Source: Dehalococcoidia bacterium
GTDB lineage: Bacteria > Chloroflexota > Dehalococcoidia > Plut-88900
Reading direction: 5' to 3'
Length of the DNA stretch: 64,000 nucleotides
Assembly: GCA_965249275.1 (NCBI GenBank)
Contig: CBDFLQ010000005.1
Coordinates: 288,001-352,000, forward strand
This document shows, piece by piece, positions 1 to 64,000 of this stretch. Each line of letters opens with the position of its first letter. Position 1 is the first letter of the stretch. The translations under genes were made by a program, and so were the position numbers. A model generated the notes under the pieces. That model had not been told where the DNA came from. It made no database searches and saw nothing but the letters and a program-made list of their open reading frames with translations.

Positions 1-193
1 TCAAAAGGGAATATTATTCTCGGATTTTAGAAAGCCAATCCCGTATCTTCTGTTCCATTACTGGATCTGGAGGCTGACTAAACAATTCTAGGTAGGGACG
101 TTATTTTATGTTAATCACCGAACCCTCCACACTTGGTGAAACCCGCTCCCGGCTACTAACCCCGTCTCCCCACAAATAGCGAAGGTAAGAACG

Positions 194-946
194 ATGCCGA
201 TTACCGTGTTTCCCGAATATCAACAGGCATGCAAGATATGTGGACGTCGCATGGATGATTTAAGCAACTTGCGCGCTGTGATTGACGAGACACGGGAATG
301 GATGAGTGGTGACCGAACCCCAGAGCGGCCTACACAGAATCGTGAACAGATGGAAGACATAACTGTCAAATATCAAGAAATTTATGGGGCGTTGTATGAG
401 GCTTTACAATTCGCAGAGACAGTATTGTTCAACTGTGACGGTAATATGATTATCGCTGCCAGAGCTAATGCGCGAATGACGATGGACAGGTTTATGGCAG
501 TTCAGCATATTATTGAGATAGGATTGGCATCGTGGGAACGATATCAGTATAAGCGAGGTATAGAGAACCTAAAAGACTACCCACACCACTTCGCTGACAT
601 CGTGATACAAGCTCTAGAAGCTCGCTTGGCACAATTATCCAAACAAGGTACTGTCGCCTCATCATATAAACCAAATAAGCAAGACTGGTATCCGCAGTAC
701 GCCGACTTATCACGATTCGGTGTACATTTCGAGATGGGCGCAGAAGGCGACCGAAAATCCGCAGATTATGGCCAGTTAGTAGGAGTCACGCATTTTTGTG
801 TATGTGGTATCAGGGAGTACATGGAACCTGTGTGGGTAGAATATCGCGTAAACAGAAAGCCTATATGTGGGGTTCAAGTAGGGGCTGGCGTGGGGAGTCA
901 ATGGCGAAAAAGGGAATTTAGGAGAGAAAGTCATGATACGAAATAG
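194..946 (+). CDS. Hypothetical protein with two Cys pairs (CKIC, CVCG), AT-richer than the rest of the window
   Basis: 250-aa ORF; GAAGGT RBS-like motif upstream; overlaps next ORF; no family recognised. Confidence 0.65.
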   Translation: MPITVFPEYQQACKICGRRMDDLSNLRAVIDETREWMSGDRTPERPTQNREQMEDITVKYQEIYGALYEALQFAETVLFNCDGNMIIAARANARMTMDRFMAVQHIIEIGLASWERYQYKRGIENLKDYPHHFADIVIQALEARLAQLSKQGTVASSYKPNKQDWYPQYADLSRFGVHFEMGAEGDRKSADYGQLVGVTHFCVCGIREYMEPVWVEYRVNRKPICGVQVGAGVGSQWRKREFRRESHDTK

Positions 947-1217
947 GGGATGGAAGTGTCCGATTTGCAAGAAGTTCCTGCTTCACCTTGATATCTCAGA
1001 GTCGTTCAGGGAGTGCAGGAGTTGTGGGTTCATTGGTTGGTGGCTTGCTGACACCGTAGCGCCGGGGCCTGGCTTGGGCTACAAATGTGTAAATTGTCAG
1101 AAATCCACACTGCATTATTTTGCAACCAAGGCGGGTGTAGAGATTTACAGATGCACAAAATGCCTGTACTCGGGTGCTAAAGCTATAGATGGAGGAGTGG
1201 GAGGAGAGGCGCTGTAG
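933..1217 (+). CDS. Small double zinc-ribbon protein (4 x CxxC)
   Basis: CPIC, CRSC, CVNC, CTKC; AGGAGA upstream; overlaps previous ORF. Confidence 0.7.
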   Translation: MIRNRGWKCPICKKFLLHLDISESFRECRSCGFIGWWLADTVAPGPGLGYKCVNCQKSTLHYFATKAGVEIYRCTKCLYSGAKAIDGGVGGEAL

Positions 1218-1473
1218 ATTCCTCGCGGGGCCTCGGAATGACAGTTAGGGAGGTGGGGGGGAATACTGGCGTGACGGTATGGCAGTCGTGGGCCTCCCCC
1301 CGCTCGACCCTTCGACTCGTCGCTCAGGGTGAGCGGCCCCTCCGACCGGGGATGGATTCCGGCTCTCGGCGGCCGGAATGAGGGATGGGGGTGGGTGGGG
1401 ATGAAGTAGGCGAGTGGTGGGCTTGCGCCTCAGATTCCTCGCGGGGCCTCGGAATGATAGTTATGCAAAGGTT
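1216..1473 (+). repeat. Cluster of hairpin host repeats: A (1216-1243, 1432-1459), B (~1298-1340), C (~1353-1381), plus a MITE-end-like TTATGCAAAGGT
   Basis: AGATTCCTCGCGGGGCCTCGGAATGA twice; CCCGCTCGACCCTTCGAC..CTCAGGGTGAGCGG; TGGATTCCGGC..GCCGGAATGA; all recur elsewhere in the window. Confidence 0.85.
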
Positions 1474-1499
1474 GCTGAAGGGGTGATCTATGCTCCCTC

Positions 1500-1508
1500 T
1501 GCTATAAT
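1500..1508 (+). promoter_or_regulatory. Extended -10 promoter element (TGnTATAAT) upstream of leuC
   Basis: TGCTATAAT about 48 nt before the leuC ATG. Confidence 0.55.
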
Positions 1509-1555
1509 CCGCTCAGTGGTCAATGTAGCTAAATTCCCCAGCGAGGTCCCCTGAA

Positions 1556-2959
1556 ATGTCTCCCAAAACCATGTTCGAAAAGATATGGGATGCCCATGTC
1601 GTCCACCAAGACCCGGGCCAGGACGCTATCCTGTACGTCGACCTTCACCTTGTACATGAGGTCACGTCTCCGCAGGCGTTTGAAGGTCTGCGGCTGTCCG
1701 GCAGACCGGTCCGCCGTCCCGAGCTGACCGTAGCCACCGTGGACCACTCCATCCCTACCTGGGAGCGTACGCGTCCTACGGAGGACCCCATCGCCGCGCA
1801 GCAGATCGCCACCATGCAGAAGAACGCGAAAGACAACCGTCTGCCGTTCTACGACATCCACAGCGACGGACAGGGCATCGTCCACGTGATCGGGCCTCAG
1901 TTGGGATACACCAGGCCGGGAATGCTCATCGTATGCGGGGACAGTCACACGTCCACCCACGGGGCTTTCGGGTCGATGGGAATGGCCATCGGGACCACGC
2001 AGGCGGAGCACGTTCTCGCTACCCAGTGCGTTCAGCAAGCCAACCTGAAGACTATGGAGGTGCGCCTGACTGGCAGCCTGGCCCCGGGAGTCGCCGCCAA
2101 AGACATCATCCTGGGCATTATCGGGGAGATAGGGATAGACGGGGCGAGTGGCTATGCAGTCGAGTACACGGGTGAGGCTATCCGGGGCCTATCGATGGAA
2201 GGTCGGATGACCGTGTGCAACATGTCAATTGAGGCGGGGGCACGGATCGGGATGGTTGCCCCGGACGAGACCACCTTCAACTATGTCAAAGGCCGACGGT
2301 TTGCACCCAAGGGCGACGCATGGGATGAGGCGGTCGAAAACTGGAAGAAACTACCGACCGACGCGGGTGCTGAGTACGACAGAGTTCTCGAAATCGACGC
2401 CTCTGCGATGGAGCCGTATGTGACCTGGGGCACGAACCCTGGAATGGTGGCTCGGGTGACGGGCAACGTCCCGGACCCGGCATCAATGGACTCGCCTGTA
2501 GAAAAGGAAGCCACGGAACGGGCCCTGCACTACATGGGGCTGGAGCCCGGTGAGGCAATTGAAGAGATCAAGATAGACCGAGCCTTCATCGGCTCATGCA
2601 CCAACTCCCGGATTGAGGACCTGCGCATTGCCGCCGAGGTTGCCAAGGGGCGTGCAGTCGATCCGAAAGTCTACGCCATGGTGGTGCCGGGGTCTTGGGC
2701 GGTTAAGCGTCAGGCGGAGGAAGAAGGGCTCGACAGGATATTCAAGGATGCGGGTTTCGACTGGCGGGAGGCGGGGTGCTCCATGTGCCTGGGCATGAAC
2801 CCCGACATTCTGCAGCCCGGCGAGCGCTGCGCCTCGACGTCTAATCGCAACTTCGAAGGCCGGCAGGGCAAGGGGGGCAGGACTCATCTCGTCAGTCCCG
2901 CAATGGCTGCTGCTGCAGCGATTACCGGGCACTTCGTCGATATTCGGGAGTGGAAGTAG
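1556..2959 (+). CDS. leuC: 3-isopropylmalate dehydratase large subunit
   Basis: [49 protein letters not shown] motifs. Confidence 0.97.
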
Positions 2960-2970
2960 GAGGTTTCAAA

Positions 2971-3174
2971 GTGAAACTGACAGTAGTTTTGGAACCCAGC
3001 GATGAGGGCGGGTATTCGGTTTTCGTCCCCACTCTCCCTGGCTGCATCAGTGAAGGCGACACTCGGGAGGAGGCGTTGGGGAATATAGGGGAGGCCATTG
3101 AGCTGCACCTGGAGCTTACCGAACACGACTACACCATCGAGAAGAACTTGGAAATAGTAGAACTGGCACTCTAA
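2971..3174 (+). CDS. HicB-like antitoxin (UPF0150), no HicA partner
   Basis: GGYSVFVPTLPGCISEGDTREEALGNIGEAIELHLE; GGAGG RBS before GTG at 2971. Confidence 0.85.
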   Translation: MKLTVVLEPSDEGGYSVFVPTLPGCISEGDTREEALGNIGEAIELHLELTEHDYTIEKNLEIVELAL

Positions 3175-3229
3175 AGCATACTTCAGTCGAGAATTGTGAA
3201 AGTATTTAGCCCCGAGGTCATATGCAACC

Positions 3230-3847
3230 ATGCAACCATTCACCACTCTTGCCGCTAGCGTAGCCGTTTTGGACCGCACGAACGTCGATACCGACCAGGT
3301 GATCCCAAAGCAATTCCTGAAGCGTATCGAGCGCACGGGATACGGAGAGTTTTTGTTCTTCGACTGGGGGCGTCTTGAAGACGGGTCTCCCAACCCAGAC
3401 TTTGAGCTGAACGCGCCTCAGTACCAAAACGCGGGCATCCTTGTTACCGGCCCGAACTTCGGGTGCGGTTCGTCCCGTGAACACGCTGTCTGGGCCATTT
3501 ATCAGCACGGGTTCAAGGCGATCATCGCTCCCTCCTTCGCCGAGATATTTCACAAAAACTGCTTCCAAAACGGCCTCTGCCCTGTGCTCCTAGAAGAGGC
3601 CCAAGTCTCCGACATAATGGCGCGGGCTCGGGCGCAGAGCCCCGAGCCGTACTCCCTCACCATCGACCTAGAGACCTGTCTCCTCTCCGACGGCGAGGGG
3701 CTGAGTCTTCCTTTCGTCATCCACCAGGACAAAGCCACTCACGATTTCCGTCGGCGCTGCCTTCTGGGAGGCCTCGACGAAATCGAACTTACGCTTCAGC
3801 ACGAAGACGCAATACTCGCCTACGAGAAAGCCCGCGGAATAGCATAA
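3230..3847 (+). CDS. leuD: 3-isopropylmalate dehydratase small subunit
   Basis: NVDTDQVIPKQFL, NFGCGSSREHA, SFAEIF motifs. Confidence 0.96.
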   Translation: MQPFTTLAASVAVLDRTNVDTDQVIPKQFLKRIERTGYGEFLFFDWGRLEDGSPNPDFELNAPQYQNAGILVTGPNFGCGSSREHAVWAIYQHGFKAIIAPSFAEIFHKNCFQNGLCPVLLEEAQVSDIMARARAQSPEPYSLTIDLETCLLSDGEGLSLPFVIHQDKATHDFRRRCLLGGLDEIELTLQHEDAILAYEKARGIA

Positions 3848-3859
3848 GGAAACCCGACT

Positions 3860-5344
3860 ATGGACTGGCGGGAAGACTACAAGCGCAAGCTGTGCTCACC
3901 GCAGGACGCAGCGGCCATGGTCAAGTCGGGAGACCTGGTCCACACGGGACTCATCCCCATGCCACGGCTGATAGCCGACGCTATAGTCGCCCGCAGGGAT
4001 GAATTCGAGCATCTCTACGTCACGATGGTCGGACCTGAATACGATCCTGGATTCCTAAGCAGTGCGAACTCAGACAAATTTTCCGTGACGGTCGAGCTTC
4101 ACATTGGCATCGGCACCCTGGCCATCGACGCCATGGACGAACGTCGGATCGACTACTCCCCAGTCCTGTTCTCCACATGGTTCAAGCCCGCCATCGACCA
4201 GCACTTAAACGCCCGCACCCCCGACATCTTCCTGTGCACCGTATCCCCTCCAGACCAGAACGGCTATTGCAGCTTCGGTTCAGACCTGTGGAACAAGCGC
4301 ACTTTCGCCAAGCTCTCCCGCACCGTATTAGCCGAGGTAGACGAGCGCTTTATCCGCACCTATGGGGATAACTATATCCATGTTTCGGAGATAGACGCAT
4401 TCGTCGAGAACACGCCCCAGCCGATGTACGACGAGGAGTTGTACGAGATCATCTCAGCGATCCCGGACGCCGAACGCCGACAGGAACTTACCGAGATAGC
4501 TTCCAAGCTGGAGTTTGAGCGCCGCCGGGACTTCATCCCCCAGGTGGCCGGCCTGGACCTTGCCCAAATGCGCATTTGGGCTGCCTTCTACGCGGGCGTC
4601 TCCGACCCGGGCCCCAAGGCCCGCCGTATGGCCGAGTTCGTCACAGAATGCGTACCCGACGGCGCCACAATCCAGATCGGTACAGGTACTCCCTCCACGC
4701 TTCTCCCCACCCTCGGGGCGTTTGATGACAAGCACGATCTCGGCATACACTCCGAGATGGCGGCTCCCGGCCTGATCGACCTCATTGAGCGGGGTATAGT
4801 GAACGGCCGCTACTCCAACACCCACCCGGGAGTGGCCCGGCTCAGCGCCCTAACTGCAACCAACATCAGGGAGCAGAAGTGGGCCGAATATAACCCGAAG
4901 CTCGAACTGCTGGAATCCAAAGACGTAGTGAACATTAGAGAGGTCTCGCAGATCGACAAGATGTTTACTATCAACAACGCACTGTCGGTTGACCTGGGCG
5001 GGCAGACCAACTCGGAGACGGTGTTCGGGGGGAGGCTCGTGGCAGGGTCGGGGGGCCAGACTGATCTGCACATCGGGGCGACACAGTCGAATGGGGGTCG
5101 TGGGATCATCCTGCTTCGGTCGACGGCCTTGGGAGGCTCGGTGTCGCGAATCGTTCCCCAGTTCGAGGAGGGGGCCATAGTCACCATACCCCGCACATTC
5201 GCGGACATTGTGATCACCGAGTACGGCGTTGCGCAGTTGATGGGCAAGTCGAATCGTCAAAGAGCTGAAGAGCTGATCAACATCGCGCACCCGGACTTCC
5301 GGGCCGAGCTGCGTCGGGAGGCGCGGAAACTGTTGTATCCATGA
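3860..5344 (+). CDS. Acetyl-CoA hydrolase/transferase family (4-hydroxybutyrate CoA-transferase-like), paralog 1
   Basis: VSPPDQNGYCSFG, GIHSEM (catalytic Glu), GGQ, VITEYGVA, LINIAHPDFR. Confidence 0.9.
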   Translation: MDWREDYKRKLCSPQDAAAMVKSGDLVHTGLIPMPRLIADAIVARRDEFEHLYVTMVGPEYDPGFLSSANSDKFSVTVELHIGIGTLAIDAMDERRIDYSPVLFSTWFKPAIDQHLNARTPDIFLCTVSPPDQNGYCSFGSDLWNKRTFAKLSRTVLAEVDERFIRTYGDNYIHVSEIDAFVENTPQPMYDEELYEIISAIPDAERRQELTEIASKLEFERRRDFIPQVAGLDLAQMRIWAAFYAGVSDPGPKARRMAEFVTECVPDGATIQIGTGTPSTLLPTLGAFDDKHDLGIHSEMAAPGLIDLIERGIVNGRYSNTHPGVARLSALTATNIREQKWAEYNPKLELLESKDVVNIREVSQIDKMFTINNALSVDLGGQTNSETVFGGRLVAGSGGQTDLHIGATQSNGGRGIILLRSTALGGSVSRIVPQFEEGAIVTIPRTFADIVITEYGVAQLMGKSNRQRAEELINIAHPDFRAELRREARKLLYP

Positions 5345-5369
5345 GTCAACGTGGACGGGCAAGAACAGG

Positions 5370-5575
5370 ACTGTGCTCCTAGACGTAGAGCCAGTCATGC
5401 CCGACCCCACCTATTCCATGCCCTCGGCCTGAGCCGCCCATTTGCCATCCATCAAGCCAAAGCAACCCACGATTTCCCGCGCCGCTGCCTGTCGTACAGG
5501 CTGGACAAAATCGACCTCATTGTCCGGCACGAGGATGCTATACTCGCCTTCGAAAAGGCCCACTGCATAGGCTGA
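5370..5575 (+). pseudogene. Degenerate duplicate of the 3' end of leuD
   Basis: PFAIHQAKATHDFPRRCL..LDKIDL..HEDAILAFEKA matches LeuD PFVIHQDKATHDFRRRCL..LDEIEL..HEDAILAYEKA. Confidence 0.85.
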
Positions 5576-5587
5576 GGAGACACGACT

Positions 5588-7066
5588 ATGGACTGGCGGG
5601 AAGACTACAAGCGCAAGCTGTGCTCACAGGAGGAAGCCGCGGCCATGGTCAAGTCGGGAGACCTGGTCCACACGGGAATCCTTCCCATGCCCCGGCTGAT
5701 AGCGGATGAGATAGTCGGACGTCGTGACGAATTCGATCATCTCGACGTCACGATGGTGGAGCCGGAATACGATCCGGGCTTCCTGGAAAGCGCCTATTCC
5801 GACAAGTTCTCCGTAACTGTCGAGATTCACATTGGCACCGTGGCCAAATACGCTCACGATGAAAGGCGCGTTGATTACTCTCCCGTACTCTTCTCCACGT
5901 GGTTCAAGCCCTCCCTGGACCCGCGCCCGAACGCCCGGACCCCGGACGTATTCCTGTGCACCGTCTCGCCTCCAGATGACAACGGCTATTGCAGCTTTGG
6001 CGCAAACCTCTGGAACAAGCACACGTTCACCAAGCTCTCCCGTACCGTCCTGGCAGAGGTGGACGAGCGTTTCATACGCACCTACGGGGACAACTATGTT
6101 CATGTCTCGGAGATAGACGCGTTTGTGGAAAACACTCCTCCCCCCATGGATGACGAAGAACTTAAGGGCATCCTCTCCAGTATCGGAGACGAGGAGCGCC
6201 GAAACGAACTAGCGGAGGTTGCATCCCAGCTGGAGTACGATCGGCGCAGGGACTTCATTCCCCAGCTTGCCAGCCTGGACCTCTCACAAATGCGCCAGTG
6301 GGCCGCATTCTACGCAGGCCTTTCAGACCCGGGCCCAGCGGCAAGGCGAATCGCAGAATACGTGTCCGAGCTAGTGCCAGATGGGGCGACCATCCAGATC
6401 GGAGCGGGAACACCCTCGACACTGCTCCCGACCCTCGGTACCTTCGACGGCAAGCACGATCTAGGTATCCACTCGGAGATGGGCGCTCCGGGAATGATCG
6501 ATCTCATCGACAAGGGAATAGTGACCGGCCGTTACACAAACACGCACCCGGGAGTGGCCCGACTATCTGCCCTGACCGCCACAAACATCAGCGAGCAGAA
6601 GTGGGCCGAGTACAACCCGAAGGTCGAACTGCTGGAATCGCAGGATGTGGTCAGTATCAGGGAAGTCTCGCTAATCGACAACATGTGCACCATCAACAAC
6701 GCGTTGTCGGTGGACCTGTTCGGCCAAGTCAATTCGGAGACGGTGTTCGGGGGCAGGCTGGTGGCAGGGACTGGCGGGCAGACGGAGCTGCATATCGGGG
6801 CGACGCAGTCAAAGGGTGGCAGAGGGATTATTCTCCTAAGGTCGACGGCGTTGGGAGGGTCGGTGTCCCGGATAGTGCCCCAGCTTGAAGAGGGCGCAAT
6901 AGTCACCATACCCCGCACGTTTGCGGATATGGTGGTCACGGAATACGGGGTAGCCCAGCTGATGGGGAGGTCGGACCGCCAGAGGGCGGAGGAACTGATC
7001 AACATAGCGCACCCGAACTTCCGGGCCGAACTGCGTCGGGAGGCGCAGAGGCTGCTTTATCCGTAG
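5588..7066 (+). CDS. Acetyl-CoA hydrolase/transferase family, paralog 2
   Basis: Highly similar to 3860-5344; same motifs. Confidence 0.9.
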   Translation: MDWREDYKRKLCSQEEAAAMVKSGDLVHTGILPMPRLIADEIVGRRDEFDHLDVTMVEPEYDPGFLESAYSDKFSVTVEIHIGTVAKYAHDERRVDYSPVLFSTWFKPSLDPRPNARTPDVFLCTVSPPDDNGYCSFGANLWNKHTFTKLSRTVLAEVDERFIRTYGDNYVHVSEIDAFVENTPPPMDDEELKGILSSIGDEERRNELAEVASQLEYDRRRDFIPQLASLDLSQMRQWAAFYAGLSDPGPAARRIAEYVSELVPDGATIQIGAGTPSTLLPTLGTFDGKHDLGIHSEMGAPGMIDLIDKGIVTGRYTNTHPGVARLSALTATNISEQKWAEYNPKVELLESQDVVSIREVSLIDNMCTINNALSVDLFGQVNSETVFGGRLVAGTGGQTELHIGATQSKGGRGIILLRSTALGGSVSRIVPQLEEGAIVTIPRTFADMVVTEYGVAQLMGRSDRQRAEELINIAHPNFRAELRREAQRLLYP

Positions 7067-7195
7067 CTTGTTGCCTTCTTCGTGTCCTACTCATGGCTAG
7101 GCACGACTATATTTTCGTTGATGAGTCTGGGGACCTTGGGTACAAGAGTGTTCTTTGCCTAACTTACTAGCTAGTATGCATTGGAGGAAGGGGAT

Positions 7196-7300
7196 CACCC
7201 TCACCCCAGCCCTCTCCCGTCAAGGGAGAGGGGGTAGGATTCCCCGCCCCAGATTCACGCCTGAGGCGCATCTTCGACCTCGAGGGGCATCGGAATGACA
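7196..7300 (+). repeat. Host repeat D (7196-7233) and host repeat A interrupted by a 22-nt micro-element (7257-7278)
   Basis: CACCCTCACCCCAGCCCTCTCCCGTCAAGGGAGAGGG; AGATTC[ACGCCTGAGGCGCATCTTCGAC]CTCGAGGGGCATCGGAATGACA. Confidence 0.8.
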
Positions 7301-7393
7301 GTTAGGCTACAGCGAACAGGAGTGGGGAATAGCCGGAGAAATGTCGTGGGCTAGGTCGGACCTCCATGTTTCGGGAGATCTGCCTAGCCCGGT

Positions 7394-7421
7394 GATAGGC
7401 TGCAAATTAATGCAACCTATC
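7394..7421. promoter_or_regulatory. Imperfect palindrome, candidate operator upstream of CoA transferase 3
   Basis: GATAGGCTGCA-AATTAA-TGCAACCTATC followed by TATAAAT. Confidence 0.4.
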
Positions 7422-7459
7422 TACCTATAAATTTAGTGAATACCACTGAGACTGTCAAC

Positions 7460-8941
7460 ATGGACTGGCAAGAAGAGTACAAACGTAAGTTAGTTTCTGC
7501 GGACGAGGCTGTCACTCTTGTAAAGTCGGGGGACCGGGTGGAGATTTCCATCTACCCCACCCCTACCCTTCTTCCCCCTGCTCTGGCCAAGCGTCGGGCG
7601 GAGCTGCGGGACGTTGAGACTGTCATGCCGGAACCCGTCTATCCCATGCCGTGGTTCGAGCCGGGATTCGAGGACTCGTTTTCTACAACCCTAGAGCTTC
7701 ACGTAGGCATGGGGGGCGCAAGACCTATCATCGACGAGAAGCGCGCCGACTACTACCCCATCCTCTTCTCATTGTGGCACAAACCCTACATAGACAGGCC
7801 CGAGTCCGCGCCACCTATCGACGTGTTCATGTGCACAGTCTCGCCGCCCGACCAGAACGGCTATTGCAGCTTCGGCGGTCACCTGTGGAACAAGCGCGTG
7901 CTGGCCTCACACGCGAAAGTGGTCCTGGCCGAGGTCGACGAGACGTTCATCCGGACTCACGGTACGAACTACATCCACGTCTCGGAGATTGACCGCTTCG
8001 TCGAGAATCGGCCGGAGTTGATGCCTGACGACGAACTGGAACGCATCATACAAGACATGCCGGACGAGGAGGGGAGTCGTGAGCTCAGGGCCGTATCCAC
8101 GCGAGTCGAGGTGGAACGGCGCTACGATTTTATTCCCAAGCTCGCACTTATGGACGGCCCCACTATCCGAGGGTGGGCCCAAGTGTACGGCTATCAGAGC
8201 GAAACGGAGCCAATTGCTCTGACCATCGGCAAATATGTTGCCGAACTGATACCGGATGGCTCGTGCCTGCAGGTCGGTGGGGGAACACCATCAACGCTGA
8301 TCCCCGGGATGGGTGTGCTGGACGAAAAGCACGATCTAGGGGTGCACTCCGAGATGTCGGCGAGGGGACTGGCAGACCTGGTACGGAAGGGTATCGTCAC
8401 CGGCAAGCGCAAGAACTTCCATCCGGGCAAGTACATAGTCTCCGCTCTCACCGCATGCTCCCAGGACGAGATAAGGTTCGCCCATAACAACCCGAGCTTC
8501 GAGCTCTACGACTCCCACTATGTCGTCAACATTGCCAACGTGGCGGCGAACGACAATATGGTATCCATCAACAGCGCCATTGCCATAGACCTGACCGGCC
8601 AGATCACCTCCGAGACGGTATTGGGGGGCAGGCTGATTGCAGGAACCGGGGGCCAGCCGGAGCTTCACATGGGCGCAATAAACTCCCGGGGAGGACGCGC
8701 AATAACCTGCCTGCGGTCCACGGCTGTGGGAGGTGTCGTGTCCCGCATCGTGCCACAGCACGACGCCGGAACTGCTATCACCGTCACGCGGGGGTTTGCC
8801 GACTACGTGGTTACGGAATACGGTGTGGCCAGTCTTTTGGGCAAGACGTTCAGGCAGCGGGCCGAGGAGCTGATAAGTGTCGCGCACCCGGACTTTCGGG
8901 CCGAGCTTCGGCAGGAAGCCCAGAAACTCTTCTACCCATGA
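7460..8941 (+). CDS. Acetyl-CoA hydrolase/transferase family, paralog 3
   Basis: MDWQEEYKRKL start shared with paralogs; GVHSEM, VVTEYGVA, HPDFR. Confidence 0.9.
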   Translation: MDWQEEYKRKLVSADEAVTLVKSGDRVEISIYPTPTLLPPALAKRRAELRDVETVMPEPVYPMPWFEPGFEDSFSTTLELHVGMGGARPIIDEKRADYYPILFSLWHKPYIDRPESAPPIDVFMCTVSPPDQNGYCSFGGHLWNKRVLASHAKVVLAEVDETFIRTHGTNYIHVSEIDRFVENRPELMPDDELERIIQDMPDEEGSRELRAVSTRVEVERRYDFIPKLALMDGPTIRGWAQVYGYQSETEPIALTIGKYVAELIPDGSCLQVGGGTPSTLIPGMGVLDEKHDLGVHSEMSARGLADLVRKGIVTGKRKNFHPGKYIVSALTACSQDEIRFAHNNPSFELYDSHYVVNIANVAANDNMVSINSAIAIDLTGQITSETVLGGRLIAGTGGQPELHMGAINSRGGRAITCLRSTAVGGVVSRIVPQHDAGTAITVTRGFADYVVTEYGVASLLGKTFRQRAEELISVAHPDFRAELRQEAQKLFYP

Positions 8942-8948
8942 TCCGCTG

Positions 8949-10430
8949 ATGGACTGGCAAGAGCACTATAAAAGAAAGCTCGTCACCGCCGACGATGCTG
9001 TCAAGCTGGTGAAGTCGGGGGACAGGGTAGAGATTGCCATGTCGCCAACTCCTACGGTGTTGCCCCCGGCCCTCGGGAAGCGCTGGCCGGAGCTCCAAGA
9101 CGTGGAGACCGTAATGGCCGAACCGGGCTACCACATGCCGTGGTATGAGCCGGGTTTCGAGGAATCGTTTTCCACGACGTTGACCGTCCACGTCGGGGTG
9201 AGTGGGGGTGGAACGGTGCTCGACGAGAGGAGAGGCGACTACTATCCAAGCCTCTTTTCACTGTGGCACAAGCCCGCCATAGATAGGCCCGATGCAGCTC
9301 CCCCAACCGACGTTTTCATGTGCACCGTCTCGCCACCTGACAGGAACGGCTATTGCAGTTTCGGGCCTTACCTGTGGTACAAGCGGGAACTAGCCAAGCA
9401 TGCAAGGGTGGTGCTGGCGGAGGTAAACGACACCTACATACGGACGCACGGGACGAACTATATCCATGTCTCGGAGATCGACCGCTTCGTCGAAAACTCG
9501 CCCAGGCTGATGCCCGATGACGAGATGGAGTCCATGATCCAGGGCATGGCGGACGAGGAGGCAAGAGATGAGCTAAGGGCCGTATCAGACCGGATCGAAC
9601 CCGAGCGGCGATACGATCTAATACCGAGGCTGGTGAAGATGGACGCCCGGGTCATGCGGCGATGGGCCGAATCGACGGGGTTTCAAAGCGAAACCGAACC
9701 CGTTGCCCTGGCCATATGCCAATACGCCGCAGAGCTCATTCCGGACGGGGCCTGCCTTCAAGTCGGGGGTGGAACGCCATCTACGCTGCTTCCGAGCCTG
9801 GGGGTGCTGGACGAAAAGCGTGACCTTGGGTTCCATTCCGAGATGTCGCCGAGAGGGCTAATCGACCTGGTGCGGAAGGGAGTAATAACAGGCAAACGAA
9901 AGAACTTCCATCCTGGTAAATATGTCACCTCATCGCTTTCCAATTGCACGCAGGAAGAGATCCTGTTCGCGCACAACAACCCGATGTTCGAGCTGCGCGA
10001 TACCTCATACGTCGTAAACATCGCCAACGTGGCGGCGAACGACAACATGGTGTCCATTAACAGCGCCTTGGCCATAGACCTGACCGGCCAGATTAACGCC
10101 GAGACGGTATTCGGAGGGAGGTTGATAGCCGGTACCGGGGGCCAACCGGAGCTTCACATGGGGGCGATTAGCTCCAGGGGTGGGCGAGCTATCACGTGTC
10201 TGCGTTCTACTGCGATGGGGGGAGTCGTGTCACGAATAGTCCCGCAGCACGACGCTGGAACGGCCATCACCGTGACCCGGGGCTTTGCCGACTACGTGGT
10301 GACCGAATATGGAGTTGCCAGCCTGTTCGGTAAGACATTCAGGCAGAGGGCGGAGGAGCTGATAAGCGTCGCGCACCCGGATTTTCGCGCCGAACTCCGG
10401 CGAGAGGCCCGGAAGCTCTTCTACCCGTGA
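8949..10430 (+). CDS. Acetyl-CoA hydrolase/transferase family, paralog 4
   Basis: MDWQEHYKRKL start; closest to paralog 3. Confidence 0.9.
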   Translation: MDWQEHYKRKLVTADDAVKLVKSGDRVEIAMSPTPTVLPPALGKRWPELQDVETVMAEPGYHMPWYEPGFEESFSTTLTVHVGVSGGGTVLDERRGDYYPSLFSLWHKPAIDRPDAAPPTDVFMCTVSPPDRNGYCSFGPYLWYKRELAKHARVVLAEVNDTYIRTHGTNYIHVSEIDRFVENSPRLMPDDEMESMIQGMADEEARDELRAVSDRIEPERRYDLIPRLVKMDARVMRRWAESTGFQSETEPVALAICQYAAELIPDGACLQVGGGTPSTLLPSLGVLDEKRDLGFHSEMSPRGLIDLVRKGVITGKRKNFHPGKYVTSSLSNCTQEEILFAHNNPMFELRDTSYVVNIANVAANDNMVSINSALAIDLTGQINAETVFGGRLIAGTGGQPELHMGAISSRGGRAITCLRSTAMGGVVSRIVPQHDAGTAITVTRGFADYVVTEYGVASLFGKTFRQRAEELISVAHPDFRAELRREARKLFYP

Positions 10431-11695
10431 TCACTCGCCTGCCCTCCTTCCTGTCATTCCTGTTTCGACGGTCCCTACCCAACGACTACCTGACCATCCA
10501 ACTGGAAAGGGCCTGTCGAGAAGATATCTGTCCCATCTGCATCTTCGAGGGCGAGTCACGGTACACCTGGCTCTGGTCATTCCTCTGGGAGCATGTCAAC
10601 GACCCCGAGGCGCGGGACCAGTTCATAGAAGCGGGTGGCCTCTGCCCCGCCGACCTCTGGCGCGCCGTCGAGCTTGCGCGCCATGTCATCAAGAGCTCCC
10701 TTGGCGTTGCGATGGTGTTTCAACACCTGATCAAGATCATCACTCGGGCCCTGGAGACCGGACGCTCCAGCGCACCCTGGATAAGCACTTCGCCGTGGAG
10801 GTTTGACCTGGGCAGCGGTTGCCAAGCCTGCGCCACTGCAGAGAGCGCAGCGGGGTATTCAGCAACTCGGCTGCTCCTCGCCGCCTCGGTTCCCACCCCA
10901 CCCAGCTGGCTTGAGTCGGCTTTCCTCCTCTGCGGCCGCCACTTTCAGGGCTTGGTATCCAAGGCTTCCAATTCAGAGTCCCGCACTCGGCTATACAACT
11001 TCCAAGACTCGGCGGCGAAAGCCCAAGGTACGCCTAGCTCCGCCCGCCACTTGGAGGCCGCGGTTAAGCCTCTTCCAGCCTTCTTCCCGGTGCCCGTCAA
11101 GTCCGAGAGCTTGTACGAGAACGCGTCGGAAAGGTGTCCAGTGTGCGAGCGCATGACTCGGCTTGAAAGGGACTCGTCTTCTCCCTCAACCACGACACTT
11201 CACTCCTGCCTGGCCCATTACCGGGCCTTCGCCAGGGTAGGGACGGCCCTATACGCCCGGTTTGTACCTGAAGACGATTCGCAAGCGGTTATTCAGCGTT
11301 CAGGCTGCCCTTCTTGCAGTCAACGCCAAGAACTCGAGAGCCAAGCCCTCGATTACACCGTTTCCCTAATTCAAGAGCGCGGGGCTCAGGACCTGCTCTG
11401 TCTAACTCACCTTACCCGGGTTTTGGCCATGCTTGCCAGGGATAGGGGTGCTGCGTTCATGCAAGACCAACTGGACCGGCTGAACACCCTGATAAAAGAC
11501 CTGGACGACTTCATTGCGCTTCACGATTACCGGTACGGTAAGCAGCCGGCGGAGAACCCCGACTCTCCCTATCGGTGGGCACTCCGCTTCCTGTCTTCAG
11601 AGCCTTCCATTTATGCACATCTACTGCCTCCCGGCGGGTCCGAAAAGTTCCTGCGCTCGAAACGTCGCAGGCGGGCCTCGCTGCCCAATCCTTGA
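10427..11695 (+). CDS. Cys/His-rich DUF6062-like protein
   Basis: CPIC..WEHVND..R..GGLC and C-terminal LCLTHL..DF..HDYR motifs resemble DUF6062; GTGA overlap with upstream gene. Confidence 0.55.
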   Translation: MITRLPSFLSFLFRRSLPNDYLTIQLERACREDICPICIFEGESRYTWLWSFLWEHVNDPEARDQFIEAGGLCPADLWRAVELARHVIKSSLGVAMVFQHLIKIITRALETGRSSAPWISTSPWRFDLGSGCQACATAESAAGYSATRLLLAASVPTPPSWLESAFLLCGRHFQGLVSKASNSESRTRLYNFQDSAAKAQGTPSSARHLEAAVKPLPAFFPVPVKSESLYENASERCPVCERMTRLERDSSSPSTTTLHSCLAHYRAFARVGTALYARFVPEDDSQAVIQRSGCPSCSQRQELESQALDYTVSLIQERGAQDLLCLTHLTRVLAMLARDRGAAFMQDQLDRLNTLIKDLDDFIALHDYRYGKQPAENPDSPYRWALRFLSSEPSIYAHLLPPGGSEKFLRSKRRRRASLPNP

Positions 11696-11721
11696 CATAG
11701 CACCCCTCCTCTTTCTAAAAT
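11692..11721 (+). promoter_or_regulatory. Sigma70-type promoter for iscA
   Basis: TTGACA-N18-TAAAAT. Confidence 0.6.
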
Positions 11722-11752
11722 CCCAATAGGCCAATACGTCACAACGACAGGA

Positions 11753-12112
11753 ATGACACCAGCCATGACTACAGCAACCCCACTCCCTACCATTCACGTT
11801 ACCGAGCAGGCGGCCAAGCAAATGATGAAGATAGCCGCCAAGGAGGGCTACGACGAATTCGGCCTCCGCATGGCCGTCAAGGGCGGCGGCTGCTCGGGCC
11901 TCACGTACAAGCTCGGCTTCACCGAAACCCCCAAGAAGGACGACAAAGTCATCGAGGAGCACGGCGTCAAGCTTTTCATAGACTTCAAGAGCATGTTCTA
12001 CTTGGGCGGCACCGTTCTCGACTTCTCGGGCGGGCTGAACGGCAAGGGATTCGAGTTCACGAATCCCAACGCCAAGACGACCTGCGGGTGCGGGAACTCG
12101 TTCTCGGTCTAA
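11753..12112 (+). CDS. iscA: Fe-S cluster assembly A-type carrier (IscA/ErpA/HesB)
   Basis: GGGCSGLTY and TCGCGNSF motifs. Confidence 0.93.
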   Translation: MTPAMTTATPLPTIHVTEQAAKQMMKIAAKEGYDEFGLRMAVKGGGCSGLTYKLGFTETPKKDDKVIEEHGVKLFIDFKSMFYLGGTVLDFSGGLNGKGFEFTNPNAKTTCGCGNSFSV

Positions 12113-12215
12113 TCGCAGTTCCAGCCATACCTTAGCCTCTTTGGGGTCTTCCAGTTGATTGGAAGGCCCCTTTCTTCTACCATTGAAGCGTAAAGCACTA
12201 GAAGGACTTGCCGTT

Positions 12216-13232
12216 ATGACCCAGACAGCAAAGCTAACCACTCCCGAGACTGCCCTCCGTGCCGCCCGAGAAAGCGCCGTCTTCGCACATAAGCCGGCCC
12301 CCGGCATTCTCAGAGTGACCGGCGAGGACGCCCTGGACCTTATCAATCGCCTTTCCACGAACGAAGTCGAGGAGATGGCCGACGGTTCGGGGTTGTCCAC
12401 CGTGCTCACCACCAACAAGGGCAGAGTCGTCGATTTGCTCACCATGTTCTATCTCCCCGACCACTGGCTGGTTCTTACCTCTTCCGGCAACCAGCAGAAG
12501 GTCATAGACTGGATAGAGGATTTCACTTTCGGTGAGGAGATCGAGGTAGAAGACGTTACTGCGGATACCGTCGTGCTCACCATAGTCGGGCCTCGTGCCC
12601 CGGACATCATGCACACCCTAACGCAGGCTGACTTCTCGGCTCTGCCTACCCACCATTCAGTCCAGACCACGATTTCGGCAACCGAGGTCCTGGTCTCGAA
12701 AGCCGACTCGGCCCTCGGCGAGGCTTTCACCCTTCTGGCACCCATCGCTTCGGCTCCGGCCCTCAGCGCTGAAATCCTTGCCGCCGGCGAGGCCTTCGGC
12801 ATGAGAGAGATGGACGCAGACTCTTACGAGGCGTTCCGCATAGCTGCGGGGGTCCCGGCCTATGGCCCGGAGCTCGGCGAGGAAGTGAACCCCTTGGAAG
12901 CCGGGCTTTGGGATTCCGTTAGCTTCACCAAGGGCTGCTACGTCGGGCAGGAGGTCGTGGCCCGGCTCAACACCTACGAGAAGGTGAAGCGTTACCTAGC
13001 GATGCTGAGCCTTGAAGACGGGACTATCCCTGACGCCGGGACCCCATTAACCGTAGACGGCAAAGACGCCGGTAAGCTCACTTCCGTGTCCCCCATCCTG
13101 ATTTCGGGCCGCAGGCCCGCGCTCGGCTACGTGAGAAAAGCCTATGCGAACCCCGAGACTGCGTTGACGGTGGAATCGGGTGACGGGCCAGTGGCTTGTG
13201 AGTTCGTAAGGCGGGTAGGGACTCGAGACTAG
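12216..13232 (+). CDS. ygfZ: Folate-binding YgfZ/GcvT family protein
   Basis: KGCYVGQE signature; adjacent to iscA. Confidence 0.88.
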   Translation: MTQTAKLTTPETALRAARESAVFAHKPAPGILRVTGEDALDLINRLSTNEVEEMADGSGLSTVLTTNKGRVVDLLTMFYLPDHWLVLTSSGNQQKVIDWIEDFTFGEEIEVEDVTADTVVLTIVGPRAPDIMHTLTQADFSALPTHHSVQTTISATEVLVSKADSALGEAFTLLAPIASAPALSAEILAAGEAFGMREMDADSYEAFRIAAGVPAYGPELGEEVNPLEAGLWDSVSFTKGCYVGQEVVARLNTYEKVKRYLAMLSLEDGTIPDAGTPLTVDGKDAGKLTSVSPILISGRRPALGYVRKAYANPETALTVESGDGPVACEFVRRVGTRD

Positions 13233-13234
13233 GG

Positions 13235-15331
13235 TTAGCGAAGCGGCAGTCCGAAGGTCTTCAGGGTAGATTCAAGAACGGTGGGGTCGTTGGTCGGGAG
13301 GGCGCAGGTGTTCCCCGCACACACGTAGACCTGGGGACCCGCTTCTCGTGACATCATCCCCTCTACCGCAGGCGGCAGTTGACCTGGACTGCTTTTTGCG
13401 GGGTCGTACAAGGAGACCAGCTTGTGGGGCCGATAGGTGGCGAGGGCCTTGCGCCAAAGCTCCTGGGTCAGGGGATCCCCTTCGGAACCGACTATCACCG
13501 CATGGGCGGGCGGATTGAGGTGCTGTTCCAAGGCCAGGAAATAGGTGCTGGCGAACAGGCCGTACTGGGCACCTATCGGCCCAAAGAGTTTCAGCGTCTG
13601 CTCAGCCTTTTCCCGGTAATCCTCCCGGTGAGTCAGGTAGTAGAGCCGATCCAAGGTGAGCGCGGCGACGGAGTTCGTGCCGGGTGTGGGAGAGTCCTGG
13701 ATGGGTTTCTCGGCGCCCTCCAACCCCACCGAGCCTAGCTTCCAGTCCGCCAGATCGAAGAAGCCGCCTTCCACGTCGTCCCAGAAATGGACGATGGTGA
13801 AGTCCATCAGTTCTTGGGCGAGATCCAAGTACCGGGCCTCGCCGGTGGCTTCGTGGGCATCGATCAAGGCTCGGGCCATGTGGACCTGGTCGTCTAGGAG
13901 GCCGTCGACCTTCGCTTCTCCGTCGGCGAGGCTGTGGTAGAAGCCGCGCCCCGGCTTGTACGCTTCCTCGATGAGCCGGTCAATGGCCTTCAGCGCCGAC
14001 TCCCTGCACCCCTCCAACCCCAATCCCTTGTACGCCTCCAGGTGTGCAGAGGCCATCATGCCGTTCCATCCAGAATAGACCGTCGTGTCCACGTAAGGCA
14101 CGGGCCTATTTGAGCGCGCTTCCAGCAACGCTAGGCTCGACTCCCGGATGCGCTTGTTGACAAAGTCCTCGTCCAGCTGCAGCCGGCGGGCTATCGCGTC
14201 GGGCTGCATGTCGACGAAGAGGACGTTCTTTGCAGGGTTGTGGTGCATCTCACCTCTGGCCTCGACGTTGTAGAGGAGTGAAATGATCCGCGCGTCCTCG
14301 GGGGGCAGGGTCTCTTCCACCTCATCGAGCGTCCAGGTGAAATAGTCGCCGTCGTCTTCCATACCGACATCGGCGTCCTGGCTGGCGTAGAAGCCGCCGC
14401 GCTCGGGGTCGGAAGCCACCTCTGAAACCCACTTAACAATTCCTTCGGCGACCTCTCTGAACAGCGTCGATCCCGTGGCCTGATATCCGTGGACGTAGTT
14501 TCTGAGGAGCTCCGAGTTGTCGTAGGACATCTTCTCGAAGTGTGGAACTATCCAACGGTCGTCGACGGAGTAGCGGTGAAAGCCCCCGCCCAGCTGGTCG
14601 TAGACTCCGCCGAGGGCCATCTTCTCAAGGGTCTTGTTGATCATAACGCTCAGCCAGTCTTCCCGCGTCTCGTAGTATCGGCTCAGGGCCAACTCGATGG
14701 CCGAAGTGTGGGGGAATTTCGGGGCGCGGCCGAAGCCACCGTGCACCAGGTCGAACCCCTGCCCGATGGACTCCAGTGCAGCGTCCAAGGCGGAGACCCG
14801 GAGCTCGTGGCCCTCTTCGTGCTGGACGGTCAGTTTGCCCAGGTGTTCCTTTATTTTCCGGGCGTTTTCCAGCGCCGATTCCTTGTTGTCCCGATAAAGC
14901 TCGCTTACGCGGGTCAGCAGGGACTTGTAGCCGGGCCTGCCGTGCATGTCGTTCTTGGGGAAGTAGGTGCCGCCGTAGAAGACCTGTCCCCGTTCGGTGA
15001 GGAACGCGGTGAGGGGCCAGCCGCCCTGCCCTGTGATCGCGCCTACGGCGCTCTGGTATCGGCGGTCAACCTCGGGTCTTTCATCCCGGTCGACCTTCAC
15101 GGCGATAAACCGATCGTTGATGATGGCCGCCACTTCCTGGTCTTCGTAGCTCTCCCGGTCCATTACGTGGCACCAGTGGCACCACACCGCGCCGATGTCC
15201 AAAAGCACGGGCTTTCCTTGCTCGGCAGCCAGGCGGAAGGGCTCGTCGCCCCACGGATGCCACCGGATCGGCTGGTCGGCTGCGCTTTTCAGATAGGCAC
15301 TGGTCTCGTGGACGAGGCGGTTGGTGGTCAT
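13235..15331 (-). CDS. Thioredoxin-domain protein, YyaL/SSP411 (DUF255) family
   Basis: NRL..ETSAYL, WCHWCHVM, KVDRDERP, GGWPLT, HFEKM. Confidence 0.92.
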   Translation of the reverse strand: MTTNRLVHETSAYLKSAADQPIRWHPWGDEPFRLAAEQGKPVLLDIGAVWCHWCHVMDRESYEDQEVAAIINDRFIAVKVDRDERPEVDRRYQSAVGAITGQGGWPLTAFLTERGQVFYGGTYFPKNDMHGRPGYKSLLTRVSELYRDNKESALENARKIKEHLGKLTVQHEEGHELRVSALDAALESIGQGFDLVHGGFGRAPKFPHTSAIELALSRYYETREDWLSVMINKTLEKMALGGVYDQLGGGFHRYSVDDRWIVPHFEKMSYDNSELLRNYVHGYQATGSTLFREVAEGIVKWVSEVASDPERGGFYASQDADVGMEDDGDYFTWTLDEVEETLPPEDARIISLLYNVEARGEMHHNPAKNVLFVDMQPDAIARRLQLDEDFVNKRIRESSLALLEARSNRPVPYVDTTVYSGWNGMMASAHLEAYKGLGLEGCRESALKAIDRLIEEAYKPGRGFYHSLADGEAKVDGLLDDQVHMARALIDAHEATGEARYLDLAQELMDFTIVHFWDDVEGGFFDLADWKLGSVGLEGAEKPIQDSPTPGTNSVAALTLDRLYYLTHREDYREKAEQTLKLFGPIGAQYGLFASTYFLALEQHLNPPAHAVIVGSEGDPLTQELWRKALATYRPHKLVSLYDPAKSSPGQLPPAVEGMMSREAGPQVYVCAGNTCALPTNDPTVLESTLKTFGLPLR

Positions 15332-15363
15332 ATGAATCTCGTTATCGTAGGTGAGTTTGGGAG

Positions 15364-15744
15364 TTATTCATGCAACGGGAGTTTTTCAATGAGGATGTCT
15401 CCATTATCACTGGCTTCTATTGTAATCCGGCTGCCCCATAACAAGTTCATTCCAACCATCGACGTTCCTTGGGATTCGACGATTATGACGTCGCGAGGCT
15501 CTTCATGCCAGTTAGCCCTACCCAAGTACGTGTTCATCACGGAAACTTCACCGTCAGCCAGAGTGAACCTTCGCTGCCCCATAGGTCTTAGCTGCAGGCG
15601 GCGTATTGTGGGTATGGGAAGGGATACATCACCGTTAAAGCCGGTATCCAGGACTGCGGCCATCGGCACCAAACGCCCCAACCCATCCAAGACTTCCAAT
15701 CGAATTATTGGAGTCCTATCGGCAGTTACGCGGCCCTTAATCAT
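15364..15744 (-). CDS. Clan AA (retropepsin-like) aspartic protease, AF_0612-like
   Basis: LDTGF catalytic motif, LADG flap, VGMNLL. Confidence 0.85.
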   Translation of the reverse strand: MIKGRVTADRTPIIRLEVLDGLGRLVPMAAVLDTGFNGDVSLPIPTIRRLQLRPMGQRRFTLADGEVSVMNTYLGRANWHEEPRDVIIVESQGTSMVGMNLLWGSRITIEASDNGDILIEKLPLHE

Positions 15745-16012
15745 GGACTGAAGGCCGAGTAGAAAGCCAGACGTAGGGCGTAGGATAGCCAACACGAACC
15801 GCCCAAGTCATGGCGTCAGGTCGTCGGTCCAGGAGGCGGCGGGTGGCGTCCGCGTCACGTTCGCCTATTTCGTAGTCGCCGGTGTAGACATCTATGACCA
15901 CGAATTTTCCATACTGTCCGGGCTCAACCAGCGACCGAATAGTGCGCTCGTAGATTGCCGTGCCTCGGGCCGGAAGGTCTGCGGGCATCCGCTCAATAGG
16001 ACTGATGCTCAT
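15737..16012 (-). CDS. Small conserved protein (DUF5678-like) coupled to the aspartic protease
   Basis: [18 protein letters not shown] motif; 8-nt overlap with the protease gene. Confidence 0.7.
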
Positions 16013-16147
16013 GCCGTAATGCTAACACGGCTAAGTCCCAGGGTCACAACCCCGAACCAACGCTCTACCTACCCATGTATCACCGAGGCGCGTATTGGGC
16101 ATCCCGAACAACAATGGTATATTACCTCTGCAGGAGGAGAATTCCCC

Positions 16148-16936
16148 ATGAACAACCACAACAAATCAGCCGCCGACGTCAGGGCAGAGATCCGCTCCGG
16201 CGCCTTCGCCGGGATTACCGCGGGTCTCGCCCCCGGCGCCACACAGGCTAACCTGGCCATACTTCCCAAGGAGTACGCCTTTGACTTTCTCCTCTTCTGC
16301 CAACGCAATCGCAAACCCTGCCCACTCATTGAGGTGCTGGAACCTGGTCAGCCCGAGCCCTTAGCCTCGGCGCCCGGGTCCGACATCCGTACCGATTTGC
16401 CCGCCTACCGCATCTACCGCGACGGCGTCCTGGAAGCCGAGGTCCCGGAGATAAGCGAATACTGGCGAGACGACCTGGTGTCGTTCCTGATGGGATGCAG
16501 CTTCACTTTCGAAGAGGCCCTGATCCGGGCGCAAATACCAATGCGTCACATAGAGGAGGGGACGAACGTCTCCATGTACGTCACCAATATGGAGACCCGA
16601 AGCGCGGGCGTCTTCTCGGGGCCTATGGTGGTCAGCATGCGCCCCATTCCGCACTCCCAGGTAGTGAAGGCCGTCCAGGTCACGTCCCGATACCCGGATG
16701 TGCACGGGGCTCCCGTTCACATTGGGAACCCTGAGGCTATCGGCATCTGTGACATTTCCAAGCCCGACTACGGAGACCCCGTAGAAATCCGGGAGAACGA
16801 GACCCCTGTATTCTGGGCCTGCGGCGTGACACCGCAGGCCGTCGCCGAAAAGTCCCGGCCCTCCTTGATGATCACTCACGCCCCGGGCTACATGTTCGTA
16901 ACAGACATACCCAACGAGACTACGGCGGCGCTATGA
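16148..16936 (+). CDS. Putative hydro-lyase / D-glutamate cyclase domain (DUF1445, YcsI)
   Basis: [37 protein letters not shown]; AGGAGGA RBS. Confidence 0.92.
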
Positions 16937-17784
16937 CGATAGAAGACATAATCCTCAGCGGCGACACCCGCGGCGTATCGCGGCTCAGGAGGAGGCTGCC
17001 TGCCGACTTCTGCCAAAGCGCCGCCCAGTACGCGCTCGACTCAGAGGGGCCTGTGCTCATTCTAACGGGCTTCTACGTCAAGGGTTCATGGGAGTCCGAC
17101 GGGCCGCCCGGCGCCGTTGCCATAGGTCGCGCGCTGGAGGCGCTGGGCCGCAAGGTCATCTACATCACCGATGGGGCCGCCCCCATGCTTCGTGGCCTGG
17201 TCGGCAGACCGAAGGACAAGGTCCGCGAGTTTCCCATAACCGGACGTGAGGCCAGCAAGATTGCAGCCAGGTCGATTCTGACAGCAGTGAAGCCGGGACT
17301 CGCCATATCCATCGAGCGATGCGGAATGACCAAGGAGTCCAAGCTCTACCTTAACATGCGCGGTATCGACATCTCCGAGCACACTGCGAAGCTGGACTAC
17401 TTGTTCCAGGGCGTCAAAAAAAACGTCGCTATCGGAGACGGTGGCAACGAGATAGGAATGGGGTCAGTGTATGAGCACATCCCCGCCGTATCGACGCTAG
17501 TGCCAGATCCTGCGGTCACTCCCGCCGACCACCTGATCATCGCGAGCGTGTCCAACTGGGGGGGCTACGGCCTGGTAGCTTGCCTGTCAATTCTCACCGG
17601 CAAGGACCTTCTCCCCTCCGCGGAAGAGGAGTTCGAGATGGTCAAGAAGTGGATCGACCTGGGAGGCGTGGACGGGATCTCGGGGGAGAAGGTCTATACG
17701 GTAGACAACATGGATGCCGGACAAACTGCCAACATTCTGTCGCGACTCCACCAAGAAGTCGCAGCGGCGAGGGCGGCGGCATGA
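16933..17784 (+). CDS. DUF4392 (glutamate cyclase-associated) protein
   Basis: [27 protein letters not shown]; ATGA overlap. Confidence 0.88.
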
Positions 17785-18719
17785 AGATCTGCTCGCTGCT
17801 ACCCAGCAGCACCGAGATAGTGTTCGCCCTGGGGCTCGGAGGCTCGCTGGTCGGGGTGTCCCATGAATGTGATTTCCCCTCGGAGACCGCCTTCATTCCT
17901 TCCGTAACCTCCAGCGTGGTCAATGGAGAGTCGATGACCGGCAGGCAGATCCACGATGCGATCACCGGCCTCGTACACGGTGGAAGCAGCATCTACAACC
18001 TGGACCGCGAGCTGTTGGACGAGGCCAGCCCCGACCTTATCCTGACGCAGGAGCTCTGCGACGTCTGCGCCGTATCCTACAAACAGGTCGAGGCGGCGGC
18101 TTCCATGCTGCAATGCGACACCCGAGTGGTATCCCTGGAACCAAACACCCTGGACCAGATCCTGGATACGATACGCATCGTGGGTGAGCTTGCCGGGGTC
18201 GAATCGCAGGCTAAATCCGTTGTCTCCGGCCTCCGTGCTCGTATAGACAGGGTTGGAGAAATTGCCGCTCGGGCCCAACAAAAGCCCAGAGTCCTCTGCA
18301 TGGAATGGATTGACCCAGTCTTCATCGGCGGGCACTGGGTGCCGGAGATGGTCGCTCTTGCCGGTGGAGAAGACGGCCTGGGCATTGCCGGGAAGCCATC
18401 CTTCCAGGTCGATTGGCCGCGTATTGCCGAATACAACCCTGCTTTGATAGTCGTCATGCCCTGCGGGTTCAGTGCAGGACAGGCTTTGAAGGAGTTGGAG
18501 CAGACAGTCTTGCCGGATGAGTGGCATGGCCTCGACGCCGTGACCGGCGGGGAGGTCTACGTGGTCGACGGCTCGTCGTACTTCAACCGTCCCGGACCCA
18601 GAGTCGTGGACGGGCTCGAAATCCTTGCCCAGATTTTCCATCCCGAGCTCTTCTCCCGCCCCGAGGCCAAGTTCGGAGGGCTGATCAAGACACCGTACCC
18701 CATCCGTACCGGGAGCTAG
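17781..18719 (+). CDS. BtuF-like cobalamin/iron substrate-binding protein without signal peptide
   Basis: SLLPSSTEI, GVSHECDFP, QELCDVCA, GHWVPEM, FNRPGPR. Confidence 0.88.
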   Translation: MKICSLLPSSTEIVFALGLGGSLVGVSHECDFPSETAFIPSVTSSVVNGESMTGRQIHDAITGLVHGGSSIYNLDRELLDEASPDLILTQELCDVCAVSYKQVEAAASMLQCDTRVVSLEPNTLDQILDTIRIVGELAGVESQAKSVVSGLRARIDRVGEIAARAQQKPRVLCMEWIDPVFIGGHWVPEMVALAGGEDGLGIAGKPSFQVDWPRIAEYNPALIVVMPCGFSAGQALKELEQTVLPDEWHGLDAVTGGEVYVVDGSSYFNRPGPRVVDGLEILAQIFHPELFSRPEAKFGGLIKTPYPIRTGS

Positions 18720-18726
18720 AGGTCTC

Positions 18727-19128
18727 ATGACCGCCGATCGGGATGCCATATCAGAGGTGACTGCGGCCAATGAAAGGTTCTACCGCGCTTTCGAAAGCCT
18801 GAACGTTGAGCAGATGGCTCGGGTGTGGGTGCAGGACGATACCGCACAGGTTGTTCATCCCGGCTGGAGTATCAAGCTAGGCTGGGATGAGGTAAGGGAC
18901 AGTTGGGCCGCCATTTTCGCCAACACGAGGTACATGGAGTTCCACCTGACGGACGTGCATGTACTGGTGTCGGGGCCGTGGGCACGGGTCACGTGTGTTG
19001 AGAACCTGAGAAGCGTCGCCGGTGGGCAGGAGAATATGGGCCAAGTCCAGGCCACCAACCTTTTCACCCTAACGGGCGACGAATGGTTGATGGTCCATCA
19101 CCACGGCTCGCCTATTTTTACGGGCTGA
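18727..19128 (+). CDS. NTF2/SnoaL-like protein
   Basis: ANERFYRAFE, HPGW, ATNLF, HHHGSP. Confidence 0.85.
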   Translation: MTADRDAISEVTAANERFYRAFESLNVEQMARVWVQDDTAQVVHPGWSIKLGWDEVRDSWAAIFANTRYMEFHLTDVHVLVSGPWARVTCVENLRSVAGGQENMGQVQATNLFTLTGDEWLMVHHHGSPIFTG

Positions 19129-19261
19129 TTGGGGCTAAGGATCGAAGTCGTACCGTGATCCCTTGATGCACTGCATTATGGAACGGCTGTTAGGTCCCAA
19201 TTCTGAAGAGTGTTAGCATTGGGGTGAAATGGGGATGAGGTGTCCCAATAGAGGTCAGGAA

Positions 19262-19492
19262 CACCCTCACTCTCCTCGGCGAGCCTACGGCCCTCCCCGG
19301 CGAGTCTTCGACCCTAGCCCTCTCACGCCTCGGCGCATCTTCAACCCATCAAGAGACTTTTGCGTAACTGATGATCGCATCTGCTGTGCCGTCCAGATCG
19401 CCTAACACCCCCCGCTCATACTTCGAGAGCCTCAGCACGAGCGGCCCCACGCCCCTCCACCACAGGTTATGCAAAGGTCTCATCAAGGGAGA
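19262..19492 (+). repeat. Host repeat D carrying three 21-nt micro-elements (19271-19291, 19292-19312, 19325-19345) and a MITE
   Basis: Removing the inserts and one TSD copy restores CACCCTCACCCTAGCCCTCTCCCATCAAGGGAGA, matching the intact copy at ~63259 except for one base. Confidence 0.85.
19353..19481. mobile_element. 129-bp MITE with 16-bp TIRs and 5-bp TSD ATCAA
   Basis: GAGACTTTTGCGTAAC ... GTTATGCAAAGGTCTC, flanked by ATCAA at 19348-19352 and 19482-19486; contains a host repeat B copy. Confidence 0.8.
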
Positions 19493-19499
19493 TGTGACA

Positions 19500-19883
19500 G
19501 TGAAGATCAAACTTACGAGCGTATTTGTCGAGGATCAGGAGAAGGCACTCAGGTTCTATACGGAAGTCCTGGGCTTTGTTAAGAAAGAGGATTCCCCGAT
19601 TGGGGAATTCAAATGGTTGACGGTTGTCTCCCCCGAAGAGCCGGATGATGTCGAGCTGCTTCTTGAACCTAATGAGAACCCGGCTGCCAAGAGTTACCAA
19701 AAGGCTCTGTTCGAGCAGGGTATTGCCCAGGCAGCATTCGCCGTTGACGATATTCACAAAGAATACGAACGATTGAAGGGGCTGGGCGTGGCGTTCATGA
19801 TGGATCCCACAAGCGCAGGGCCGGCGACGATAGCCGTGTTTAATGATACCTGCGGCAACTGGATACAGATCTATCAGGAGTAA
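19500..19883 (+). CDS. VOC/glyoxalase family protein
   Basis: SVFVEDQEKALRFYTEVLGF, WLTV, DTCGNWIQI. Confidence 0.88.
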   Translation: MKIKLTSVFVEDQEKALRFYTEVLGFVKKEDSPIGEFKWLTVVSPEEPDDVELLLEPNENPAAKSYQKALFEQGIAQAAFAVDDIHKEYERLKGLGVAFMMDPTSAGPATIAVFNDTCGNWIQIYQE

Positions 19884-19885
19884 GC

Positions 19886-21316
19886 TTACTCCTCGATTCG
19901 GGCGAGGCGTCTCACTTTCTCCGCTGCTGCATCGAAGTCGTAGCCGTGGATGGTCATCATCTTCTGGGCCTGGGGGGAGCCCGCGCCGTGGTATTGGCTG
20001 ACGAGGAAGTGGCTGGCGTACTCGTCGGCGGCCAGGTCTCGCACGAAGTTGTAGAGCCTTAATCGCTGGTCGGCGGTGGCCTTGTCGCCGCCCGAGAGGT
20101 ACTTCCTGAAGGTAGCGTGGAGGTCGGGGTGATTGTAGTCGGTCTCCCAAGGCTGGGTCGCGATTATCGCGCCGCCGATATCGATGAGATGCTTGTACAT
20201 GTCGCTGAGCTTGTCGGTGAACATGTACTTCGCGACGTTGGTGATCACGCCGTTTGGTATGGCCATGCCGTCGGAGATTGTGCAGGTCATGGCAGCGGAC
20301 GTTACAAAAGCGTCCATTGAGCTTGCCAGCATGGCGAACTCGAAGAGGTGGTCACGGATGTGGGGCGCCCTTTCGACGCCGTTATACTTGGCCAGGAGAT
20401 AGGCTGTACCCGCCAATACCTCCGCATCGTGTTTCATGGAGCACAGCGCCGAGTAGCGGAGCAGCAGACCCAAGCCTCGGGCTATGGGCTGGGACAGCCA
20501 GTCCTCTCCATTCTGGATGACGCGCTCCCAGGGCACAAACACGTCGTCGAACCAGACGAAGCACTCGGAGCCCGGCTCGTCATGGCTGATCGGGTACTCA
20601 AAGCTCGACCCCACCATCCGACGGGGTCTCATGAGCAGCTTCACACCCTCCGTGCCCGGCGAGACAACGCAGGTCACCGAATATTCCGACTCGTCGGGCT
20701 TCATTCTCTTGGTCGGCATAACCACGAGCTCGTGCATGTAGGCGGCGCCGGAGATGTGGGCTTTCATGCCCCGGATCACGATACCATCGTCCCGCTCCGC
20801 AACCTTGTGCACGTACATGTCGGGGTCTGCCTGCTGGCTGGGATGGAGGGACCGGTCGCCCTTGGTGTCGGACATGGCGACGGCCATGATCAGGTCTTCC
20901 TCCCGGAAACGGCGGTAGAGTGAGTCTACGTTGGTCTTGTACATGGGGTTGGCCTCGGCCAGCTCCCCGGACACCATGTAGAGCGAAAGCATGGCATCGC
21001 TCAAAGCTACCGCTGCCCCGTAGCCCAGTTGGCCACCCGTTTCCAGCGCTTTGGCCCGCTTGAGCAGGTCATCGGAAGTCCTGGGTGGGATCAGGAAGAG
21101 GTCCGCCGGGTTTCCAGTCTCGGGGTCGGGGGCGGTGAAGATGTCCTTCAGTGCCGGGTCGTGGAACCGCTGATACTCCCGGGAGAAGAAGAGGGCACCC
21201 TGCCGGGTGATGGGGTGTTCGGTGACGTCGGTGATCTTTTCGCCGTCGGCGTAGATTACCCTGCCGTCTCGGATGCTCTCAAGGTAGTCTTCGGGTGTTT
21301 TGAAGGTCTTGGTCAT
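19886..21316 (-). CDS. 4-hydroxybutyryl-CoA dehydratase (AbfD)-like / HpaB-family flavoprotein
   Basis: YLESIRDGR, D.KGDRS..P..Q.DPD, G.KAH, HGAGSPQAQ motifs. Confidence 0.8.
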   Translation of the reverse strand: MTKTFKTPEDYLESIRDGRVIYADGEKITDVTEHPITRQGALFFSREYQRFHDPALKDIFTAPDPETGNPADLFLIPPRTSDDLLKRAKALETGGQLGYGAAVALSDAMLSLYMVSGELAEANPMYKTNVDSLYRRFREEDLIMAVAMSDTKGDRSLHPSQQADPDMYVHKVAERDDGIVIRGMKAHISGAAYMHELVVMPTKRMKPDESEYSVTCVVSPGTEGVKLLMRPRRMVGSSFEYPISHDEPGSECFVWFDDVFVPWERVIQNGEDWLSQPIARGLGLLLRYSALCSMKHDAEVLAGTAYLLAKYNGVERAPHIRDHLFEFAMLASSMDAFVTSAAMTCTISDGMAIPNGVITNVAKYMFTDKLSDMYKHLIDIGGAIIATQPWETDYNHPDLHATFRKYLSGGDKATADQRLRLYNFVRDLAADEYASHFLVSQYHGAGSPQAQKMMTIHGYDFDAAAEKVRRLARIEE

Positions 21317-21359
21317 GGCGTTGTCTCCCCTGTTTGGTCTCGGGCTGGGTTTCTGAACC

Positions 21360-22142
21360 TTGACCCGCGCCCCTTACGATTCCTATACTCGCCCCGTGCG
21401 CCCCCTCAGCTATTCCCAGATATCAGCTTATCAGACCTGTCCCCTATTCTACAGGTTCCAATACATCGATAAGCTGCCGACCAAGCCGAGGTTCTACTTC
21501 AGCTTCGGTAACACGCTGCACCGTTGCGCGCAGTTTTTCTTCAAGAAGAAGGGGCAAGGCCCCCCGTCCCTTGAGGACTTTCTGGAATTTTATAATCAGG
21601 CATGGAGCTCGGCGGGGTATTTCAGCAGGAGGCAGGAGGCAGCGGACAAACAAACGGGCAGGGAGATACTCACGCAGTTCTGGGAACTCAACTCAAGGGA
21701 CTATCATCTCCCCCTCGCAACCGAAAAGTGGTTCACGGTCAACGTAGGGGGTGTTCCATTCCGGGGCTACATAGACCGGGTGGACATATCACCAACCGGG
21801 GGACTCAACATCCTGGACTACAAGAGCGGGAAGAGGGACATATCCAAAGACGAGGTGGAGGAGAGCCTTCAGCTGAGCATGTACCAGATCGGGGCGCAGG
21901 GGACTTGGCTTCTACCAGTCGAGAAGTTGTCCCTGTACCACCTGCGCTCCAATACCAACGTGGAGGTCGAGGCCCGTGACGATAACACCATCAAACGGGC
22001 CGAGGACACGGTCACCACGGTTTCACAGTCAATAGAAAACAAAGAGTTCGAGCCCCGACTCAACCCCTCGTGCCCGTGCGAATTCTCCGAACTATGCCCG
22101 CTGTTTAATCCCGACGCGGACCCTGAGGCTCCCGGGTCCTGA
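21360..22142 (+). CDS. PD-(D/E)XK RecB/AddB/Cas4-like nuclease
   Basis: LSYSQI..Y..CP, FG..LH, GYIDRVD, ILDYKSG, QL.MY, C-terminal CPC..LCP. Confidence 0.87.
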   Translation: MTRAPYDSYTRPVRPLSYSQISAYQTCPLFYRFQYIDKLPTKPRFYFSFGNTLHRCAQFFFKKKGQGPPSLEDFLEFYNQAWSSAGYFSRRQEAADKQTGREILTQFWELNSRDYHLPLATEKWFTVNVGGVPFRGYIDRVDISPTGGLNILDYKSGKRDISKDEVEESLQLSMYQIGAQGTWLLPVEKLSLYHLRSNTNVEVEARDDNTIKRAEDTVTTVSQSIENKEFEPRLNPSCPCEFSELCPLFNPDADPEAPGS

Positions 22143-22695
22143 CCTTTTCTCCCTTGAGCAAGGCCTCGGCGGCCAGGACTATTGCGCCCAGTTCCACGGG
22201 CAGCGCAGTCAGCGCCTCATCCAGCACTTTTCTGGACTGTCTGGCATACCGCATGGGTTCGTGGAACAAGAGGTTCCCGTCCAGCATAGCCACCTCCTTC
22301 GCCACCCCGACGCCCGGGACGGAATTCCAGAGTCCGGAGAGGGCCTTTTCTCGAAGCGCTTCAGGACTCGCCTTTTGACCATTGCCAAGAACTGCCGAAA
22401 GCATCTCCGCGATGGACGTGTGCGTCACACCCGAATCGGCGAGGCGAAAGGCTTCCCTCAGCGGGCCTGGAGGAATGAACCGTGCCGCAATCCGGGAGCC
22501 GACCAGCCACGCCACTCCTTTACCCAACCCCGAGGCACTGGCGGTCTTGGCAAGGGAGTCGGCCCAGCGTTTGGCCGAGGGGCCTGACAGCACGCCGGCA
22601 TTTTCCGATAGTGCCATCTCGGCCGCCTGACCTATGGCCGCAGCGAGAATACGCATTTCCATGCGTTTGCTTATGAGAACTCGGCGAAGGAGCAT
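22105..22695 (-). CDS. Hypothetical protein
   Basis: 196-aa ORF directly downstream of the GNAT gene. Confidence 0.5.
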   Translation of the reverse strand: MLLRRVLISKRMEMRILAAAIGQAAEMALSENAGVLSGPSAKRWADSLAKTASASGLGKGVAWLVGSRIAARFIPPGPLREAFRLADSGVTHTSIAEMLSAVLGNGQKASPEALREKALSGLWNSVPGVGVAKEVAMLDGNLLFHEPMRYARQSRKVLDEALTALPVELGAIVLAAEALLKGEKVRTREPQGPRRD

Positions 22696-22696
22696 A

Positions 22697-23326
22697 TCAA
22701 GCGCCTTCCAAGGGTTTTTCCATCCGGTGCATCTCTTCCGCGGTGGTGGCCAACCTTACGAGGAAGCCCCGTTCCGTATGCGTAATCCTGTAACCCAGTC
22801 GCTGGTACAGGTGTATCGCGCCCATGTTTTCGCCTAACACGTCCAGGCACATCTTCAGCTTTCCCCGGGACTTAGCTTTTTCCTCCGCTTTCAGCATCAA
22901 GGCGCTACCGATGCCGAGGTTCCGGAACGTCGGGTCTACCGCTATCGTGTCCACCTTGAATTCGTCGGGGGTTATGGAGTCTCCCCACGCCAGCAGGGTC
23001 AGGTTAAATAGCACACGGACCGTCTTTGGGGGCCAGAACGTAGTAAAGAGTGTCGAAGTCTTGAGCTCATAGAATTTACGTTCCTTTGTCTTAACGGCGA
23101 GAATCCCTGAAAGCCGACCATCCACTATCGCCGTCAGGCAACTGTCCCTGTCAACCGAGTCTCTAAAGAGGCGAACGAAGTCCTCAGCATTTCTGAAACC
23201 GATACGGAACTTCTTGGCGAAGGCTTCGTAAGTGACTCTAAGCGCATCGTCAACGTGTTCCTCCGCGAGCCCGTCTACGATTTCAACTGCCGGGGTCGTC
23301 ATCAGTGCCTGAGTCCCGGCCGACAT
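22697..23326 (-). CDS. GNAT family N-acetyltransferase
   Basis: IAVDPTFRNLGIGSALM motif A; N.GA..LY.RLGY. Confidence 0.85.
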   Translation of the reverse strand: MSAGTQALMTTPAVEIVDGLAEEHVDDALRVTYEAFAKKFRIGFRNAEDFVRLFRDSVDRDSCLTAIVDGRLSGILAVKTKERKFYELKTSTLFTTFWPPKTVRVLFNLTLLAWGDSITPDEFKVDTIAVDPTFRNLGIGSALMLKAEEKAKSRGKLKMCLDVLGENMGAIHLYQRLGYRITHTERGFLVRLATTAEEMHRMEKPLEGA

Positions 23327-23333
23327 ACACAGC

Positions 23334-24560
23334 CTATGAGCAAATTGTCTCCGCGGTCAGGGCCAGGACCCGGCTGCAGAGTTCCATCTCGTCGATGTCC
23401 GAGTAGTCGTTGCCGTAGGAGCCGCCTGCGGGCCCGTAAATCGGCGCGGGTATGCCTGCAAGCCACAGGTGGGCGTCGTCGTCGCCGTACCTGGCTGAAA
23501 GGGCCGAGGCTGGGAGTCCGACGCCTTTGGGATCGTTACCGGTCACTTTCCGGTAACTGTCGGACACCGCTCGTACAATCTCCTCATCCTCGGACATGTC
23601 CATGGGCGGGTGGTCCAGAATCCAGGTCTTGAACTTCCGCTCGATGGGGTTCACCAACTCGTATTCGAAGTCGGGATCTTCTTCGCGAAGCGCGCTGAGA
23701 GTAGCTTCCAGGTCGGCACGTATGGTGTCCGCGGTCATGCCAGGCACCGTGCTTATGGCGATGAACGCCGTGCACAGGTCACAATTCCGGCTGACGGAAC
23801 GCATGTCGTAGCTTTCGCCCCTCCCACCGATAATCGAGCCGATTTTCAGCCACGGCAGCCCTTCGACAATCCAGGGGGCGTGGTTCAATTTCGTGGCGTA
23901 TATGGCCTCAATGGCCTTCATCATCTTGGGGATTGCGTCCACGCCGGTAACGTCGGCGCCATGGGGGTGTCGGCCCTTCACGTGTAGGGAGAACTTGCTC
24001 ATGCCACCGTGTTTGGTGACCACGTAATGTGCGCTGTATGGTTCCGTGACCACGGCCACGTCGGTCCGATAGCCGTTCTCTATCAGGTACTTGGTACCAA
24101 GGCCACCCTGGAGTTCTGCGAGGACGCAGGCCACCACGACGTCTCCCCGCAGCTTTACGCCTGATTTTATGATGGCGTCGGCGGCGTGGACCATTGAGGC
24201 CACACCGCTCTTCATGTTCCTTATGCCCGCGCCGTAAAGCCTGTTACCTTCGACCCACGGTTCGTACGGGTTCCGGGTCCAGCCTGCGGCAATAGGGTTG
24301 CTGTCCAGGTGGCCGTTGAACATGATGCTGCGTCCCCCACCCGACCCCCGAATTACGCCGACCGTCTGGAACCAGCCGGGCTCCACTTCTTGCAGCTCCA
24401 CCTCGAAGCCTCGGGCCTTCATGTACTCGGCGACCCAGCGGGCTGCTGCGGTCTCTTCCCCAATGGGGCTCGGTATCTTGATCAGGGACTTACCGAGCTC
24501 CACAAGCTCGTTACGGTCGATCTTGCTCAATATGGGGTGGTTCGACGTGTCTTCCGGCAT
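23334..24560 (-). CDS. M20 family (ArgE/DapE-like) amidohydrolase with atypical metal ligands
   Basis: FNGHLD, LYGAG.RNMK, TEP motifs. Confidence 0.82.
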   Translation of the reverse strand: MPEDTSNHPILSKIDRNELVELGKSLIKIPSPIGEETAAARWVAEYMKARGFEVELQEVEPGWFQTVGVIRGSGGGRSIMFNGHLDSNPIAAGWTRNPYEPWVEGNRLYGAGIRNMKSGVASMVHAADAIIKSGVKLRGDVVVACVLAELQGGLGTKYLIENGYRTDVAVVTEPYSAHYVVTKHGGMSKFSLHVKGRHPHGADVTGVDAIPKMMKAIEAIYATKLNHAPWIVEGLPWLKIGSIIGGRGESYDMRSVSRNCDLCTAFIAISTVPGMTADTIRADLEATLSALREEDPDFEYELVNPIERKFKTWILDHPPMDMSEDEEIVRAVSDSYRKVTGNDPKGVGLPASALSARYGDDDAHLWLAGIPAPIYGPAGGSYGNDYSDIDEMELCSRVLALTAETICS

Positions 24561-24562
24561 AG

Positions 24563-25786
24563 CTAGATAGCTCCCTCTTTCTCCAGAGCGGCAACTTCAT
24601 TTTCCGAATAGTCCAGGAGGCCCATGAGCACCTCTCGGTTATGTTGACCGAGGGTCGGGGCGGGGGCGAAGGTCTCGTCCTCGGTGTCCGACATCTTGAT
24701 CGGGTTCCCGGCGGCCTTGTATTTGCCGCTCACGGGATGCTCCTGCTCGACGACCATCTCGCGGTGCAGTATCTGCGGGTTGGACAGGGCCTCGGCGAAG
24801 TTGTTGACCTTGGCTGCGGGCACCTGTCCGTCGGCGAGCTCTTGCAGCCATTGCTCCACAGTCTTGGCAGAGAACGCTCTCTGGATGATCTCCTCCAGAG
24901 CCGCTTTGTTCTCATGCCTAAGGTTGGGCGAGGCGAAGCGAGGGTCTTCAGGAAGATCGGAGAATCCGTCCATACGGGAGATGATAACGGCCAGGTTTTC
25001 GTAGAATTTCTGGGTCGGGCAGCTTATTTGGACGTAAGCGCCATCGCTGGTCTGGAAGGCACCGATGGGGACGTTGGTCTCGTGGCTGTTGCCTACGGGA
25101 TTCGGGAGGTTGCCGGAAACCAGGAACAGCTGCCCTACGTGGGCCTGGAGGGCGATCTGGACGTCAAGGAGGCTGATGCTTACCTCCTGTCCTACCCCCT
25201 TCTGCTCCCGGGAGTAGAGGGCAGCGAGAATCCCCTGCACCGCGTATAGGCCGCCGCCCAAATCGCCCATCGGGTATCCCATCAGGGCCGGGGGGCCTCC
25301 CTTGAAGCCCGTGACGCTCATTGCGCCGCCCATGGCCTGGATCATCCCGTCAAAAGCGGGATTATTCTTCAGCGGGCCCGATGTCCCGAAGCCCGATATG
25401 GAACAGTAGATTATCCTCGGGTTTATCTGTTTCAGGGCCTGGTAACCAAAGCCCAGCCTGTCCAGCACCCCGGGCCTGAAGTTTTCGAAGACCACGTCCG
25501 AAACCTTCACTAGGCCGCGGAATACCTCCTGGCCTTTTTCGCTTTTCAGGTTGAGCGTTAGACCCTTCTTGTTGCGGTTCATGCCTAAGAAATAGGCACT
25601 CTCTCCCTCCAGATAGTATGGCGGGAAGCGCCGGCTGGAGTCGCCGACCCCCGGCTGCTCGATCTTCAGGACCTCGGCGCCGAGGTCTCCCAAGATTCGG
25701 GAGCCGAAGGGCCCCGCCAATGCCTGACTCATGTCCAGCACCCTCACTCCGGCGAGGGGCAGGCTGCTACTGCCGTTACTACCCAT
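24563..25786 (-). CDS. Family III CoA transferase (CaiB/BaiF)
   Basis: LAGPF, LGAEVLKIE, NRNKK, ENFRPG, GD..GG. Confidence 0.93.
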   Translation of the reverse strand: MGSNGSSSLPLAGVRVLDMSQALAGPFGSRILGDLGAEVLKIEQPGVGDSSRRFPPYYLEGESAYFLGMNRNKKGLTLNLKSEKGQEVFRGLVKVSDVVFENFRPGVLDRLGFGYQALKQINPRIIYCSISGFGTSGPLKNNPAFDGMIQAMGGAMSVTGFKGGPPALMGYPMGDLGGGLYAVQGILAALYSREQKGVGQEVSISLLDVQIALQAHVGQLFLVSGNLPNPVGNSHETNVPIGAFQTSDGAYVQISCPTQKFYENLAVIISRMDGFSDLPEDPRFASPNLRHENKAALEEIIQRAFSAKTVEQWLQELADGQVPAAKVNNFAEALSNPQILHREMVVEQEHPVSGKYKAAGNPIKMSDTEDETFAPAPTLGQHNREVLMGLLDYSENEVAALEKEGAI

Positions 25787-26573
25787 AGGCTTTTCCTTCC
25801 AGGGCCAGTATGCCCTTGGTCTCTTGCCAAAGCTCTTCCAGCTCTGCGAAACCCATCTTCATGAGGTTGAGCCGACGTTCCCGGCAGAGCTCTTCCATCC
25901 GGGAGAAGCGCCGGATGAACTTCCTGTTTGACTTGCGCAGGGCCGCTTCCATGTCGAGGTCCAGCTTACGGCCCACGTTAACGAGGGTCGAGAGGACGTC
26001 CCCGAACTCCTCTTCTCTGTGCTCGGCCGTCGACGCCTCTTTAAGCTCCGCGATCTCTTCGTCGAGCTTGTCCATTGCGCCGTCCAAGTCGTCCCAGTCG
26101 AAGCCTGCGTTCGCAGCCCTCCGGTGGATCGATTGGCTGTGGGCGAGTGCGGGCATCGCCGATGGAACACCGTCGAGCACCGACTTCCGACCCTTTTCTT
26201 TCAGCTTGTTCGTCTCCCAATTGCTCTCTACCTCCTCGGCGGTAGCAGCTTTGTCATCGCCGAAGACGTGGGGATGCCGACGCACGAGCTTGGCAGTCAG
26301 ACTGGACACTACATCTTCCACGCTGAACAGACCTTTATCCTCGGCAATCCGGGAGTGGAGCATCACCTGGAGCAGGATATCACCAAGCTCTTCCTTGATC
26401 TTGGCCGGATCGTCCTCGTCGAAGGCTTCAAGGGCCTCGTAGCACTCTTCGACGAGGTGTTTGCCAAGAGACTGGTGGGTCTGCTTCCGGTCCCACGGAC
26501 ATCCTCCGGGGGCGCGAAGCTTTGCCACTATCTCAGTCAGGGTATCGAAATTGGACTGGTCTTCGTCGTTCAA
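25779..26573 (-). CDS. mazG: Nucleoside triphosphate pyrophosphohydrolase MazG
   Basis: LRAPGGCPWD..QT, EECYE, ELGD, RRHPHVF; TTG start after GAGAGGAG. Confidence 0.92.
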   Translation of the reverse strand: MNDEDQSNFDTLTEIVAKLRAPGGCPWDRKQTHQSLGKHLVEECYEALEAFDEDDPAKIKEELGDILLQVMLHSRIAEDKGLFSVEDVVSSLTAKLVRRHPHVFGDDKAATAEEVESNWETNKLKEKGRKSVLDGVPSAMPALAHSQSIHRRAANAGFDWDDLDGAMDKLDEEIAELKEASTAEHREEEFGDVLSTLVNVGRKLDLDMEAALRKSNRKFIRRFSRMEELCRERRLNLMKMGFAELEELWQETKGILALEGKAYG

Positions 26574-26753
26574 GGGCGTCCGGCTCCTCTCCCGCCCCGT
26601 AGAGGCGCCGAGGGCGATTATAACGGCCCGCCCCTTTCCTTGACAACAAATTGACCATCTCCCTACCATCCCTTAGATGACCCTACAGGCTCGGCATCTT
26701 GGCCTCGTTGCCCAGGCCTGCAATCGCCACCAGTCCCAAGCAGGAACTTTGTT

Positions 26754-27299
26754 ATGGGCCTACGCCTCAATCGGGAGATTAAAGCATACTGCCCCGACTT
26801 CGTACCGGCCCGGCGAGTTCTCCGGGATTTGGGCGCGGTCTTCATTGAGGCTAAAGACCAGGTGGATTACTTCTACAATCTGCCGGTTAGCAGAAACGCC
26901 GAGGGAAAGCGTCGGCTGAAACTCCGTGTCGAAAACGGAAAGAGACAGCTAATCTATTACTGCGACCGCCAAGAAGGAGGCGCCCGGACCAGCATGTTTC
27001 AGCTGTGGGATATAGATGCCCCCAAAGTAGAGGAAGCATTGGATGCCGTCCTGGGCACCCGTGCTATAGTCCGAAAGCATAGAGAACTATGGCATAAAGA
27101 AAATGTCATCTTCAACTTGGATACGGTGGAGGGGGTGGGGCAAATTCTCGAGGTGGAGGTACAGGACAAGGATGGACACGACATCAACTGCCAAATTGAG
27201 GAGTACGGTCGTCTATTGGGACCTTTCCTAGGTCGCTACATCAACGGATCCAACGAGGACCTCGTAGCTGCGGCGGTACGCTGCCGCACATCTATCTAA
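26754..27299 (+). CDS. CYTH-domain protein (class IV adenylate cyclase-like)
   Basis: EIKA, Q.D.FY, RLKLR, VRKHRELW, LD.VEG.G..LEVE. Confidence 0.82.
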   Translation: MGLRLNREIKAYCPDFVPARRVLRDLGAVFIEAKDQVDYFYNLPVSRNAEGKRRLKLRVENGKRQLIYYCDRQEGGARTSMFQLWDIDAPKVEEALDAVLGTRAIVRKHRELWHKENVIFNLDTVEGVGQILEVEVQDKDGHDINCQIEEYGRLLGPFLGRYINGSNEDLVAAAVRCRTSI

Positions 27300-27338
27300 A
27301 CAAATACACAAATTCCTCGTCTCCTCCCGATACCACCA

Positions 27339-28082
27339 ATGACACCCAACACTCGCGCCATCCATCTTTCCTTCCGATTTGCTGTGGCCCTCGCGGTCGT
27401 AGCCATCCCCGTGCTCCTGGTGACGAGCAGCCTGCGCTTTGCCATCAATGCCGGGGGCCTCTACGAGTACGGTTTCGACCGGTACAACATAAGCCTCCGC
27501 ACTGGAATATCCAATGCCGAACTGTCGCGCATCGGTGAAGAGATTCGAGACTATTTCAACGACGATACCGAGCTAATCGATATCGATGCCATCATCTACG
27601 GAGATGTTCAGCCTCTGTTCACCGAGCGGGAAATCATCCACATGCAGGACGTCAAGGGTTTAATTCACGCCGTATATATGTGGCAGTGGATATCGCTGGG
27701 ATACCTGGCCGCGTGCATGGCCGGTTACGCCTGGTTGAGGCGGAGGGAGGCGATTCCGGGAGCCGTGCGGGTGGGGTTCTGGGGAGGGGTGGTCACGCTG
27801 CTGATTATCGGGGCGTTGGGACTGGGGTCCCTGGTTGGATTTGAGGCCCTCTTCCTCAAGTTCCACCAGCTGAGCTTTGCCAACGACCTGTGGAGGCTGA
27901 ATCCAAGAATCCACAACCTCATCGCCATGTTCCCGGAGCCCTTCTTCCGGGACGCCACTCTTTTCGTCGCGTTGATGGCTATCGGGCAGGCGTTGCTCCT
28001 GGTCTGCGTAGGTATCGGGGACAGGCTCAGCCGTCGATTCTCGATGCAAAGAGAAAGGGCCGCTGGCAGCGGCCCTCAATAA
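27339..28082 (+). CDS. TIGR01906/DUF1461 integral membrane protein
   Basis: EIIHMQDVK, F..FHQL.F.NDLW, LIAMFPE.FF. Confidence 0.88.
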   Translation: MTPNTRAIHLSFRFAVALAVVAIPVLLVTSSLRFAINAGGLYEYGFDRYNISLRTGISNAELSRIGEEIRDYFNDDTELIDIDAIIYGDVQPLFTEREIIHMQDVKGLIHAVYMWQWISLGYLAACMAGYAWLRRREAIPGAVRVGFWGGVVTLLIIGALGLGSLVGFEALFLKFHQLSFANDLWRLNPRIHNLIAMFPEPFFRDATLFVALMAIGQALLLVCVGIGDRLSRRFSMQRERAAGSGPQ

Positions 28083-28136
28083 TGCGTTTCCGGTTATTTA
28101 GCTTGCGCAACCACATCCAGTGGTAGAGCAGGGGCC

Positions 28137-28331
28137 TCAGCCCACGCCTGCGCCAGCAAGGGGAGTGACCGAGCCGTCGTTGCTCATCGAGAAGGAAGCG
28201 AACACCGAGAGTACCCTCTGAGCGCCGTTGTTACACGATCGACAGACGGCGGGCTCGTTGGCTTCCCGCATGGGTCTCAGCATCTCGAACTGATGGCCGC
28301 AGTCGGAGCATCGGTATTCGTAGAGGGGCAT
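28137..28331 (-). CDS. FmdB family zinc-ribbon protein
   Basis: MPLYEYRCSDCGHQFE..C..C. Confidence 0.88.
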   Translation of the reverse strand: MPLYEYRCSDCGHQFEMLRPMREANEPAVCRSCNNGAQRVLSVFASFSMSNDGSVTPLAGAGVG

Positions 28332-28357
28332 GGTGTTCCTCCGGGATATCTAAGGCC

Positions 28358-28387
28358 ATACTAGTCAGCCGTTTAAGATTCTGTCAA
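28358..28387 (-). promoter_or_regulatory. Sigma70-type promoter for the FmdB gene
   Basis: TTGACA-N18-TAGTAT on the minus strand. Confidence 0.5.
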
Positions 28388-28459
28388 GATTATGGCTCCG
28401 TATCAGCTGCTGGGACGCCTCGAGAATACTTCCCAACCAACGCAAACAACAAGCCAAAA

Positions 28460-28894
28460 ATGCAGAAATCAACCAAGCAACCGTGGATGCCCGCCGACGA
28501 GTATGGGCGCACCCTTCCGCCCCTGTCCTTTAACCTGCTGGTACGGAAATTGTCACGGTCCATTCCCTTTTACGAGAACGTGCTGGGAGCGGAGGTTGTT
28601 TACTGGGACGAGGATTTCGCGGCACTGAGAATCGGCGGGGTCGACTTCATGCTCCATGCCGACCACACCTACGAAGACCACCCGTGGGTCGATCCGCTAG
28701 CTTCGGGGATGATGCGGGGTCTCGGGGCTGAGCTGAGGGCGCTGGGTCTGGATCCCGATGAGGTCGAGGCACGGGCGCGTGGGGCTCGGGCGACTATCGT
28801 GGAGCCGGCAAAGGACAAGCCACACGGGTGGCGGGAGACAATGATCGCGGACCCGGACGGGTACGTATGGGCAGTGGGGGTCAAGATCCCCTAA
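28460..28894 (+). CDS. VOC/glyoxalase family protein
   Basis: FYENVLGA, DKPHGWRE, DPDGYVW. Confidence 0.85.
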   Translation: MQKSTKQPWMPADEYGRTLPPLSFNLLVRKLSRSIPFYENVLGAEVVYWDEDFAALRIGGVDFMLHADHTYEDHPWVDPLASGMMRGLGAELRALGLDPDEVEARARGARATIVEPAKDKPHGWRETMIADPDGYVWAVGVKIP

Positions 28895-28941
28895 TCCTCT
28901 TCGATACGACAATGAGGAACTCCTAGGAAAGCTATCTCCGT

Positions 28942-29682
28942 ATGCCTGCAACGATTTTTGTACGATCTCCGATTGTGTCTGCACGGCCGCCTGTTTTGCT
29001 AGTGCACGGGGCTGCCAACTCGTCATCGGCCTGGAAGTTCTGGCAAAAAGCTCTCGCCCGGCGAGGCTGGAGCAGCTATGCGATAGACCTTCGGGGGCAC
29101 GGTAAGAGCGGTGGCTCGGTGGACGGGGCACTGATGTCGGACTACGTCGCTGATGTCACGGAGGTGGCGAATGAGCTCTCGGTAAAGCCGGTAGTGATGG
29201 GATGGAGTATGGGAGGGCTGGTCGCCTTGATGACCGCCGCGGCGGGTCGGGCGAGGGCGTGTGTAGCTTTATCTCCGACCCCACCGGCTACCGAGCGGGA
29301 CATGAGCGTCGAGATCCGCCGAGGTGTGTACGGCTCAGAGGAGTATGGAATCAGAAGCGCCGACCCAGCCATACAGCCTGCCATGTGCGATCTCGACGAA
29401 GAGGAACGCTCGGTTGCTCTCGGATCCCTATCCCAGGAATCCCGATCGGCGAGGGATGAGCGAAAGGCGGGAGTCGTTATTTCGTCAATGCCCTGCCCTT
29501 TGCTTCTAGTCACGGGGAGCGAAGACCGAGTCTTTCCGCGGTCGGAGTATGCAGAGATGGGTATTGGGGCCGAGCACCTGGAGGCAGAGGGAGCGTCACA
29601 CTGGGGTCTCGTGGTCAACCGGCGCGTGCTGCCGAGTCTGGCAAGAAGTGTGACCGAGTGGTTGAACGGGAAGGTTGGGTAA
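28942..29682 (+). CDS. Alpha/beta hydrolase
   Basis: LVHG, DLRGHG, GWSMGG, SHWGL. Confidence 0.88.
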   Translation: MPATIFVRSPIVSARPPVLLVHGAANSSSAWKFWQKALARRGWSSYAIDLRGHGKSGGSVDGALMSDYVADVTEVANELSVKPVVMGWSMGGLVALMTAAAGRARACVALSPTPPATERDMSVEIRRGVYGSEEYGIRSADPAIQPAMCDLDEEERSVALGSLSQESRSARDERKAGVVISSMPCPLLLVTGSEDRVFPRSEYAEMGIGAEHLEAEGASHWGLVVNRRVLPSLARSVTEWLNGKVG

Positions 29683-29694
29683 GCCGGACCGTTC

Positions 29695-30861
29695 TTAGAC
29701 TCGCGTCTCCGCCCCTAGGCCTTCCAGCAATCCCTTGACCCGGGCCAGGAACCTGATTGCCTGGTCGCCGTCCAGGGCGCGGTGGTCGAAAGATAGGCAG
29801 AGATTCATCATCGAGCGGACGGCGATGGCGTCGTCGCCGATGACGACGGGACGCTTGACTATGGCCTCGGTGGTCATGATGGCGGCCTGGGGCGGGTTGA
29901 TTAGAGGCATACTCAGCACGGACCCCAAAGCTCCCGTATTGTTCACGGTGAAGGTGCCACCCTGCACGTCGGTGGGGCCCAGCTTGTCATCCCGCGCCTT
30001 TTCGATGAGGGAGTTCGCGTCCCGGGTAAGCTCGGCGACAGTTTTCCTGTCGGCGTTCTTGAGCACCGGTACGATCAGTCCCTTGTCTCGGGCGACGGCG
30101 ATGCCGAGGTTGATCTCGTTCTTAAGGACGATTCTGTCGTCCTGCCAGGAAGAGTTGATCTCGGGAGCAGAGCGCAGGGCCGAGGCCACGGCCTGAAGGA
30201 TGAACGGCAGGTAGGTGAGGTTCACACCCTCTCGACTACGGAATTCCTCCTTCAGCCCCTTCACCAGCGCCACGAGTCCAGAGACGTCCACTTCCATCAT
30301 CGTCCATGCGTGGGGTATGTCTCGTGCGCTCTGAGTCATCCTTAGGGCGATGGCTCGTCTCACGGGGTCCAGAGCCCCGCCCGTGGCCGCAGCAGCGACT
30401 TCACTCCCTGCCCCGCGTTTCTCCGCCGCCTGTAGGACGTCGGCCTTGGTGATCCGCCCACCGGCACCCGTGCCTTGCAGAGAGGAAAGGTCAATGCCGT
30501 GTTCGTCGGCGAGTCTGCGCACCAGCGGCGAGTGACGTGCTTGCCGGTCATTCGTACTCTGAGTGGCGTTCTCAGGGGTCGGTGGTAGAGGCGGCGACAC
30601 TGACTTAGGAGCTTCGGATACGACAGTGGCTTCGATGATCGCTATAGGGGTGTCGACGGCAACGGTTTCGCCTTCGGCAACCAGCAATTTGCCCATGAAT
30701 CCGGCAGCCGGGGAGGGCAGTTCAAGGGTGACCTTGTCGGTAACAATCTCGGCTATGGACTCATAGCGCTCGACGGGGTCTCCGGGATGCTTGAGCCACC
30801 GGGCTATGGTGCCCTCGACGATGGTCTCGGCGACCTCGGGCATGGTGACTGTTACGGACAA
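29695..30861 (-). CDS. bkdB: 2-oxoacid dehydrogenase E2 (dihydrolipoamide acyltransferase)
   Basis: TDKV lipoyl site, SP.VRRLA, G.GGRITK.D, FDHR..DG. Confidence 0.88.
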   Translation of the reverse strand: MSVTVTMPEVAETIVEGTIARWLKHPGDPVERYESIAEIVTDKVTLELPSPAAGFMGKLLVAEGETVAVDTPIAIIEATVVSEAPKSVSPPLPPTPENATQSTNDRQARHSPLVRRLADEHGIDLSSLQGTGAGGRITKADVLQAAEKRGAGSEVAAAATGGALDPVRRAIALRMTQSARDIPHAWTMMEVDVSGLVALVKGLKEEFRSREGVNLTYLPFILQAVASALRSAPEINSSWQDDRIVLKNEINLGIAVARDKGLIVPVLKNADRKTVAELTRDANSLIEKARDDKLGPTDVQGGTFTVNNTGALGSVLSMPLINPPQAAIMTTEAIVKRPVVIGDDAIAVRSMMNLCLSFDHRALDGDQAIRFLARVKGLLEGLGAETRV

Positions 30862-30907
30862 CGCGGGTTCCTTTCAGCAGGAAGATCTTGCGGACATGAG
30901 CAGGCGG

Positions 30908-31891
30908 TCAATATGCCGCGAGTTCTCTGAGGGCGGCGGCGATTTTGGCGGGATTGGGCAGGGCGTCGAACTCCATGGTCGGGTGAAAGGGCATTGATGG
31001 AATGTCCGGGGAAGCGACCCTCATCACCGGCCCGTCGAGATATTCGAAGGCCTCCGAGGCGAGTATGGCGGAAAGTTCGGCACCGTAGCCCAGGGTCAGG
31101 TTATCCTCGTAGACAATCAGCGCCTTGCTGGTCTTCTTCACGGAGTCGAGTAACGCACTTTTGTCGAGTGGTGAGAGTGTCCTCAAATCGACGACCTCCA
31201 CGCTCACGCCCTCATCTGCAAGTTCCTCCGCGGCCTCCAGGGAGTAGTGCACCATAAGCCCGTAGGCGAATACGCTTATGTCCGTACCCTCACGCTTTAT
31301 GTCGGCGACGCCGAGAGGCACGGTGTAGTCCTCGTCCGGCACCTCACCTTTGATGAGCCTGTAGGTGCGCTTGTGTTCCAGAAACATCACGGGGTCCGGG
31401 TCCCGGATGCTTGACTTGAGCAGGCCCTTGGCGTCGTAGGGAGTGGACGGGGCTACAACCTTGAGGCCCGGGATGTGAGCGAGCTGCACCTCGATGCTCT
31501 GGGAGTGGTACAGACCACCGTGTATCCCGGCACCGTAGGGTGTTCGCATAACCATCGGCACGGTGAATGCGCCGTCTGAGCGGTAGCGGAACTTGGCAGC
31601 CTCGTTGACGAGCTGGTCGTAGGCAGGGAACATGAAGTCGGCGAACTGTATCTCGGCGACGGGACGCATGCCGTTGACTGCCATGCCTATGGCTATGCCG
31701 ACAATGGCAGTTTCCGCGAGGGGGGTATCTATGATTTGGCGCTCCCCGAAGCGGGCCAAGAACCCCTCCGTAGCCCGGAAGGCCCCACCCATGTTACCAA
31801 CGTCCTCGCCCATGATGACGACACTGTCGTCGCGCTCCAGCTCTTCGGCGAGGGCCTCTTTGATCGCCTCCAGAACCGTCTTTTCCGCCAC
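30908..31891 (-). CDS. bkdAB: 2-oxoacid (branched-chain) dehydrogenase E1 beta
   Basis: GEDVG, DTPLAE, AEIQFADF, HSQS. Confidence 0.88.
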   Translation of the reverse strand: MAEKTVLEAIKEALAEELERDDSVVIMGEDVGNMGGAFRATEGFLARFGERQIIDTPLAETAIVGIAIGMAVNGMRPVAEIQFADFMFPAYDQLVNEAAKFRYRSDGAFTVPMVMRTPYGAGIHGGLYHSQSIEVQLAHIPGLKVVAPSTPYDAKGLLKSSIRDPDPVMFLEHKRTYRLIKGEVPDEDYTVPLGVADIKREGTDISVFAYGLMVHYSLEAAEELADEGVSVEVVDLRTLSPLDKSALLDSVKKTSKALIVYEDNLTLGYGAELSAILASEAFEYLDGPVMRVASPDIPSMPFHPTMEFDALPNPAKIAAALRELAAY

Positions 31892-31892
31892 G

Positions 31893-32921
31893 CTACACCC
31901 CGTCCGTGGAGTAGATCCGGGTGTACGCGCTAGCAGAGGTGGGATCGGGGCTTGCCTCTGCGGAGTCCACAGCCTCATCCAGTATCGTCATCACTTCTTC
32001 TTCAAGTTCAGCCGCGCGGGTCTCATCCAGAACAGTAAGGTTTATGAGAAGGTTTCTGTACCGGGCCACGGGGTCCGACTCCCGCTCTGCGCTAAGGTCT
32101 TCGGGCGTGCGGTAGCGGCGGTGATCGTCGTTGCTGCTGTGGGAACTGAAGCGGTGGACCTTGGCCTCGATGAGGGTCGGACCTTCGCCGCGGACGGCGC
32201 GGTCTCGGGCTTCTCTCGTGGCACGGACAACGTCTAAGACGTTCATCCCGTCAACCGTGACCCCCGGCATCCCGTAGCCCTCGGCCTTGCTTGATATATC
32301 CTGCACCACCATCTGCCTGGACTGCGGGACCGATATTGCCCAGCCGTTGTTTTCGCAGAAGAATATGACCGGCAGCTTGTGGACGGCTGCGAAGTTCATG
32401 GCCTCGTGGAAATCGCCTTTGCTGGTCGCACCGTCGCCGAAGTAGGTGATGGAGACCGCATCTTCCCCTCTGTGTTTGGAGGCGAATGCCGTCCCGACAC
32501 CGTGGAGGATCTGCGTGGCGACACAGCTCGAGCCGCTGATAATGTTCCGCTCTTTGCTGCTGTAGTGGCCAGGGAGTTGGCGTCCGCCGCTGTACGGGTC
32601 AGCGGCCTTGCCGAGGGCATGAAGCACCATATCTTTCGGCTCGGAACCCACGGCAAGGGCCACGGCGAGGTCGCGGTAGTAGGGGACAAAGATGTCGGCG
32701 CCGGGCCTCATGCCGTAGACACTGCCCACCTGCGCTGCCTCGTGGCCTTCGCAGGAGACCATGAAGTAGACCTTTCCCTGCCGGCCGAGCAGCCAGAGCC
32801 GCTCCGACACGGCGCGCGCCGTGAACATGTCACGGTAAATAGCGATGAGGTCTGTGGGGTTGAGTCCTAGTTCGTTGGGGGAGACCTGAACGTCTACAGT
32901 TCCACGGGTCACAGCCATCAC
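31893..32921 (-). CDS. bkdAA: 2-oxoacid (branched-chain) dehydrogenase E1 alpha
   Basis: GHEAAQVG, PYYRD, GGRQ.P.H, GDG..N TPP motif, HSS.DD. Confidence 0.88.
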   Translation of the reverse strand: MMAVTRGTVDVQVSPNELGLNPTDLIAIYRDMFTARAVSERLWLLGRQGKVYFMVSCEGHEAAQVGSVYGMRPGADIFVPYYRDLAVALAVGSEPKDMVLHALGKAADPYSGGRQLPGHYSSKERNIISGSSCVATQILHGVGTAFASKHRGEDAVSITYFGDGATSKGDFHEAMNFAAVHKLPVIFFCENNGWAISVPQSRQMVVQDISSKAEGYGMPGVTVDGMNVLDVVRATREARDRAVRGEGPTLIEAKVHRFSSHSSNDDHRRYRTPEDLSAERESDPVARYRNLLINLTVLDETRAAELEEEVMTILDEAVDSAEASPDPTSASAYTRIYSTDGV

Positions 32922-33103
32922 TCCCCTTTAGTCTGAATCGGGTGCTTTTACCAGCGTAGCATCCGTCAGAGGGGGGCGTCAAACGTCAGAATATGGGGCC
33001 TAAATTGCGCCCCCAACCTAAATGAGATATGCTTTTCTGCGGCAGTAATCCAGACCCGTTATTACCCACCTGACACCTACCGAAAAGCAACGCGGAGGAG
33101 ACC

Positions 33104-34150
33104 ATGAAGGCAATAGTGTTCGAAGAGCACGGTGAAGTCGAAAAGCTTCAATACAAGGAGATCCCCGAACCGAAGGTCGGGCCCAACGAGGTGCTCTTCA
33201 AGATCAGGGCCGCAGGCTGCAACTATAACGACATCTGGGCTCGACGCGGCCTTCCGGGCATGGAGATAATCATGCCGCACGTGTCGGGTTCCGACGCCTC
33301 GGGAGAGGTGGTGGAAGTCGGGAGCGAGGTGCGGAGCGTAAAGCCCGGAGATGACGTGATGGTCCACCCTGGCATAAGCTGCCGCAGCTGCGAAGCCTGC
33401 ACCAGCGGCCAAGAATTCTTCTGCCGCCGTTACCGCATCTGGGGCTTCCAGACCGGGCCCCTGGACGGAGCGGACGCCGAGTATGGCAAGCTTCCCGAGG
33501 CCAACCTGATTCCCAAGCCTGCCAACATCTCCTACCAAGAAGCCGCAACGCTCCCCCTGATTCTCATGACCGTCTGGCGCATGCTCGTGACGCGGGCACG
33601 CATCCAGGCCGGCGACTTCGTCCTGATCTGGGGCGGGGCGGGGGGACTCGGGTCCATGGCGATACAGGTGTGCAACCTGTTTGGGGCCAGAGGGATTGCA
33701 GTGGTCGGGTCAGACGAGAAGACGGAGTACGCCAAGAACCTCGGCGCATACGACACGATCAACCGGAAGACCCAGAAGGTCAGGGACGAGGTGCGCCGGA
33801 TCACAAACAAGGCGGGCGTGGACATCGTCTTCGAGCACACGGGAGAGCAGACCTGGAAGGACAGTGTAGGCGCACTCAAGCGGGGCGGCTCGCTCGTCAC
33901 CTGCGGGGCGACCAGCGGGTTCATCGGCCAGACAGACATCCGATTCCTGTGGAACAAGCAGATGAACTTCTACGGCTCTCACATGGCTTCCAAGGGCGAG
34001 TTCCTACAGGGCATGAAGTTCGTGCAGACCGGGGAGATCAAACCGCTGCCCAGCACGGCCGTGCCTCTGAAAGATGCAGCCATTGCGCAGAAGACGATTG
34101 AGGACGGCGACGTGATGGGCAAGATGATCCTCATACCCGATCATGCCTAG
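33104..34150 (+). CDS. Zn-binding MDR dehydrogenase/reductase
   Basis: C..C..C..C structural Zn cluster, GGAGGLG, CGATSG; GGAGG RBS. Confidence 0.88.
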   Translation: MKAIVFEEHGEVEKLQYKEIPEPKVGPNEVLFKIRAAGCNYNDIWARRGLPGMEIIMPHVSGSDASGEVVEVGSEVRSVKPGDDVMVHPGISCRSCEACTSGQEFFCRRYRIWGFQTGPLDGADAEYGKLPEANLIPKPANISYQEAATLPLILMTVWRMLVTRARIQAGDFVLIWGGAGGLGSMAIQVCNLFGARGIAVVGSDEKTEYAKNLGAYDTINRKTQKVRDEVRRITNKAGVDIVFEHTGEQTWKDSVGALKRGGSLVTCGATSGFIGQTDIRFLWNKQMNFYGSHMASKGEFLQGMKFVQTGEIKPLPSTAVPLKDAAIAQKTIEDGDVMGKMILIPDHA

Positions 34151-35036
34151 CACCGACACTCTACTGGTCCGGAGCGCGCTTTTCGTACCCGCCATAAGGG
34201 AACGGTTCATCGAGAAGGCCCCTGATGCGGGCGCGGACATGATCTGTATCGACCTCGAAGACTCCGTTGCTCTCGCCGAGAAGCCGAAAGGTCGGGAGAT
34301 GGCCCGGGACGCAATGCCCGGGATGAGGCGCACCGGCTACCTGATGGCTGTGCGGGTTAATTCGTTGCAGTCGGGGCTGATAGAGGCCGACCTCGACGCC
34401 GTGGTCATTTCGGATTTGCAGGCCATAGGATTGCCCAAGGCCGACGACCCGGAGATCATCAAGCGTGTCGACCACTATCTGACCATCCTCGAAAAGACTC
34501 GGGGCATACCCGTTGGGCAGGTCATGATATTCCCCTGGATAGAGACGGCCCTGGGCGTGATCAACGCTTACACCCTCTGCACCGCATCCCCCCGGGTGAC
34601 GGCCGCTTCCGTTGGCGGTGAGGACCTGACCTCCGACATGGGGATGGAAAGGACGCGCGAGGGCCGGGAGCTCGAGTACGCCCGCAACCACGTAGCGACG
34701 GCCTGCATAGCGGCGGGCGTCGTGCCCCTGGACACGGTCTTCGCCGATTTCCGGGACACCGAGGGCTTTGAGGCGGACACAGTGCACGGCAAGTCCATCG
34801 GCTTCAAAGGGCGTTACTGCATACACCCTTCCCAGGTGCCCGCAGTGAATGGCATCTACCGCCCAACAGACAGCGAGGTCGAGAATGCCCGCAAGGTTGT
34901 CGGTGCGTACGAAGAGGGGACGCGGCAGGGTCTCGGGGCGGTGAACATGGGTGGGGTCATGGTGGACAAGCCGGTTTACGACCGGGCGATTTCTCTTCTC
35001 GGGCGGCTACGGTTGATCGAAAGCAAGGGCGGGTAG
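34143..35036 (+). CDS. CitE/HpcH-HpaI family acyl-CoA lyase (citryl/malyl-CoA lyase-like)
   Basis: RSALFVP, IDLEDSV, VRVN, IETA, GGEDL, IHPSQ, MVDKP. Confidence 0.9.
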   Translation: MPSTDTLLVRSALFVPAIRERFIEKAPDAGADMICIDLEDSVALAEKPKGREMARDAMPGMRRTGYLMAVRVNSLQSGLIEADLDAVVISDLQAIGLPKADDPEIIKRVDHYLTILEKTRGIPVGQVMIFPWIETALGVINAYTLCTASPRVTAASVGGEDLTSDMGMERTREGRELEYARNHVATACIAAGVVPLDTVFADFRDTEGFEADTVHGKSIGFKGRYCIHPSQVPAVNGIYRPTDSEVENARKVVGAYEEGTRQGLGAVNMGGVMVDKPVYDRAISLLGRLRLIESKGG

Positions 35037-35075
35037 GGGATAGGCGAACGTGACGGAATGGCATTACGGGACCGC

Positions 35076-35203
35076 CCCCGCTCGACCCTTCGACTAAGCT
35101 CAGGATGAGCGCCCCTCACCGGGGAAGGGCAATTGGGTGGACGGCTAGAAAGTCCATGGTGTATGGGTCGGTGCTTGAGATTCCTCGCGGGGCCCCGGAA
35201 TGG
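35076..35203 (+). repeat. Host repeats B (~35076-35112) and A (35178-35203)
   Basis: CCCGCTCGACCCTTCGACTAAGCTCAGGATGAGCG; AGATTCCTCGCGGGGCCCCGGAATG. Confidence 0.75.
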
Positions 35204-35306
35204 TGGGGGGTGAGGTAGGGTAGAGCGGAGGCTGTGCCCACCCGCGCCACGACATAGCCCTATGCCGTTGACACTTAGTTCACACAGTTCCGGACACTAT
35301 GGACGC

Positions 35307-36302
35307 CTAGCACCACGGAAACTCACCATCCCTATTATTTGCCCTACTTCTCAAACTGTTCGGTATGCAGCCACTCAAGTCATTGTCGCTGAGGTCCAGC
35401 CATTTCAGGTTGGCGAGGTTGCCCAACTCCGCCGGTATCTCTCCACTCAATTCATTGTTGCTGAGGCCCACATACTCCAGGTTGGCGAGGTCACCCAACT
35501 CCGCCGGTATCTCTCCACTCAATTCGTTGTTTCCGAGTAATAGCCTTTCCAGGTTGGCAAGGTTGCCCAACTCCGGGGGTATTTCGCCATTCAAGTCATT
35601 GCCACCTAGGTTTAGCGATTCCAGGTTGCTCAGGTTGCCCAACTCCGCCGGTATCTCTCGATTTATATAGTTGCCACTGAGGTACAGCCATTCCAGGTTG
35701 CTCAGGTTGCCCAACTCCGGGGGTATTTCGCCATTCAAGTCATTGTCTCCGAGGTTCAGCTTTACCAGGTTGGCGAGGTTGCCTAACTCCGGGGGTATCT
35801 CTCCACTCAATCCAGTCTTACTGAGGTTCAGACTTTCCAGGTTGGCGAGGTTGCCCAACTCTGCCGGAATCTCTCCACTCAATTTATTCAAGCTGAGGTC
35901 CAGCAATTTCAGGTTGGCGAGGTTGCCCAACTCCGGGGGTATCTCTCCACTCAATCTATTCTCATCGAAGTCAAATACTCCTCCACCGAGATCCAGTACT
36001 TCCAGGCTGGTAAGGTCACCCAACTCCGGCGGTATCTCCCCGACCAACTCGTTCTCGGCAAGGAGCAGTTCTGTAACACGGCCTTCCTCATTAGTGGATA
36101 CGTTGGACCATTTGTGCAGCGGCGCATCAGTCAGCCAGTATTCTTTGTCTGCCCAGTACTCGCCGGTGGTGGCATGGAAGAGCGCAACTAGCGCTTCTCT
36201 ATCAGGTTCATCGGGGCCACATGCCGATAGCGCCGCCATGATAATCAGCCCAAGTAGGCAACAAAGGAGGCCGGTCAGCCATCTTTTCGGTTGCAACTTC
36301 AT
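35307..36302 (-). CDS. Leucine-rich-repeat lipoprotein with plant-specific-type 24-aa LRRs
   Basis: LSAC lipobox; DREALVAL N-cap; about 9 repeats of LSGEIPPELGNLANL (72-bp DNA period). Confidence 0.9.
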   Translation of the reverse strand: MKLQPKRWLTGLLCCLLGLIIMAALSACGPDEPDREALVALFHATTGEYWADKEYWLTDAPLHKWSNVSTNEEGRVTELLLAENELVGEIPPELGDLTSLEVLDLGGGVFDFDENRLSGEIPPELGNLANLKLLDLSLNKLSGEIPAELGNLANLESLNLSKTGLSGEIPPELGNLANLVKLNLGDNDLNGEIPPELGNLSNLEWLYLSGNYINREIPAELGNLSNLESLNLGGNDLNGEIPPELGNLANLERLLLGNNELSGEIPAELGDLANLEYVGLSNNELSGEIPAELGNLANLKWLDLSDNDLSGCIPNSLRSRANNRDGEFPWC

Positions 36303-36645
36303 GGTTCCGCCTACGCCGTCTTATGCCCAATTCCTGTGATCATTGTACATACCGTCGGTGACATACGCCCCTTGCACCCCCACCCCCGAAATTCCCACCC
36401 TTGCCACCATCATTATTCCTTTAGCAGGAATGCATCCCCTCCCCCGTAGGTTCAATCCCTCGTGGAGATGGGATCACGACTCGGCTAGGGCGATTCGGGT
36501 GCTCCAGCCGGCGCCTCGCACTCCTCCGAGGCCACCCCCACCCCGGCTGGCACGAAGATTGCCGCAGAGACATCCGGAAACTCCTTCAAATGCACCCCTT
36601 CGCCCTCGGTATATCAGCCAGGTTGGGTTCCGCGATTAGCAGATC

Positions 36646-37494
36646 TTAGCACCGCGGTAACTCACCGCCAATCCATGCCTTACCTATCAAACTGCGTGGT
36701 ATACAGCCACTCAGTTTGTTGCCTGCGAGGCCCACATCCTCCAGGTTGGCGAGGTCACCCAGCTCCCGCGGTATCTCCCCACTCAATTCATTGTTGCTGA
36801 GGCCCAGCGATTTCAGGTTGGCAAGGTCACCCAACTCCGCCGGTATCTCGCCACTCAAATTATTGGACCTGAGATCTAACCTGACCATGCTGATCATATT
36901 GCCCAACTCTCGCGGTATCTCTCCACTCAATTCATTGTGGCTAAGGAACAGCCGGCCCAGGTTGACAAGATCGCCCAATTCCGCCGGTAACTCTCCACTC
37001 AATTCATTTTGCTCAAGAACCAAGTCCTGCAGGTGGAAGAGGTTTCTCAACGCTGCCGGTATCTCCCCGCTCAAGTTATTGTCATGGAGAGTCAGAAATT
37101 TCATTTTGATCGGGTTTCCCAACTCCGCCGGTATCTCTCCACTCAATTCATTCTCACTGAGGTCCAGCCAGAACAGTTTGGTCAGATTGCCCAGCTCCGG
37201 CGGTATCTCCCCACTCAATCCATTCCTCCTGATGTGCAGTTGTGAAACACGGCCTTCCTTAGTAGTTACGCCGTACCATTCGCCTATCGGCGCATCGCTC
37301 AGCCAGTTTTCATTGTTACGCCAGCTCGGGCCATCCGTTGCGTTGTACAGTGCAACTAGCGCTTCTCTATCCGTTTCGGGCGACGTGGTCGCTGTCGGTC
37401 GCGTGTCGGAGCCACAGGCGGTCAGAAGACCCACTAGCACCAAGCCAACTAGCAAGAAACGCAAATGAACTAGAACCATGTACACATGAGTCAT
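36646..37494 (-). CDS. Leucine-rich-repeat lipoprotein, paralog (true start may be slightly downstream)
   Basis: LTAC lipobox; DREALVALYNATDGPSW N-cap; about 7 LRRs. Confidence 0.9.
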   Translation of the reverse strand: MTHVYMVLVHLRFLLVGLVLVGLLTACGSDTRPTATTSPETDREALVALYNATDGPSWRNNENWLSDAPIGEWYGVTTKEGRVSQLHIRRNGLSGEIPPELGNLTKLFWLDLSENELSGEIPAELGNPIKMKFLTLHDNNLSGEIPAALRNLFHLQDLVLEQNELSGELPAELGDLVNLGRLFLSHNELSGEIPRELGNMISMVRLDLRSNNLSGEIPAELGDLANLKSLGLSNNELSGEIPRELGDLANLEDVGLAGNKLSGCIPRSLIGKAWIGGELPRC

Positions 37495-37643
37495 TATAAA
37501 CCCCCTCCCCCCATAGTCGGGCCAACTGCTCCATGAATCGGCGGGCCGGTTATACGTGGAGTTTGGGCGTTTTGGTACAATACCTTCGTGCTTACTGATT
37601 AGCCCATCTTGATTCTCACGCCTTATCTCCCGGAGACCGACCC

Positions 37644-38234
37644 ATGGACAGGATTCCCAGCGCCCTTGAGAGGGCCCTCGAAAGAGTAGAAAAGCTCGGC
37701 AGGGCTTCTGCTGAAGACCTTGAAAGGTCCCGGCTTGTAGAAGAGGGTCAGAAGCTGGCTGCTCTGTACCTGAACGGCGAGGCCAACCTGCGGACCGAGT
37801 TGAACAAGTACGAGGATAGCCCCGAGCGGGCAGGCCTGGCAGAAGGGATTGAGGAAGTCCTGATTCGAAATCTCGCCCTGCCCACCACAGACGCCGCTAA
37901 GGACCGCAACAAGCTAGCCATGGACGGACTCAAGATGACCAAAAAGGACCCGGGCGCGGTGGAGAACATATTCAGCAAGATGCGGCAGATATTCAACCAC
38001 TACACGGGGCAAGGGGAGATGCAGCGCAAAGAGGCCCAGGAAAACCTGAAGCGGGATATGCAAATGCGGCTGTCCCAGATGGCCCGACAGCAGGGCATGC
38101 CCCCAATCGACCTGCAGCACATCGAGAGACACCCGCAATTTCAGATGGAGTGGCGCAAGGCCCGGGCTCAAATGGAGGCCCAGTACGACCTATACATGAA
38201 GGAGTACAAGGAGCAACTCTCGGCGCTGGCCTAG
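37644..38234 (+). CDS. Conserved helical hypothetical protein (DUF6657-like)
   Basis: I.SALERALER N-terminus; GGAG RBS. Confidence 0.65.
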   Translation: MDRIPSALERALERVEKLGRASAEDLERSRLVEEGQKLAALYLNGEANLRTELNKYEDSPERAGLAEGIEEVLIRNLALPTTDAAKDRNKLAMDGLKMTKKDPGAVENIFSKMRQIFNHYTGQGEMQRKEAQENLKRDMQMRLSQMARQQGMPPIDLQHIERHPQFQMEWRKARAQMEAQYDLYMKEYKEQLSALA

Positions 38235-38249
38235 CTCCGATACCCGGCC

Positions 38250-38951
38250 ATGGACGCAGACTTCGACCCCAAGGACGACCGCATCGGATACGCCATCGAG
38301 AACACGCACTTCCTGCGCGTCCCGCGGCAGCACCTCTCCACATTCGGGACCACCAACGTGCGCTACTTCCTGCTGACCACGCCCGCCTACTCGGGGGTCG
38401 TGCAGTCTTCCGAGGACACCGTGATCCGGGAAGGGCGCGTAATCTCGGAGCAGCCGAGGGTGGTAACTCCGGGGTACATGCTAAACCTGCAGGGATTCGG
38501 GGACGGGGCTCGGGACTATTTCGAGCGCCTGATCAACGAGCAGGGGCCCAACGTGCCCGGCATCCTCTACCACTACCGCAACGAGCAGGAGAACCTGAAC
38601 ATCGTCAGCGGCACCGTGTTGTCGGTAATGGACAGGATCGAGAAGGACGTGGGGGACGACCCGCTGGTCGGGATCATTCGTGGCATAGACGAGATGTGGG
38701 ACGTATCGCTGTTGAAGTTCATCCACGACCTCACATCCCGCTCGCTGGAGGGCAACGTACGTGAGCTGCAGGGGTCTGGGCTGCTGGGTGTTGACTCCTC
38801 GGGGGCGACCGGGGACGCTCGACGGCGCATCGAGGATATGTTCATGCGGGTTGCCAAAAAGTCGGCCGACCCCGACGATCTGCGCCGGGAGCTAGAACGC
38901 TGGGGCCTCTTCTCCGAGTACGAAGACCGCTTCCTCAGGATGTTCAGGTAA
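38250..38951 (+). CDS. Conserved hypothetical protein
   Basis: 233-aa ORF with genome-typical codon usage; YAIENT..R.PRQ.L.TFGTT, LE.WGLF.EYEDRF. Confidence 0.75.
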   Translation: MDADFDPKDDRIGYAIENTHFLRVPRQHLSTFGTTNVRYFLLTTPAYSGVVQSSEDTVIREGRVISEQPRVVTPGYMLNLQGFGDGARDYFERLINEQGPNVPGILYHYRNEQENLNIVSGTVLSVMDRIEKDVGDDPLVGIIRGIDEMWDVSLLKFIHDLTSRSLEGNVRELQGSGLLGVDSSGATGDARRRIEDMFMRVAKKSADPDDLRRELERWGLFSEYEDRFLRMFR

Positions 38952-38956
38952 GCCGG

Positions 38957-39271
38957 TCAGCCAGCCTTCTTACACAGCTCGCAGCCGCACAGCGATCTTA
39001 GCAACGCGAAAGAGTAGATTCCCGTTTCGTGGGCATCACTCCAGAGGAGTTGGACGGCGTAGCGCCCGATCTCGATGAAGTCCAGGATTTCGATGTCAGA
39101 GGACACCGAGTCGGGGTCAAGGATTCGGCGACCCGACCACTCGTCGATGCAGTTGGCGCACTTGCACTCTTCCCGGAGCCCTTTGAAAGGGTACACGCTC
39201 CTGTGCTCCTCGTCCCACTGCACCGCCAAACCCTCTCCCGTGAGTTCAATTAATCTTGGCTCTTCTATCAT
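38957..39271 (-). CDS. DUF971 / GBBH N-terminal-like protein
   Basis: LR..C.CA.C, GRYAVQL.WSD.H..GIY. Confidence 0.88.
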   Translation of the reverse strand: MIEEPRLIELTGEGLAVQWDEEHRSVYPFKGLREECKCANCIDEWSGRRILDPDSVSSDIEILDFIEIGRYAVQLLWSDAHETGIYSFALLRSLCGCELCKKAG

Positions 39272-40029
39272 TGAGAATTGTACCCTCCGTCTATTAGAAA
39301 GCTGGCTCCGGCCACGTATTCAGCATCGTCGGAGGCTAGGTAAAGGGCGAGCTTGGCGACGTCCTCGGGCACACCCATCCGGCCCACGGGTATGCCATCT
39401 GCGTATTTGGCAGCGATGGCTGGGGAACGAGAGACGCGTCGGGAGCCGGGGGTGTCGATCACACCGGGGACGATGCAGTTAACACGTATCCCACGCTCGC
39501 AATACTGGCTACTAGCGGTTTTGGTCAGCTGGACTATGCCAGCCTTGGTGACTGAGTAGGGCAAAGAGAAGGTGCTCCCCCGGAGCACGACTGCCGATGA
39601 GATGTTGATGATGGCCCCACCGCCGCCTTTCAGCATGGCGGGTATGGCGTACTTGCAACTTAGGAAAGGCCCCTTCAGAAACAACCCCAGTCCCGAGTCC
39701 CACTCCTCTTCAGTTACCTCGGCGACGGGGCCGGTCTCAGTTTGGCATGCAGCGCCGTTCACCAGGATATCGAGGCTGCCGTGCCGGGCCAGGGTGTCAT
39801 CCATGAGGGTCTTCACCTGTGCTGAGTCGGTGACATCAACGCGGCGGAACTCGGAGCCTGCCCCCATCTCCTTAGCCTCGGTCACCGCTTGCTCCCCACC
39901 TGCTTCGTCTACGTCGGCGATTATGGTAAATGCGCCTTCCTCGGCAAAGAGGAGAGCCGTGGCTCGGCTGATGCCCGATGCCGCACCCGTGACTATGGCC
40001 ACCTTCCCAGCAAGCTTGCCGTTCATCAT
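39268..40029 (-). CDS. SDR family oxidoreductase
   Basis: TGAASGI, NISS, YSVTK, RVN.I.PG. Confidence 0.92.
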   Translation of the reverse strand: MMNGKLAGKVAIVTGAASGISRATALLFAEEGAFTIIADVDEAGGEQAVTEAKEMGAGSEFRRVDVTDSAQVKTLMDDTLARHGSLDILVNGAACQTETGPVAEVTEEEWDSGLGLFLKGPFLSCKYAIPAMLKGGGGAIINISSAVVLRGSTFSLPYSVTKAGIVQLTKTASSQYCERGIRVNCIVPGVIDTPGSRRVSRSPAIAAKYADGIPVGRMGVPEDVAKLALYLASDDAEYVAGASFLIDGGYNSQ

Positions 40030-41268
40030 CTATCGCAGGTAGCCGAGGGCTGCGAGGGCGTAGATCTTCGCCGAGCTGATAAGGTCGTCCACCGGGACCC
40101 GCTCGTTGGGACCGTGGGCCATGCTGAGGAGGCCCGGGCCGAAGGCAGAGATGGTCGGGGTTCGGGCGATGGTCTGGAAGTAGGGTGCATCCGTGCCGCC
40201 TGTGAAGCCACCTATTTGCGGCTTGAACCCGAGCACCCGGTCTGTGGCATCGAGTATCGAGTCCACCAGAGGGTGATTAGCCGGTATCTCTGCCCCGTCA
40301 ATCCAGCCCTGGCCATCGGCGAGGACCATCTCGACGTCGAGGTCGGGATCTTCCTTGCGGAGCTTGTCCAGGAAGCCGTTGAGGTCTTCCATCACCGTGT
40401 CACGGGTCATGCCGGGGAGGAGCCGGATGTCGTTCTTCGCCTCCATGTAGCCGGGGATGATGCAGTAGTTGACGCCGCCGTTCATAGTCTCGGCGAGGTT
40501 AATGGTGATTCCCTGGGGGTAGAGGGGGTGGGGTTCGTGTCGGATGACCAACTCCTCCGACATCCGGTAGAGCACCTTTGCCAGTTTAACCCCTGCATTC
40601 ACGCCGTTCCTGATGTCAGACTGGCTGCTGTGCATCTGGGTGCCCTTCACCATCAACGTGAAGCAAATCGCACCCCGGCAGGCGGTGGCCAGGAAATCGA
40701 GGCCCGACTCCATTCCAGACGGCTCACCGATGAGGCAGGCGTCGGCCTCCGCCAAGCCCTCGCGGGCCATGTACTCGGCGCCGTAGTGACCGCCGTTCTC
40801 CTCGTCGGAGGTGAAGGCCAGGACCAGCTCCCCATTGAAGGGAGCTCCCGTCTCCTTGATGGCGATGGCCCCGTACAGCATGGCGGCTATGGGGCCCTTC
40901 ATGTCGGCCGCTCCTCGGCCGTAGAGTTCACCGTCGATGATCTCTGCGCCGTAGGGGTCGGCGCGCCAATGGGAGCGCTCATCCTCTCCGACCGGTACGA
41001 CGTCGGTGTGGCCGTTGTAGATGAGTCTCTTGCCGGACCCCTGGCCCTTCAGGGTGGTAATGACACTGGGCCGCTCCGGGTCGGAGGCAATGGTTATCGT
41101 GTCTCCCAGCGAATAGCGGTCTATGACCTGTTTCAGTGCCTCCGCGACTTCCCTCTCGCCGCCCGGGGGGTTCTCCGAGGGTCGCTGCAGGAGGGCCTGG
41201 GCCAGCCCAACGAGCTCGTCACGCCTGGCGTCGATGGCATCCAGAATCCGGGACTCGTTCATCGTCAT
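40030..41268 (-). CDS. M20 family metallopeptidase (DapE/ArgE-like)
   Basis: NGHTDVVP, GRGAADMKG, DEE, GEP, AHGPNE. Confidence 0.9.
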   Translation of the reverse strand: MTMNESRILDAIDARRDELVGLAQALLQRPSENPPGGEREVAEALKQVIDRYSLGDTITIASDPERPSVITTLKGQGSGKRLIYNGHTDVVPVGEDERSHWRADPYGAEIIDGELYGRGAADMKGPIAAMLYGAIAIKETGAPFNGELVLAFTSDEENGGHYGAEYMAREGLAEADACLIGEPSGMESGLDFLATACRGAICFTLMVKGTQMHSSQSDIRNGVNAGVKLAKVLYRMSEELVIRHEPHPLYPQGITINLAETMNGGVNYCIIPGYMEAKNDIRLLPGMTRDTVMEDLNGFLDKLRKEDPDLDVEMVLADGQGWIDGAEIPANHPLVDSILDATDRVLGFKPQIGGFTGGTDAPYFQTIARTPTISAFGPGLLSMAHGPNERVPVDDLISSAKIYALAALGYLR

Positions 41269-41494
41269 CCCTCCTTGAAAGGTTGTTTGGGGTTCGGGGC
41301 TTGGGGGAGAGTATATATCAGGCGGTAAATCTTATGATTATCTCTGAATGTTTCTGATTGCTTCCGTGGCTGTTTGATTGATCCGGGGAGAATGTTCCCG
41401 CGGGCCTCGGGGGGATGAGCGTCGGGAAAAGGCGGGAATGCGTTGAAAGGCATAGGGCATTATAGGGAGGTGGGGTGGGGGTGGGGCAAGGGGT

Positions 41495-41616
41495 TCATGT
41501 CACTCGCCGAGGCGAGTCTTCGACTCTCCTCAGCGAGCCTACGGCCCCATCCCCTTTCACGCGGGAGGGGACACCCCCCGCTTGACCCTTCGAGTGCGTC
41601 AGGGTGAGCGGCCCCT
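41495..41616 (+). repeat. Degenerate host repeat D with two tandem 21-nt micro-elements (41504-41524, 41525-41545), followed by host repeat B
   Basis: TCAC[TCGCCGAGGCGAGTCTTCGAC][TCTCCTCAGCGAGCCTACGGC]CCCATCCCC. Confidence 0.75.
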
Positions 41617-41747
41617 CCCTGGGATTCACACCATGTCATACCTGCGGTTCTAAAGTCACAAACGAAGTGCACCACCTGATGAGGGTGCGTCGTGGGAAGA
41701 GGTGTTGGGGGTGGATAGGCCGTACTTCGTGAGCGCGCAAGTCCTAG

Positions 41748-42943
41748 GAAACCTCTGAACAAGTCTAAGGGCATAGGTAATAGGTAAGATAGGGAGAGTA
41801 AGGCCAAAGCTGAGGTGAGATTTGATGGAGCAGCCGACATTTGCAGACTTGGAATACGAGGGCAAGAAGCGAAAGACCCGCCGGGAGATATTTCTGGAGC
41901 GGATGGAGGACCTGGTTCCATGGGGAAAGTTAGAGGAGCGAATCCGGCCCTACTATTCCAGGGCGGGCCGTGGACGGAGGCCCTACGAGTTGTCGGTGAT
42001 GCTGCGGATACACTGCGTGCAGCTGTTCTACAACCTGAGCGATCCGGGCATGGAGGACATGCTCTACGAGGTGGAGTCGGTGAGGCGGTTCGCAGGTCTG
42101 AGGCTGTCCGGCCCCTTGCCTGACGAGACTACGATACTGAACTTCCGCCATCTGCTGGAAGAGCAGGAGTTGGGTCGGGGGCTGTTCGAGGAGATCAACC
42201 GTCATCTGGAGTCTCGGGGACTGAGGCTCAGGGAGGGTACGATTGTGGATGCGAGCATCATCGAGGCGCCGGCGTCTACGAAGAACCGTGCTGGAGAGCG
42301 AGACCCCGATATGCACCAAGTGAAGAAGGGGAAGGAGTGGCACTTCGGTATGAAAGTGCACATTGGTGCAGACGCTGACACGGGGGTGGTGCACAGTATG
42401 AGTACGACAGCTGCGAACGTGCATGACGTGACGGAGGCGCACCGGCTGCTGCATGGAGGGGAGAGGCGAGTGTGGGGAGATGCGGGATATCAGGGAGTGG
42501 AGAAGCGGGCGGAGAATCGGGATATGGATGTGGAGTGGCGGGTGGCGATGAGACCTGGACGGCGTCGGAAACTGAGGGCGGGGAGCTGCGAGGCCTTAGC
42601 GGAGAAGAGCAAATCATCCATCAGGGCTAAGGTGGAGCATCCGTTCCTGTACGTGAAACGGCACTTCGGCTACGCCAAGGTCCGCTACAGGGGCTTGTAC
42701 AAGAACACGCAACGGGTGGCGATGCTGCTGGGGCTGGCCAACTTGGTAAGGGCCGAGCGCCACTTAGCGGTGTGACGGAGGAGCAGTGTGGTCAAATCCG
42801 GGTCGATGGTGACTGGATGCCCTGACAGGCCAGAACATAGGATGCAAATAAGCCACCGAGACGCAACATTACGACCCAACCTCTCCCCAAAACTCCATGC
42901 AAGACAACCTAAGCTGGTTTACAGTGAGTTGTTCAGAGCTTCC
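41748..42943 (+). mobile_element. IS5 family (IS5 subgroup) element, 1196 bp, CTAG TSD
   Basis: TIRs GAAACCTCTGAACAA / TTGTTCAGAGCTTCC; CTAG at 41744-41747 and 42944-42947. Confidence 0.95.
41822..42775 (+). CDS. IS5 family transposase
   Basis: TRREIFL, PDETTILNFRHLLE, IVDA, WHFGMK.HIG.D, GDAGY, RAKVEHPF. Confidence 0.95.
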   Translation: MMEQPTFADLEYEGKKRKTRREIFLERMEDLVPWGKLEERIRPYYSRAGRGRRPYELSVMLRIHCVQLFYNLSDPGMEDMLYEVESVRRFAGLRLSGPLPDETTILNFRHLLEEQELGRGLFEEINRHLESRGLRLREGTIVDASIIEAPASTKNRAGERDPDMHQVKKGKEWHFGMKVHIGADADTGVVHSMSTTAANVHDVTEAHRLLHGGERRVWGDAGYQGVEKRAENRDMDVEWRVAMRPGRRRKLRAGSCEALAEKSKSSIRAKVEHPFLYVKRHFGYAKVRYRGLYKNTQRVAMLLGLANLVRAERHLAV

Positions 42944-43028
42944 CTAGATTCCTCGCGGAGCCGCGGAATGACACGGGGGGGGCAGGGGAGATGGGTGGGG
43001 ACGGGGGCGGATGTGAGAAAATGCATAT

Positions 43029-43646
43029 GTGAACGAGATGGATATAGACGTTCCCCGACCAGCGCCGGAGGACGGAAGGAACTTCTTGCGGGCGCGATGG
43101 AAGATTATTGTGCCGCTGCTTCTCTTATTTGCCGGGTTGGTGGCGGTGTTGGTGTGGGGGGCGCTGGACAAGGACTCGGCCACGGGGGGGAGCGGGGCGA
43201 CCAGGCCGGGCAAGGAGGCTCCCGCATTCTCGTTGGAATCATTCTCTGATGGGATGGTGTCGCTGGCCGATTTCGAAGGGCAGCCGGTGATCATCAACTT
43301 CTGGGCGTCGTGGTGTGCACCGTGTCGACAGGAAATGCCGGCACTGGAGGCGACCTGGCAGCTGTTCCGAGAGCGGGACTTGGTCATTGTGGGTATCAAT
43401 TTGCCTAAAAGTGACCCCGAGGAAAGCGCCCGAGCATTTCTGGACGAGTTCGGCATAAGTTATCCAAACGTCTTCGACACGAGAGGGTTTACGGCTATCG
43501 ACTACGGGGTGTCGGGGATACCGGTTACATTCTTCGTGGACAGGGAGGGTGTCGTGACCCGGAGGTTTGTGGGGACGCTTACTGAGGGTTCGTTGATGGT
43601 GTGGGCGGAAGAGTTGGTGGGGGGTGGGGAACCCTCACCCCCTTAG
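43029..43646 (+). CDS. TlpA/ResA-like thiol-disulfide oxidoreductase
   Basis: N-terminal TM helix; NFWASWCAPCRQEMP; G.P.TFF. Confidence 0.9.
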   Translation: MNEMDIDVPRPAPEDGRNFLRARWKIIVPLLLLFAGLVAVLVWGALDKDSATGGSGATRPGKEAPAFSLESFSDGMVSLADFEGQPVIINFWASWCAPCRQEMPALEATWQLFRERDLVIVGINLPKSDPEESARAFLDEFGISYPNVFDTRGFTAIDYGVSGIPVTFFVDREGVVTRRFVGTLTEGSLMVWAEELVGGGEPSPP

Positions 43647-43736
43647 TCCCCCTCTCCCTTAGGGCCTTCAAGGGAGAGGGGGAGAAAAGAATAGGGGCAC
43701 CCATCTGCGCAAAGCGCAGATGGGTGCCCCTAATTC
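43626..43736 (+). repeat. ~110-nt double-hairpin element, copy 1
   Basis: Near-identical to 51477-51589; perfect 19-bp stem at 43692-43732. Confidence 0.85.
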
Positions 43737-43923
43737 GATACCTGGAAACCACATCCAGAATCCACTTGACCCTTCGACTGTGCTCAGGGTGTGTGGCCCC
43801 GCCTCCCCAGGGGTGGGATAGGACCCGACACCACTCCGTCCCTGGATTCCTGATTTCTACAGGAATGACGAATAAGGGCGAGTTTGAACAGGGGGTCGGG
43901 GGAGATATAGAATAGGGCTAGTC

Positions 43924-44889
43924 TTGGAGGAGGCCTTTGCTTTGACGGAACCCTTAGATATAGCGCGTAAAATCCAAGAAAACGTTGAGAAGGTCATTAT
44001 CGGGAAGACGGCGGCGGTCCGCCTGGCGCTGATCGCGCTGATGTGCAACGGGCATATATTGATCGAGGACGTGCCGGGGGTGGGGAAGACGATGCTGGCG
44101 AAAAGCCTGGCAAAGAGCGTCGGGTGCAGCTTCAAGAGGATCCAGTTCACCCCCGACCTGCTCCCCTCCGACATCACGGGCGTCTCGATATACAACCAGA
44201 AGACAGAGACGTTCCAGTTCATGCCCGGTCCCCTGATTGCCCAGGTAGTGCTGGCCGACGAGATAAATCGGGCCACGCCGAAGGCTCAGTCGGCGCTGCT
44301 GGAGAGCATGGAGGAGATGCAGATCACCGTGGATGGCGTTTCCCACATCTTGCCCAGGCCGTTCCTGGTGATGGCCACGGAGAACCCGCTGGAATACGAA
44401 GGCACCTTCCCGCTTCCGCAGGGGCAGATGGACAGGTTCCTGATGCGGATCAGCCCAGGGTACCCGACCGCGGCACAGGAGCTTTCGATCATCGACAATC
44501 AGAGGTTTATACACCCTATAGAGACCATCTCGGCGGTAAGCACCCCGGAAGAGATAATCACGCTGCAGGACGAGGTGCGAAAAGTCCATGTGGACCTCAG
44601 TTTGAAGAGGTACATAGTTTCGATAGTGGACGCGACCCGGCACGATCGGGACGTGTACCTGGGGGTGTCGCCGCGGGGGTCTTTGGGGCTGTTCCGGTCG
44701 TCGCAGGCGAAGGCATTCCTGGAGGGCCGGGACTACGTTCTGCCGGATGACATCAAAGAGCTGAGCAAACCCGTGCTGGCACACCGTCTTATCACGAACC
44801 CCGGGGCCCGGTCCAGGGACATCACCGGGGCATCGTCCGTGGCGAAGATACTGGAGTCGGTGCCTATACCGGGCGTAAAGGTCGGGTGA
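43924..44889 (+). CDS. moxR: MoxR family AAA+ ATPase
   Basis: EDVPGVGKT, RIQFTPDLLPSD, DEINRA, GTFPLP..Q.DRF, SPRG. Confidence 0.95.
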   Translation: MEEAFALTEPLDIARKIQENVEKVIIGKTAAVRLALIALMCNGHILIEDVPGVGKTMLAKSLAKSVGCSFKRIQFTPDLLPSDITGVSIYNQKTETFQFMPGPLIAQVVLADEINRATPKAQSALLESMEEMQITVDGVSHILPRPFLVMATENPLEYEGTFPLPQGQMDRFLMRISPGYPTAAQELSIIDNQRFIHPIETISAVSTPEEIITLQDEVRKVHVDLSLKRYIVSIVDATRHDRDVYLGVSPRGSLGLFRSSQAKAFLEGRDYVLPDDIKELSKPVLAHRLITNPGARSRDITGASSVAKILESVPIPGVKVG

Positions 44890-44935
44890 GGGGCGCCTTT
44901 CGGACGCCCATCCAGGTCGTTCTCAAAGGACTTCC

Positions 44936-46180
44936 GTGAAGTTCAACCGCAAACTGCCCGCCATGACCCGGCTGCGGGTCGTCATTATCCTGATCACCAT
45001 CATCACTCTGATGGCGGTGTCCACCAACTACGGCCTCTACTACAAGATGTCCTACATCCTGGCCCTGCTCCTGGTCCTAAGCTACGGTTGGACTTGGCTG
45101 AACGGGAAGTGGGTGACCGTTACCGTAAAGAGGAACGTGGTTGCCGCGCGGGCGGGGGAGTGGCTGGAGGAACAACTGACGATAACCAACCGCTCGCGAG
45201 TTGTCCCGGTGGTCTGGATGGAGGTGGACGAGAAGAGCGACATGCCGGAGCACGGTGGAGAGATGGTAATCAGTCTTCCCAGCGCGAGATTCGGGCAGTG
45301 GAGCCTCTGGACACACTGCACGCAGAGGGGCAAGTACCAGCTCGGGCCCCTAGCCGTAATCAGCAGCGACCCCTTGGGCCTGTTCCAGAAGAGCCGATGG
45401 TTCGGGAAACCGCAACCCTTTACCGTTTACCCGTCCCTGGTCAGCCTGCCCAGTTTTGCGCTGCCGTCCAGCGACCTGCCGGGCGACTCCACATCCCGGC
45501 AGCATACGCAGGTGGTCACGCCAGCCGCGTCGGGCATTCGGGAGTACATGCCCGGCGACAGCTACAGCCGGGTGCACTGGAGAAGCACGGCACGAACCGG
45601 AAAGCTGATGGTCAAAGAGTTCGAGCAGGAGGAGTCGGCGAAGGTGTGGATCGTGTTGGACATGGAGGAAAGAGTGCACCGGGGCTCGGGGCCGGAGAGC
45701 AGCGAGGAGTACGCGGTCACGGCGGCAGCCTCAATAGCCGACAAGTACCTTCAGAGGGGACTGCCCGTGGGAATAACCGCGGTTGGCAACATCAAGCTGA
45801 ACCTTGCTCCCAAGCCGGGAGTCAACCAGTTCGACCTGATAATGGACGGCCTGGCGGAGATCAAGGCCGAGGGGAAAGTGCCCCTTGCCGACGTGCTTAG
45901 AGACAGCGAAACCGTCTTCAATCGATACTGTACGCTGGTCATAGTGGCGCCGGGGCCGGAGGAGGAGTGGATGGGAACGGTGCAGCGGTTGTCACAGAAG
46001 AGGATACAGTCGGCGGTGGTGGTGCTGGACATCGAGAGCTTCGGGAGTGGGGTGAACGGGACAGCCAAATTGGCGGGCGGTGGACCTCTGGCCGGGGGGC
46101 AGATCCCAACATGCGTGTTGGCGATGGGAGAAGACTTGAGCGAAGCGCTGGCGATGGACTACGTGGGAAAGGCGGTGTGA
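44936..46180 (+). CDS. DUF58 domain protein
   Basis: DPLGLF, IREY.PGD..RVHW.STAR.GKLMVKEF. Confidence 0.92.
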   Translation: MKFNRKLPAMTRLRVVIILITIITLMAVSTNYGLYYKMSYILALLLVLSYGWTWLNGKWVTVTVKRNVVAARAGEWLEEQLTITNRSRVVPVVWMEVDEKSDMPEHGGEMVISLPSARFGQWSLWTHCTQRGKYQLGPLAVISSDPLGLFQKSRWFGKPQPFTVYPSLVSLPSFALPSSDLPGDSTSRQHTQVVTPAASGIREYMPGDSYSRVHWRSTARTGKLMVKEFEQEESAKVWIVLDMEERVHRGSGPESSEEYAVTAAASIADKYLQRGLPVGITAVGNIKLNLAPKPGVNQFDLIMDGLAEIKAEGKVPLADVLRDSETVFNRYCTLVIVAPGPEEEWMGTVQRLSQKRIQSAVVVLDIESFGSGVNGTAKLAGGGPLAGGQIPTCVLAMGEDLSEALAMDYVGKAV

Positions 46181-46220
46181 GGGATTTGGTGAAGCGCATA
46201 TGTTGTTTTCCCTCAAGGAT

Positions 46221-46400
46221 CACCCTCACCTCTTCGACAGGCTCAGGGCAGGCTCTAGCCCTCTCACGCCTTGGCGCATCTACGACCCGTCGAGGGAGAG
46301 GGGACAGGACGCCCCCCGCTCGACCCTTCGACCCTGCTTCGGCCTCTGCGGATCCTCCTCAGGCGGATGTTCCATCTTCGACAGCACGAGCGGCCCCACG
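46221..46400 (+). repeat. Host repeats D and B carrying 24-nt (46231-46254), 21-nt (46266-46286) and nested 42-nt (46341-46382) inserts
   Basis: Removing the first two inserts restores CACCCTCACCCTAGCCCTCTCCCGTCGAGGGAGAGGG. Confidence 0.8.
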
Positions 46401-46430
46401 CACCGCGGAATGGATTGAGAAGGGTAGCGA

Positions 46431-48914
46431 ATGGCAGTAGCGGCGCCTAATCTGAAGAAGCACACCCCGGACTTCGAGCCTCTGGGTGGCCTGCCGCGCT
46501 CGCAGTACGGGCCCAAGGAGGGGTGGCTTACCTTCGTCATAGTGCTGCTGCTGGTGCTGTCGGTGGTTTGGTCGGTGGAGACGGCCCACTGGCTGGATGG
46601 GATGCCTTCTTACAGCATGACGTCGATTATTGCGGTGCTCACAGGGATGCTGCTTGCCAAGATAAAAACACGGGCAATATTCCTGCACGGGGGCAGCATC
46701 CTGTTCGCATACGTTTTGATGGTCTGGCAGACACGGTATCTGACTCCGGACGGGTGGTTCATAGCCAAGACCAGCGACATGGTGAGCAGGTTCCAGGTAT
46801 GGGTGACGGCGGCGGAGTCGGGGGGGATAAGCGCGGACCCATTGCCCTTCGTGATCATCGTATTCATATTCACATGGATTGTCACTTACGTGGCGTCGTG
46901 GTTCGTGTTCCGGTCGCTGAGGTTCTGGCCGGCGGTAATCCCTGCAGGTCTCGCGCTGTTTCTGAACCTGCTCTACCTCCCCGAGAAGTTCTGGGTGTTC
47001 TTCTACATGTTCATCCTGATGGTGATCCTGCTTTCCATGAGGATGTACTTTCTGCGAAAGAGGGCGGCGTGGGACCGGAAGGAGGTGCCCTACGTCAGGG
47101 GCATTTCGCCGGCGTTCGGGTTCACGACGCTGCTGCTGGCAGGGGTGATGATGCTGTCCGTGGTGCTGGTGCCTCGCACGGACTTCGGGCCCGACGTTAT
47201 GAAGAAGGGCTGGACGGTCATGAGCATCCCGTGGAAGGCCATGGAGACCGAGCTAGGCAGGGTCTTGTCCTTCTTACCGGCACAGATACCATATACGATC
47301 CACAAGTTCGGGGATGCGTTCCCGTTCAGGGGGGCGAGCAATCTCGGTGACCACGTGGTGATGCAGATATCGTCGGACCAGCCGGCTTACTGGAGAGCAG
47401 CGACCTTCGACGTCTACACGCCAAAGGGGTGGCTGACGGGAGAGAGGGTCGACCTAAACAAGGCATTCCTGCCGGGAGAGGACGAGGAGATAGCCGTCTA
47501 CAGCGGAACGGAGCTTTTCGAGCAGTCGGTGGAGATGGGTGTTAGCTCGGATGCGATCTTTGCGGGCGCGAACCCGCTGCACGCTAATCGGAGGTTCGAG
47601 ATAGAGATCTCGCCGCCTATGACGTTCGAGATAAACCTGTCCGAGCCGACGGACTTCGAGGCATTTCCTGAAGAGCTGAGGCTCGTGGCCCGGGCCATAA
47701 GGGCGGATGCCGAAAGTGGCACGCTCACCTTCACCAGGGCTCTGGAGGCAATGCCGGAGGATACGATAATCCAGGAGATCGTGCGGGACGGAAGCAGGGC
47801 CAGCAAGGTCATCCTGTCCCGGAAGCCGCCCAACCCACCCGACATCACGGCACTCCGTCCCCACAAAGACCTGAACCCCACCGACACTTATGACGCCATC
47901 TCCTACACCTCCACGGCGTCGGAGGAGGCGTTGATAGAAGCGGGAACGGACTACCCGTCCTGGGTGACGGACAGGTACCTGCAGCTGCCGGACGATTTGC
48001 CGCAGAGGGTGCGGGGACTGGCGGAGGGGCTGACGGACAACAGGGACAATCCCTACGACAAGGCGATAGCGATCAGGAACTGGCTGAGGATCATACCGTT
48101 CTACACGACGGACATAGAAGCGCCACCGGAAGAAGCGGACGGAGTGGACTACTTCCTGTTCGAGACCAAGAGGGGGTACAGCAGCTATTTCTCGTCGTCG
48201 ATGGTGGTGATGTTGAGGGCGGTTGGGATACCTTCACGGTTGGCGGTGGGGTACTCGACGGGCGGGTGGGACGATGAGACGAGCCGATACGTAGTAATCA
48301 GCGCCAACGCCCACTCGTGGCCCGAGGCTTACTTCCCGGACTATGGGTGGATCGCCTTCGAACCCGTCCCTCAGAACGACGTGATAATACGCGGTGGGTT
48401 CATCAAGGGAGATGAAGAGGAAGGCATCGAAGACGTGGCCCGTTTGATGCAGGGCGGCGACCCGCCGGGCGTGGGACAGGACAACCTCAGCCCCGTTGGA
48501 AGGCTATCTCTGGGGCCGATTCCGGGCTGGGGAATTGTGGCAGTCGTCTCTGTAATAGCCGGGGTGGCGCTAGTTTTCCTAACCCTAATCGTGTGGTTGG
48601 CGTACGGACTTAGAAAACTGGGGGTTTCGGCGCAGGTCTACGGGAAGATGGCAAGGATGGCGAGACTTGCGGGTCACGGGCCACGGGCCACGGACACACC
48701 AAGGGAGTTCGCGTTGAACCTGGCGGTGGCAATGGACTCAGTGGACGGCCACATCGAACGGATTGGTGAGGCGTATGGGGCTCGGAATTACAGGTCGACA
48801 CCACTGTCGGAGAGCGAACGGGAGTCGTTGGCCGGGGACTGGGACGCACTGCGACGGCAGCTATTCATCTGGTCCATCAAACGCAGGCTGACCGGTTGGA
48901 GAAACAGAGAATGA
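46431..48914 (+). CDS. Membrane transglutaminase-like protein (TgpA/DUF3488-DUF4129 type)
   Basis: Multiple TM helices; YWR..FD.Y, MLR..GIP.RLAVGY, AHSWPE.YF..GW..FEP; GYSSYFSS at the position of the usual GYC. Confidence 0.9.
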   Translation: MAVAAPNLKKHTPDFEPLGGLPRSQYGPKEGWLTFVIVLLLVLSVVWSVETAHWLDGMPSYSMTSIIAVLTGMLLAKIKTRAIFLHGGSILFAYVLMVWQTRYLTPDGWFIAKTSDMVSRFQVWVTAAESGGISADPLPFVIIVFIFTWIVTYVASWFVFRSLRFWPAVIPAGLALFLNLLYLPEKFWVFFYMFILMVILLSMRMYFLRKRAAWDRKEVPYVRGISPAFGFTTLLLAGVMMLSVVLVPRTDFGPDVMKKGWTVMSIPWKAMETELGRVLSFLPAQIPYTIHKFGDAFPFRGASNLGDHVVMQISSDQPAYWRAATFDVYTPKGWLTGERVDLNKAFLPGEDEEIAVYSGTELFEQSVEMGVSSDAIFAGANPLHANRRFEIEISPPMTFEINLSEPTDFEAFPEELRLVARAIRADAESGTLTFTRALEAMPEDTIIQEIVRDGSRASKVILSRKPPNPPDITALRPHKDLNPTDTYDAISYTSTASEEALIEAGTDYPSWVTDRYLQLPDDLPQRVRGLAEGLTDNRDNPYDKAIAIRNWLRIIPFYTTDIEAPPEEADGVDYFLFETKRGYSSYFSSSMVVMLRAVGIPSRLAVGYSTGGWDDETSRYVVISANAHSWPEAYFPDYGWIAFEPVPQNDVIIRGGFIKGDEEEGIEDVARLMQGGDPPGVGQDNLSPVGRLSLGPIPGWGIVAVVSVIAGVALVFLTLIVWLAYGLRKLGVSAQVYGKMARMARLAGHGPRATDTPREFALNLAVAMDSVDGHIERIGEAYGARNYRSTPLSESERESLAGDWDALRRQLFIWSIKRRLTGWRNRE

Positions 48915-49423
48915 AGTACGCAGTCTTAGAGACGCCGATGGGGTGGATGGGGGTGGTGGCCTCGGAGGCGGGGGTGCGGAGACTAACGATTCCGCTGCCG
49001 ACACCCGACGAGGCCATGAGCGATATCCAGCACGATCTTGGCGGTGCGGAGCTCGACAACGACTATTTCATCGAATTGGAAGAGAAGCTGCAACGGCTCT
49101 TCTCCGGGGAAGACGTACTCGTGGAAGATGCAGACCTGGACCTGCCCCAGGCCCCTGAGTTCACCCGGGCCGTTTGGAAGGCCACTAGGGAAATCCCTCA
49201 CGGGGAGACGCGCAGCTATGGCGACCTGGCAGCGGCGGTGGGACGGCCGCGAGGGGCTAGGGCGGTGGGGCAGGTGATGGCGTCCAACCCCGTGGCGGTA
49301 TTGATCCCGTGCCACCGAGTCATCGCCAGCGACCGGGGGCTGGGTGGATACGGCGGCCACATCGAGATGAAGAAGCGGCTCCTGAGACTGGAGGGGGCTG
49401 AAGGGGTGCGGGGCCTTTCCTGA
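48911..49423 (+). CDS. ogt: Methylated-DNA-protein-cysteine methyltransferase
   Basis: IP.GETRSY, ARAVG, IPCHRV. Confidence 0.92.
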   Translation: MKYAVLETPMGWMGVVASEAGVRRLTIPLPTPDEAMSDIQHDLGGAELDNDYFIELEEKLQRLFSGEDVLVEDADLDLPQAPEFTRAVWKATREIPHGETRSYGDLAAAVGRPRGARAVGQVMASNPVAVLIPCHRVIASDRGLGGYGGHIEMKKRLLRLEGAEGVRGLS

Positions 49424-49439
49424 GCATCCTCTACAACTC

Positions 49440-51440
49440 GTGACTACTACACCAGGTCCCAATCCCGCGGACATCCAACCGCACTTTCCACTGCTGTTCA
49501 GCCCCATAAAGGTGGGAGGTCTCACACTCCGCGGCAGGATAGTGAACACGGCCCATGGGACGGGGTTCACAAAAGACCACCTCTTCACCGACCAGCACGT
49601 GCATTACTACGCGGAGCGGGCTCGGGGCGGGGCGGCGATGATTATCACTGAGAGCGCCTCGATACACCCAACGAGCAACATCGGGACTCAGGACACGCTC
49701 TGGGGATTCGAACGGGCCATCATCCCGTCCTATCGGAAGATTGCGGAAGCGGTGCACCAGCATGGGGCAAAGGTGGTAGTGCAGCTTAGCCACCAGGGCC
49801 GGCAGGGAGGCTCTGTAGAAGGGTTGCCGAGGTGGGCGCCGTCCCCGGTCGCGTCTCGAGAGTCGAGCTACGGCAACAACGAAGTCCCCCACGAAATGGA
49901 CTCTTCGGAGATAGAGGAGTTGGTGAGGGCCTTCGCCCTATGTGCGGCATTCGCGGAGGAGGGCGGGTTTGACGGTGTGGAGCTTCACGGGGCGCACGGT
50001 AACCTGATCCACCAGTTCCTTTCGCCACTGACGAATCATCGGACGGACGAGTATGGGGGCGGGCTGGACAACAGACTCCGGTTTGCGCTGGAAGTCTTCA
50101 GGGCGGTGCGGGGAAGGGTGGGGCGGGGGTTCGTAGTCGGGATGCGGATAAGCGGTGACGAGTTCGTGGACGGGGGACTGGACCTGAGGCAGATGAAGGA
50201 GGCGGCAAGGCGGCTGACGGCGGAAGGGCAGGTGGACTACCTGAACGTGAGCAACAGCACCTATTCCGACCTGGGAAGCATGGCGAACCACATGCCGTCC
50301 ATGTACTACCGACCAGCGCCGTTTGCCCACCTCTGGGAAGGAATAAAGAACTCGGTGAGCGTTCCAGTGCTGGGTATGGGTCGGATAAACACCCCCGGGC
50401 TGGCGGAAAAGCTGCTTTCGGAGGGTAAGACCGACCTGATCGGAATGGTCAGGGAGCTCATCGCCGATCCCCGGCTGCCGGAGAAGGCTATGGCTGGAGC
50501 GGTGGAGAAGATCAGACCGTGCATCGGGTGTATGCAGAGCTGCATTGGGCGGAGGACTAAGGGGAACTACATCACCTGCATCCACAACCCGGTCACGGGC
50601 AGGGAGTGGAAGTGGGGCGAGATATCGCCTGCGGCGGTGATCAAGTCGGTGCTGGTGGTGGGTGGGGGGCCGGGAGGACTGGAAGCGGCGACGGTGTCGG
50701 CGCGGCGTGGGCATCGGGTGACGTTGGTCGAGAAGAGTTCTCGGCTGGGGGGTCAGGCGCTAACCGCCTCCCGTGGCCCGATGCGAACCCAATTCGGAGA
50801 AATAGCCACGTTCGGAGAGGCCGAGGCCCGAAGGGCGGGGGTGGATATACGGCTGGATACGGAGGCAACGGTGGAGTCGGTGCTCGAATTCGGGGCCGAC
50901 GTTGTGGTGGTGGCGACCGGGGCAGAGACGTACTTGGGAATGGAAGATTCGGCATCGGGGCCTGTTCTGATGACGTCTAACGAAGTGCTCGATGGAGACG
51001 TACCGCACAACCGCAACGTGCTGGTGGTCGATACCCAGGGCATGCATCCCGGGAGCGATGTTTCGGAGTTGCTGCTGGACCACGGGAACAAGGTCGAGAT
51101 GGCGACCACGGCTCCCTACGCGGGCTCTAACCTCCAGCCGATGGTGTGGCGGGTAATTTATGAACGGCTGCTGTACAAGAGCCTTGAGGTGTCGGCGTTT
51201 ACGGAGGTGGTGGGGCTTGGGGAGGGGTCGGTGACATTGAGGAATACTGTCACGGGGCAGGAGGAGAGTCGGGATGGGGTGGATGTGGTGGTGTTCGCCG
51301 ACAACCGGCGGGCGGTCGATGGGCTGTACAAGGGGCTGAAGGGTCGGGTGGCGGAGCTATATGCAGTCGGGGACTGCCTGGCTCCGCGTACTGTTGAGCA
51401 GGCAATGTACGAAGGGCACGAGGTGGGTCGGGGGATTTGA
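49440..51440 (+). CDS. Old yellow enzyme / FadH-like flavin Fe-S oxidoreductase
   Basis: GFDGVELHGAHG, N.RTDEYGG, CIGCMQSC..C, VVGGGPGG, GDC.APR. Confidence 0.9.
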   Translation: MTTTPGPNPADIQPHFPLLFSPIKVGGLTLRGRIVNTAHGTGFTKDHLFTDQHVHYYAERARGGAAMIITESASIHPTSNIGTQDTLWGFERAIIPSYRKIAEAVHQHGAKVVVQLSHQGRQGGSVEGLPRWAPSPVASRESSYGNNEVPHEMDSSEIEELVRAFALCAAFAEEGGFDGVELHGAHGNLIHQFLSPLTNHRTDEYGGGLDNRLRFALEVFRAVRGRVGRGFVVGMRISGDEFVDGGLDLRQMKEAARRLTAEGQVDYLNVSNSTYSDLGSMANHMPSMYYRPAPFAHLWEGIKNSVSVPVLGMGRINTPGLAEKLLSEGKTDLIGMVRELIADPRLPEKAMAGAVEKIRPCIGCMQSCIGRRTKGNYITCIHNPVTGREWKWGEISPAAVIKSVLVVGGGPGGLEAATVSARRGHRVTLVEKSSRLGGQALTASRGPMRTQFGEIATFGEAEARRAGVDIRLDTEATVESVLEFGADVVVVATGAETYLGMEDSASGPVLMTSNEVLDGDVPHNRNVLVVDTQGMHPGSDVSELLLDHGNKVEMATTAPYAGSNLQPMVWRVIYERLLYKSLEVSAFTEVVGLGEGSVTLRNTVTGQEESRDGVDVVVFADNRRAVDGLYKGLKGRVAELYAVGDCLAPRTVEQAMYEGHEVGRGI

Positions 51441-51476
51441 GGTGGGTGGGGATGGGTTGCGCCCCACCACCCCACT

Positions 51477-51589
51477 GGGGGAACCCTCACCCCCTTGGTC
51501 CCCCTCTCCCTTAGGGCCTTCAAGGGAGAGGGGGAAAGAAGAATAGGGGCATGCATATGCGCTTTAGCGCATATGCATGCCCCTAATTC
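51477..51589 (+). repeat. ~110-nt double-hairpin element, copy 2
   Basis: Matches 43626-43736; stem at 51544-51585. Confidence 0.85.
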
Positions 51590-51850
51590 AGTACCGGGGG
51601 AGGGGAAAAGGAGGAGAGATTGGGGATTGGGCGATGTTGTGGGGCCTAGTTCGGTGCAGGTGGGGAGGGGAAAGGAAGAGAGGTTGGGGTTGGCGAATGT
51701 TATGTGGCTAGTTCGGTGCGGGGAAGGGGGAAAGGAAGAGGGGTTGGGGGTTGGGCGTCGCTATGTGGTCAATTCAGTACGGGGGAGGAGGGAAAAGGGG
51801 CGAGGTTGGGGATTTGGTGATGTTGTGTGGACTAGTACGAGAGGGAGGGG
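51585..51850 (+). repeat. G-rich imperfect tandem repeat, ~62-nt unit, 4 copies plus a partial copy
   Basis: Recurrent A(A/G)TTC(A/G)GT(A/G)C..GGGGAGGGGAAAGG..GTTGGGG..ATGTT.TGTGG. Confidence 0.75.
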
Positions 51851-51851
51851 A

Positions 51852-51945
51852 TGGATTCACGACTCGGCGCACGCTAAAGGCGCATCCTCCCAAGGCGGAC
51901 GTTCCGCTTGCAGCATCTTTGTCCGGCTCGGGGGGCGGGATGACG
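51852..51945 (+). repeat. Host repeat C with triply nested micro-elements (51859-51923)
   Basis: TGGATTC[ACGACTCGGCGC[ACGCTAAAGGCGCA[TCCTCCCAAGGCGGACGTTCC]GCTTGCAGC]ATCTTTGTC]CGGCTCGGGGGGCGGGATGACG. Confidence 0.65.
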
Positions 51946-51980
51946 AGGGGAAGGCAGATAGGTGATGGGGCAAGTCCTAG

Positions 51981-53176
51981 GGAAGCTCTGAACAACTCAC
52001 TGTAAACCAGCTTAGGTTGTCTTGCATGGAGTTTTGGGGAGAGGTTGGGTCGTAATGTTGCGTCTCGGTGGCTTATTTGCATCCTATGTTCTGGCCTGTC
52101 AGGGCATCCAGTCACCATCGACCCGGATTTGACCACACTGCTCCTCCGTCACACCGCTAAGTGGCGCTCGGCCCTTACCAAGTTGGCCAGCCCCAGCAGC
52201 ATCGCCACCCGTTGCGTGTTCTTGTACAAGCCCCTGTAGCGGACCTTGGCGTAGCCGAAGTGCCGTTTCACGTACAGGAACGGATGCTCCACCTTAGCCC
52301 TGATGGATGATTTGCTCTTCTCCGCTAAGGCCTCGCAGCTCCCCGCCCTCAGTTTCCGACGCCGTCCAGGTCTCATCGCCACCCGCCACTCCACATCCAT
52401 ATCCCGATTCTCCGCCCGCTTCTCCACTCCCTGATATCCCGCATCTCCCCACACTCGCCTCTCCCCTCCATGCAGCAGCCGGTGCGCCTCCGTCACGTCA
52501 TGCACGTTCGCAGCTGTCGTACTCATACTGTGCACCACCCCCGTGTCAGCGTCTGCACCAATGTGCACTTTCATACCGAAGTGCCACTCCTTCCCCTTCT
52601 TCACTTGGTGCATATCGGGGTCTCGCTCTCCAGCACGGTTCTTCGTAGACGCCGGCGCCTCGATGATGCTCGCATCCACAATCGTACCCTCCCTGAGCCT
52701 CAGTCCCCGAGACTCCAGATGACGGTTGATCTCCTCGAACAGCCCCCGACCCAACTCCTGCTCTTCCAGCAGATGGCGGAAGTTCAGTATCGTAGTCTCG
52801 TCAGGCAAGGGGCCGGACAGCCTCAGACCTGCGAACCGCCTCACCGACTCCACCTCGTAGAGCATGTCCTCCATGCCCGGATCGCTCAGGTTGTAGAACA
52901 GCTGCACGCAGTGTATCCGCAGCATCACCGACAACTCGTAGGGCCTCCGTCCACGGCCCGCCCTGGAATAGTAGGGCCGGATTCGCTCCTCTAACTTTCC
53001 CCATGGAACCAGGTCCTCCATCCGCTCCAGAAATATCTCCCGGCGGGTCTTTCGCTTCTTGCCCTCGTATTCCAAGTCTGCAAATGTCGGCTGCTCCATC
53101 AAATCTCACCTCAGCTTTGGCCTTACTCTCCCTATCTTACCTATTACCTATGCCCTTAGACTTGTTCAGAGGTTTC
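51981..53176 (-). mobile_element. IS5 family element, second copy, 1196 bp, CTAG TSD
   Basis: Same TIRs inverted; CTAG at 51977-51980 and 53177-53180. Confidence 0.95.
52149..53102 (-). CDS. IS5 family transposase
   Basis: Translation identical to 41822-42775. Confidence 0.95.
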   Translation of the reverse strand: MMEQPTFADLEYEGKKRKTRREIFLERMEDLVPWGKLEERIRPYYSRAGRGRRPYELSVMLRIHCVQLFYNLSDPGMEDMLYEVESVRRFAGLRLSGPLPDETTILNFRHLLEEQELGRGLFEEINRHLESRGLRLREGTIVDASIIEAPASTKNRAGERDPDMHQVKKGKEWHFGMKVHIGADADTGVVHSMSTTAANVHDVTEAHRLLHGGERRVWGDAGYQGVEKRAENRDMDVEWRVAMRPGRRRKLRAGSCEALAEKSKSSIRAKVEHPFLYVKRHFGYAKVRYRGLYKNTQRVAMLLGLANLVRAERHLAV

Positions 53177-53349
53177 CTAGATTCCTCGCGGAGCCTCGGA
53201 ATGACAGTGTCGTTGGTGTGTCGACTGGAATGGACGAGGTCGGGGGTAGAGCGTGGTACAGAGTATAGTCGGCGCCTTTGGGGAATCCGCTTGTGTACTG
53301 GTGATGGGCACTGTCGCATGAGGGGCGCTTGGTCGGATAGACTTCGCTT

Positions 53350-54225
53350 ATGAACGCTCTGCCCCTGGGGTTGATGTTGCTGTCCGCCTCTTTCCATGCG
53401 ACGTGGAACCTGCTGCTAAAACGCTCCGATAACCAGGAAGCGTTTGTGTGGGGGATAGTCGTTAGTGGAAGCGTGATGTTCGTGCCCTTGGGCATCGTTC
53501 TGTTCTGGCTCTACCCGATAGATCCTCCGGGATACTTGTTCGCGCTGGTTTCCACGGGGTTTCAGAGTTTCTATTTCGTAATGCTGGGGCGGGCCTACTC
53601 CCGAGGTGATCTCTCACTGATCTATCCCGTAGCCCGAGGCATTGGTCCCATGCTGGTCCCCGTTCTGGCAGTGCCATTGCTAGGGGAAAGAGTGGCGTGG
53701 CCTGCCGTAATGGGCATCGCCCTTATCGTCGGTGGCATATATGTCGTTTCCTGGTGGGGCCGATTCCGGCAGATCCTTGCCAGGCCGTCCAGGTTGTTGC
53801 GGGAACGGAGCGTCGGCTTTGCCGTGCTCGCGGGGATGGCGATCGCCGGTTACTCGCTGGTGGACAAGCGCGGCGTGGAGCACGTTCAACCTTTCCTCTA
53901 TATGTACATGCAGACTATTGGGGGCGCTATAGCCCTTGCTCCGTACGTAATCCGCAGGCATGGTCTGGCCTCGGTAAAACGGGAGTGGAGAACGAACACC
54001 AGGGCAGTTTTGGCAGCGGGTCTGCTGGTTTTTGTCGCCTACGGGCTAGCGTTGACGGCATTCTCCCTGGCGCAGGTCAGCTACATGGCTCCGGCTCGGG
54101 AGTCCGGAATAGTGATAGGGGTTCTATTGGGAGTCTTCGTGCTGAAGGAATCGTTTGGCAAAGGTCGACTACTGGGCTCGGGTTTCATTGTGGGGGGGTT
54201 GGCCTTGATTGCGCTGTCTCCTTAG
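53350..54225 (+). CDS. DMT/EamA family transporter
   Basis: HATWN, AY.RGDLS..YP.ARG, YS.VDK, about 10 TM helices. Confidence 0.9.
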   Translation: MNALPLGLMLLSASFHATWNLLLKRSDNQEAFVWGIVVSGSVMFVPLGIVLFWLYPIDPPGYLFALVSTGFQSFYFVMLGRAYSRGDLSLIYPVARGIGPMLVPVLAVPLLGERVAWPAVMGIALIVGGIYVVSWWGRFRQILARPSRLLRERSVGFAVLAGMAIAGYSLVDKRGVEHVQPFLYMYMQTIGGAIALAPYVIRRHGLASVKREWRTNTRAVLAAGLLVFVAYGLALTAFSLAQVSYMAPARESGIVIGVLLGVFVLKESFGKGRLLGSGFIVGGLALIALSP

Positions 54226-54260
54226 GCTCGCGTCGGTGCGCCCTTGGGGAGGCCTTACGG

Positions 54261-54485
54261 TTAACAGGGCACAGGCTCGTCTACCTCTTCGCCTTCAATG
54301 GCGGTGAGGGCCTCTTCGAGCATGTGCTCCTGGACGAGGATGCCGCAGGGTCGGATGGAGACGCCAAGAAAGGCGCTGGTGTCGCCGGGATTGAGGCGAA
54401 ATGGAATACCGTTGTAGGAGAGGAGGCCACCCCACATTTCGGCGATGATCTGGTCGGGGGCGGTGGCTACTAGGACCCACTTCAT
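54261..54485 (-). CDS. DUF2007-like small protein
   Basis: W..VATA..Q..AE....LL...GIP. Confidence 0.75.
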   Translation of the reverse strand: MKWVLVATAPDQIIAEMWGGLLSYNGIPFRLNPGDTSAFLGVSIRPCGILVQEHMLEEALTAIEGEEVDEPVPC

Positions 54486-54506
54486 TTTCGGGCGACCTTT
54501 CCGGGT

Positions 54507-57500
54507 CTAGGCCCCGGCTAGTGTGATGGCGTCATCGCCGAGGCGGGGGGAGAGGAGCTTGACGAGGCGGGGGGAATACTCCACCTGGACGCCGGGGACC
54601 TCCAAGTGAGTGATTCGGGAGCGTTCTTCGATTTGGAGGAATAGGGCACTGGGGCCGGGACACTGCCTGGCTATGGTTAGGGCGTCTTTGAGCATCTCGG
54701 CGTCCTGGGTGTCGTCTCCCGTGGCGCGGATTTTGAGCCAGACTTCGCCGGGGGTGGTTGGAGGGGGATGGATTCCGGCCTCCGCAGGAATGACGGTGGG
54801 GGTGGGGTGAGCGGCACCATTTTCCGATTCCCGATTGGTTGAAACTGGTGCAGGTTCAGGATAAGCGGGCGGGGCTTCCCCATTCCGCTCGGTTGATCCT
54901 TCGATCCGCCTCGGCGGACCTGCGGCAGGGCGAGGGGAATCCTCACCGCTCCGATTGGCAGGCTCAGGGAGAACGGCTCCATTTGCTGTTGGTTCAATAG
55001 ATGGTTCGACGCCGGAGGGAATGGATTCACGCCCCGGCGCACGCCGAGGCGCATCTTCGACATCTTCAACGGGCTCGGGGGCCGGAATGACGGGAGGAGT
55101 TTCGGACTCGTCGTCTTCGGTGGGGAGATCGAACTTTTGGACGGAGTTGCAGTGGACGGAAACACGGTCACCGTTTCGGAGGCGGACCCTACCTTCCACT
55201 TTGAGAATCGATCCATCAACCCAGAGGGCCTGGGTCCTTTGGTAGACCTCTTTCCAACCGACGACCTCAATGGAGCCGGAAATGTCCTCCATGACCGCAG
55301 CGCCGAAGGGGTCGCCTCTTCTTGTGGTGCCAGTTCTAAAGGAGGACAGCTGCCCGACCAGTATCACCTTTTGCCCATCCTGCTCGGGGCTGATATCTCC
55401 GCACATGTTGGGCTCGATGTCGCCGAGATTGCGGTTAATGCGCGAAATGGGACTTTCGGCGAGGCTTGCGCCGAGCAGCTCTTTCTCCCAGGTCTCGGAT
55501 TCGCCGGGCTGAATTCTTATCCGTTCAAGCTCAAGCTCGGGGAGGGGGGTTGCGACGGACGCACCCCATAGGTCGAACATAGTCGTTTGGCCTGAGTTTT
55601 TCAAGTCCGATTCCCTCTGGGACATGGAGAGGATACGGTCGATTCCCCCAAGCAGGGAGCCTCGGTCTTCCAGGGAGTCCAGGGCCCCGACTTTTATTAG
55701 GCTCTCCAAGGCCCGCTTGTTGAGGTTGTGCAGGTTGGCCCTGCGGCACATGTCCTCGACGGACTTGAACGGGCCATCTTCCTGCCGGGCCTCGACGAGG
55801 GGGCGTACTGCTCCATCGCCAACGTTCTTGACCGCAGATAGGCCGAACCTGATGGAGCTGGACCCGTTGTCGCGCTCCATGGTGAAGTCGATGTCGGACA
55901 TGTTGATGTCGGGGCGGAGGACCTGGATGCCGAGCTTGCGGCACTCTTCCACTGCCGAGGAGGTGTGATCGGACTGGCTGGGGTGGCAGGTGAGGAGGGC
56001 GGTCATGAACTCCACGGGATAGTTGGCCTTCAGATAGGCAGTCCAGTAGGAGATCATGGCGTAGCTGACGCTGTGGGCCTTGTTGAATGCGTAGCCGGCG
56101 AAGGGCAGTATCAGTTCGAACATGTACTCGGATAAATCCTGGGGGAACCCCTTGGCCTTGGCCCCTTCCAGGAACCGTTGCCGCTCCTCTGCCATGAGGG
56201 AGGCTATCTTCTTTCCCATCGCCTTCCGCACCACGTCGGCCTGACCGAGACTGTAGCCGGCAAACATTCGGAGGATAAGGAGCACCTGGTCCTGGTAGAC
56301 GATGACGCCGTAGGTCTCCTCGAGGATGTCGGAGAGGGCGGGGTGGGGGTAGGTGACCTCGGCGCGCTGGTGCTTGGCTTCGATGAAGCGGGTTATGTGC
56401 TCCATAGGGCCGGGTCGGTAGAGGGCGATCATGGCAGCCACGTCATTGACGGAGGTCGGCTTAAGCTGCTTGATGTATCTACGCATCCCCGAGCTTTCCA
56501 GCTGGAAGATGCCGGTGGTCTCTCCGCTGGAGAGGTGGTCGAAGGTCCTTTTATCGTCGAGGGGGATGTCGTTAAGGGACATCCTGGCGCCCCCGCTCTT
56601 GGCGATGATGTCCAGGGCCTTGCCAAGGATGGTGAGGTTAATGAGGCCGAGGAAGTCCATCTTCAGGAGGCCCAGCTTGGCGATGGGGTCCATCGAGAAC
56701 TGGGTTACGGCTATCTCCTCACCGTCGCTGCGGGATGCGCGCTGGAGAGGAACGTAGTTGGTGAGGGGTTCCTGTGAGATGACGATGCCCGCGGCATGGG
56801 TGCTGGCGTGTCGGGCCACGCCTTCCAGCTTCTGGGCGGAGTCGACGAGCTTGCGGACAGCGTGGTCCTGGTTGTAGGTGCTGCTAAGGTCGGGGCTGGC
56901 CTTCATGGCTTCGTCGATGGACTTGACCCCGAATGGCACCTGCTTGGCCACGTTGTCGACGATAGAGTAGGGCATTCCAAGGGCGCGCCCGACGTCCCTT
57001 AGGGCGGCGCGTGCGCCAAGGGTGCCGAAGGTAACGATCTGGGCGACGTGCTCGGCCCCGTACTTGCGGGTGACGTAGGCAATGACTTCGTCCCGACGGT
57101 CGTCCTGGAAGTCCAGGTCGATGTCGGGCATTTCGTTGCGCTCGATGTTGAGGAAACGCTCAAATACGAGCCCGTACTCGAGGGGGTCGATGTCGGTGAT
57201 GCCGAGGCAGTAGAGGACTACGCTGCCGGCGGCGCTTCCCCGGACGCCGAACAGGATGCCGTTCTCCCTGGAATAGGAAGTAATGTCCATGACGACCAAG
57301 AAATAGTTAGCGAACTGGGTCTTCTTGATGACGTCCAGCTCGTCGAGCAGGCGGCGGCGGGCGTTCTCTCCCGCTCCGGGGTAGAGGCGCCGGAAGCCCT
57401 CTTCGCAAAGGGTTGCAAGATAGTCGTCGGCGTCTTCGCCGTGGGGGGTGGGGTAGTGGGGGAGGCGCAGGCGGTCGAACTCGATGGAGAGGTCGCACAT

Positions 57501-58295
57501 ATCGGCGATGCACATTGTGTTCTCAAGGGCATCGGGCAGGTCGGAGAAGAGCTGGCGCATCTCCTCGGGTGTCTTGAGATAGAGGGAGTCGTCGGACATC
57601 TTCAGACGCTTCTCGTCCTGGACGTTGGTGTTGGTCTGGATGCAGAGAAGGATGTCCTGGACACTGGCCTCGTCGCGGTGGATGTAGTGAACGTCGTTGG
57701 TGGCGACCAGGGGGATTTCGAGATCATGACTGAGGCGGAGGAGGCCCTCGTTGATAGGGGTAAGCATGTCGAGGTCGTGGCGCTGGATCTCCAGGTAGTA
57801 GTCCTGGAAAACTTCACGGTACCAGCGGGCGGCGGCATAGGCGTCGTCCATACGGCCTTCCAGGATGGCGCGCGGGACCTCGGCGGTGGGGCAGCCGGAG
57901 AGGACTATGAGGCCCTCATGGTGCTGTTCGAAGAGGGCCCTGTCCATGCGGGGCTTGTAGTAGAAGCCCTCCATGTTGGCCTTGGTGACCAGCTGTATGA
58001 GGTTGCGGTAGCCGGTCTCGTTCTTGGAGAGGACGGTCAGGTGGTAGGGTGACTTCTCGGAGGGGGTCTTGGTACGGCGGTTGCTGTGGGCGACGTAGAC
58101 CTCACAACCGATGATGGGTTTGACGCCGGTCTTGCGGGCAGCGGAATAGAAATCGATGGCGCCATAGAGGTTGCCGTGGTCGGTTAGGGCCATGCTCTCC
58201 ATCCCCAGGTCCCGGGCCCGCTGCATAAGGTTTGGGATGCGGCAAAGGCCATCCAACAGGCTGAATTCGGAATGGAGATGAAGGTGTGTATACAA
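54507..58295 (-). CDS. dnaE: DNA polymerase III alpha subunit with a repeat-derived Pro-rich linker
   Basis: HLHLHSEFSLLDG PHP domain, GRGS-like VRGSAAG, PDIDLDF, KMDFLGL, YAFNKAHS. Confidence 0.97.
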   Translation of the reverse strand: MYTHLHLHSEFSLLDGLCRIPNLMQRARDLGMESMALTDHGNLYGAIDFYSAARKTGVKPIIGCEVYVAHSNRRTKTPSEKSPYHLTVLSKNETGYRNLIQLVTKANMEGFYYKPRMDRALFEQHHEGLIVLSGCPTAEVPRAILEGRMDDAYAAARWYREVFQDYYLEIQRHDLDMLTPINEGLLRLSHDLEIPLVATNDVHYIHRDEASVQDILLCIQTNTNVQDEKRLKMSDDSLYLKTPEEMRQLFSDLPDALENTMCIADMCDLSIEFDRLRLPHYPTPHGEDADDYLATLCEEGFRRLYPGAGENARRRLLDELDVIKKTQFANYFLVVMDITSYSRENGILFGVRGSAAGSVVLYCLGITDIDPLEYGLVFERFLNIERNEMPDIDLDFQDDRRDEVIAYVTRKYGAEHVAQIVTFGTLGARAALRDVGRALGMPYSIVDNVAKQVPFGVKSIDEAMKASPDLSSTYNQDHAVRKLVDSAQKLEGVARHASTHAAGIVISQEPLTNYVPLQRASRSDGEEIAVTQFSMDPIAKLGLLKMDFLGLINLTILGKALDIIAKSGGARMSLNDIPLDDKRTFDHLSSGETTGIFQLESSGMRRYIKQLKPTSVNDVAAMIALYRPGPMEHITRFIEAKHQRAEVTYPHPALSDILEETYGVIVYQDQVLLILRMFAGYSLGQADVVRKAMGKKIASLMAEERQRFLEGAKAKGFPQDLSEYMFELILPFAGYAFNKAHSVSYAMISYWTAYLKANYPVEFMTALLTCHPSQSDHTSSAVEECRKLGIQVLRPDINMSDIDFTMERDNGSSSIRFGLSAVKNVGDGAVRPLVEARQEDGPFKSVEDMCRRANLHNLNKRALESLIKVGALDSLEDRGSLLGGIDRILSMSQRESDLKNSGQTTMFDLWGASVATPLPELELERIRIQPGESETWEKELLGASLAESPISRINRNLGDIEPNMCGDISPEQDGQKVILVGQLSSFRTGTTRRGDPFGAAVMEDISGSIEVVGWKEVYQRTQALWVDGSILKVEGRVRLRNGDRVSVHCNSVQKFDLPTEDDESETPPVIPAPEPVEDVEDAPRRAPGRESIPSGVEPSIEPTANGAVLPEPANRSGEDSPRPAAGPPRRIEGSTERNGEAPPAYPEPAPVSTNRESENGAAHPTPTVIPAEAGIHPPPTTPGEVWLKIRATGDDTQDAEMLKDALTIARQCPGPSALFLQIEERSRITHLEVPGVQVEYSPRLVKLLSPRLGDDAITLAGA
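54760..55095 (+). repeat. Stack of host repeats C/B/C and micro-elements inside dnaE, all in frame
   Basis: Host C at 54769-54795; host B at ~54885-54976 with 21-nt (54905-54925) and 33-nt inserts; host C at 55022-55093 with nested 42-nt insert (55029-55070). Confidence 0.85.
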
Positions 58296-58322
58296 AGATA
58301 AATGCCCCGCCCGGCACCTCCG

Positions 58323-58331
58323 ATTATATCA
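58323..58331 (-). promoter_or_regulatory. Extended -10 element for dnaE
   Basis: TGATATAAT on the minus strand about 27 nt before the start codon. Confidence 0.5.
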
Positions 58332-58461
58332 TCGGCACCCCCTGAAACGGCGCTGAAGAGGGGTTGTTTTCGGTGATTTCGGAGCAGTAGGAGAGCCTCG
58401 TTGACACCCCAAAACCGCTTTGCTAATCTCGACGCACTTTTGCTGTGCGAGGTTATGAAAA

Positions 58462-59400
58462 GTGATACTGGTTACGGGAGCGACGGGCTTTATCGGGAGG
58501 CGGATAGTGACGCGGCTGGTGGAGCGAGGAGAAGAGGTGAGACGGCTGGTGAGGCCGGTGCCCAACCCTCGAGCCTCGGGGCTACCGGCGGTCCACTTCG
58601 TCACGGGGGACGTGACCGATCCCGACTCTCTGCGGGCTGCCTGCGACGGTGTAGATATGGTAGTCCACACCGTTGCGGTAATCAGGGAGAAGGGCCGGAC
58701 CACGTTCGAGGCAATAAACGTGCAGGGGACGCAAAACGTGGTGGAGGCGGCAGTGCAGGCCGGCGTGCGCAAGATAGTCCACCTGAGTGCGATTGGTGCG
58801 GGGCCCGACCCTCAATATCCTTATCTGAGGTCGAAATGGGAGGGCGAGGAAGCAGTAGTCAACTCTAAATTGAGACACGTTGTATTGCGGCCCTCGCTGG
58901 TGTTCGGGCCTGGGGACGAGTTTATAAACGCCCTGGCTGCAACGATCAGGGTCGGGCCGGTGGTCCCGTTTATCGGGTCGGGAAATACGAAGTTTCAGCC
59001 GATACACGTTGAGGACGTGGCACGGTGCGTGGACAGGGTGCTGATTGACGGCACCTACACCGGAGAGACCATCGAGATCGGTGGGCCGGACATCCTCAGC
59101 TACCGGCAGATAACGGACACGATCATCCGGAGGTTTGGCCGCATGCGGATTAAGGTGAGAGTACCAACTTCCATGATGCGTGCGGCGCTTCCGTTCCTGA
59201 AGATAGCCTCGCCTCACCCGCCGATCACTCGGGTTCAGTTGGACATGCTGAACATCGACAATGTGTCGGCGCACAGGTCCGTGGAAGCCAACTTCGACTT
59301 TCAGGCCCGCCCGCTAGATGGGAACATCGACTACATCCTGGACATGGGATGGAAGGAAGCCCTGTCCATAACGCTGGGACTCCGGCCCGCGAGAAGGTGA
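58462..59400 (+). CDS. NDUFA9-like NAD-dependent epimerase/dehydratase
   Basis: VTGATGFIG, Y..SK, RPS.VFG.GD, FQPIHV.D. Confidence 0.9.
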   Translation: MILVTGATGFIGRRIVTRLVERGEEVRRLVRPVPNPRASGLPAVHFVTGDVTDPDSLRAACDGVDMVVHTVAVIREKGRTTFEAINVQGTQNVVEAAVQAGVRKIVHLSAIGAGPDPQYPYLRSKWEGEEAVVNSKLRHVVLRPSLVFGPGDEFINALAATIRVGPVVPFIGSGNTKFQPIHVEDVARCVDRVLIDGTYTGETIEIGGPDILSYRQITDTIIRRFGRMRIKVRVPTSMMRAALPFLKIASPHPPITRVQLDMLNIDNVSAHRSVEANFDFQARPLDGNIDYILDMGWKEALSITLGLRPARR

Positions 59401-59479
59401 CGGGGGGAACGCAAGTTTGACGTCCCCGGACACCCAGGGCTGTGTATGTTAGGCCCGACCTACATTTGGAAGGCTCACT

Positions 59480-60184
59480 ATGACCTTACGTTTGCGTTCC
59501 ATAGCCATACCGTTGGCGCTAATCATTTCACTGCTCGCGGTCTGGTTACTTCTCCAGCCGGAGCGGAGCTACGCGTGTTCGTGCATATGGCCGGACTCAC
59601 CATCAGAAGAATTAGCGAACTCTGCGGCAGTATTCATGGGCAGAGTCGTCTCGGTACGCGAATTCGAACGAGGAGACAACAGTGCAAACAGTCTTGATCC
59701 GACGACTGTGGAGTTCGATGTTCAAACTGTCTGGAAAGGGTCGAATTACAGCACTATGTTCCTCACGACCTTTCGAGACGAGTCCGCCTGCGGTTTCCAG
59801 TTCAGAGAGGGGGAGACTTACGTTGTCTATTCGCACGACGGTTCGACCGTTAACATCTGTAACCGGACGCGTAGACTGTCGGATGCGGCGCCAGATCTGG
59901 CCGAGCTGGGGGAGAGACGCATGCCTGCTGAAGGTACAATAGCACCTACTCCTGTTTTGTCGGAGTACTGGCGCAGACTTTCAGAGGCAGCGGATGATAC
60001 GACCGAGCAAGGAGAAGGAGATGCGCTGGCTCAGAGTACAGTCACTCCAACTCCCGTTTCGTCGCAGAACGAGAGCGGTGGTGGATGTGGTCGTTCAGCT
60101 GACAGGCCTGATATATCCGCCATAGGGCTGATGGTTGGCTTCGCTTTGCTCGGACTGAGAAAGAAACCGTCCGGCACGAGTTGA
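59480..60184 (+). CDS. Secreted TIMP/NTR-like protein with a C-terminal GGC-TM-basic tail
   Basis: Signal peptide then ACSC; VF.G.V, ACG..F..GE.Y.VY, C.RT; tail GGGCG..hydrophobic..RKK. Confidence 0.75.
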   Translation: MTLRLRSIAIPLALIISLLAVWLLLQPERSYACSCIWPDSPSEELANSAAVFMGRVVSVREFERGDNSANSLDPTTVEFDVQTVWKGSNYSTMFLTTFRDESACGFQFREGETYVVYSHDGSTVNICNRTRRLSDAAPDLAELGERRMPAEGTIAPTPVLSEYWRRLSEAADDTTEQGEGDALAQSTVTPTPVSSQNESGGGCGRSADRPDISAIGLMVGFALLGLRKKPSGTS

Positions 60185-60224
60185 CCCGCGCCGACCTTGA
60201 ACCGAATGCCCCCCCAATTACCGG

Positions 60225-60257
60225 GACCCTGAGTCTGGAGACTCGGGGTCTTTCATT
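60225..60257 (+). terminator. Probable intrinsic terminator
   Basis: GACCCTGAGTC-TGGA-GACTCGGGGTC followed by TTTCATT. Confidence 0.55.
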
Positions 60258-60420
60258 AAACGCTATCGGTAACAAATGCAACGGAGGCCTGTTGTAGCTG
60301 AAGTTGCACGACCTGTTCGAAAGGAGTCGAAGAGAAAGTGATCCAACAGGACAACTCGCCGATGGCCGACCTGACGGGTAAAATAGAATGAACGCTGTCG
60401 GCTGCGGTTAAGGAGACCTC

Positions 60421-61755
60421 TTGGACTATCGCTCCGCCCTGAAATACATACTGGGGCTCACCAACTACGAAAAGTCGTTGAAGGAGCTTTACTCGCCGGG
60501 GAATGTGGACCTGGAGAGGGTGAGGGAGCTGCTGAGGCGGCTCGGTTCGCCGGAGTCGGGGTTGGGGATTGTGCACATCGCCGGGACGAAGGGTAAGGGA
60601 AGCACGGCAGCGATGATTTCTTCCGTCCTGCAGAAGGCCGGGTACCGAGTCGGGCTATTCACCTCCCCCCACCTCCACACATTCCGGGAGCGGGTGCAGA
60701 TAAACAGGGAGCCTATCTCGGCGGAGGACTTTGCGGGGGCGATGGAGAAGGTGAAACCCCACGTCGAGGAGATCAACGCTGTCGGGGAGCATGGTTACAT
60801 CACAACCTTCGAGGCGCTGACCGCTATGGCGTTGCTCTACTTCGCTGAGAAACAGGTGGAAGCCCTGGTATTCGAGGTCGGGGTGGGGGGGAGGTTGGAT
60901 GCCACGAACGTGGTCACTCCTGAGGTGAGCGTCATCACGTCGATAAGCCGGGACCACACCGAGCTGCTGGGCGAGACTCTGCCGGAGATAGCCGGAGAGA
61001 AGGCGGGGATAATCAAGGAGGGGGTCCCGGTGGTGGTCGCGCCTCAAGTGCCAGAGGTGGAAGAGGTGATTGGGTCGATAGCGCTGGAGCGGGGCTCGGA
61101 GATGGTGAACGTGGGCCGGGAGTCGGTGTGGAGGGCGTTGGGGCACGACGACCGGGGGCAAAGCCTGCTGGTACGAGGTTTCGAGAATGAATACAGGATC
61201 TCGATGCCTCTTCTCGGGGACCATCAGCAGGAGAACGCTGCGGCGGCTATAGCGGCACTGAGCGTGCTTCGACAGAAGGGGTGGCACATCTCAGAGGCTG
61301 ACGTGCTGGACGGATTCGCCGACCTGCGTTGGCCGGGTCGGATGGAAGAGCTCGGGCGACGGCCTTTGGTTATAGCCGACGGGGCGCACAACGGGGACTC
61401 GGCGAGGAGGCTGCGGGAGGCGCTGCTGAAGTACTTCGAATTTGGGAAAGTGGTGCTGGTGGTGGGGGTGTCGGCGGACAAGAACGTGGATGACATAGCC
61501 TCGGAACTTCTGCCCCTGGCGTCGACGGTGATATTGACGAAGTCTCGGCACATGAGGGCGGCAGACCCAGCCGACATAGCGGGGGCCTTCACCCGACCTG
61601 ATATAATCGTCGAGGCTACGGGGAGCGTGAAAGAGGCGCTGGAAAGGGCGCGGGAGATAGCCTCCGAGGAGGACCTGATCTGTGCCACTGGCTCGCTGTT
61701 CGTGGTGGGAGAGGCGATAGAGGCGGTGAAACGGGTGCCTGTGGAGACTTATTGA
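60421..61755 (+). CDS. folC: Folylpolyglutamate synthase/dihydrofolate synthase
   Basis: HIAGTKGKGST, TSPHL..RER, GGRLDATN, WPGR.E, DGAHN, TGSLF. Confidence 0.95.
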   Translation: MDYRSALKYILGLTNYEKSLKELYSPGNVDLERVRELLRRLGSPESGLGIVHIAGTKGKGSTAAMISSVLQKAGYRVGLFTSPHLHTFRERVQINREPISAEDFAGAMEKVKPHVEEINAVGEHGYITTFEALTAMALLYFAEKQVEALVFEVGVGGRLDATNVVTPEVSVITSISRDHTELLGETLPEIAGEKAGIIKEGVPVVVAPQVPEVEEVIGSIALERGSEMVNVGRESVWRALGHDDRGQSLLVRGFENEYRISMPLLGDHQQENAAAAIAALSVLRQKGWHISEADVLDGFADLRWPGRMEELGRRPLVIADGAHNGDSARRLREALLKYFEFGKVVLVVGVSADKNVDDIASELLPLASTVILTKSRHMRAADPADIAGAFTRPDIIVEATGSVKEALERAREIASEEDLICATGSLFVVGEAIEAVKRVPVETY

Positions 61756-61778
61756 ATGGGGCTCTCTAGGAACACTTT

Positions 61779-61892
61779 CACCCTCACCCTCACCCTCACC
61801 CTAGCCCTCTCCCATCGAGGGAGAGGGGACTGGACCTCCCCGCCGCCCCTCGGAATGAGGATTATGCAAAGGTCTCATCGACGGAGAGGGGA
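61779..61892 (+). repeat. Host repeat D with (CACCCT)4 expansion, plus a lone MITE right end fused to a second half-site
   Basis: CACCCT x4 then AGCCCTCTCCCATCGAGGGAGAGGG; TTATGCAAAGGTCTC-ATCGACGGAGAGGGG. Confidence 0.7.
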
Positions 61893-61955
61893 TGGGACCT
61901 TCCCCGAGTATCCGGGGAGGCAGGTTGTGCAGGCTTGTAAGGAAGGCACACTCAG

Positions 61956-63245
61956 TTGACGACTAGTCCATCGGAAATTCGACCTCAGTTGACCGACTAT
62001 AGGGGCCGACCGCGGGTGGTGGTGACGGGTCTGGGGGCGGTGACGCCGTTGGGGCGGACGGCCCAGGACTTCTGGAAGAACCTGGTGGATGGAGTGTCGG
62101 GGATAGGGCCGATGACGCTGTGCGACACGACGAACTATCCGACCAAGATTGCCGGGGAGATACCGGACTTCAACCCGAGGGACCGGCTCGACGCCCGGGA
62201 CGCGCGGCGGATGTCGAGGTTCAGCCAGATAGCGGTGACGGCGGGGCTTATGGCCGTCGAGGACTCTGGGCTGAATATGGAGTCGGAGGACCCGTCGAGG
62301 CTGGGAATCGTGCTTGGCAACGGGTGCGGGGGCTTTCCGGATATCGAGGACGGGGGTCGAACAGTCGAGACCAGAGGCGGGATGCGGCTCAGCCCATTCT
62401 TCTTCCCGATGATCCTTCCCAACATGGCCACATCGCAGGTGAGCCGGATACTGGGGTTGAAGGGGTTCACGAACACGGTCACAACATCGTGCGCGGCGGG
62501 GACACAGGGGGTGGGAGACGCCCTGGAGGTGCTCAGGCGGGGCTCGGCGGACGTGATGGTGGCCGGAGGCACGGAGGCGGGGATCAGCCAGCTGGGGCTC
62601 GGGGGGTTCAGTGTGATGAGGGCGCTCTCCACCAGCAACGAGGTACCGTCGAAGGCCAGCAGACCCTTCGACGCGAAGAGAGACGGGTTTGTGCCGGCGG
62701 AGGGCGCGGGCATCCTGATAATGGAAACGCTGGAGCACGCTCTAGGCAGGGGTGCAAACATCCTCTGCGAGGTCACGGGCTACGGGGTCTCCTCCGACGC
62801 TTTCCACATGGTGCAGCCGGACGACGAAGGTTCCGGCGCGGCTCGGGCAATGAGCTGGGCCATCGAGGATGCCAACGTCCGGCCCGACGAGATCGACTAC
62901 ATAAACGCTCACGGGACGTCGACGCCGCTTAACGACTCGGTGGAGACGCGGGCGATCAAGAAGGTGTTTGGGGAAGCGGCGTACAAGGTGGCGATAAGCT
63001 CGACGAAGTCGATGATCGGGCATGCGCTGGGCGGGGCGGGGGGCATGGAGTCGGTGGCGTGCGTGATGACGATAGTTGACGGGGTGATGCACCCGACGAT
63101 CAACTACGAATACCCGGACCCCGAGTGCGACCTGGACTATGTGCCTAACGAGGCGCGCCGGCAGACGGTGGGGAAGGTGCTGTCGAACAGCTTCGGGTTT
63201 GGGGGGCAGAATGCGTGTCTCGTGTTTGAGGGGTACGAGGGGTAG
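61956..63245 (+). CDS. fabF: Beta-ketoacyl-ACP synthase II
   Basis: RVVVTGLG, TSCAAG, SRPFD, NAHGTST, STKSMIGH, SNSFGFGGQN. Confidence 0.95.
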   Translation: MTTSPSEIRPQLTDYRGRPRVVVTGLGAVTPLGRTAQDFWKNLVDGVSGIGPMTLCDTTNYPTKIAGEIPDFNPRDRLDARDARRMSRFSQIAVTAGLMAVEDSGLNMESEDPSRLGIVLGNGCGGFPDIEDGGRTVETRGGMRLSPFFFPMILPNMATSQVSRILGLKGFTNTVTTSCAAGTQGVGDALEVLRRGSADVMVAGGTEAGISQLGLGGFSVMRALSTSNEVPSKASRPFDAKRDGFVPAEGAGILIMETLEHALGRGANILCEVTGYGVSSDAFHMVQPDDEGSGAARAMSWAIEDANVRPDEIDYINAHGTSTPLNDSVETRAIKKVFGEAAYKVAISSTKSMIGHALGGAGGMESVACVMTIVDGVMHPTINYEYPDPECDLDYVPNEARRQTVGKVLSNSFGFGGQNACLVFEGYEG

Positions 63246-63258
63246 GATAGCCTCGATA

Positions 63259-63355
63259 TCACTCTCACCCTAGCCCTCTCCCATCAAGGGAGAGGGGATT
63301 GGACCCCGCCCATTCCGTTCTTGAGACCCTTCGACTCGGCTCAGGGCGAGCGGAA
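63259..63355 (+). repeat. Intact host repeat D (reference empty site) and host repeat B
   Basis: ACTCTCACCCTAGCCCTCTCCCATCAAGGGAGAGGGG; CCCTTCGACTCGGCTCAGGGCGAGCGG. Confidence 0.8.
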
Positions 63356-63384
63356 TACCCCACACCTCTGTAAAAGTAGATGAC

Positions 63385-63415
63385 AATGGACCAGGCGCGT
63401 CACGCCTGGTCCATT
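63385..63415. terminator. 13-bp stem hairpin between convergent genes
   Basis: AATGGACCAGGCG-CGTCA-CGCCTGGTCCATT. Confidence 0.5.
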
Positions 63416-63441
63416 TGCATTTCTCAGGAAATGGCGAGCGG

Positions 63442-63690
63442 TTAGCTCTTTACGTATTCGACGCGGGGGAGCATGGGGTCGAACATGCGCTCGAGGGCCA
63501 TGGTGTGGCTGCACATGTTCCAGGAGGTGAAGAAGCCGCAGTCGCATCTGAGGATGCCGTCGTCATAGGTGACGTTGTGGCGCTGGTGGGCACCTCGGAA
63601 GCTAAGGCTGAAGTTGTTGAACTGCACCCTGTCGGGCTCTTCAGCGTAGGCCTTGGCCTTCTGTATCTTACCTATGAGACTTGACTGCAT
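63442..63690 (-). CDS. Small SWIM-type zinc-finger protein
   Basis: CDC..F......CSH; GAGGAG RBS. Confidence 0.8.
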   Translation of the reverse strand: MQSSLIGKIQKAKAYAEEPDRVQFNNFSLSFRGAHQRHNVTYDDGILRCDCGFFTSWNMCSHTMALERMFDPMLPRVEYVKS

Positions 63691-64000
63691 GTGCTCTCCT
63701 CACGGGTTCACTCTGCTGCGGACTCCCAAGGAATCTTGCGCCGGGCCCCGGGGCCTATTCGATTTTACCTCCCACCCTAACCTCGGTCAACGCGCGCAGG
63801 GCGTATGGGGCGGTTGCCATATGACTATCGAAAGAGTCACGGACAATCAAATGGGAACGGCTTTGTGTTTGATTGTTTGCGGGCAACAGGCACGATTTTT
63901 GATTGTTCCTTCTGCGCCGGGACTCTCGTTCTACATCGGGGGGGATATTCAGTTGGGCTTGGGTTTTGGCTGGTTTGTTGGGGAGGGAGTAGGCGATGGA

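What the first reader, a model, noticed from the sequence alone, without database searches (positions are those of the whole stretch)
19262..55093. Candidate new system: ~21-nt self-nesting micro-mobile elements that target hairpin repeats
Seen: at least 13 inserts of 21 nt (occasionally 22-23) share a CGCC-nn-GGCG mini-hairpin and a 7-nt tail (TCTTCGA, CCTACGG or CCTGCGG). Examples: 7257-7278, 19271-19291, 19292-19312, 19325-19345, 41504-41524, 41525-41545, 46266-46286, 46341-46382 (2 x 21), 51859-51923 (3 nested), 54905-54925, 55029-55070 (2 nested). Deleting them restores host repeats that also occur empty in this window (host D at 63259, host A at 1216, host C at 1353), with no target duplication beyond one ambiguous C. 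The same host positions are reused (CTCAC^C, CTCTC^C, GATTC^). Known: 21-27 nt small dispersed repeats (SDRs) of Nostoc-type cyanobacteria behave similarly and their mechanism is unknown. Inference: this is a structure-targeted, non-autonomous micro-transposition system in a Chloroflexota-like genome, with the enzyme encoded elsewhere.
Basis: partly seen in the sequence, partly recalled or inferred. Interest (0 to 1): 0.92.

Follow-up and report, generated by a model that had tools for sequence, protein, structure and literature searches.

The report
Tiny 21-base nesting mobile DNA modules
This Dehalococcoidia-type genome carries a few hundred 21-22-base DNA modules that have inserted cleanly into hairpin repeats and into each other, much like the still unexplained small dispersed repeats of Nostoc, and one of these modules also occurs in many copies in unrelated bacterial phyla.

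Summary
An unbiased scan of the 2.9-Mb genome for 'same flanks, extra letters between' gives about 5-10 loci per insert length, but 55 at 21 nt and 51 at 22 nt. A catalogue finds 242 modules against 2 in a reversed-genome control. They sit in at least 48 flank contexts. Nested copies read head-head-tail-tail, which tandem duplication does not produce.

Four same-genus genomes show clean 21-24-nt presence/absence of these modules at 9 orthologous sites within the window's 64 kb. One site holds 0, 1, 2 or nested copies depending on the species.

Orientation follows local GC skew in 207 of 242 modules, independent of gene direction.

Within the class, only this genus held them in many copies among the 251 genomes sampled. 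The same 21-mer occurs 4-19 times in 18 genomes titled as other phyla or other Dehalococcoidia.

No Y1 HUH transposase, TnpB, reverse transcriptase or relaxase was found in this genome; Y1 HUH was also absent from all 9 genus genomes.

So mobility is well supported and the mechanism is unknown. The closest known case is the Nostoc SDRs.

The parts
7257..7278 (+). A-type module, 22 nt (3-nt loop), inside a host-A hairpin repeat
   Evidence: Removing it gives a junction found 7 times elsewhere at up to 2 mismatches.
19271..19312 (+). Two adjacent 21-nt modules (B at 19271-19291, B2 at 19292-19312) at one host-D site
   Evidence: Removing both gives 35 copies of the junction. The orthologous site in G003 lacks exactly one 21-nt unit.
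19325..19345 (+). A-type module, 21 nt, in the 5' arm of the host-D hairpin
   Evidence: The junction occurs 11 times at up to 2 mismatches.
41504..41545 (+). B2 module (41504-41524) followed by B module (41525-41545)
   Evidence: G005 lacks 21 nt at 41524. No empty form of the pair occurs in this genome.
41586..41615 (+). Empty host-B site (approximate span). The orthologous site in G003 carries an extra 21-nt C-type module at 41600.
46266..46286 (+). A-type module (variant tail), 21 nt, in host D
   Evidence: The junction occurs 27 times.
46340..46382 (+). Nested pair: a degenerate C-type shell (about 46340-46351 plus 46374-46382) holding a 22-nt E-type module (46352/3-46373/4). It lies in a host-B loop.
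   Evidence: Removing the inner module gives 2 junction copies at up to 2 mismatches and 9 at up to 3.
51859..51923 (+). Three-level nest of 21+22+22 = 65 nt. The A shell holds a D module, which holds an E module (51885-51906). It lies in host C.
   Evidence: Removing all 65 nt gives 14 copies of the junction; removing the innermost gives 9.
54906..54926 (+). F-type (C-like) module, 21 nt. It lies inside the dnaE reading frame on the opposite strand.
   Evidence: No empty form was found.
55029..55070 (+). A-in-A nest (outer 55029-55040 plus 55062-55070; inner 55041-55061) in host C. It is in frame within dnaE, 42 nt = 14 codons.
   Evidence: The junction occurs 5 times. G005 has it; in G002 the aligner shows a 51-nt gap at 55005, but the two nested modules plus the upstream host-C part are missing.
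1216..1242 (+). Empty host-A hairpin repeat (a second copy at 1432-1458)
   Evidence: 110 copies genome-wide at up to 3 mismatches, 104 of them oriented with GC skew.
1300..1337 (+). Empty host-B hairpin repeat
1350..1381 (+). Empty host-C hairpin repeat. The usual insertion point is between 1359 and 1360.
63260..63353 (+). Empty host-D (63260-63297) and host-B2 (63324-63353) repeats. The same orthologous sites carry 1, 2 or nested modules in G002, G005 and G003.
54507..58295 (-). dnaE (DNA polymerase III alpha). Its variable linker (about 54750-55095) is built from host-C repeats and modules read in frame.
   Evidence: Pfam. Tail comparison of 5 species.

Best explanation
These are non-autonomous insertion modules of 21-22 nt. 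Each has a 4-5-bp inverted repeat with a 2- or 3-nt spacer, one more base, and an 8-9-nt family-specific tail. At least five tail families exist.

A module is inserted without target duplication immediately 3' of a C. The site lies either in one of several 27-60-nt hairpin repeats or exactly between the inverted repeat and the tail of another module. The second case gives the nests.

I think the step happens on single-stranded DNA at the replication fork, through a trans-acting cleaving-and-joining activity that reads the inverted repeat. That activity is not a recognisable Y1 HUH transposase in this genus.

Shown: discreteness, size, nesting, reuse of sites, gain/loss at orthologous sites, strand bias.

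Inferred: the single-stranded intermediate, the fork, and the existence of a dedicated enzyme.

The confidence of 0.55 covers the whole statement. That the modules are (or recently were) independently mobile I put at about 0.85. The ssDNA-enzyme mechanism I put at about 0.45.
For: 1. Indel spectrum. Unique filled loci by insert length: 19 nt 2, 20 nt 11, 21 nt 55, 22 nt 51, 23 nt 5, 24 nt 25. There are secondary bumps at 42-44 nt (16, 13, 11) and at 63 nt (14). Tandem-like pairs and same-locus pairs were removed first.

2. Catalogue: 242 modules against 2 in the control. Spacer of 2 nt in 138 and 3 nt in 104.

3. Contexts. Family A: 59 modules in 12 flank contexts. C: 44 in 6. D: 18 in 3. E: 39 in 13. 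F+G: 39 in 13. B: 43 in 1.

4. Nests read repeat-repeat-tail-tail at 55029-55070 and three deep at 51859-51923. Inner modules always sit right after the outer inverted repeat plus one base.

5. Orthologous loci in G001, G002, G003 and G005, which are 80-94% identical. Ten indels are 21 nt long, against 2, 1 and 2 at 19, 20 and 22 nt. Seven of the ten are modules, and four more module indels measure 22-24 nt. Together they mark 9 sites. At 63260-63353 the same sites hold 0, 1, 2 or nested modules in different species.

6. Orientation agrees with the local GC-skew sign in 207 of 242 modules. Agreement is similar in all four flanking-gene arrangements: 43 of 48, 46 of 49, 32 of 41 and 41 of 45. 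Empty hosts agree in 271 of 284. Many exceptions cluster in small blocks whose local skew is inverted.

7. No target duplication: ambiguity is 1-2 nt, and a C lies 5' of the junction.

8. Only the spacer (positions 6-7) and tail position 17 vary in family A. The other 18 positions are at least 94% conserved in 48 copies (ascertained at up to 2 mismatches).

9. The same 21-mer is multi-copy in other lineages, with a reversed-pattern control of 0. This argues for recognition by a conserved factor.
Against: No candidate enzyme was found.
- PF01797 (Y1_Tnp) is absent from G000 (87% complete) and from 8 of 8 other genus genomes, most of them single contigs. It is also absent from 3 of 3 sister genera.
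- A profile of the RAYT-like family from other carriers hits only the DnaA-like C-terminal part in the 9 genus genomes and 2 sister genera; one sister genome without modules also has a 203-aa match to the HUH core.
- An unfiltered hmmsearch of its HUH part against all 18,970 six-frame ORFs of G000 has a best E-value of 0.42.
- G000 also lacks TnpB, RT, Y2 and the relaxases of MOBP, MOBF and MOBQ type. The Y2 control rang in no genome, so that test is uninformative.

Other points against:
- The inverted repeat is weak as an ssDNA hairpin (-2 to -3.8 kcal/mol, z from -1.4 to +0.5).
- The strand bias may be inherited from the hosts, which are even more biased.
- Family B has a single context, so it could be a host variant.
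- In two other phyla only filled forms were found with exact flanks (4 of 4 and 3 of 3). Independent mobility is therefore shown only in this genus.
- No module lies within 2 kb of 20 Y1 genes examined in other carriers.
Confidence: 0.55

Rival explanations
1. Copy-choice at the fork, with no dedicated enzyme. While copying a hairpin-rich repeat, the nascent strand switches briefly to another module elsewhere, copies about 21 nt and returns. Short similarities between module ends and target flanks guide the switch.
For: - No transposase candidate was found in 9 genus genomes.
- Strand bias is strong.
- Targets are hairpin-prone repeats.
- By eye, module tails resemble the last bases of some left flanks. 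I did not test this statistically.
Against: - The same tail is found next to unrelated flanks: 12 contexts for family A and quite different flanks in other phyla.
- Boundaries are exact to 1-2 nt.
- Eighteen of 21 positions are at least 94% conserved.
- The identical 21-mer is multi-copy in distant lineages. Copy-choice alone does not explain that.
Confidence: 0.2
2. The modules do not move on their own. Each filled variant arose once. It then spread because the host repeat (a REP- or MITE-like element) was copied, or because gene conversion between host copies transferred the insert.
For: - Hosts are themselves present or absent at orthologous sites. A host-B1 copy is missing in G000 but present in G002, G005 and G003 at about 63254.
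- Family B has a single context.
- Substitutions lie close to some filled sites.
- Only filled forms were seen in two other phyla.
Against: - There are at least 48 flank contexts over six families, including other modules and the dnaE linker.
- One orthologous host copy carries 0, 1, 2 or nested modules depending on species.
- Nests up to three deep need repeated entry at a fixed internal point.
- Two genus genomes (G006, G008) gave many matches to the host-B1 part of the query but hold only 5 and 2 modules.
Confidence: 0.12
3. The 21-mer is mainly a functional site, a binding site for a conserved protein or an RNA/DNA signal. Selection keeps it, and selection rather than mobility explains its conservation across phyla and its strand bias.
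For: - It is conserved across lineages.
- Its orientation is polar with respect to replication, as with known chromosome-orienting motifs. That comparison is recalled, not tested.
- It is tolerated in frame in an essential gene.
Against: - No Rfam family matches.
- Copy number ranges from 2 to 101 among species of one genus.
- Orthologous sites gain and lose copies.
- Nesting inside copies of itself has no obvious functional reading.
- A functional role would not exclude mobility.
Confidence: 0.08

Closest known systems
Small dispersed repeats SDR4-6 of Nostocaceae (Elhai et al. 2008, Genome Res 18:1484)
   Same: Both are very small (21-27 nt), non-coding and dispersed. Both are inserted precisely into other repeated sequences, and the mechanism is unknown. 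Passages in later papers say that SDR5 sits precisely between the 3rd and 4th base of HIP1 (PMC4390886) and that no SDR-like repeat was found outside the Nostocaceae among HIP1-rich cyanobacteria (PMC5861425). The size range and the nesting of SDRs are recalled by me. The 2008 paper is not held.
   Different: The phylum differs (Chloroflexota-type). The hosts are hairpin repeats rather than HIP1. Here I also show a replication-strand bias, in-frame copies in dnaE, the lack of any Y1 HUH gene in the genus, and the same module in several phyla. Sequence similarity to SDR4-6 could not be tested.
REP / REPIN elements mobilised by RAYT (TnpA-REP)
   Same: Both are short palindromic, mostly intergenic, high-copy and non-autonomous. 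Processing as folded single strands, with cuts on either side of the hairpin, is shown in vitro for E. coli (PMC8266576, introduction read).
   Different: REPs are 20-50-nt palindromes preceded by GTAG. They come with a single-copy tnpA-REP gene flanked by REPs. Here the inverted repeat is only 4-5 bp and no constant GTAG precedes it. No gene flanked by inverted repeats of this kind was found, and no RAYT in 9 genus genomes.
IS200/IS605 family and its miniature derivatives (PATEs)
   Same: Both show strand-specific single-strand behaviour, no target duplication, and insertion 3' of a short target. Both have a hairpin followed by about 10 nt to the right-end cut; that distance for IS608 is recalled. 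The strand-specific ssDNA transposition of this family is described in PMC8266576.
   Different: Those elements need two subterminal hairpins and a TnpA, and even the miniature forms are around 100 nt or more (recalled). Here there is one weak inverted repeat in 21-22 nt, only a C as common target, and no TnpA or TnpB in the genome.
BIME-type mosaics and MITEs
   Same: Intergenic clusters are built from a small set of recurring short modules.
   Different: MITEs have terminal inverted repeats and target duplications and measure about 100-400 bp (table in PMC3184786). None of this applies here. A mosaic description does not explain clean 21-nt gain and loss at orthologous sites.

Membership tests
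Nostoc-type SDR (very small mobile repeats) | Length 21-27 nt, non-coding, dispersed in many copies | tested here: met
   21 nt (138) or 22 nt (104). 242 copies against 2 in the control. The definition is recalled, plus passages.
Nostoc-type SDR (very small mobile repeats) | Precise insertion into other repeated sequences, with empty and filled forms | tested here: met
Nostoc-type SDR (very small mobile repeats) | Sequence relatedness to SDR4/5/6 | not testable with these tools
   The 2008 paper and its sequences are not held.
REP/REPIN-RAYT | Palindrome of 20-50 nt preceded by a conserved GTAG | tested here: not met
   The inverted repeat is 4-5 bp and the preceding base varies by family. The host-A/C stem is preceded by several different tetramers.
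REP/REPIN-RAYT | Cognate Y1 HUH gene (RAYT) in the genome, flanked by the repeats | tested here: not met
   PF01797 in 0 of 9 genus genomes. The family profile hits only DnaA-like C-termini. Best E-value 0.42 in the unfiltered search. No gene with inverted flanking repeats.
IS200/IS605-derived miniature element | No target duplication; strand-specific orientation relative to replication | tested here: met
IS200/IS605-derived miniature element | Two subterminal hairpins and a specific 4-5-nt target; TnpA available | tested here: not met
   There is one inverted repeat only. The target shares only a C, preceded by T or A. No TnpA or TnpB.
MITE | Terminal inverted repeats and direct target duplication | tested here: not met
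Known structured RNA family (Rfam 15) | Match to a covariance model | tested here: not met
   No match at gathering score in the window. Only noise at E-values up to 10 in two repeat-rich stretches.

The most novel reading that the evidence does not exclude
A class of bacterial mobile DNA only 21-22 nt long is spread over many phyla. It enters single-stranded DNA at the fork 3' of a C and nests in itself. It is moved by a cleaving-joining activity that is not a recognisable HUH, DDE-hairpin or RT enzyme. That activity would be either a new recombinase family or a side reaction of the replication machinery. This genus lacks RAYT and most of its genomes have 42-101 copies, so it would be the place to find that activity. 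The Nostoc SDRs would be another instance of the same process.
Probability: 0.3. Interest if true: 0.92.

Novelty: new variant of a known kind. Interest (0 to 1): 0.8.

Why it matters
Very small mobile repeats were described once, in Nostocaceae, and their mechanism has stayed open. Here the same kind of behaviour is seen in a different phylum, with better material:
- nine related genomes, mostly closed, with copy numbers from 2 to 101;
- clean gain and loss at orthologous sites;
- a replication-strand signature;
- a clear negative for the usual suspect, Y1 HUH/RAYT.

This turns the question 'what moves a 21-nt element?' into a tractable comparative and biochemical problem.

The same 21-mer in unrelated phyla suggests a widespread process that has been overlooked. 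It may also shape intergenic structure, and even protein linkers, as in dnaE here.

Tried and rejected
Assembly artefact (21 is a common assembler word size). Rejected. The inserts share a conserved sequence, 22-nt forms are as common, and the same forms occur in single-contig genomes of the genus and in assemblies from other projects.

Tandem duplication of flanks. Rejected for most. Such pairs were filtered at 70% identity or more, and nests are ordered repeat-repeat-tail-tail. It remains possible for adjacent B/B2 pairs, which are 82% alike by TRF.

Coding repeats. Most modules are intergenic (183 of 242 by my own gene calls). There is no excess of 21-nt over 22-nt forms inside long ORFs (7:2 against 114:44).

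Phage carriers. The viral scan gave 11 hits. All look like chance matches in coding sequence and none has the usual preceding base or context.

A shared neighbouring gene in other phyla. Clustering ORFs within 3 kb of the 21-mer in 47 loci gave only a flotillin-like gene in 3 loci, at inconsistent positions.

Some hits of the wide scan are coding matches to a helicase motif, not modules. The name of that motif is recalled.

Y1 genes flanked by modules: none in 20 loci.

IS elements of G000. The multi-copy families are:
- a 317-aa DDE_Tnp_1 transposase, 11 copies;
- a 394-aa rve/IS481-type, 8 copies;
- a 320-aa ORF, 11 copies, which looks like an rve-type transposase by eye. I did not scan it.
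None is a single-strand enzyme.

Reads. All runs were Logan contigs, which are short. One contig of run X9 spans 54721-55169 with 21 gap letters at depth 2.9, while a contig of X4 spans 54721-55224 without gaps. This is suggestive only, and I do not count it as evidence.

Filled-versus-empty in other phyla. With exact flanks, only filled forms were found.

Literature. Searches for small dispersed repeats, SDR5, Dehalococcoidia hairpin repeats, nested REP insertion and smallest mobile elements found no description of such modules outside cyanobacteria. The library lacks most subscription journals and the 2008 paper itself. Supplements were not asked for.

Full report
WHAT IS THERE

The window is G000:C5:288001-352000 of a 2.90-Mb, 59% G+C assembly in 7 contigs, 87% complete. 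There are units of 21 or 22 nt made of three parts:
- one base, then a 4-bp inverted repeat around a 2- or 3-nt spacer;
- one further base;
- an 8-9-nt tail that comes in a few versions.

The units sit inside longer hairpin repeats. These hosts also occur without them in the same window, at 1216-1242, 1300-1337, 1350-1381, 63260-63297 and 63324-63353.

IS IT MORE THAN CHANCE, AND IS 21 SPECIAL?

I asked the genome an unbiased question. For every junction of two 11-mers, is there another place where the same two 11-mers are separated by 1-80 extra bases? I removed pairs whose insert is at least 70% identical to its own flank (tandem duplication) and pairs within 3 kb, then collapsed to unique filled loci. 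Most lengths above 3 nt have 1-16 loci. The peaks are 21 nt with 55 and 22 nt with 51. There are 25 at 24 nt, part of which belongs to an unrelated IS-associated repeat. Echoes appear at 42-44 nt (16, 13, 11) and at 63 nt (14). Most of the 21- and 22-nt inserts share the architecture above; a minority (about 8 and 7) are unrelated sequence. The 21/22 difference among the modules is the 2- or 3-nt spacer.

A catalogue from ten consensus forms finds 75, 160, 242 and 345 loci at 0, 1, 2 and 3 mismatches. The reversed genome gives 0, 0, 2 and 53.

Removing the cited segments and joining 12+12 nt of flank gives sequences found elsewhere in the genome for most examples. At up to 2 mismatches the counts are 35 for 19271-19312, 27 for 46266-46286 and 14 for the whole 65-nt nest at 51859-51923. 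The same segments shifted by 7 nt give 0 in 14 of 18 tests.

INSERTION RATHER THAN DUPLICATION OR MOSAIC

At 55029-55070 the order is repeat, repeat, tail, tail. At 51859-51923 it is three deep, 21+22+22 = 65 nt. A tandem duplication would give repeat, tail, repeat, tail. Inner modules always sit exactly after the outer inverted repeat plus one base (flank tables).

In hosts the junction follows a C. It is preceded by T in families A and C and by A in family B: 51 of 59, 43 of 43 and 29 of 44 have the C. Junction ambiguity is 1-2 nt, so there is no target duplication beyond one ambiguous C.

Flank clustering gives these numbers of contexts:
- family A: 12 contexts for 59 modules
- family C: 6 for 44
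- family D: 3 for 18
- family E: 13 for 39
- families F+G: 13 for 39
- family B: 1 for 43

RELATED GENOMES

Eight genomes of the same genus are held, most as single contigs. I fetched the regions syntenic with the window from four of them (G002, G005, G003, G001; 80-94% identity) and listed all alignment gaps. Gap lengths of 19, 20, 21 and 22 nt occur 2, 1, 10 and 2 times. Seven of the ten 21-nt gaps are modules, and four further module gaps measure 22-24 nt.

This gives nine polymorphic sites, at window positions 19272, 35094, 41524, 41600, 43659, 51509, 63269, 63280 and 63342. Some are filled in G000 and empty elsewhere, others the reverse.

The multiple alignment of 63215-63400 is the clearest case:
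- One host-D site is empty in G000 and G005, holds one B module in G002 and two in G003.
- The next site is empty in G000, holds one A module in G002 and G005, and an A module with a nested D module in G003.
- A third site is empty in G000 and G003, and filled in G002 and G005.
- A whole host-B1 repeat is absent in G000 and present in the other three. In G003 that repeat is itself filled.

STRAND BIAS

Module orientation follows the sign of local GC skew (40-kb windows; skew reaches 0.1-0.19) in 207 of 242 cases. With gene calls based on codon-position G+C, agreement is the same whatever the flanking genes do: 43 of 48, 46 of 49, 32 of 41 and 41 of 45. Genes themselves are barely biased, at 838:813 and 544:421.

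Empty hosts are even more polar, 271 of 284. Many exceptions cluster in small blocks where several repeats agree with one another and the 10-kb skew is inverted.

As written (inverted repeat 5', tail 3') the modules lie on the G-rich strand. By the usual rule, which I recall rather than test, that strand has the sequence of the lagging-strand template. This pattern is what single-strand, fork-coupled elements show (IS200/IS605; described in PMC8266576). I cannot separate the modules' own bias from that of their hosts.

WHO ELSE HAS IT

Records in the genome collection with the same hosts and nests are titled 'Dehalococcoidia bacterium'.

In a sample of 251 genomes of the class (164 genera), a generalised pattern for families A and C is multi-copy only in this genus, in 9 of 9 genomes. 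The counts are 60, 42, 101, 52, 2, 84, 64, 5 and 82. It is not found in the 3 other genera of the family that were searched, and it occurs once in each of 3 other genomes. The reversed pattern hits once in 251 genomes.

It returned coding matches too, which I set aside.

I followed up 29 such genomes, chosen because they had a hit. Eighteen hold 4-19 copies, and the reversed control is 0 in all. There the module again lies in or beside genome-specific hairpin repeats and follows a C. With exact flanks, however, I found only filled copies in a Cytophagia genome (4 of 4) and in Planctomycetales genomes (3 of 3). Independent mobility is therefore shown only for the focal genus.

THE ENZYME QUESTION

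All 18 multi-copy carriers outside the family have PF01797 (Y1 HUH) matches. This family rings in 6 of 14 control genomes. Most of the 20 such genes I fetched from carriers belong to one RAYT-like family of 225-346 aa with the HUH and Tyr motifs. Yet no module lies within 2 kb of 20 such genes.

The focal genus has none:
- PF01797 is absent from 9 of 9 genus genomes and from 3 of 3 sister genera.
- The family profile finds only its DnaA-like C-terminal part in ORFs of 378-590 aa in the nine genus genomes and two sister genera; one sister genome (G011), which has no modules, also has a 203-aa match to the HUH core.
- An unfiltered search of the HUH part against 18,970 six-frame ORFs of G000 gives a best E-value of 0.42.

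G000 also lacks TnpB, reverse transcriptase, and the relaxases of three families. The Y2 test was uninformative because its control rang in no genome. Its multi-copy IS elements are DDE types. No gene is bracketed by inverted copies of the repeats. An enzyme on an unassembled plasmid or phage, or one of an unknown family, remains possible.

STRUCTURE

Folded as single-stranded DNA the modules reach only -1.1 to -3.8 kcal/mol, with z-scores between -1.4 and +0.5. The host-D hairpin is clearly stable (-10.9 kcal/mol, z -3.55).

In family A only the spacer and one tail position vary. The other 18 positions are at least 94% conserved in 48 copies, ascertained at up to 2 mismatches. This looks like recognition of sequence and shape by a partner rather than thermodynamic folding.

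No Rfam family matches.

MECHANISM

The best-supported reading is insertion of a 21-22-nt single strand 3' of a C. The site lies in DNA that is transiently single-stranded at the fork. The active agent reads the inverted repeat and cuts one base before it and about ten bases after it. That geometry recalls the right end of IS200/IS605 elements and nic sites of HUH enzymes; the distances for those systems are recalled.

The steps shown are discreteness, exact boundaries, site reuse, nesting, gain and loss in situ, and strand polarity. The single-stranded intermediate, the cut positions as enzymatic events, and the enzyme itself are inferred.

The lack of any recognisable HUH gene in the genus keeps two rivals alive:
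- fork copy-choice without a dedicated enzyme;
- spread by host-repeat copying plus conversion.

The cross-lineage identity of the 21-mer and the many contexts argue against both as the sole process.

COMPARISON WITH WHAT IS KNOWN

In behaviour this is closest to the small dispersed repeats of Nostocaceae. I could not read the 2008 paper. I rely on passages in later papers and on recall for the size range and nesting.

It is not a REP/RAYT system, not an IS200/IS605 miniature and not a MITE by their defining features (membership table).

I found no description of such modules outside cyanobacteria in five literature searches. The library is incomplete.

VERDICT

- The interpretation as a micro-mobile, self-nesting element is supported for this genus.
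- 'Structure-targeted' is only partly right.
- The enzyme is unknown.
- It is a new variant of a known but rare and unexplained kind.

Noticed in passing
window 54507-58295 (minus strand), linker about 54750-55095: dnaE carries host-C repeats and modules in frame, between its OB-fold domain and a conserved C-terminal stretch of about 90 aa. The number of repeat-encoded peptide units differs among the five species compared (1 to 4). The nested 42-nt pair adds 14 codons in G000 and G005.
   Followed up: partly
G000 C6:500050-500780 and at least 12 other places, e.g. C5:286994-287728 just before the window and C5:352337-352603 just after it: A repeat of about 700 nt in at least 13 long copies (83-93% identical) with no convincing ORF, no Pfam match and no Rfam match. 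It carries a G-type module at a fixed internal site.
   Followed up: partly
window 41730-42975 and 51977-53183 (inverted copy): Two copies of a 1.2-kb IS encoding a 317-aa DDE_Tnp_1/DUF772 transposase. G000 has 11 copies, and relatives G002 and G005 have copies at 97-99% identity. Both copies lie next to module clusters.
   Followed up: partly
window 19138-19887: A block holding the repeat cluster and a 170-aa glyoxalase-family gene. It is present in G000 and G003 but absent, with a seamless joint, from G001, G002, G004, G005, G006 and G008.
   Followed up: no
whole genome, contigs C5-C7: GC skew is very strong (up to 0.19) and changes sign several times within contigs, while gene strand bias is weak. 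All hairpin-repeat families are 93-98% polar with respect to it.
   Followed up: partly
loci L138-L151 (other phyla): A RAYT-like Y1 HUH family of 225-346 aa. Its longer members end in a part that matches the C-terminal part of 378-590-aa ORFs in the focal family; I take these ORFs to be DnaA (not scanned). It is present in most of the multi-copy carriers whose Y1 genes I fetched.
   Followed up: partly
window 35370-35955 and 36741-37224: 72-nt tandem periodicity inside two ORFs on the minus strand, with a leucine-rich-repeat-like pattern by eye. G002 has extra 72- and 111-nt units.
   Followed up: no
window 51585-51836: Four tandem copies of a G-rich unit of about 62 nt, directly upstream of the three-level nest.
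   Followed up: no

Follow-up and report, generated by a model that had tools for sequence, protein, structure and literature searches.

The dnaE gene at this locus raises the question of how the gene for the alpha subunit of DNA polymerase III can carry, between two conserved domains, a stretch built from dispersed repeats, and how such a stretch evolves. That the linker is largely repeat-built and read in frame, as the initial annotation had claimed, holds at the positions it had named: at least 56% of the linker DNA consists of dispersed-repeat copies, while about 44% is without family assignment, and the same repeats are found elsewhere in the genome mostly between genes. The gene and its relevant parts in the window, which is the whole 64,000-nt stretch of DNA analysed, are the following.

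54507..58295, minus strand: dnaE (DNA polymerase III alpha), reading frame open for 1262 aa, TTG start
55137..55367, minus strand: OB fold, aa 977-1053 (Pfam PF01336; AF2 pLDDT 94-98)
54750..55124, minus strand: linker predicted to be disordered, aa 1058-1182 (125 aa; composition, AF2, unalignability between species)
54510..54749, minus strand: C-terminal domain, aa 1183-1262, beta-alpha-beta-beta-alpha-beta (AF2 pLDDT 94-97)

This dnaE is the sole Pol III alpha match found in the genome (G000, 87% complete) and encodes PHP, pol3_alpha, finger, HHH_6 and OB fold in canonical order (Pfam; E 1.5e-95 to 6.9e-10). Between two flanking domains modelled with pLDDT above 94, the linker reaches a pLDDT of 50-60 and has no predicted secondary structure; it consists of 23% Pro, 14% Glu and 12% Ala, is devoid of Lys, Gln, Met, Phe, Trp and Cys, and its translation includes VEDVEDAPRRAPGR (from 55029-55070) and TVIPAEAGIHPPPTTPGEVWLK. 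The domain after the linker is the Pol III alpha C-terminal domain, as identified by profile comparison with the PDB (7pu7_A residues 1127-1180, E 0.0024; 5fku_A residues 1089-1158, E 0.37) and by Foldseek, where the best six matches are Thermus aquaticus Pol III alpha (2hpi, 4iqj, 3e0d; probability 0.92-1.0, TM(query) 0.50-0.58). In Escherichia coli and T. aquaticus, the Pol III alpha domain past the OB fold is the tau-binding domain, and by homology the domain described here is the predicted counterpart of the one in the T. aquaticus complex (PDB 4iqj). Conserved, it follows the linker in frame in 27 of the 27 aligned orthologs, which upholds the earlier statement that the reading frame runs on past the linker.

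That the repeats were mis-assembled into dnaE, or that the true gene stops short of the linker, with the C-terminal part forming a reading frame of its own or a dead one, is scarcely credible. Short-read contigs do break at repeats, and several low-support joints in one metagenome run (X2) skip 74-179 nt of the linker and could suggest indels in the population; as their sides measure just 22-48 nt at 90% likeness, and some carry letters from other repeat loci, these joints are read as other repeat copies, from which they are expected, and not as alleles. The linker is crossed by two contigs from two public runs of two studies, one 505 nt long with 0 differences and the other 465 nt long with 4; one of these runs may be the source sample. 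These contigs, the single open frame of OB fold, repeat linker and C-terminal domain in nine genomes, and the match of the C-terminal domain to solved Pol III alpha structures all argue against an artefact. One RNA-library run (X16) yielded contigs at 54420-54692 and 55240-55500, which are about 93% alike and therefore from a relative, together with short pieces on one of the repeats (host C), and none bridging the linker. Judged from sequence, the linker is presumably translated.

Repeat families in the genome were defined by six models (A, B1, B2, C, m1 and m2), with the reversed genome (2.9 Mb) as control. At E<=0.01, nhmmer retrieved 149 copies of A, 129 of B1, 111 of B2, 138 of C, 40 of m1 and 28 of m2, with 0 for all six in the reversed genome, which gave just 1-12 matches per family even at E<=10; because the reversed genome gives almost no matches, the five same-orientation family matches within 380 nt of the linker are not a product of chance. 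Regular expressions found 159 matches to host C versus 7 in the reversed genome, 89 versus 3 for host B (in a widened form, the first expression having been narrower with 2 copies), 87 versus 2 for the m1 core and 43 versus 3 for the m2 core, while strict host C copies number 97 in G000 and 0 in the control. A loose first expression for the 21-nt element gave 151 matches versus 99 in the control and was dropped. The repeat units, of 21-46 nt, belong to several families. Strict m1 copies number 60, most of them 21 nt long (42) and the rest 22 nt (18); 53 are located at one of five recurrent host sites, with 19 in a host A-like sequence, 17 in host C, 9 in another m1, 4 in an AAAGGTC host and 4-6 in host B2, and the nesting point GCGC^ATCT holds 9 of the 60. 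The 24-nt m3 sits in host B and the 21-nt m4 in hosts B and C; of each host, the genome has copies with an insert and copies without.

Three main repeat pieces make up the repeat-derived part of the linker, namely a host C, a host B with a 21-nt micro-element, and a second host C with a nested 21-nt pair.

54769..54795, plus strand: host C copy 2, intact CGTC-type REP hairpin (model match, genome-wide E 0.023)
54883..54904, plus strand: left part of a putative host B (B2-like), TTCCGCTCGGTTGATCCTTCGA, boundaries by eye against the B2 consensus
54905..54925, plus strand: m4, 21-nt micro-element TCCGCCTCGGCGGACCTGCGG, inserted after CCTTCGA of host B, part of AAGPPRR
54926..54941, plus strand: putative host B right arm, CAGGGCGAGGGGAATC (B2 match 54895-54941, genome-wide E 4.5, weak)
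54946..54980, plus strand: putative degenerate second host B, CCGCTCCGA...GGCTCAGGGAGAACGG (B1 match 54961-54980, genome-wide E 5.5, weak; left part by eye)
55022..55028, plus strand: left arm of host C copy 1, TGGATTC
55029..55040, plus strand: 5' part of the outer m1, 12 nt, ACGCCCCGGCGC
55041..55061, plus strand: inner m1, 21 nt, ACGCCGAGGCGCATCTTCGAC (m1 model, genome-wide E 0.0032, 20.1 bits)
55062..55070, plus strand: 3' part of the outer m1, 9 nt, ATCTTCAAC
55071..55092, plus strand: right part of host C copy 1, GGGCTCGGGGGCCGGAATGACG (C match 55074-55093, genome-wide E 1.1)

Host C copy 2 reads TGG-ATTCCGGC-CTCC-GCAGGAAT-GACG on the plus strand and CGTC-ATTCCTGC-GGAG-GCCGGAAT-CCA on the coding strand, with one stem mismatch, and encodes the peptide VIPAEAGIH; a model trained on 122 other copies in the genome matches 54767-54796, so that the host C assigned here initially was recovered. 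Equally confirmed was the nested 21+21 insert in the other host C, as 55029-55070 is composed of exactly 12 + 21 + 9 nt, with the inner m1 placed after the GCGC of the outer copy and both copies between GGATTC and the right part of the host; intergenic copies show the same structure of m1 in m1 within host C. The initial reading of 54885-54976 as a host B with a 21-nt and a 33-nt insert was retained in part: the 21-nt insert stands, and 4 intergenic copies of host B likewise carry m4 behind CCTTCGA, while the 33-nt insert was given up and re-read by eye as the right arm of this host B (AGGGCGAGGGGAAT) followed by the degenerate second host B. Assignments to host B in the linker score weakly against the models and are in part alignments by eye, and are therefore putative.

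Host C resembles, by text description, the CGTC-1 family of REPs, which includes Rickettsia RPE-6 and Neisseria dRS3 and is characterized, in the available text of the report, by a terminal CGTC (TGTC and CCTC allowed), an 8-bp stem with A-T as its first two pairs, a 4-nt loop and a CCA tail, predominantly as head-to-head dimers (PMC3733652; Di Nocera, De Gregorio and Rocco 2013). The terminal tetranucleotide at 54792-54795 is GACG, CGTC on the coding strand, followed by an 8-bp stem from AT (ATTCCTGC), the loop GGAG, the second stem strand and CCA. In orthologs L002-L006 the sequence is ATTCCTGC-GGAG-GCAGGAAT-CCA, from which the copy in the window differs by its one mismatch (ATTCCTGC vs GCCGGAAT), while the main genomic subfamily of host C starts with TGTC (consensus GGAATGACAG) and some subfamilies have, by eye, longer loops or imperfect stems. 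Like CGTC-1, host C is high-copy, dispersed and mostly intergenic. As far as the same source is available, Chloroflexi are named for GTAG repeats and CGTC repeats are assigned to five phyla, REPs are described inside genes, often of replication and repair, such as Rickettsia conorii dnaE and tRNA synthetase genes, and intragenic REPs are suggested to occupy flexible linkers or loops (PMC3733652). REPs read in frame have thus already been published, one of them in a Rickettsia DnaE. Unlike in that report, several unrelated families make up most of one 125-aa linker here and the REPs host 21-24-nt inserts, the word 'nested' being absent from the available text of PMC3733652; what is new is the SDR-like nesting of micro-elements and their turnover between species. 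Among the matches listed for literature on REPs, MITEs or palindromic elements of Dehalococcoidia and Chloroflexi, only PMC3733652 was relevant, and the peptides VIPAKAGI, VIPAEAGI, IPAKAGIQ and IPAKAGIH had no occurrence in the literature searched.

A repeat-bearing DnaE linker with an open frame is found in all nine species of this uncultured Dehalococcoidia genus, six of whose nine genomes are single-contig chromosomes; as the genomes are related, counts across them are not independent. The linkers, of 102-149 aa, are unalignable between species and always in frame. When 30 DnaE orthologs (111,819 nt) were scanned for matches at E<=1, nearly all repeat matches fell within the nine linkers of the genus; outside these lay an E 0.3 match near the start of the L011 linker, two matches upstream of the L002 start and five weak matches (E 0.5-0.7, four loci) in catalytic parts of orthologs; the linkers of L012-L030 showed no match to the repeat families at this threshold. 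Host C is present in 69-126 copies in nine of nine genus genomes and in 1-2 copies in the three other genera of the family, and m1 in 11-54 copies in seven of nine, in none in G006 and G008 and in 0-1 elsewhere. In relatives outside the genus, an unrelated Pro-rich linker with almost none of these repeats takes its place, and the linker sequence is also different in the repeat-poor genomes G009-G011 (1-2 host C, 0 m1; linker of about 35 aa in G011), where an identical linker would, as the initial annotation had put it, speak against the repeats as its source.

The micro-elements differ between the species. G006 and G008 possess 65 and 39 copies of m3, of which G000 has 5, and the DnaE linkers of G006 and G008 carry m3 instead of m1. 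Between the sister species represented by L009 and L007, the only indel over a 465-column linker alignment is 24 nt long, lies in host B and is identical to the m3 consensus, with alignable linker columns about 94% identical and the preceding 850 codons 97% identical, which provides a dated example of one insertion; the same host B site is filled at 7 other places in G006 and 9 in G008. In L002, L003 and L005, the last host C contains a 21-nt m4 (VIPAEAG[RRSAAEE]IHP), which is missing from L001, L004 and L006, a distribution at odds with the core-gene tree, since L001 is empty and its sister L003 filled, and therefore at least two events have to be assumed. As the composite of host C and m4 also occurs in the valyl-tRNA synthetase (ValRS) gene of G000, the difference between L001 and L002/L003 could reflect gene conversion by another filled copy instead of insertion in place.

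Other changes in linker length are tandem duplicates of REP units, 69 nt in L004 and 78 nt in L003, and, in L003, a 51-nt deletion between two GTCGAA repeats. The REP copies in DnaE all point the same way and are read in the same frame, a pattern that fits local duplication as well as repeated independent insertion. These duplications and the deletion between direct repeats, the common frame and orientation, the recurrence of host C with m4 as a unit in the ValRS of G000 and the DnaE of G005 and G002, and the result of a search of G000 (87% complete) for a RAYT/Y1 transposase (PF01797), the candidate mobilising enzyme, which gave no match, would all agree with one ancient capture of repeats that was followed by slippage, unequal crossing-over and gene conversion, the micro-elements travelling only within their hosts. 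Such a history is unlikely, as no fewer than five different hosts carry the same m1 at fixed points, the genome contains each host both with and without an insert, the micro-element repertoire differs by species with DnaE following that of its own genome, and the L009 insertion matches an element precisely, boundaries included. We incline, by a small measure, to regard m1, m3 and m4 as ultra-small site-specific mobile elements outside cyanobacteria, REP parasites that nest in themselves, have shown activity after sister species diverged, form an own repertoire per species and have a frame-keeping size, with their insertions recorded codon-exactly in DnaE and ValRS linkers.

A precedent for elements of this size are SDR1-8 of Nostocaceae, reportedly described by Elhai et al. 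in 2008 as repeats of about 21-27 nt at fixed points inside other repeats and in their own copies, and said to have been proposed there as the smallest mobile elements. The micro-elements m1, m3 and m4 share these features, being 21-24 nt long, located at fixed points in five hosts and self-nesting, and differ by their occurrence in Chloroflexota, by REP-type hairpins as hosts and by copies that are also read as protein. According to the available part of PMC5861425, SDRs have been found only in the Nostocaceae lineage; as the taxon here is Dehalococcoidia, the micro-elements are at most an SDR analogue.

The host C directly ahead of the C-terminal domain is present in eight of the nine genus orthologs, with a half copy in the ninth, and its DNA is near-identical among species whose dnaE cores are just about 80% identical. 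Together with the common orientation of the linker copies, and with the remark, in the available text, that REPs may function at the level of RNA or DNA and are concentrated in genes for replication and repair (PMC3733652), this conservation could point to hairpins kept for a role in DNA or RNA, such as a signal for pausing or stability within the dnaE mRNA, or a site for gyrase or recombination. We consider such a role quite improbable: in five of nine species the loop of this very host C is split by 21- or 24-nt inserts, linker copy number varies from 1 to 4, other elements come and go, and the single ValRS insertion site is occupied by host A or by host C depending on the species; conservation of REP sequence can also stem from gene conversion among the approximately 100 genomic copies.

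Very probably, the DnaE tether is a permissive landing pad for the repeats of the genus and is selected for an open frame and flexibility, not for repeat peptides. A long disordered tether between OB fold and C-terminal domain would accept nearly any Pro-, Ala- and Glu-rich sequence and would therefore serve as a landing pad for dispersed repeats. Arrivals would be the REP-type hairpins, host C as a CGTC-type REP, host B and host A, which the 21-24-nt micro-elements m1, m3 and m4 would enter, as they would each other, at fixed points; only stop-free, frame-keeping configurations would survive and be translated as linker. Micro-element insertion, tandem duplication of REP units and deletion between short direct repeats would be the three routes of fast linker evolution while the flanking domains stay conserved, and the repeat peptides themselves would be without specific function, an open frame and a flexible tether being what selection keeps.

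Several expectations of the initial annotation can be refined on this basis. Its proposal that linker length varies in 7-aa steps applies to single indels at micro-elements, which are of 7 aa (21 nt) or 8 aa (24 nt), but not to the overall lengths of 102-149 aa, to which the tandem duplications and the 51-nt deletion also contribute. Likewise, the 21-nt size alone does not keep the frame: since 18 of the 60 strict m1 copies measure 22 nt and the length of the host hairpins is not divisible by 3, the frame is probably kept by selection on survivors and not by element size alone. The elements were also thought to have created new protein sequence as such; across the class, however, DnaE has a disordered Pro-rich linker of 19-149 aa without these repeats, with long repeat-free examples of 125 and 149 aa in other Dehalococcoidia, and because of these the elements appear to have colonised an existing tether, not created it.

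Intragenic copies are not restricted to dnaE. ValRS has an insert of 22-63 aa at one site in all nine genus orthologs, with host C in seven and host A in two (E down to 2e-10), and in the 2-oxoacid dehydrogenase E2 acyltransferase a host A lies within the linker joining the lipoyl and E3-binding domains; in DnaE, ValRS and E2 alike, the elements are located between Pfam domains. These three genes bear out the resemblance to Rickettsia palindromic elements, reportedly introduced by Ogata et al. in 2000, which the initial annotation had drawn. Such elements are dispersed palindromes in frame in many unrelated genes, including essential ones, where a peptide is added and the protein kept, as far as the available text describes them (PMC10969869). 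Like them, the repeats here are dispersed, palindromic and in frame in functional protein genes; in contrast to the RPE-1 type of about 100-150 bp with one conserved peptide, the units here measure 21-46 nt, belong to several families and are stacked and nested, the element sets differ between species of one genus, and the organism is a free-living Dehalococcoidia and not an obligate intracellular alphaproteobacterium. The likeness is one of behaviour, not of membership.

Nearly a tenth of an essential replicase can thus be written by selfish repeats and rewritten between congeneric species, with the gene kept. A comparison of species that have m1 or m3 with species that do not now allows one to ask how repeats of the smallest kind known move, and by which enzyme. 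In practice, such linkers will disrupt the alignment of orthologs, make divergence look larger than it is and cause short-read assemblies to fragment within core genes. If the reading of the micro-elements as mobile is true, DnaE and ValRS linkers would be a natural record of their activity and a steady supply of novel disordered protein segments.

Many of the 159 element matches inside reading frames of at least 150 aa probably represent spurious frames. Among the 10 longest other stop-to-stop frames with an element, five had no Pfam match, and a CoA-transferase and a GMC oxidoreductase were rejected as cases, as the element lies upstream of the first domain and thus probably outside the true gene. 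One of the five frames without a Pfam match, of 488 aa and with SVIPAPEPESIP, looks like a real protein.

The flagged stretch is the 3′ part of dnaE, the one match to the Pol III alpha subunit in this 2.9-Mb, 87%-complete genome (G000). It encodes a linker past the OB fold, composed of 23% Pro, 14% Glu and 12% Ala, in which Lys, Gln, Met, Phe, Trp and Cys are absent. Its repeats are REP-type dispersed hairpins, termed hosts A, B (B1/B2) and C, and micro-elements (m1 to m4), of which m1, m3 and m4, of 21–24 nt, are placed inside the hosts.

Features of dnaE and its linker (window coordinates)
54507–58295, minus strand: dnaE ORF, 1262 aa; Pfam domains PHP (residues 4–173), pol3_alpha (291–550), fingers (553–716), HHH_6 (789–878) and OB fold (977–1053)
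54750–55124, minus strand: linker, 125 aa (residues 1058–1182)
Downstream of the linker: C-terminal domain, 80 aa
54769–54795: host C, coding strand CGTC-ATTCCTGC-GGAG-GCCGGAAT-CCA
54905–54925: m4, 21 nt, inside host B 54883–54941, after CCTTCGA
55041–55061: inner m1, genome-wide E 0.0032, placed past GCGC of a second m1

The initial annotation had described a linker of about 120 aa built largely of in-frame repeats and micro-elements, and indeed recognisable elements account for about 209 of its 375 bases (56%), all in a single orientation. The host C at 54769–54795 is present and intact, translates as VIPAEAGIH and matches its family model at a genome-wide E of 0.023; likewise present is the proposed nested insert at 55029–55070, 42 nt long and translating as VEDVEDAPRRAPGR, both m1 copies of which occupy the usual host C point, the right arm of that host C lying at 55074–55093 (E 1.1). 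For host B, the 21-nt insert stands as m4, which sits at the identical host B point in four intergenic copies, but the supposed 33-nt insert is a degenerate second host B extending up to 54980; host B models score weakly within the linker (genome-wide E of 4.5 and 5.5), and boundaries were drawn partly by eye.

Genome-wide, the families were counted against the reversed (uncomplemented) genome as control.

Copies in the genome and in the reversed control
Host C, GATTCC-N(4-150)-GGAAT[GC]A: genome 159 (97 with a 12-nt interior), control 7
Host B core: genome 89, control 3
m1-type core: genome 87, control 2
m2-type core: genome 43, control 3

Six family models, built solely from copies lying outside dnaE, matched 149 (A), 129 (B1), 111 (B2), 138 (C), 40 (m1) and 28 (m2) places by nhmmer at E ≤ 0.01, and none of the six matched the reversed genome at that threshold. 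The 60 strict m1 copies measure 21 nt (42) or 22 nt (18), and the micro-elements occupy fixed host points: m1 lies after CCCTCTC in host A-type hairpins (19/60), after GGATTC in host C (17/60), after GCGC when nested in another m1 (9/60), after AAAGGTC (4/60) and after GGCTC in host B2 (4 to 6 of 60). Unfilled copies are common for each host type. In three public runs (X1, X2, X6), summed contig word depth across window positions 54751–54832 rises from about 50–200 to about 5,500–14,900 over host C, and the hairpin is therefore very abundant among the organisms of these metagenomes.

An AlphaFold2 model covering the 300 C-terminal residues of DnaE, with 27 orthologs as input, has a pLDDT of 94–98 in the OB fold and 94–97 in the C-terminal domain, and 50–60 in the stretch between them, which is without secondary structure. 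The profile of the C-terminal domain, compared with solved Pol III alpha C-termini, matches residues 1127–1180 of 7pu7_A (E 0.0024) and, in E. coli Pol III alpha, residues 1089–1158 of 5fku_A (E 0.37), and a Foldseek search with its model ranks T. aquaticus Pol III alpha structures in the first six places, among them the alpha–tau complex 4iqj (high to near-certain match probability, TM 0.50–0.58), so that the linker would tether the polymerase body to a putative tau-binding domain, a function assigned by homology. Public data from two runs, belonging to separate studies, contain contigs that cross the linker, one over 505 nt with 0 differences and the other over 465 nt with 4; one of these runs may be the source sample. 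No bridging of the dnaE linker was seen in RNA data; we infer that it is translated.

The locus was compared across 30 coding sequences, from 29 relatives and G000 (111,819 nt). Over the catalytic part of DnaE, the genus's remaining eight species (G001–G008) share 78–98% protein identity, with alignment lost at about residue 1065–1119 and regained at about 1144–1163; the genus linkers, 102–149 aa long, are mutually unalignable. Their VIPA(E/K)AGIHP copies number one to four, alongside the host B pieces LEGS.., ..ERNG.. and NGAAHPEP, and G001 also has a host A copy, ALPPSPLRGEGQGEG. In every genus member the frame nevertheless continues without a stop into the conserved C-terminal domain. A scan of all 30 sequences with the six models (E ≤ 1) placed nearly all matches in the genus linkers (nine members, loci L001–L009), in constant orientation, the exceptions being one near the start of the L011 linker (E 0.3), two 5′ of the L002 start codon and five weak ones (E 0.5–0.7) in the catalytic parts of L005, L010, L024 and L029; the linkers of L012–L030 gave zero matches. 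These linker matches track genomic repeat abundance: strict host C copies number 69–126 per genome in all nine genus members, 1–2 in the family's three other genera and 0–29 elsewhere in the class, and m1 copies number 11–54 in seven genus genomes, 0 in G006 and G008 and 0–1 elsewhere. Had the repeats not shaped the linker, orthologs lacking them should share its sequence; instead, the linkers of family-level relatives, of 80 and 35 aa, are Pro/Glu-rich and unrelated in sequence. Linker length ranges from 19 to 149 aa class-wide. From this, the disordered tether is ancestral, the repeats having colonised it within this genus. In one class-level relative (G017:C1:419753-423219) the dnaE match is fragmented into many pieces in differing frames, which could reflect inteins, frameshifts or poor assembly.

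Within the genus, elements turn over species by species. In G006 and G008 a 24-nt m3 occupies the last host C (VIPAEAE-PAPEKSW-GIHP); copies of m3 with at most 1 mismatch number 65 in G006, 39 in G008, 31 in G004, 17 in G007 and 5 in G000, against 0 in the control. The dnaE genes of G006 and G008 share 97% identity across the 850 codons preceding the linker, and their linkers differ by one indel in 465 columns, a 24-nt exact m3 consensus within host B, present in G006. This host B point is occupied at a further 7 sites in G006 and at 9 in G008, and since the empty state is found in G000, G004 and G008, a gain of m3 on the G006 branch is the simplest reading. The last host C carries m4 (VIPAEAG-RRSAAEE-IHP) in G005, G002 and G004 but not in G000, G003 and G001; this distribution is discordant with the core tree, in which G000 and G002 are sisters, and requires two or more events (gain, loss or conversion). 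In the G002 linker, a 51-nt deletion between a pair of GTCGAA repeats has also taken out part of the nested structure common to G000 and G005, and tandem duplicates of REP units, of 69 and 78 nt, occur in G003 and G002. Given such varied events, the anticipated 7-aa steps hold for single events and not for whole linker length. No match to a Y1 transposase was found in G000, and the mode of element movement is one that we infer; the contrast in m1/m3 repertoire between G006, G008, G004 and G007 on one side and G000 on the other offers a natural comparison for finding the mobilising enzyme.

Other proteins carry elements as well. Among the 595 matches at E ≤ 0.01, 159 sit 20 codons or more within a stop-to-stop ORF of at least 150 aa, the majority of these ORFs being probably spurious. 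The ten longest element-bearing ORFs, dnaE excluded, were tested against Pfam: five had no match, and in two the element lies 5′ of the first Pfam domain. The VIPAEAG type recurs in the linker of valyl-tRNA synthetase (ValRS; G000:C7:674357-677182, L092/L102), where VIPAEAG-RRSAEEE-IHP (host C with m4) and MSFRRSARNLG (host C, read in a different frame) both lie between the anticodon-binding and catalytic domains. Its orthologs (L103–L110 with G000) carry a hypervariable, repeat-built insert of 22–63 aa at a single site, flanked by ISIL(D/E)Q and LPIEDRW, in 9/9 genus species, with host C in 7/9 and host A in 2/9 (E down to 2e-10). A 2-oxoacid dehydrogenase E2 subunit (G000:C5:647827-649218, L100) has a host A (IPSPSTGEGQGEGDS) in the linker joining its lipoyl and E3-binding domains. 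One of the five ORFs without Pfam match (G000:C6:591743-593206, L098), 488 aa long, looks like a genuine protein and has SVIPAPEPESIP (host C) in a Pro-rich stretch; it also shows an HEWFHH motif and an apparent membrane anchor.

The initial annotation was right in its observation and in its main reading. The Nostocaceae elements of Elhai and co-workers (2008), of 21–27 nt, are said to nest in other repeats and in themselves. Among HIP1-rich cyanobacteria, such small dispersed repeats (SDR) were found in none outside Nostocaceae according to PMC5861425, and in the literature searched no paper was found on SDR-like elements in Chloroflexota. As described by Di Nocera et al. (2013; PMC3733652), CGTC-tagged REPs have a terminal CGTC, an 8–9 bp stem opening with two A-T pairs, a 4–5 nt loop and a CCA tail, and the dnaE host C agrees with the written description of CGTC-1. 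The same paper places many intragenic REPs in replication and repair genes, with R. conorii DnaE and several tRNA synthetases as examples, and proposes that such inserts are neutral owing to their location in flexible linkers or loops (PMC3733652); Rickettsia palindromic elements are summarised in a review (PMC10969869). In-frame reading of REPs within a permissive linker, that of DnaE included, is of an already described kind. New are the stacking of several repeat families in one linker, the SDR-like 21–24-nt elements nested in REPs outside cyanobacteria, and the turnover species by species, including one clean insertion in an essential gene.

The window holds further repeats. A 1204-nt inverted repeat, 100% identical (41744–42947 and 51977–53180), is probably two insertion sequence copies, the second about 1.3 kb past the dnaE 3′ end; 85-nt repeats, 93% alike, adjoin them (43626–43710 and 51478–51562). 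Two tandem blocks with a 72-nt period at 35268–37263 (12 copies in register, 60–74% identity to the reference) are probably a repetitive protein gene, and at 51603–51811 a 23-nt purine-rich unit, GGGGAAAGGAAGAGAGGTTGGGG, recurs in four copies spaced 60–64 nt apart.
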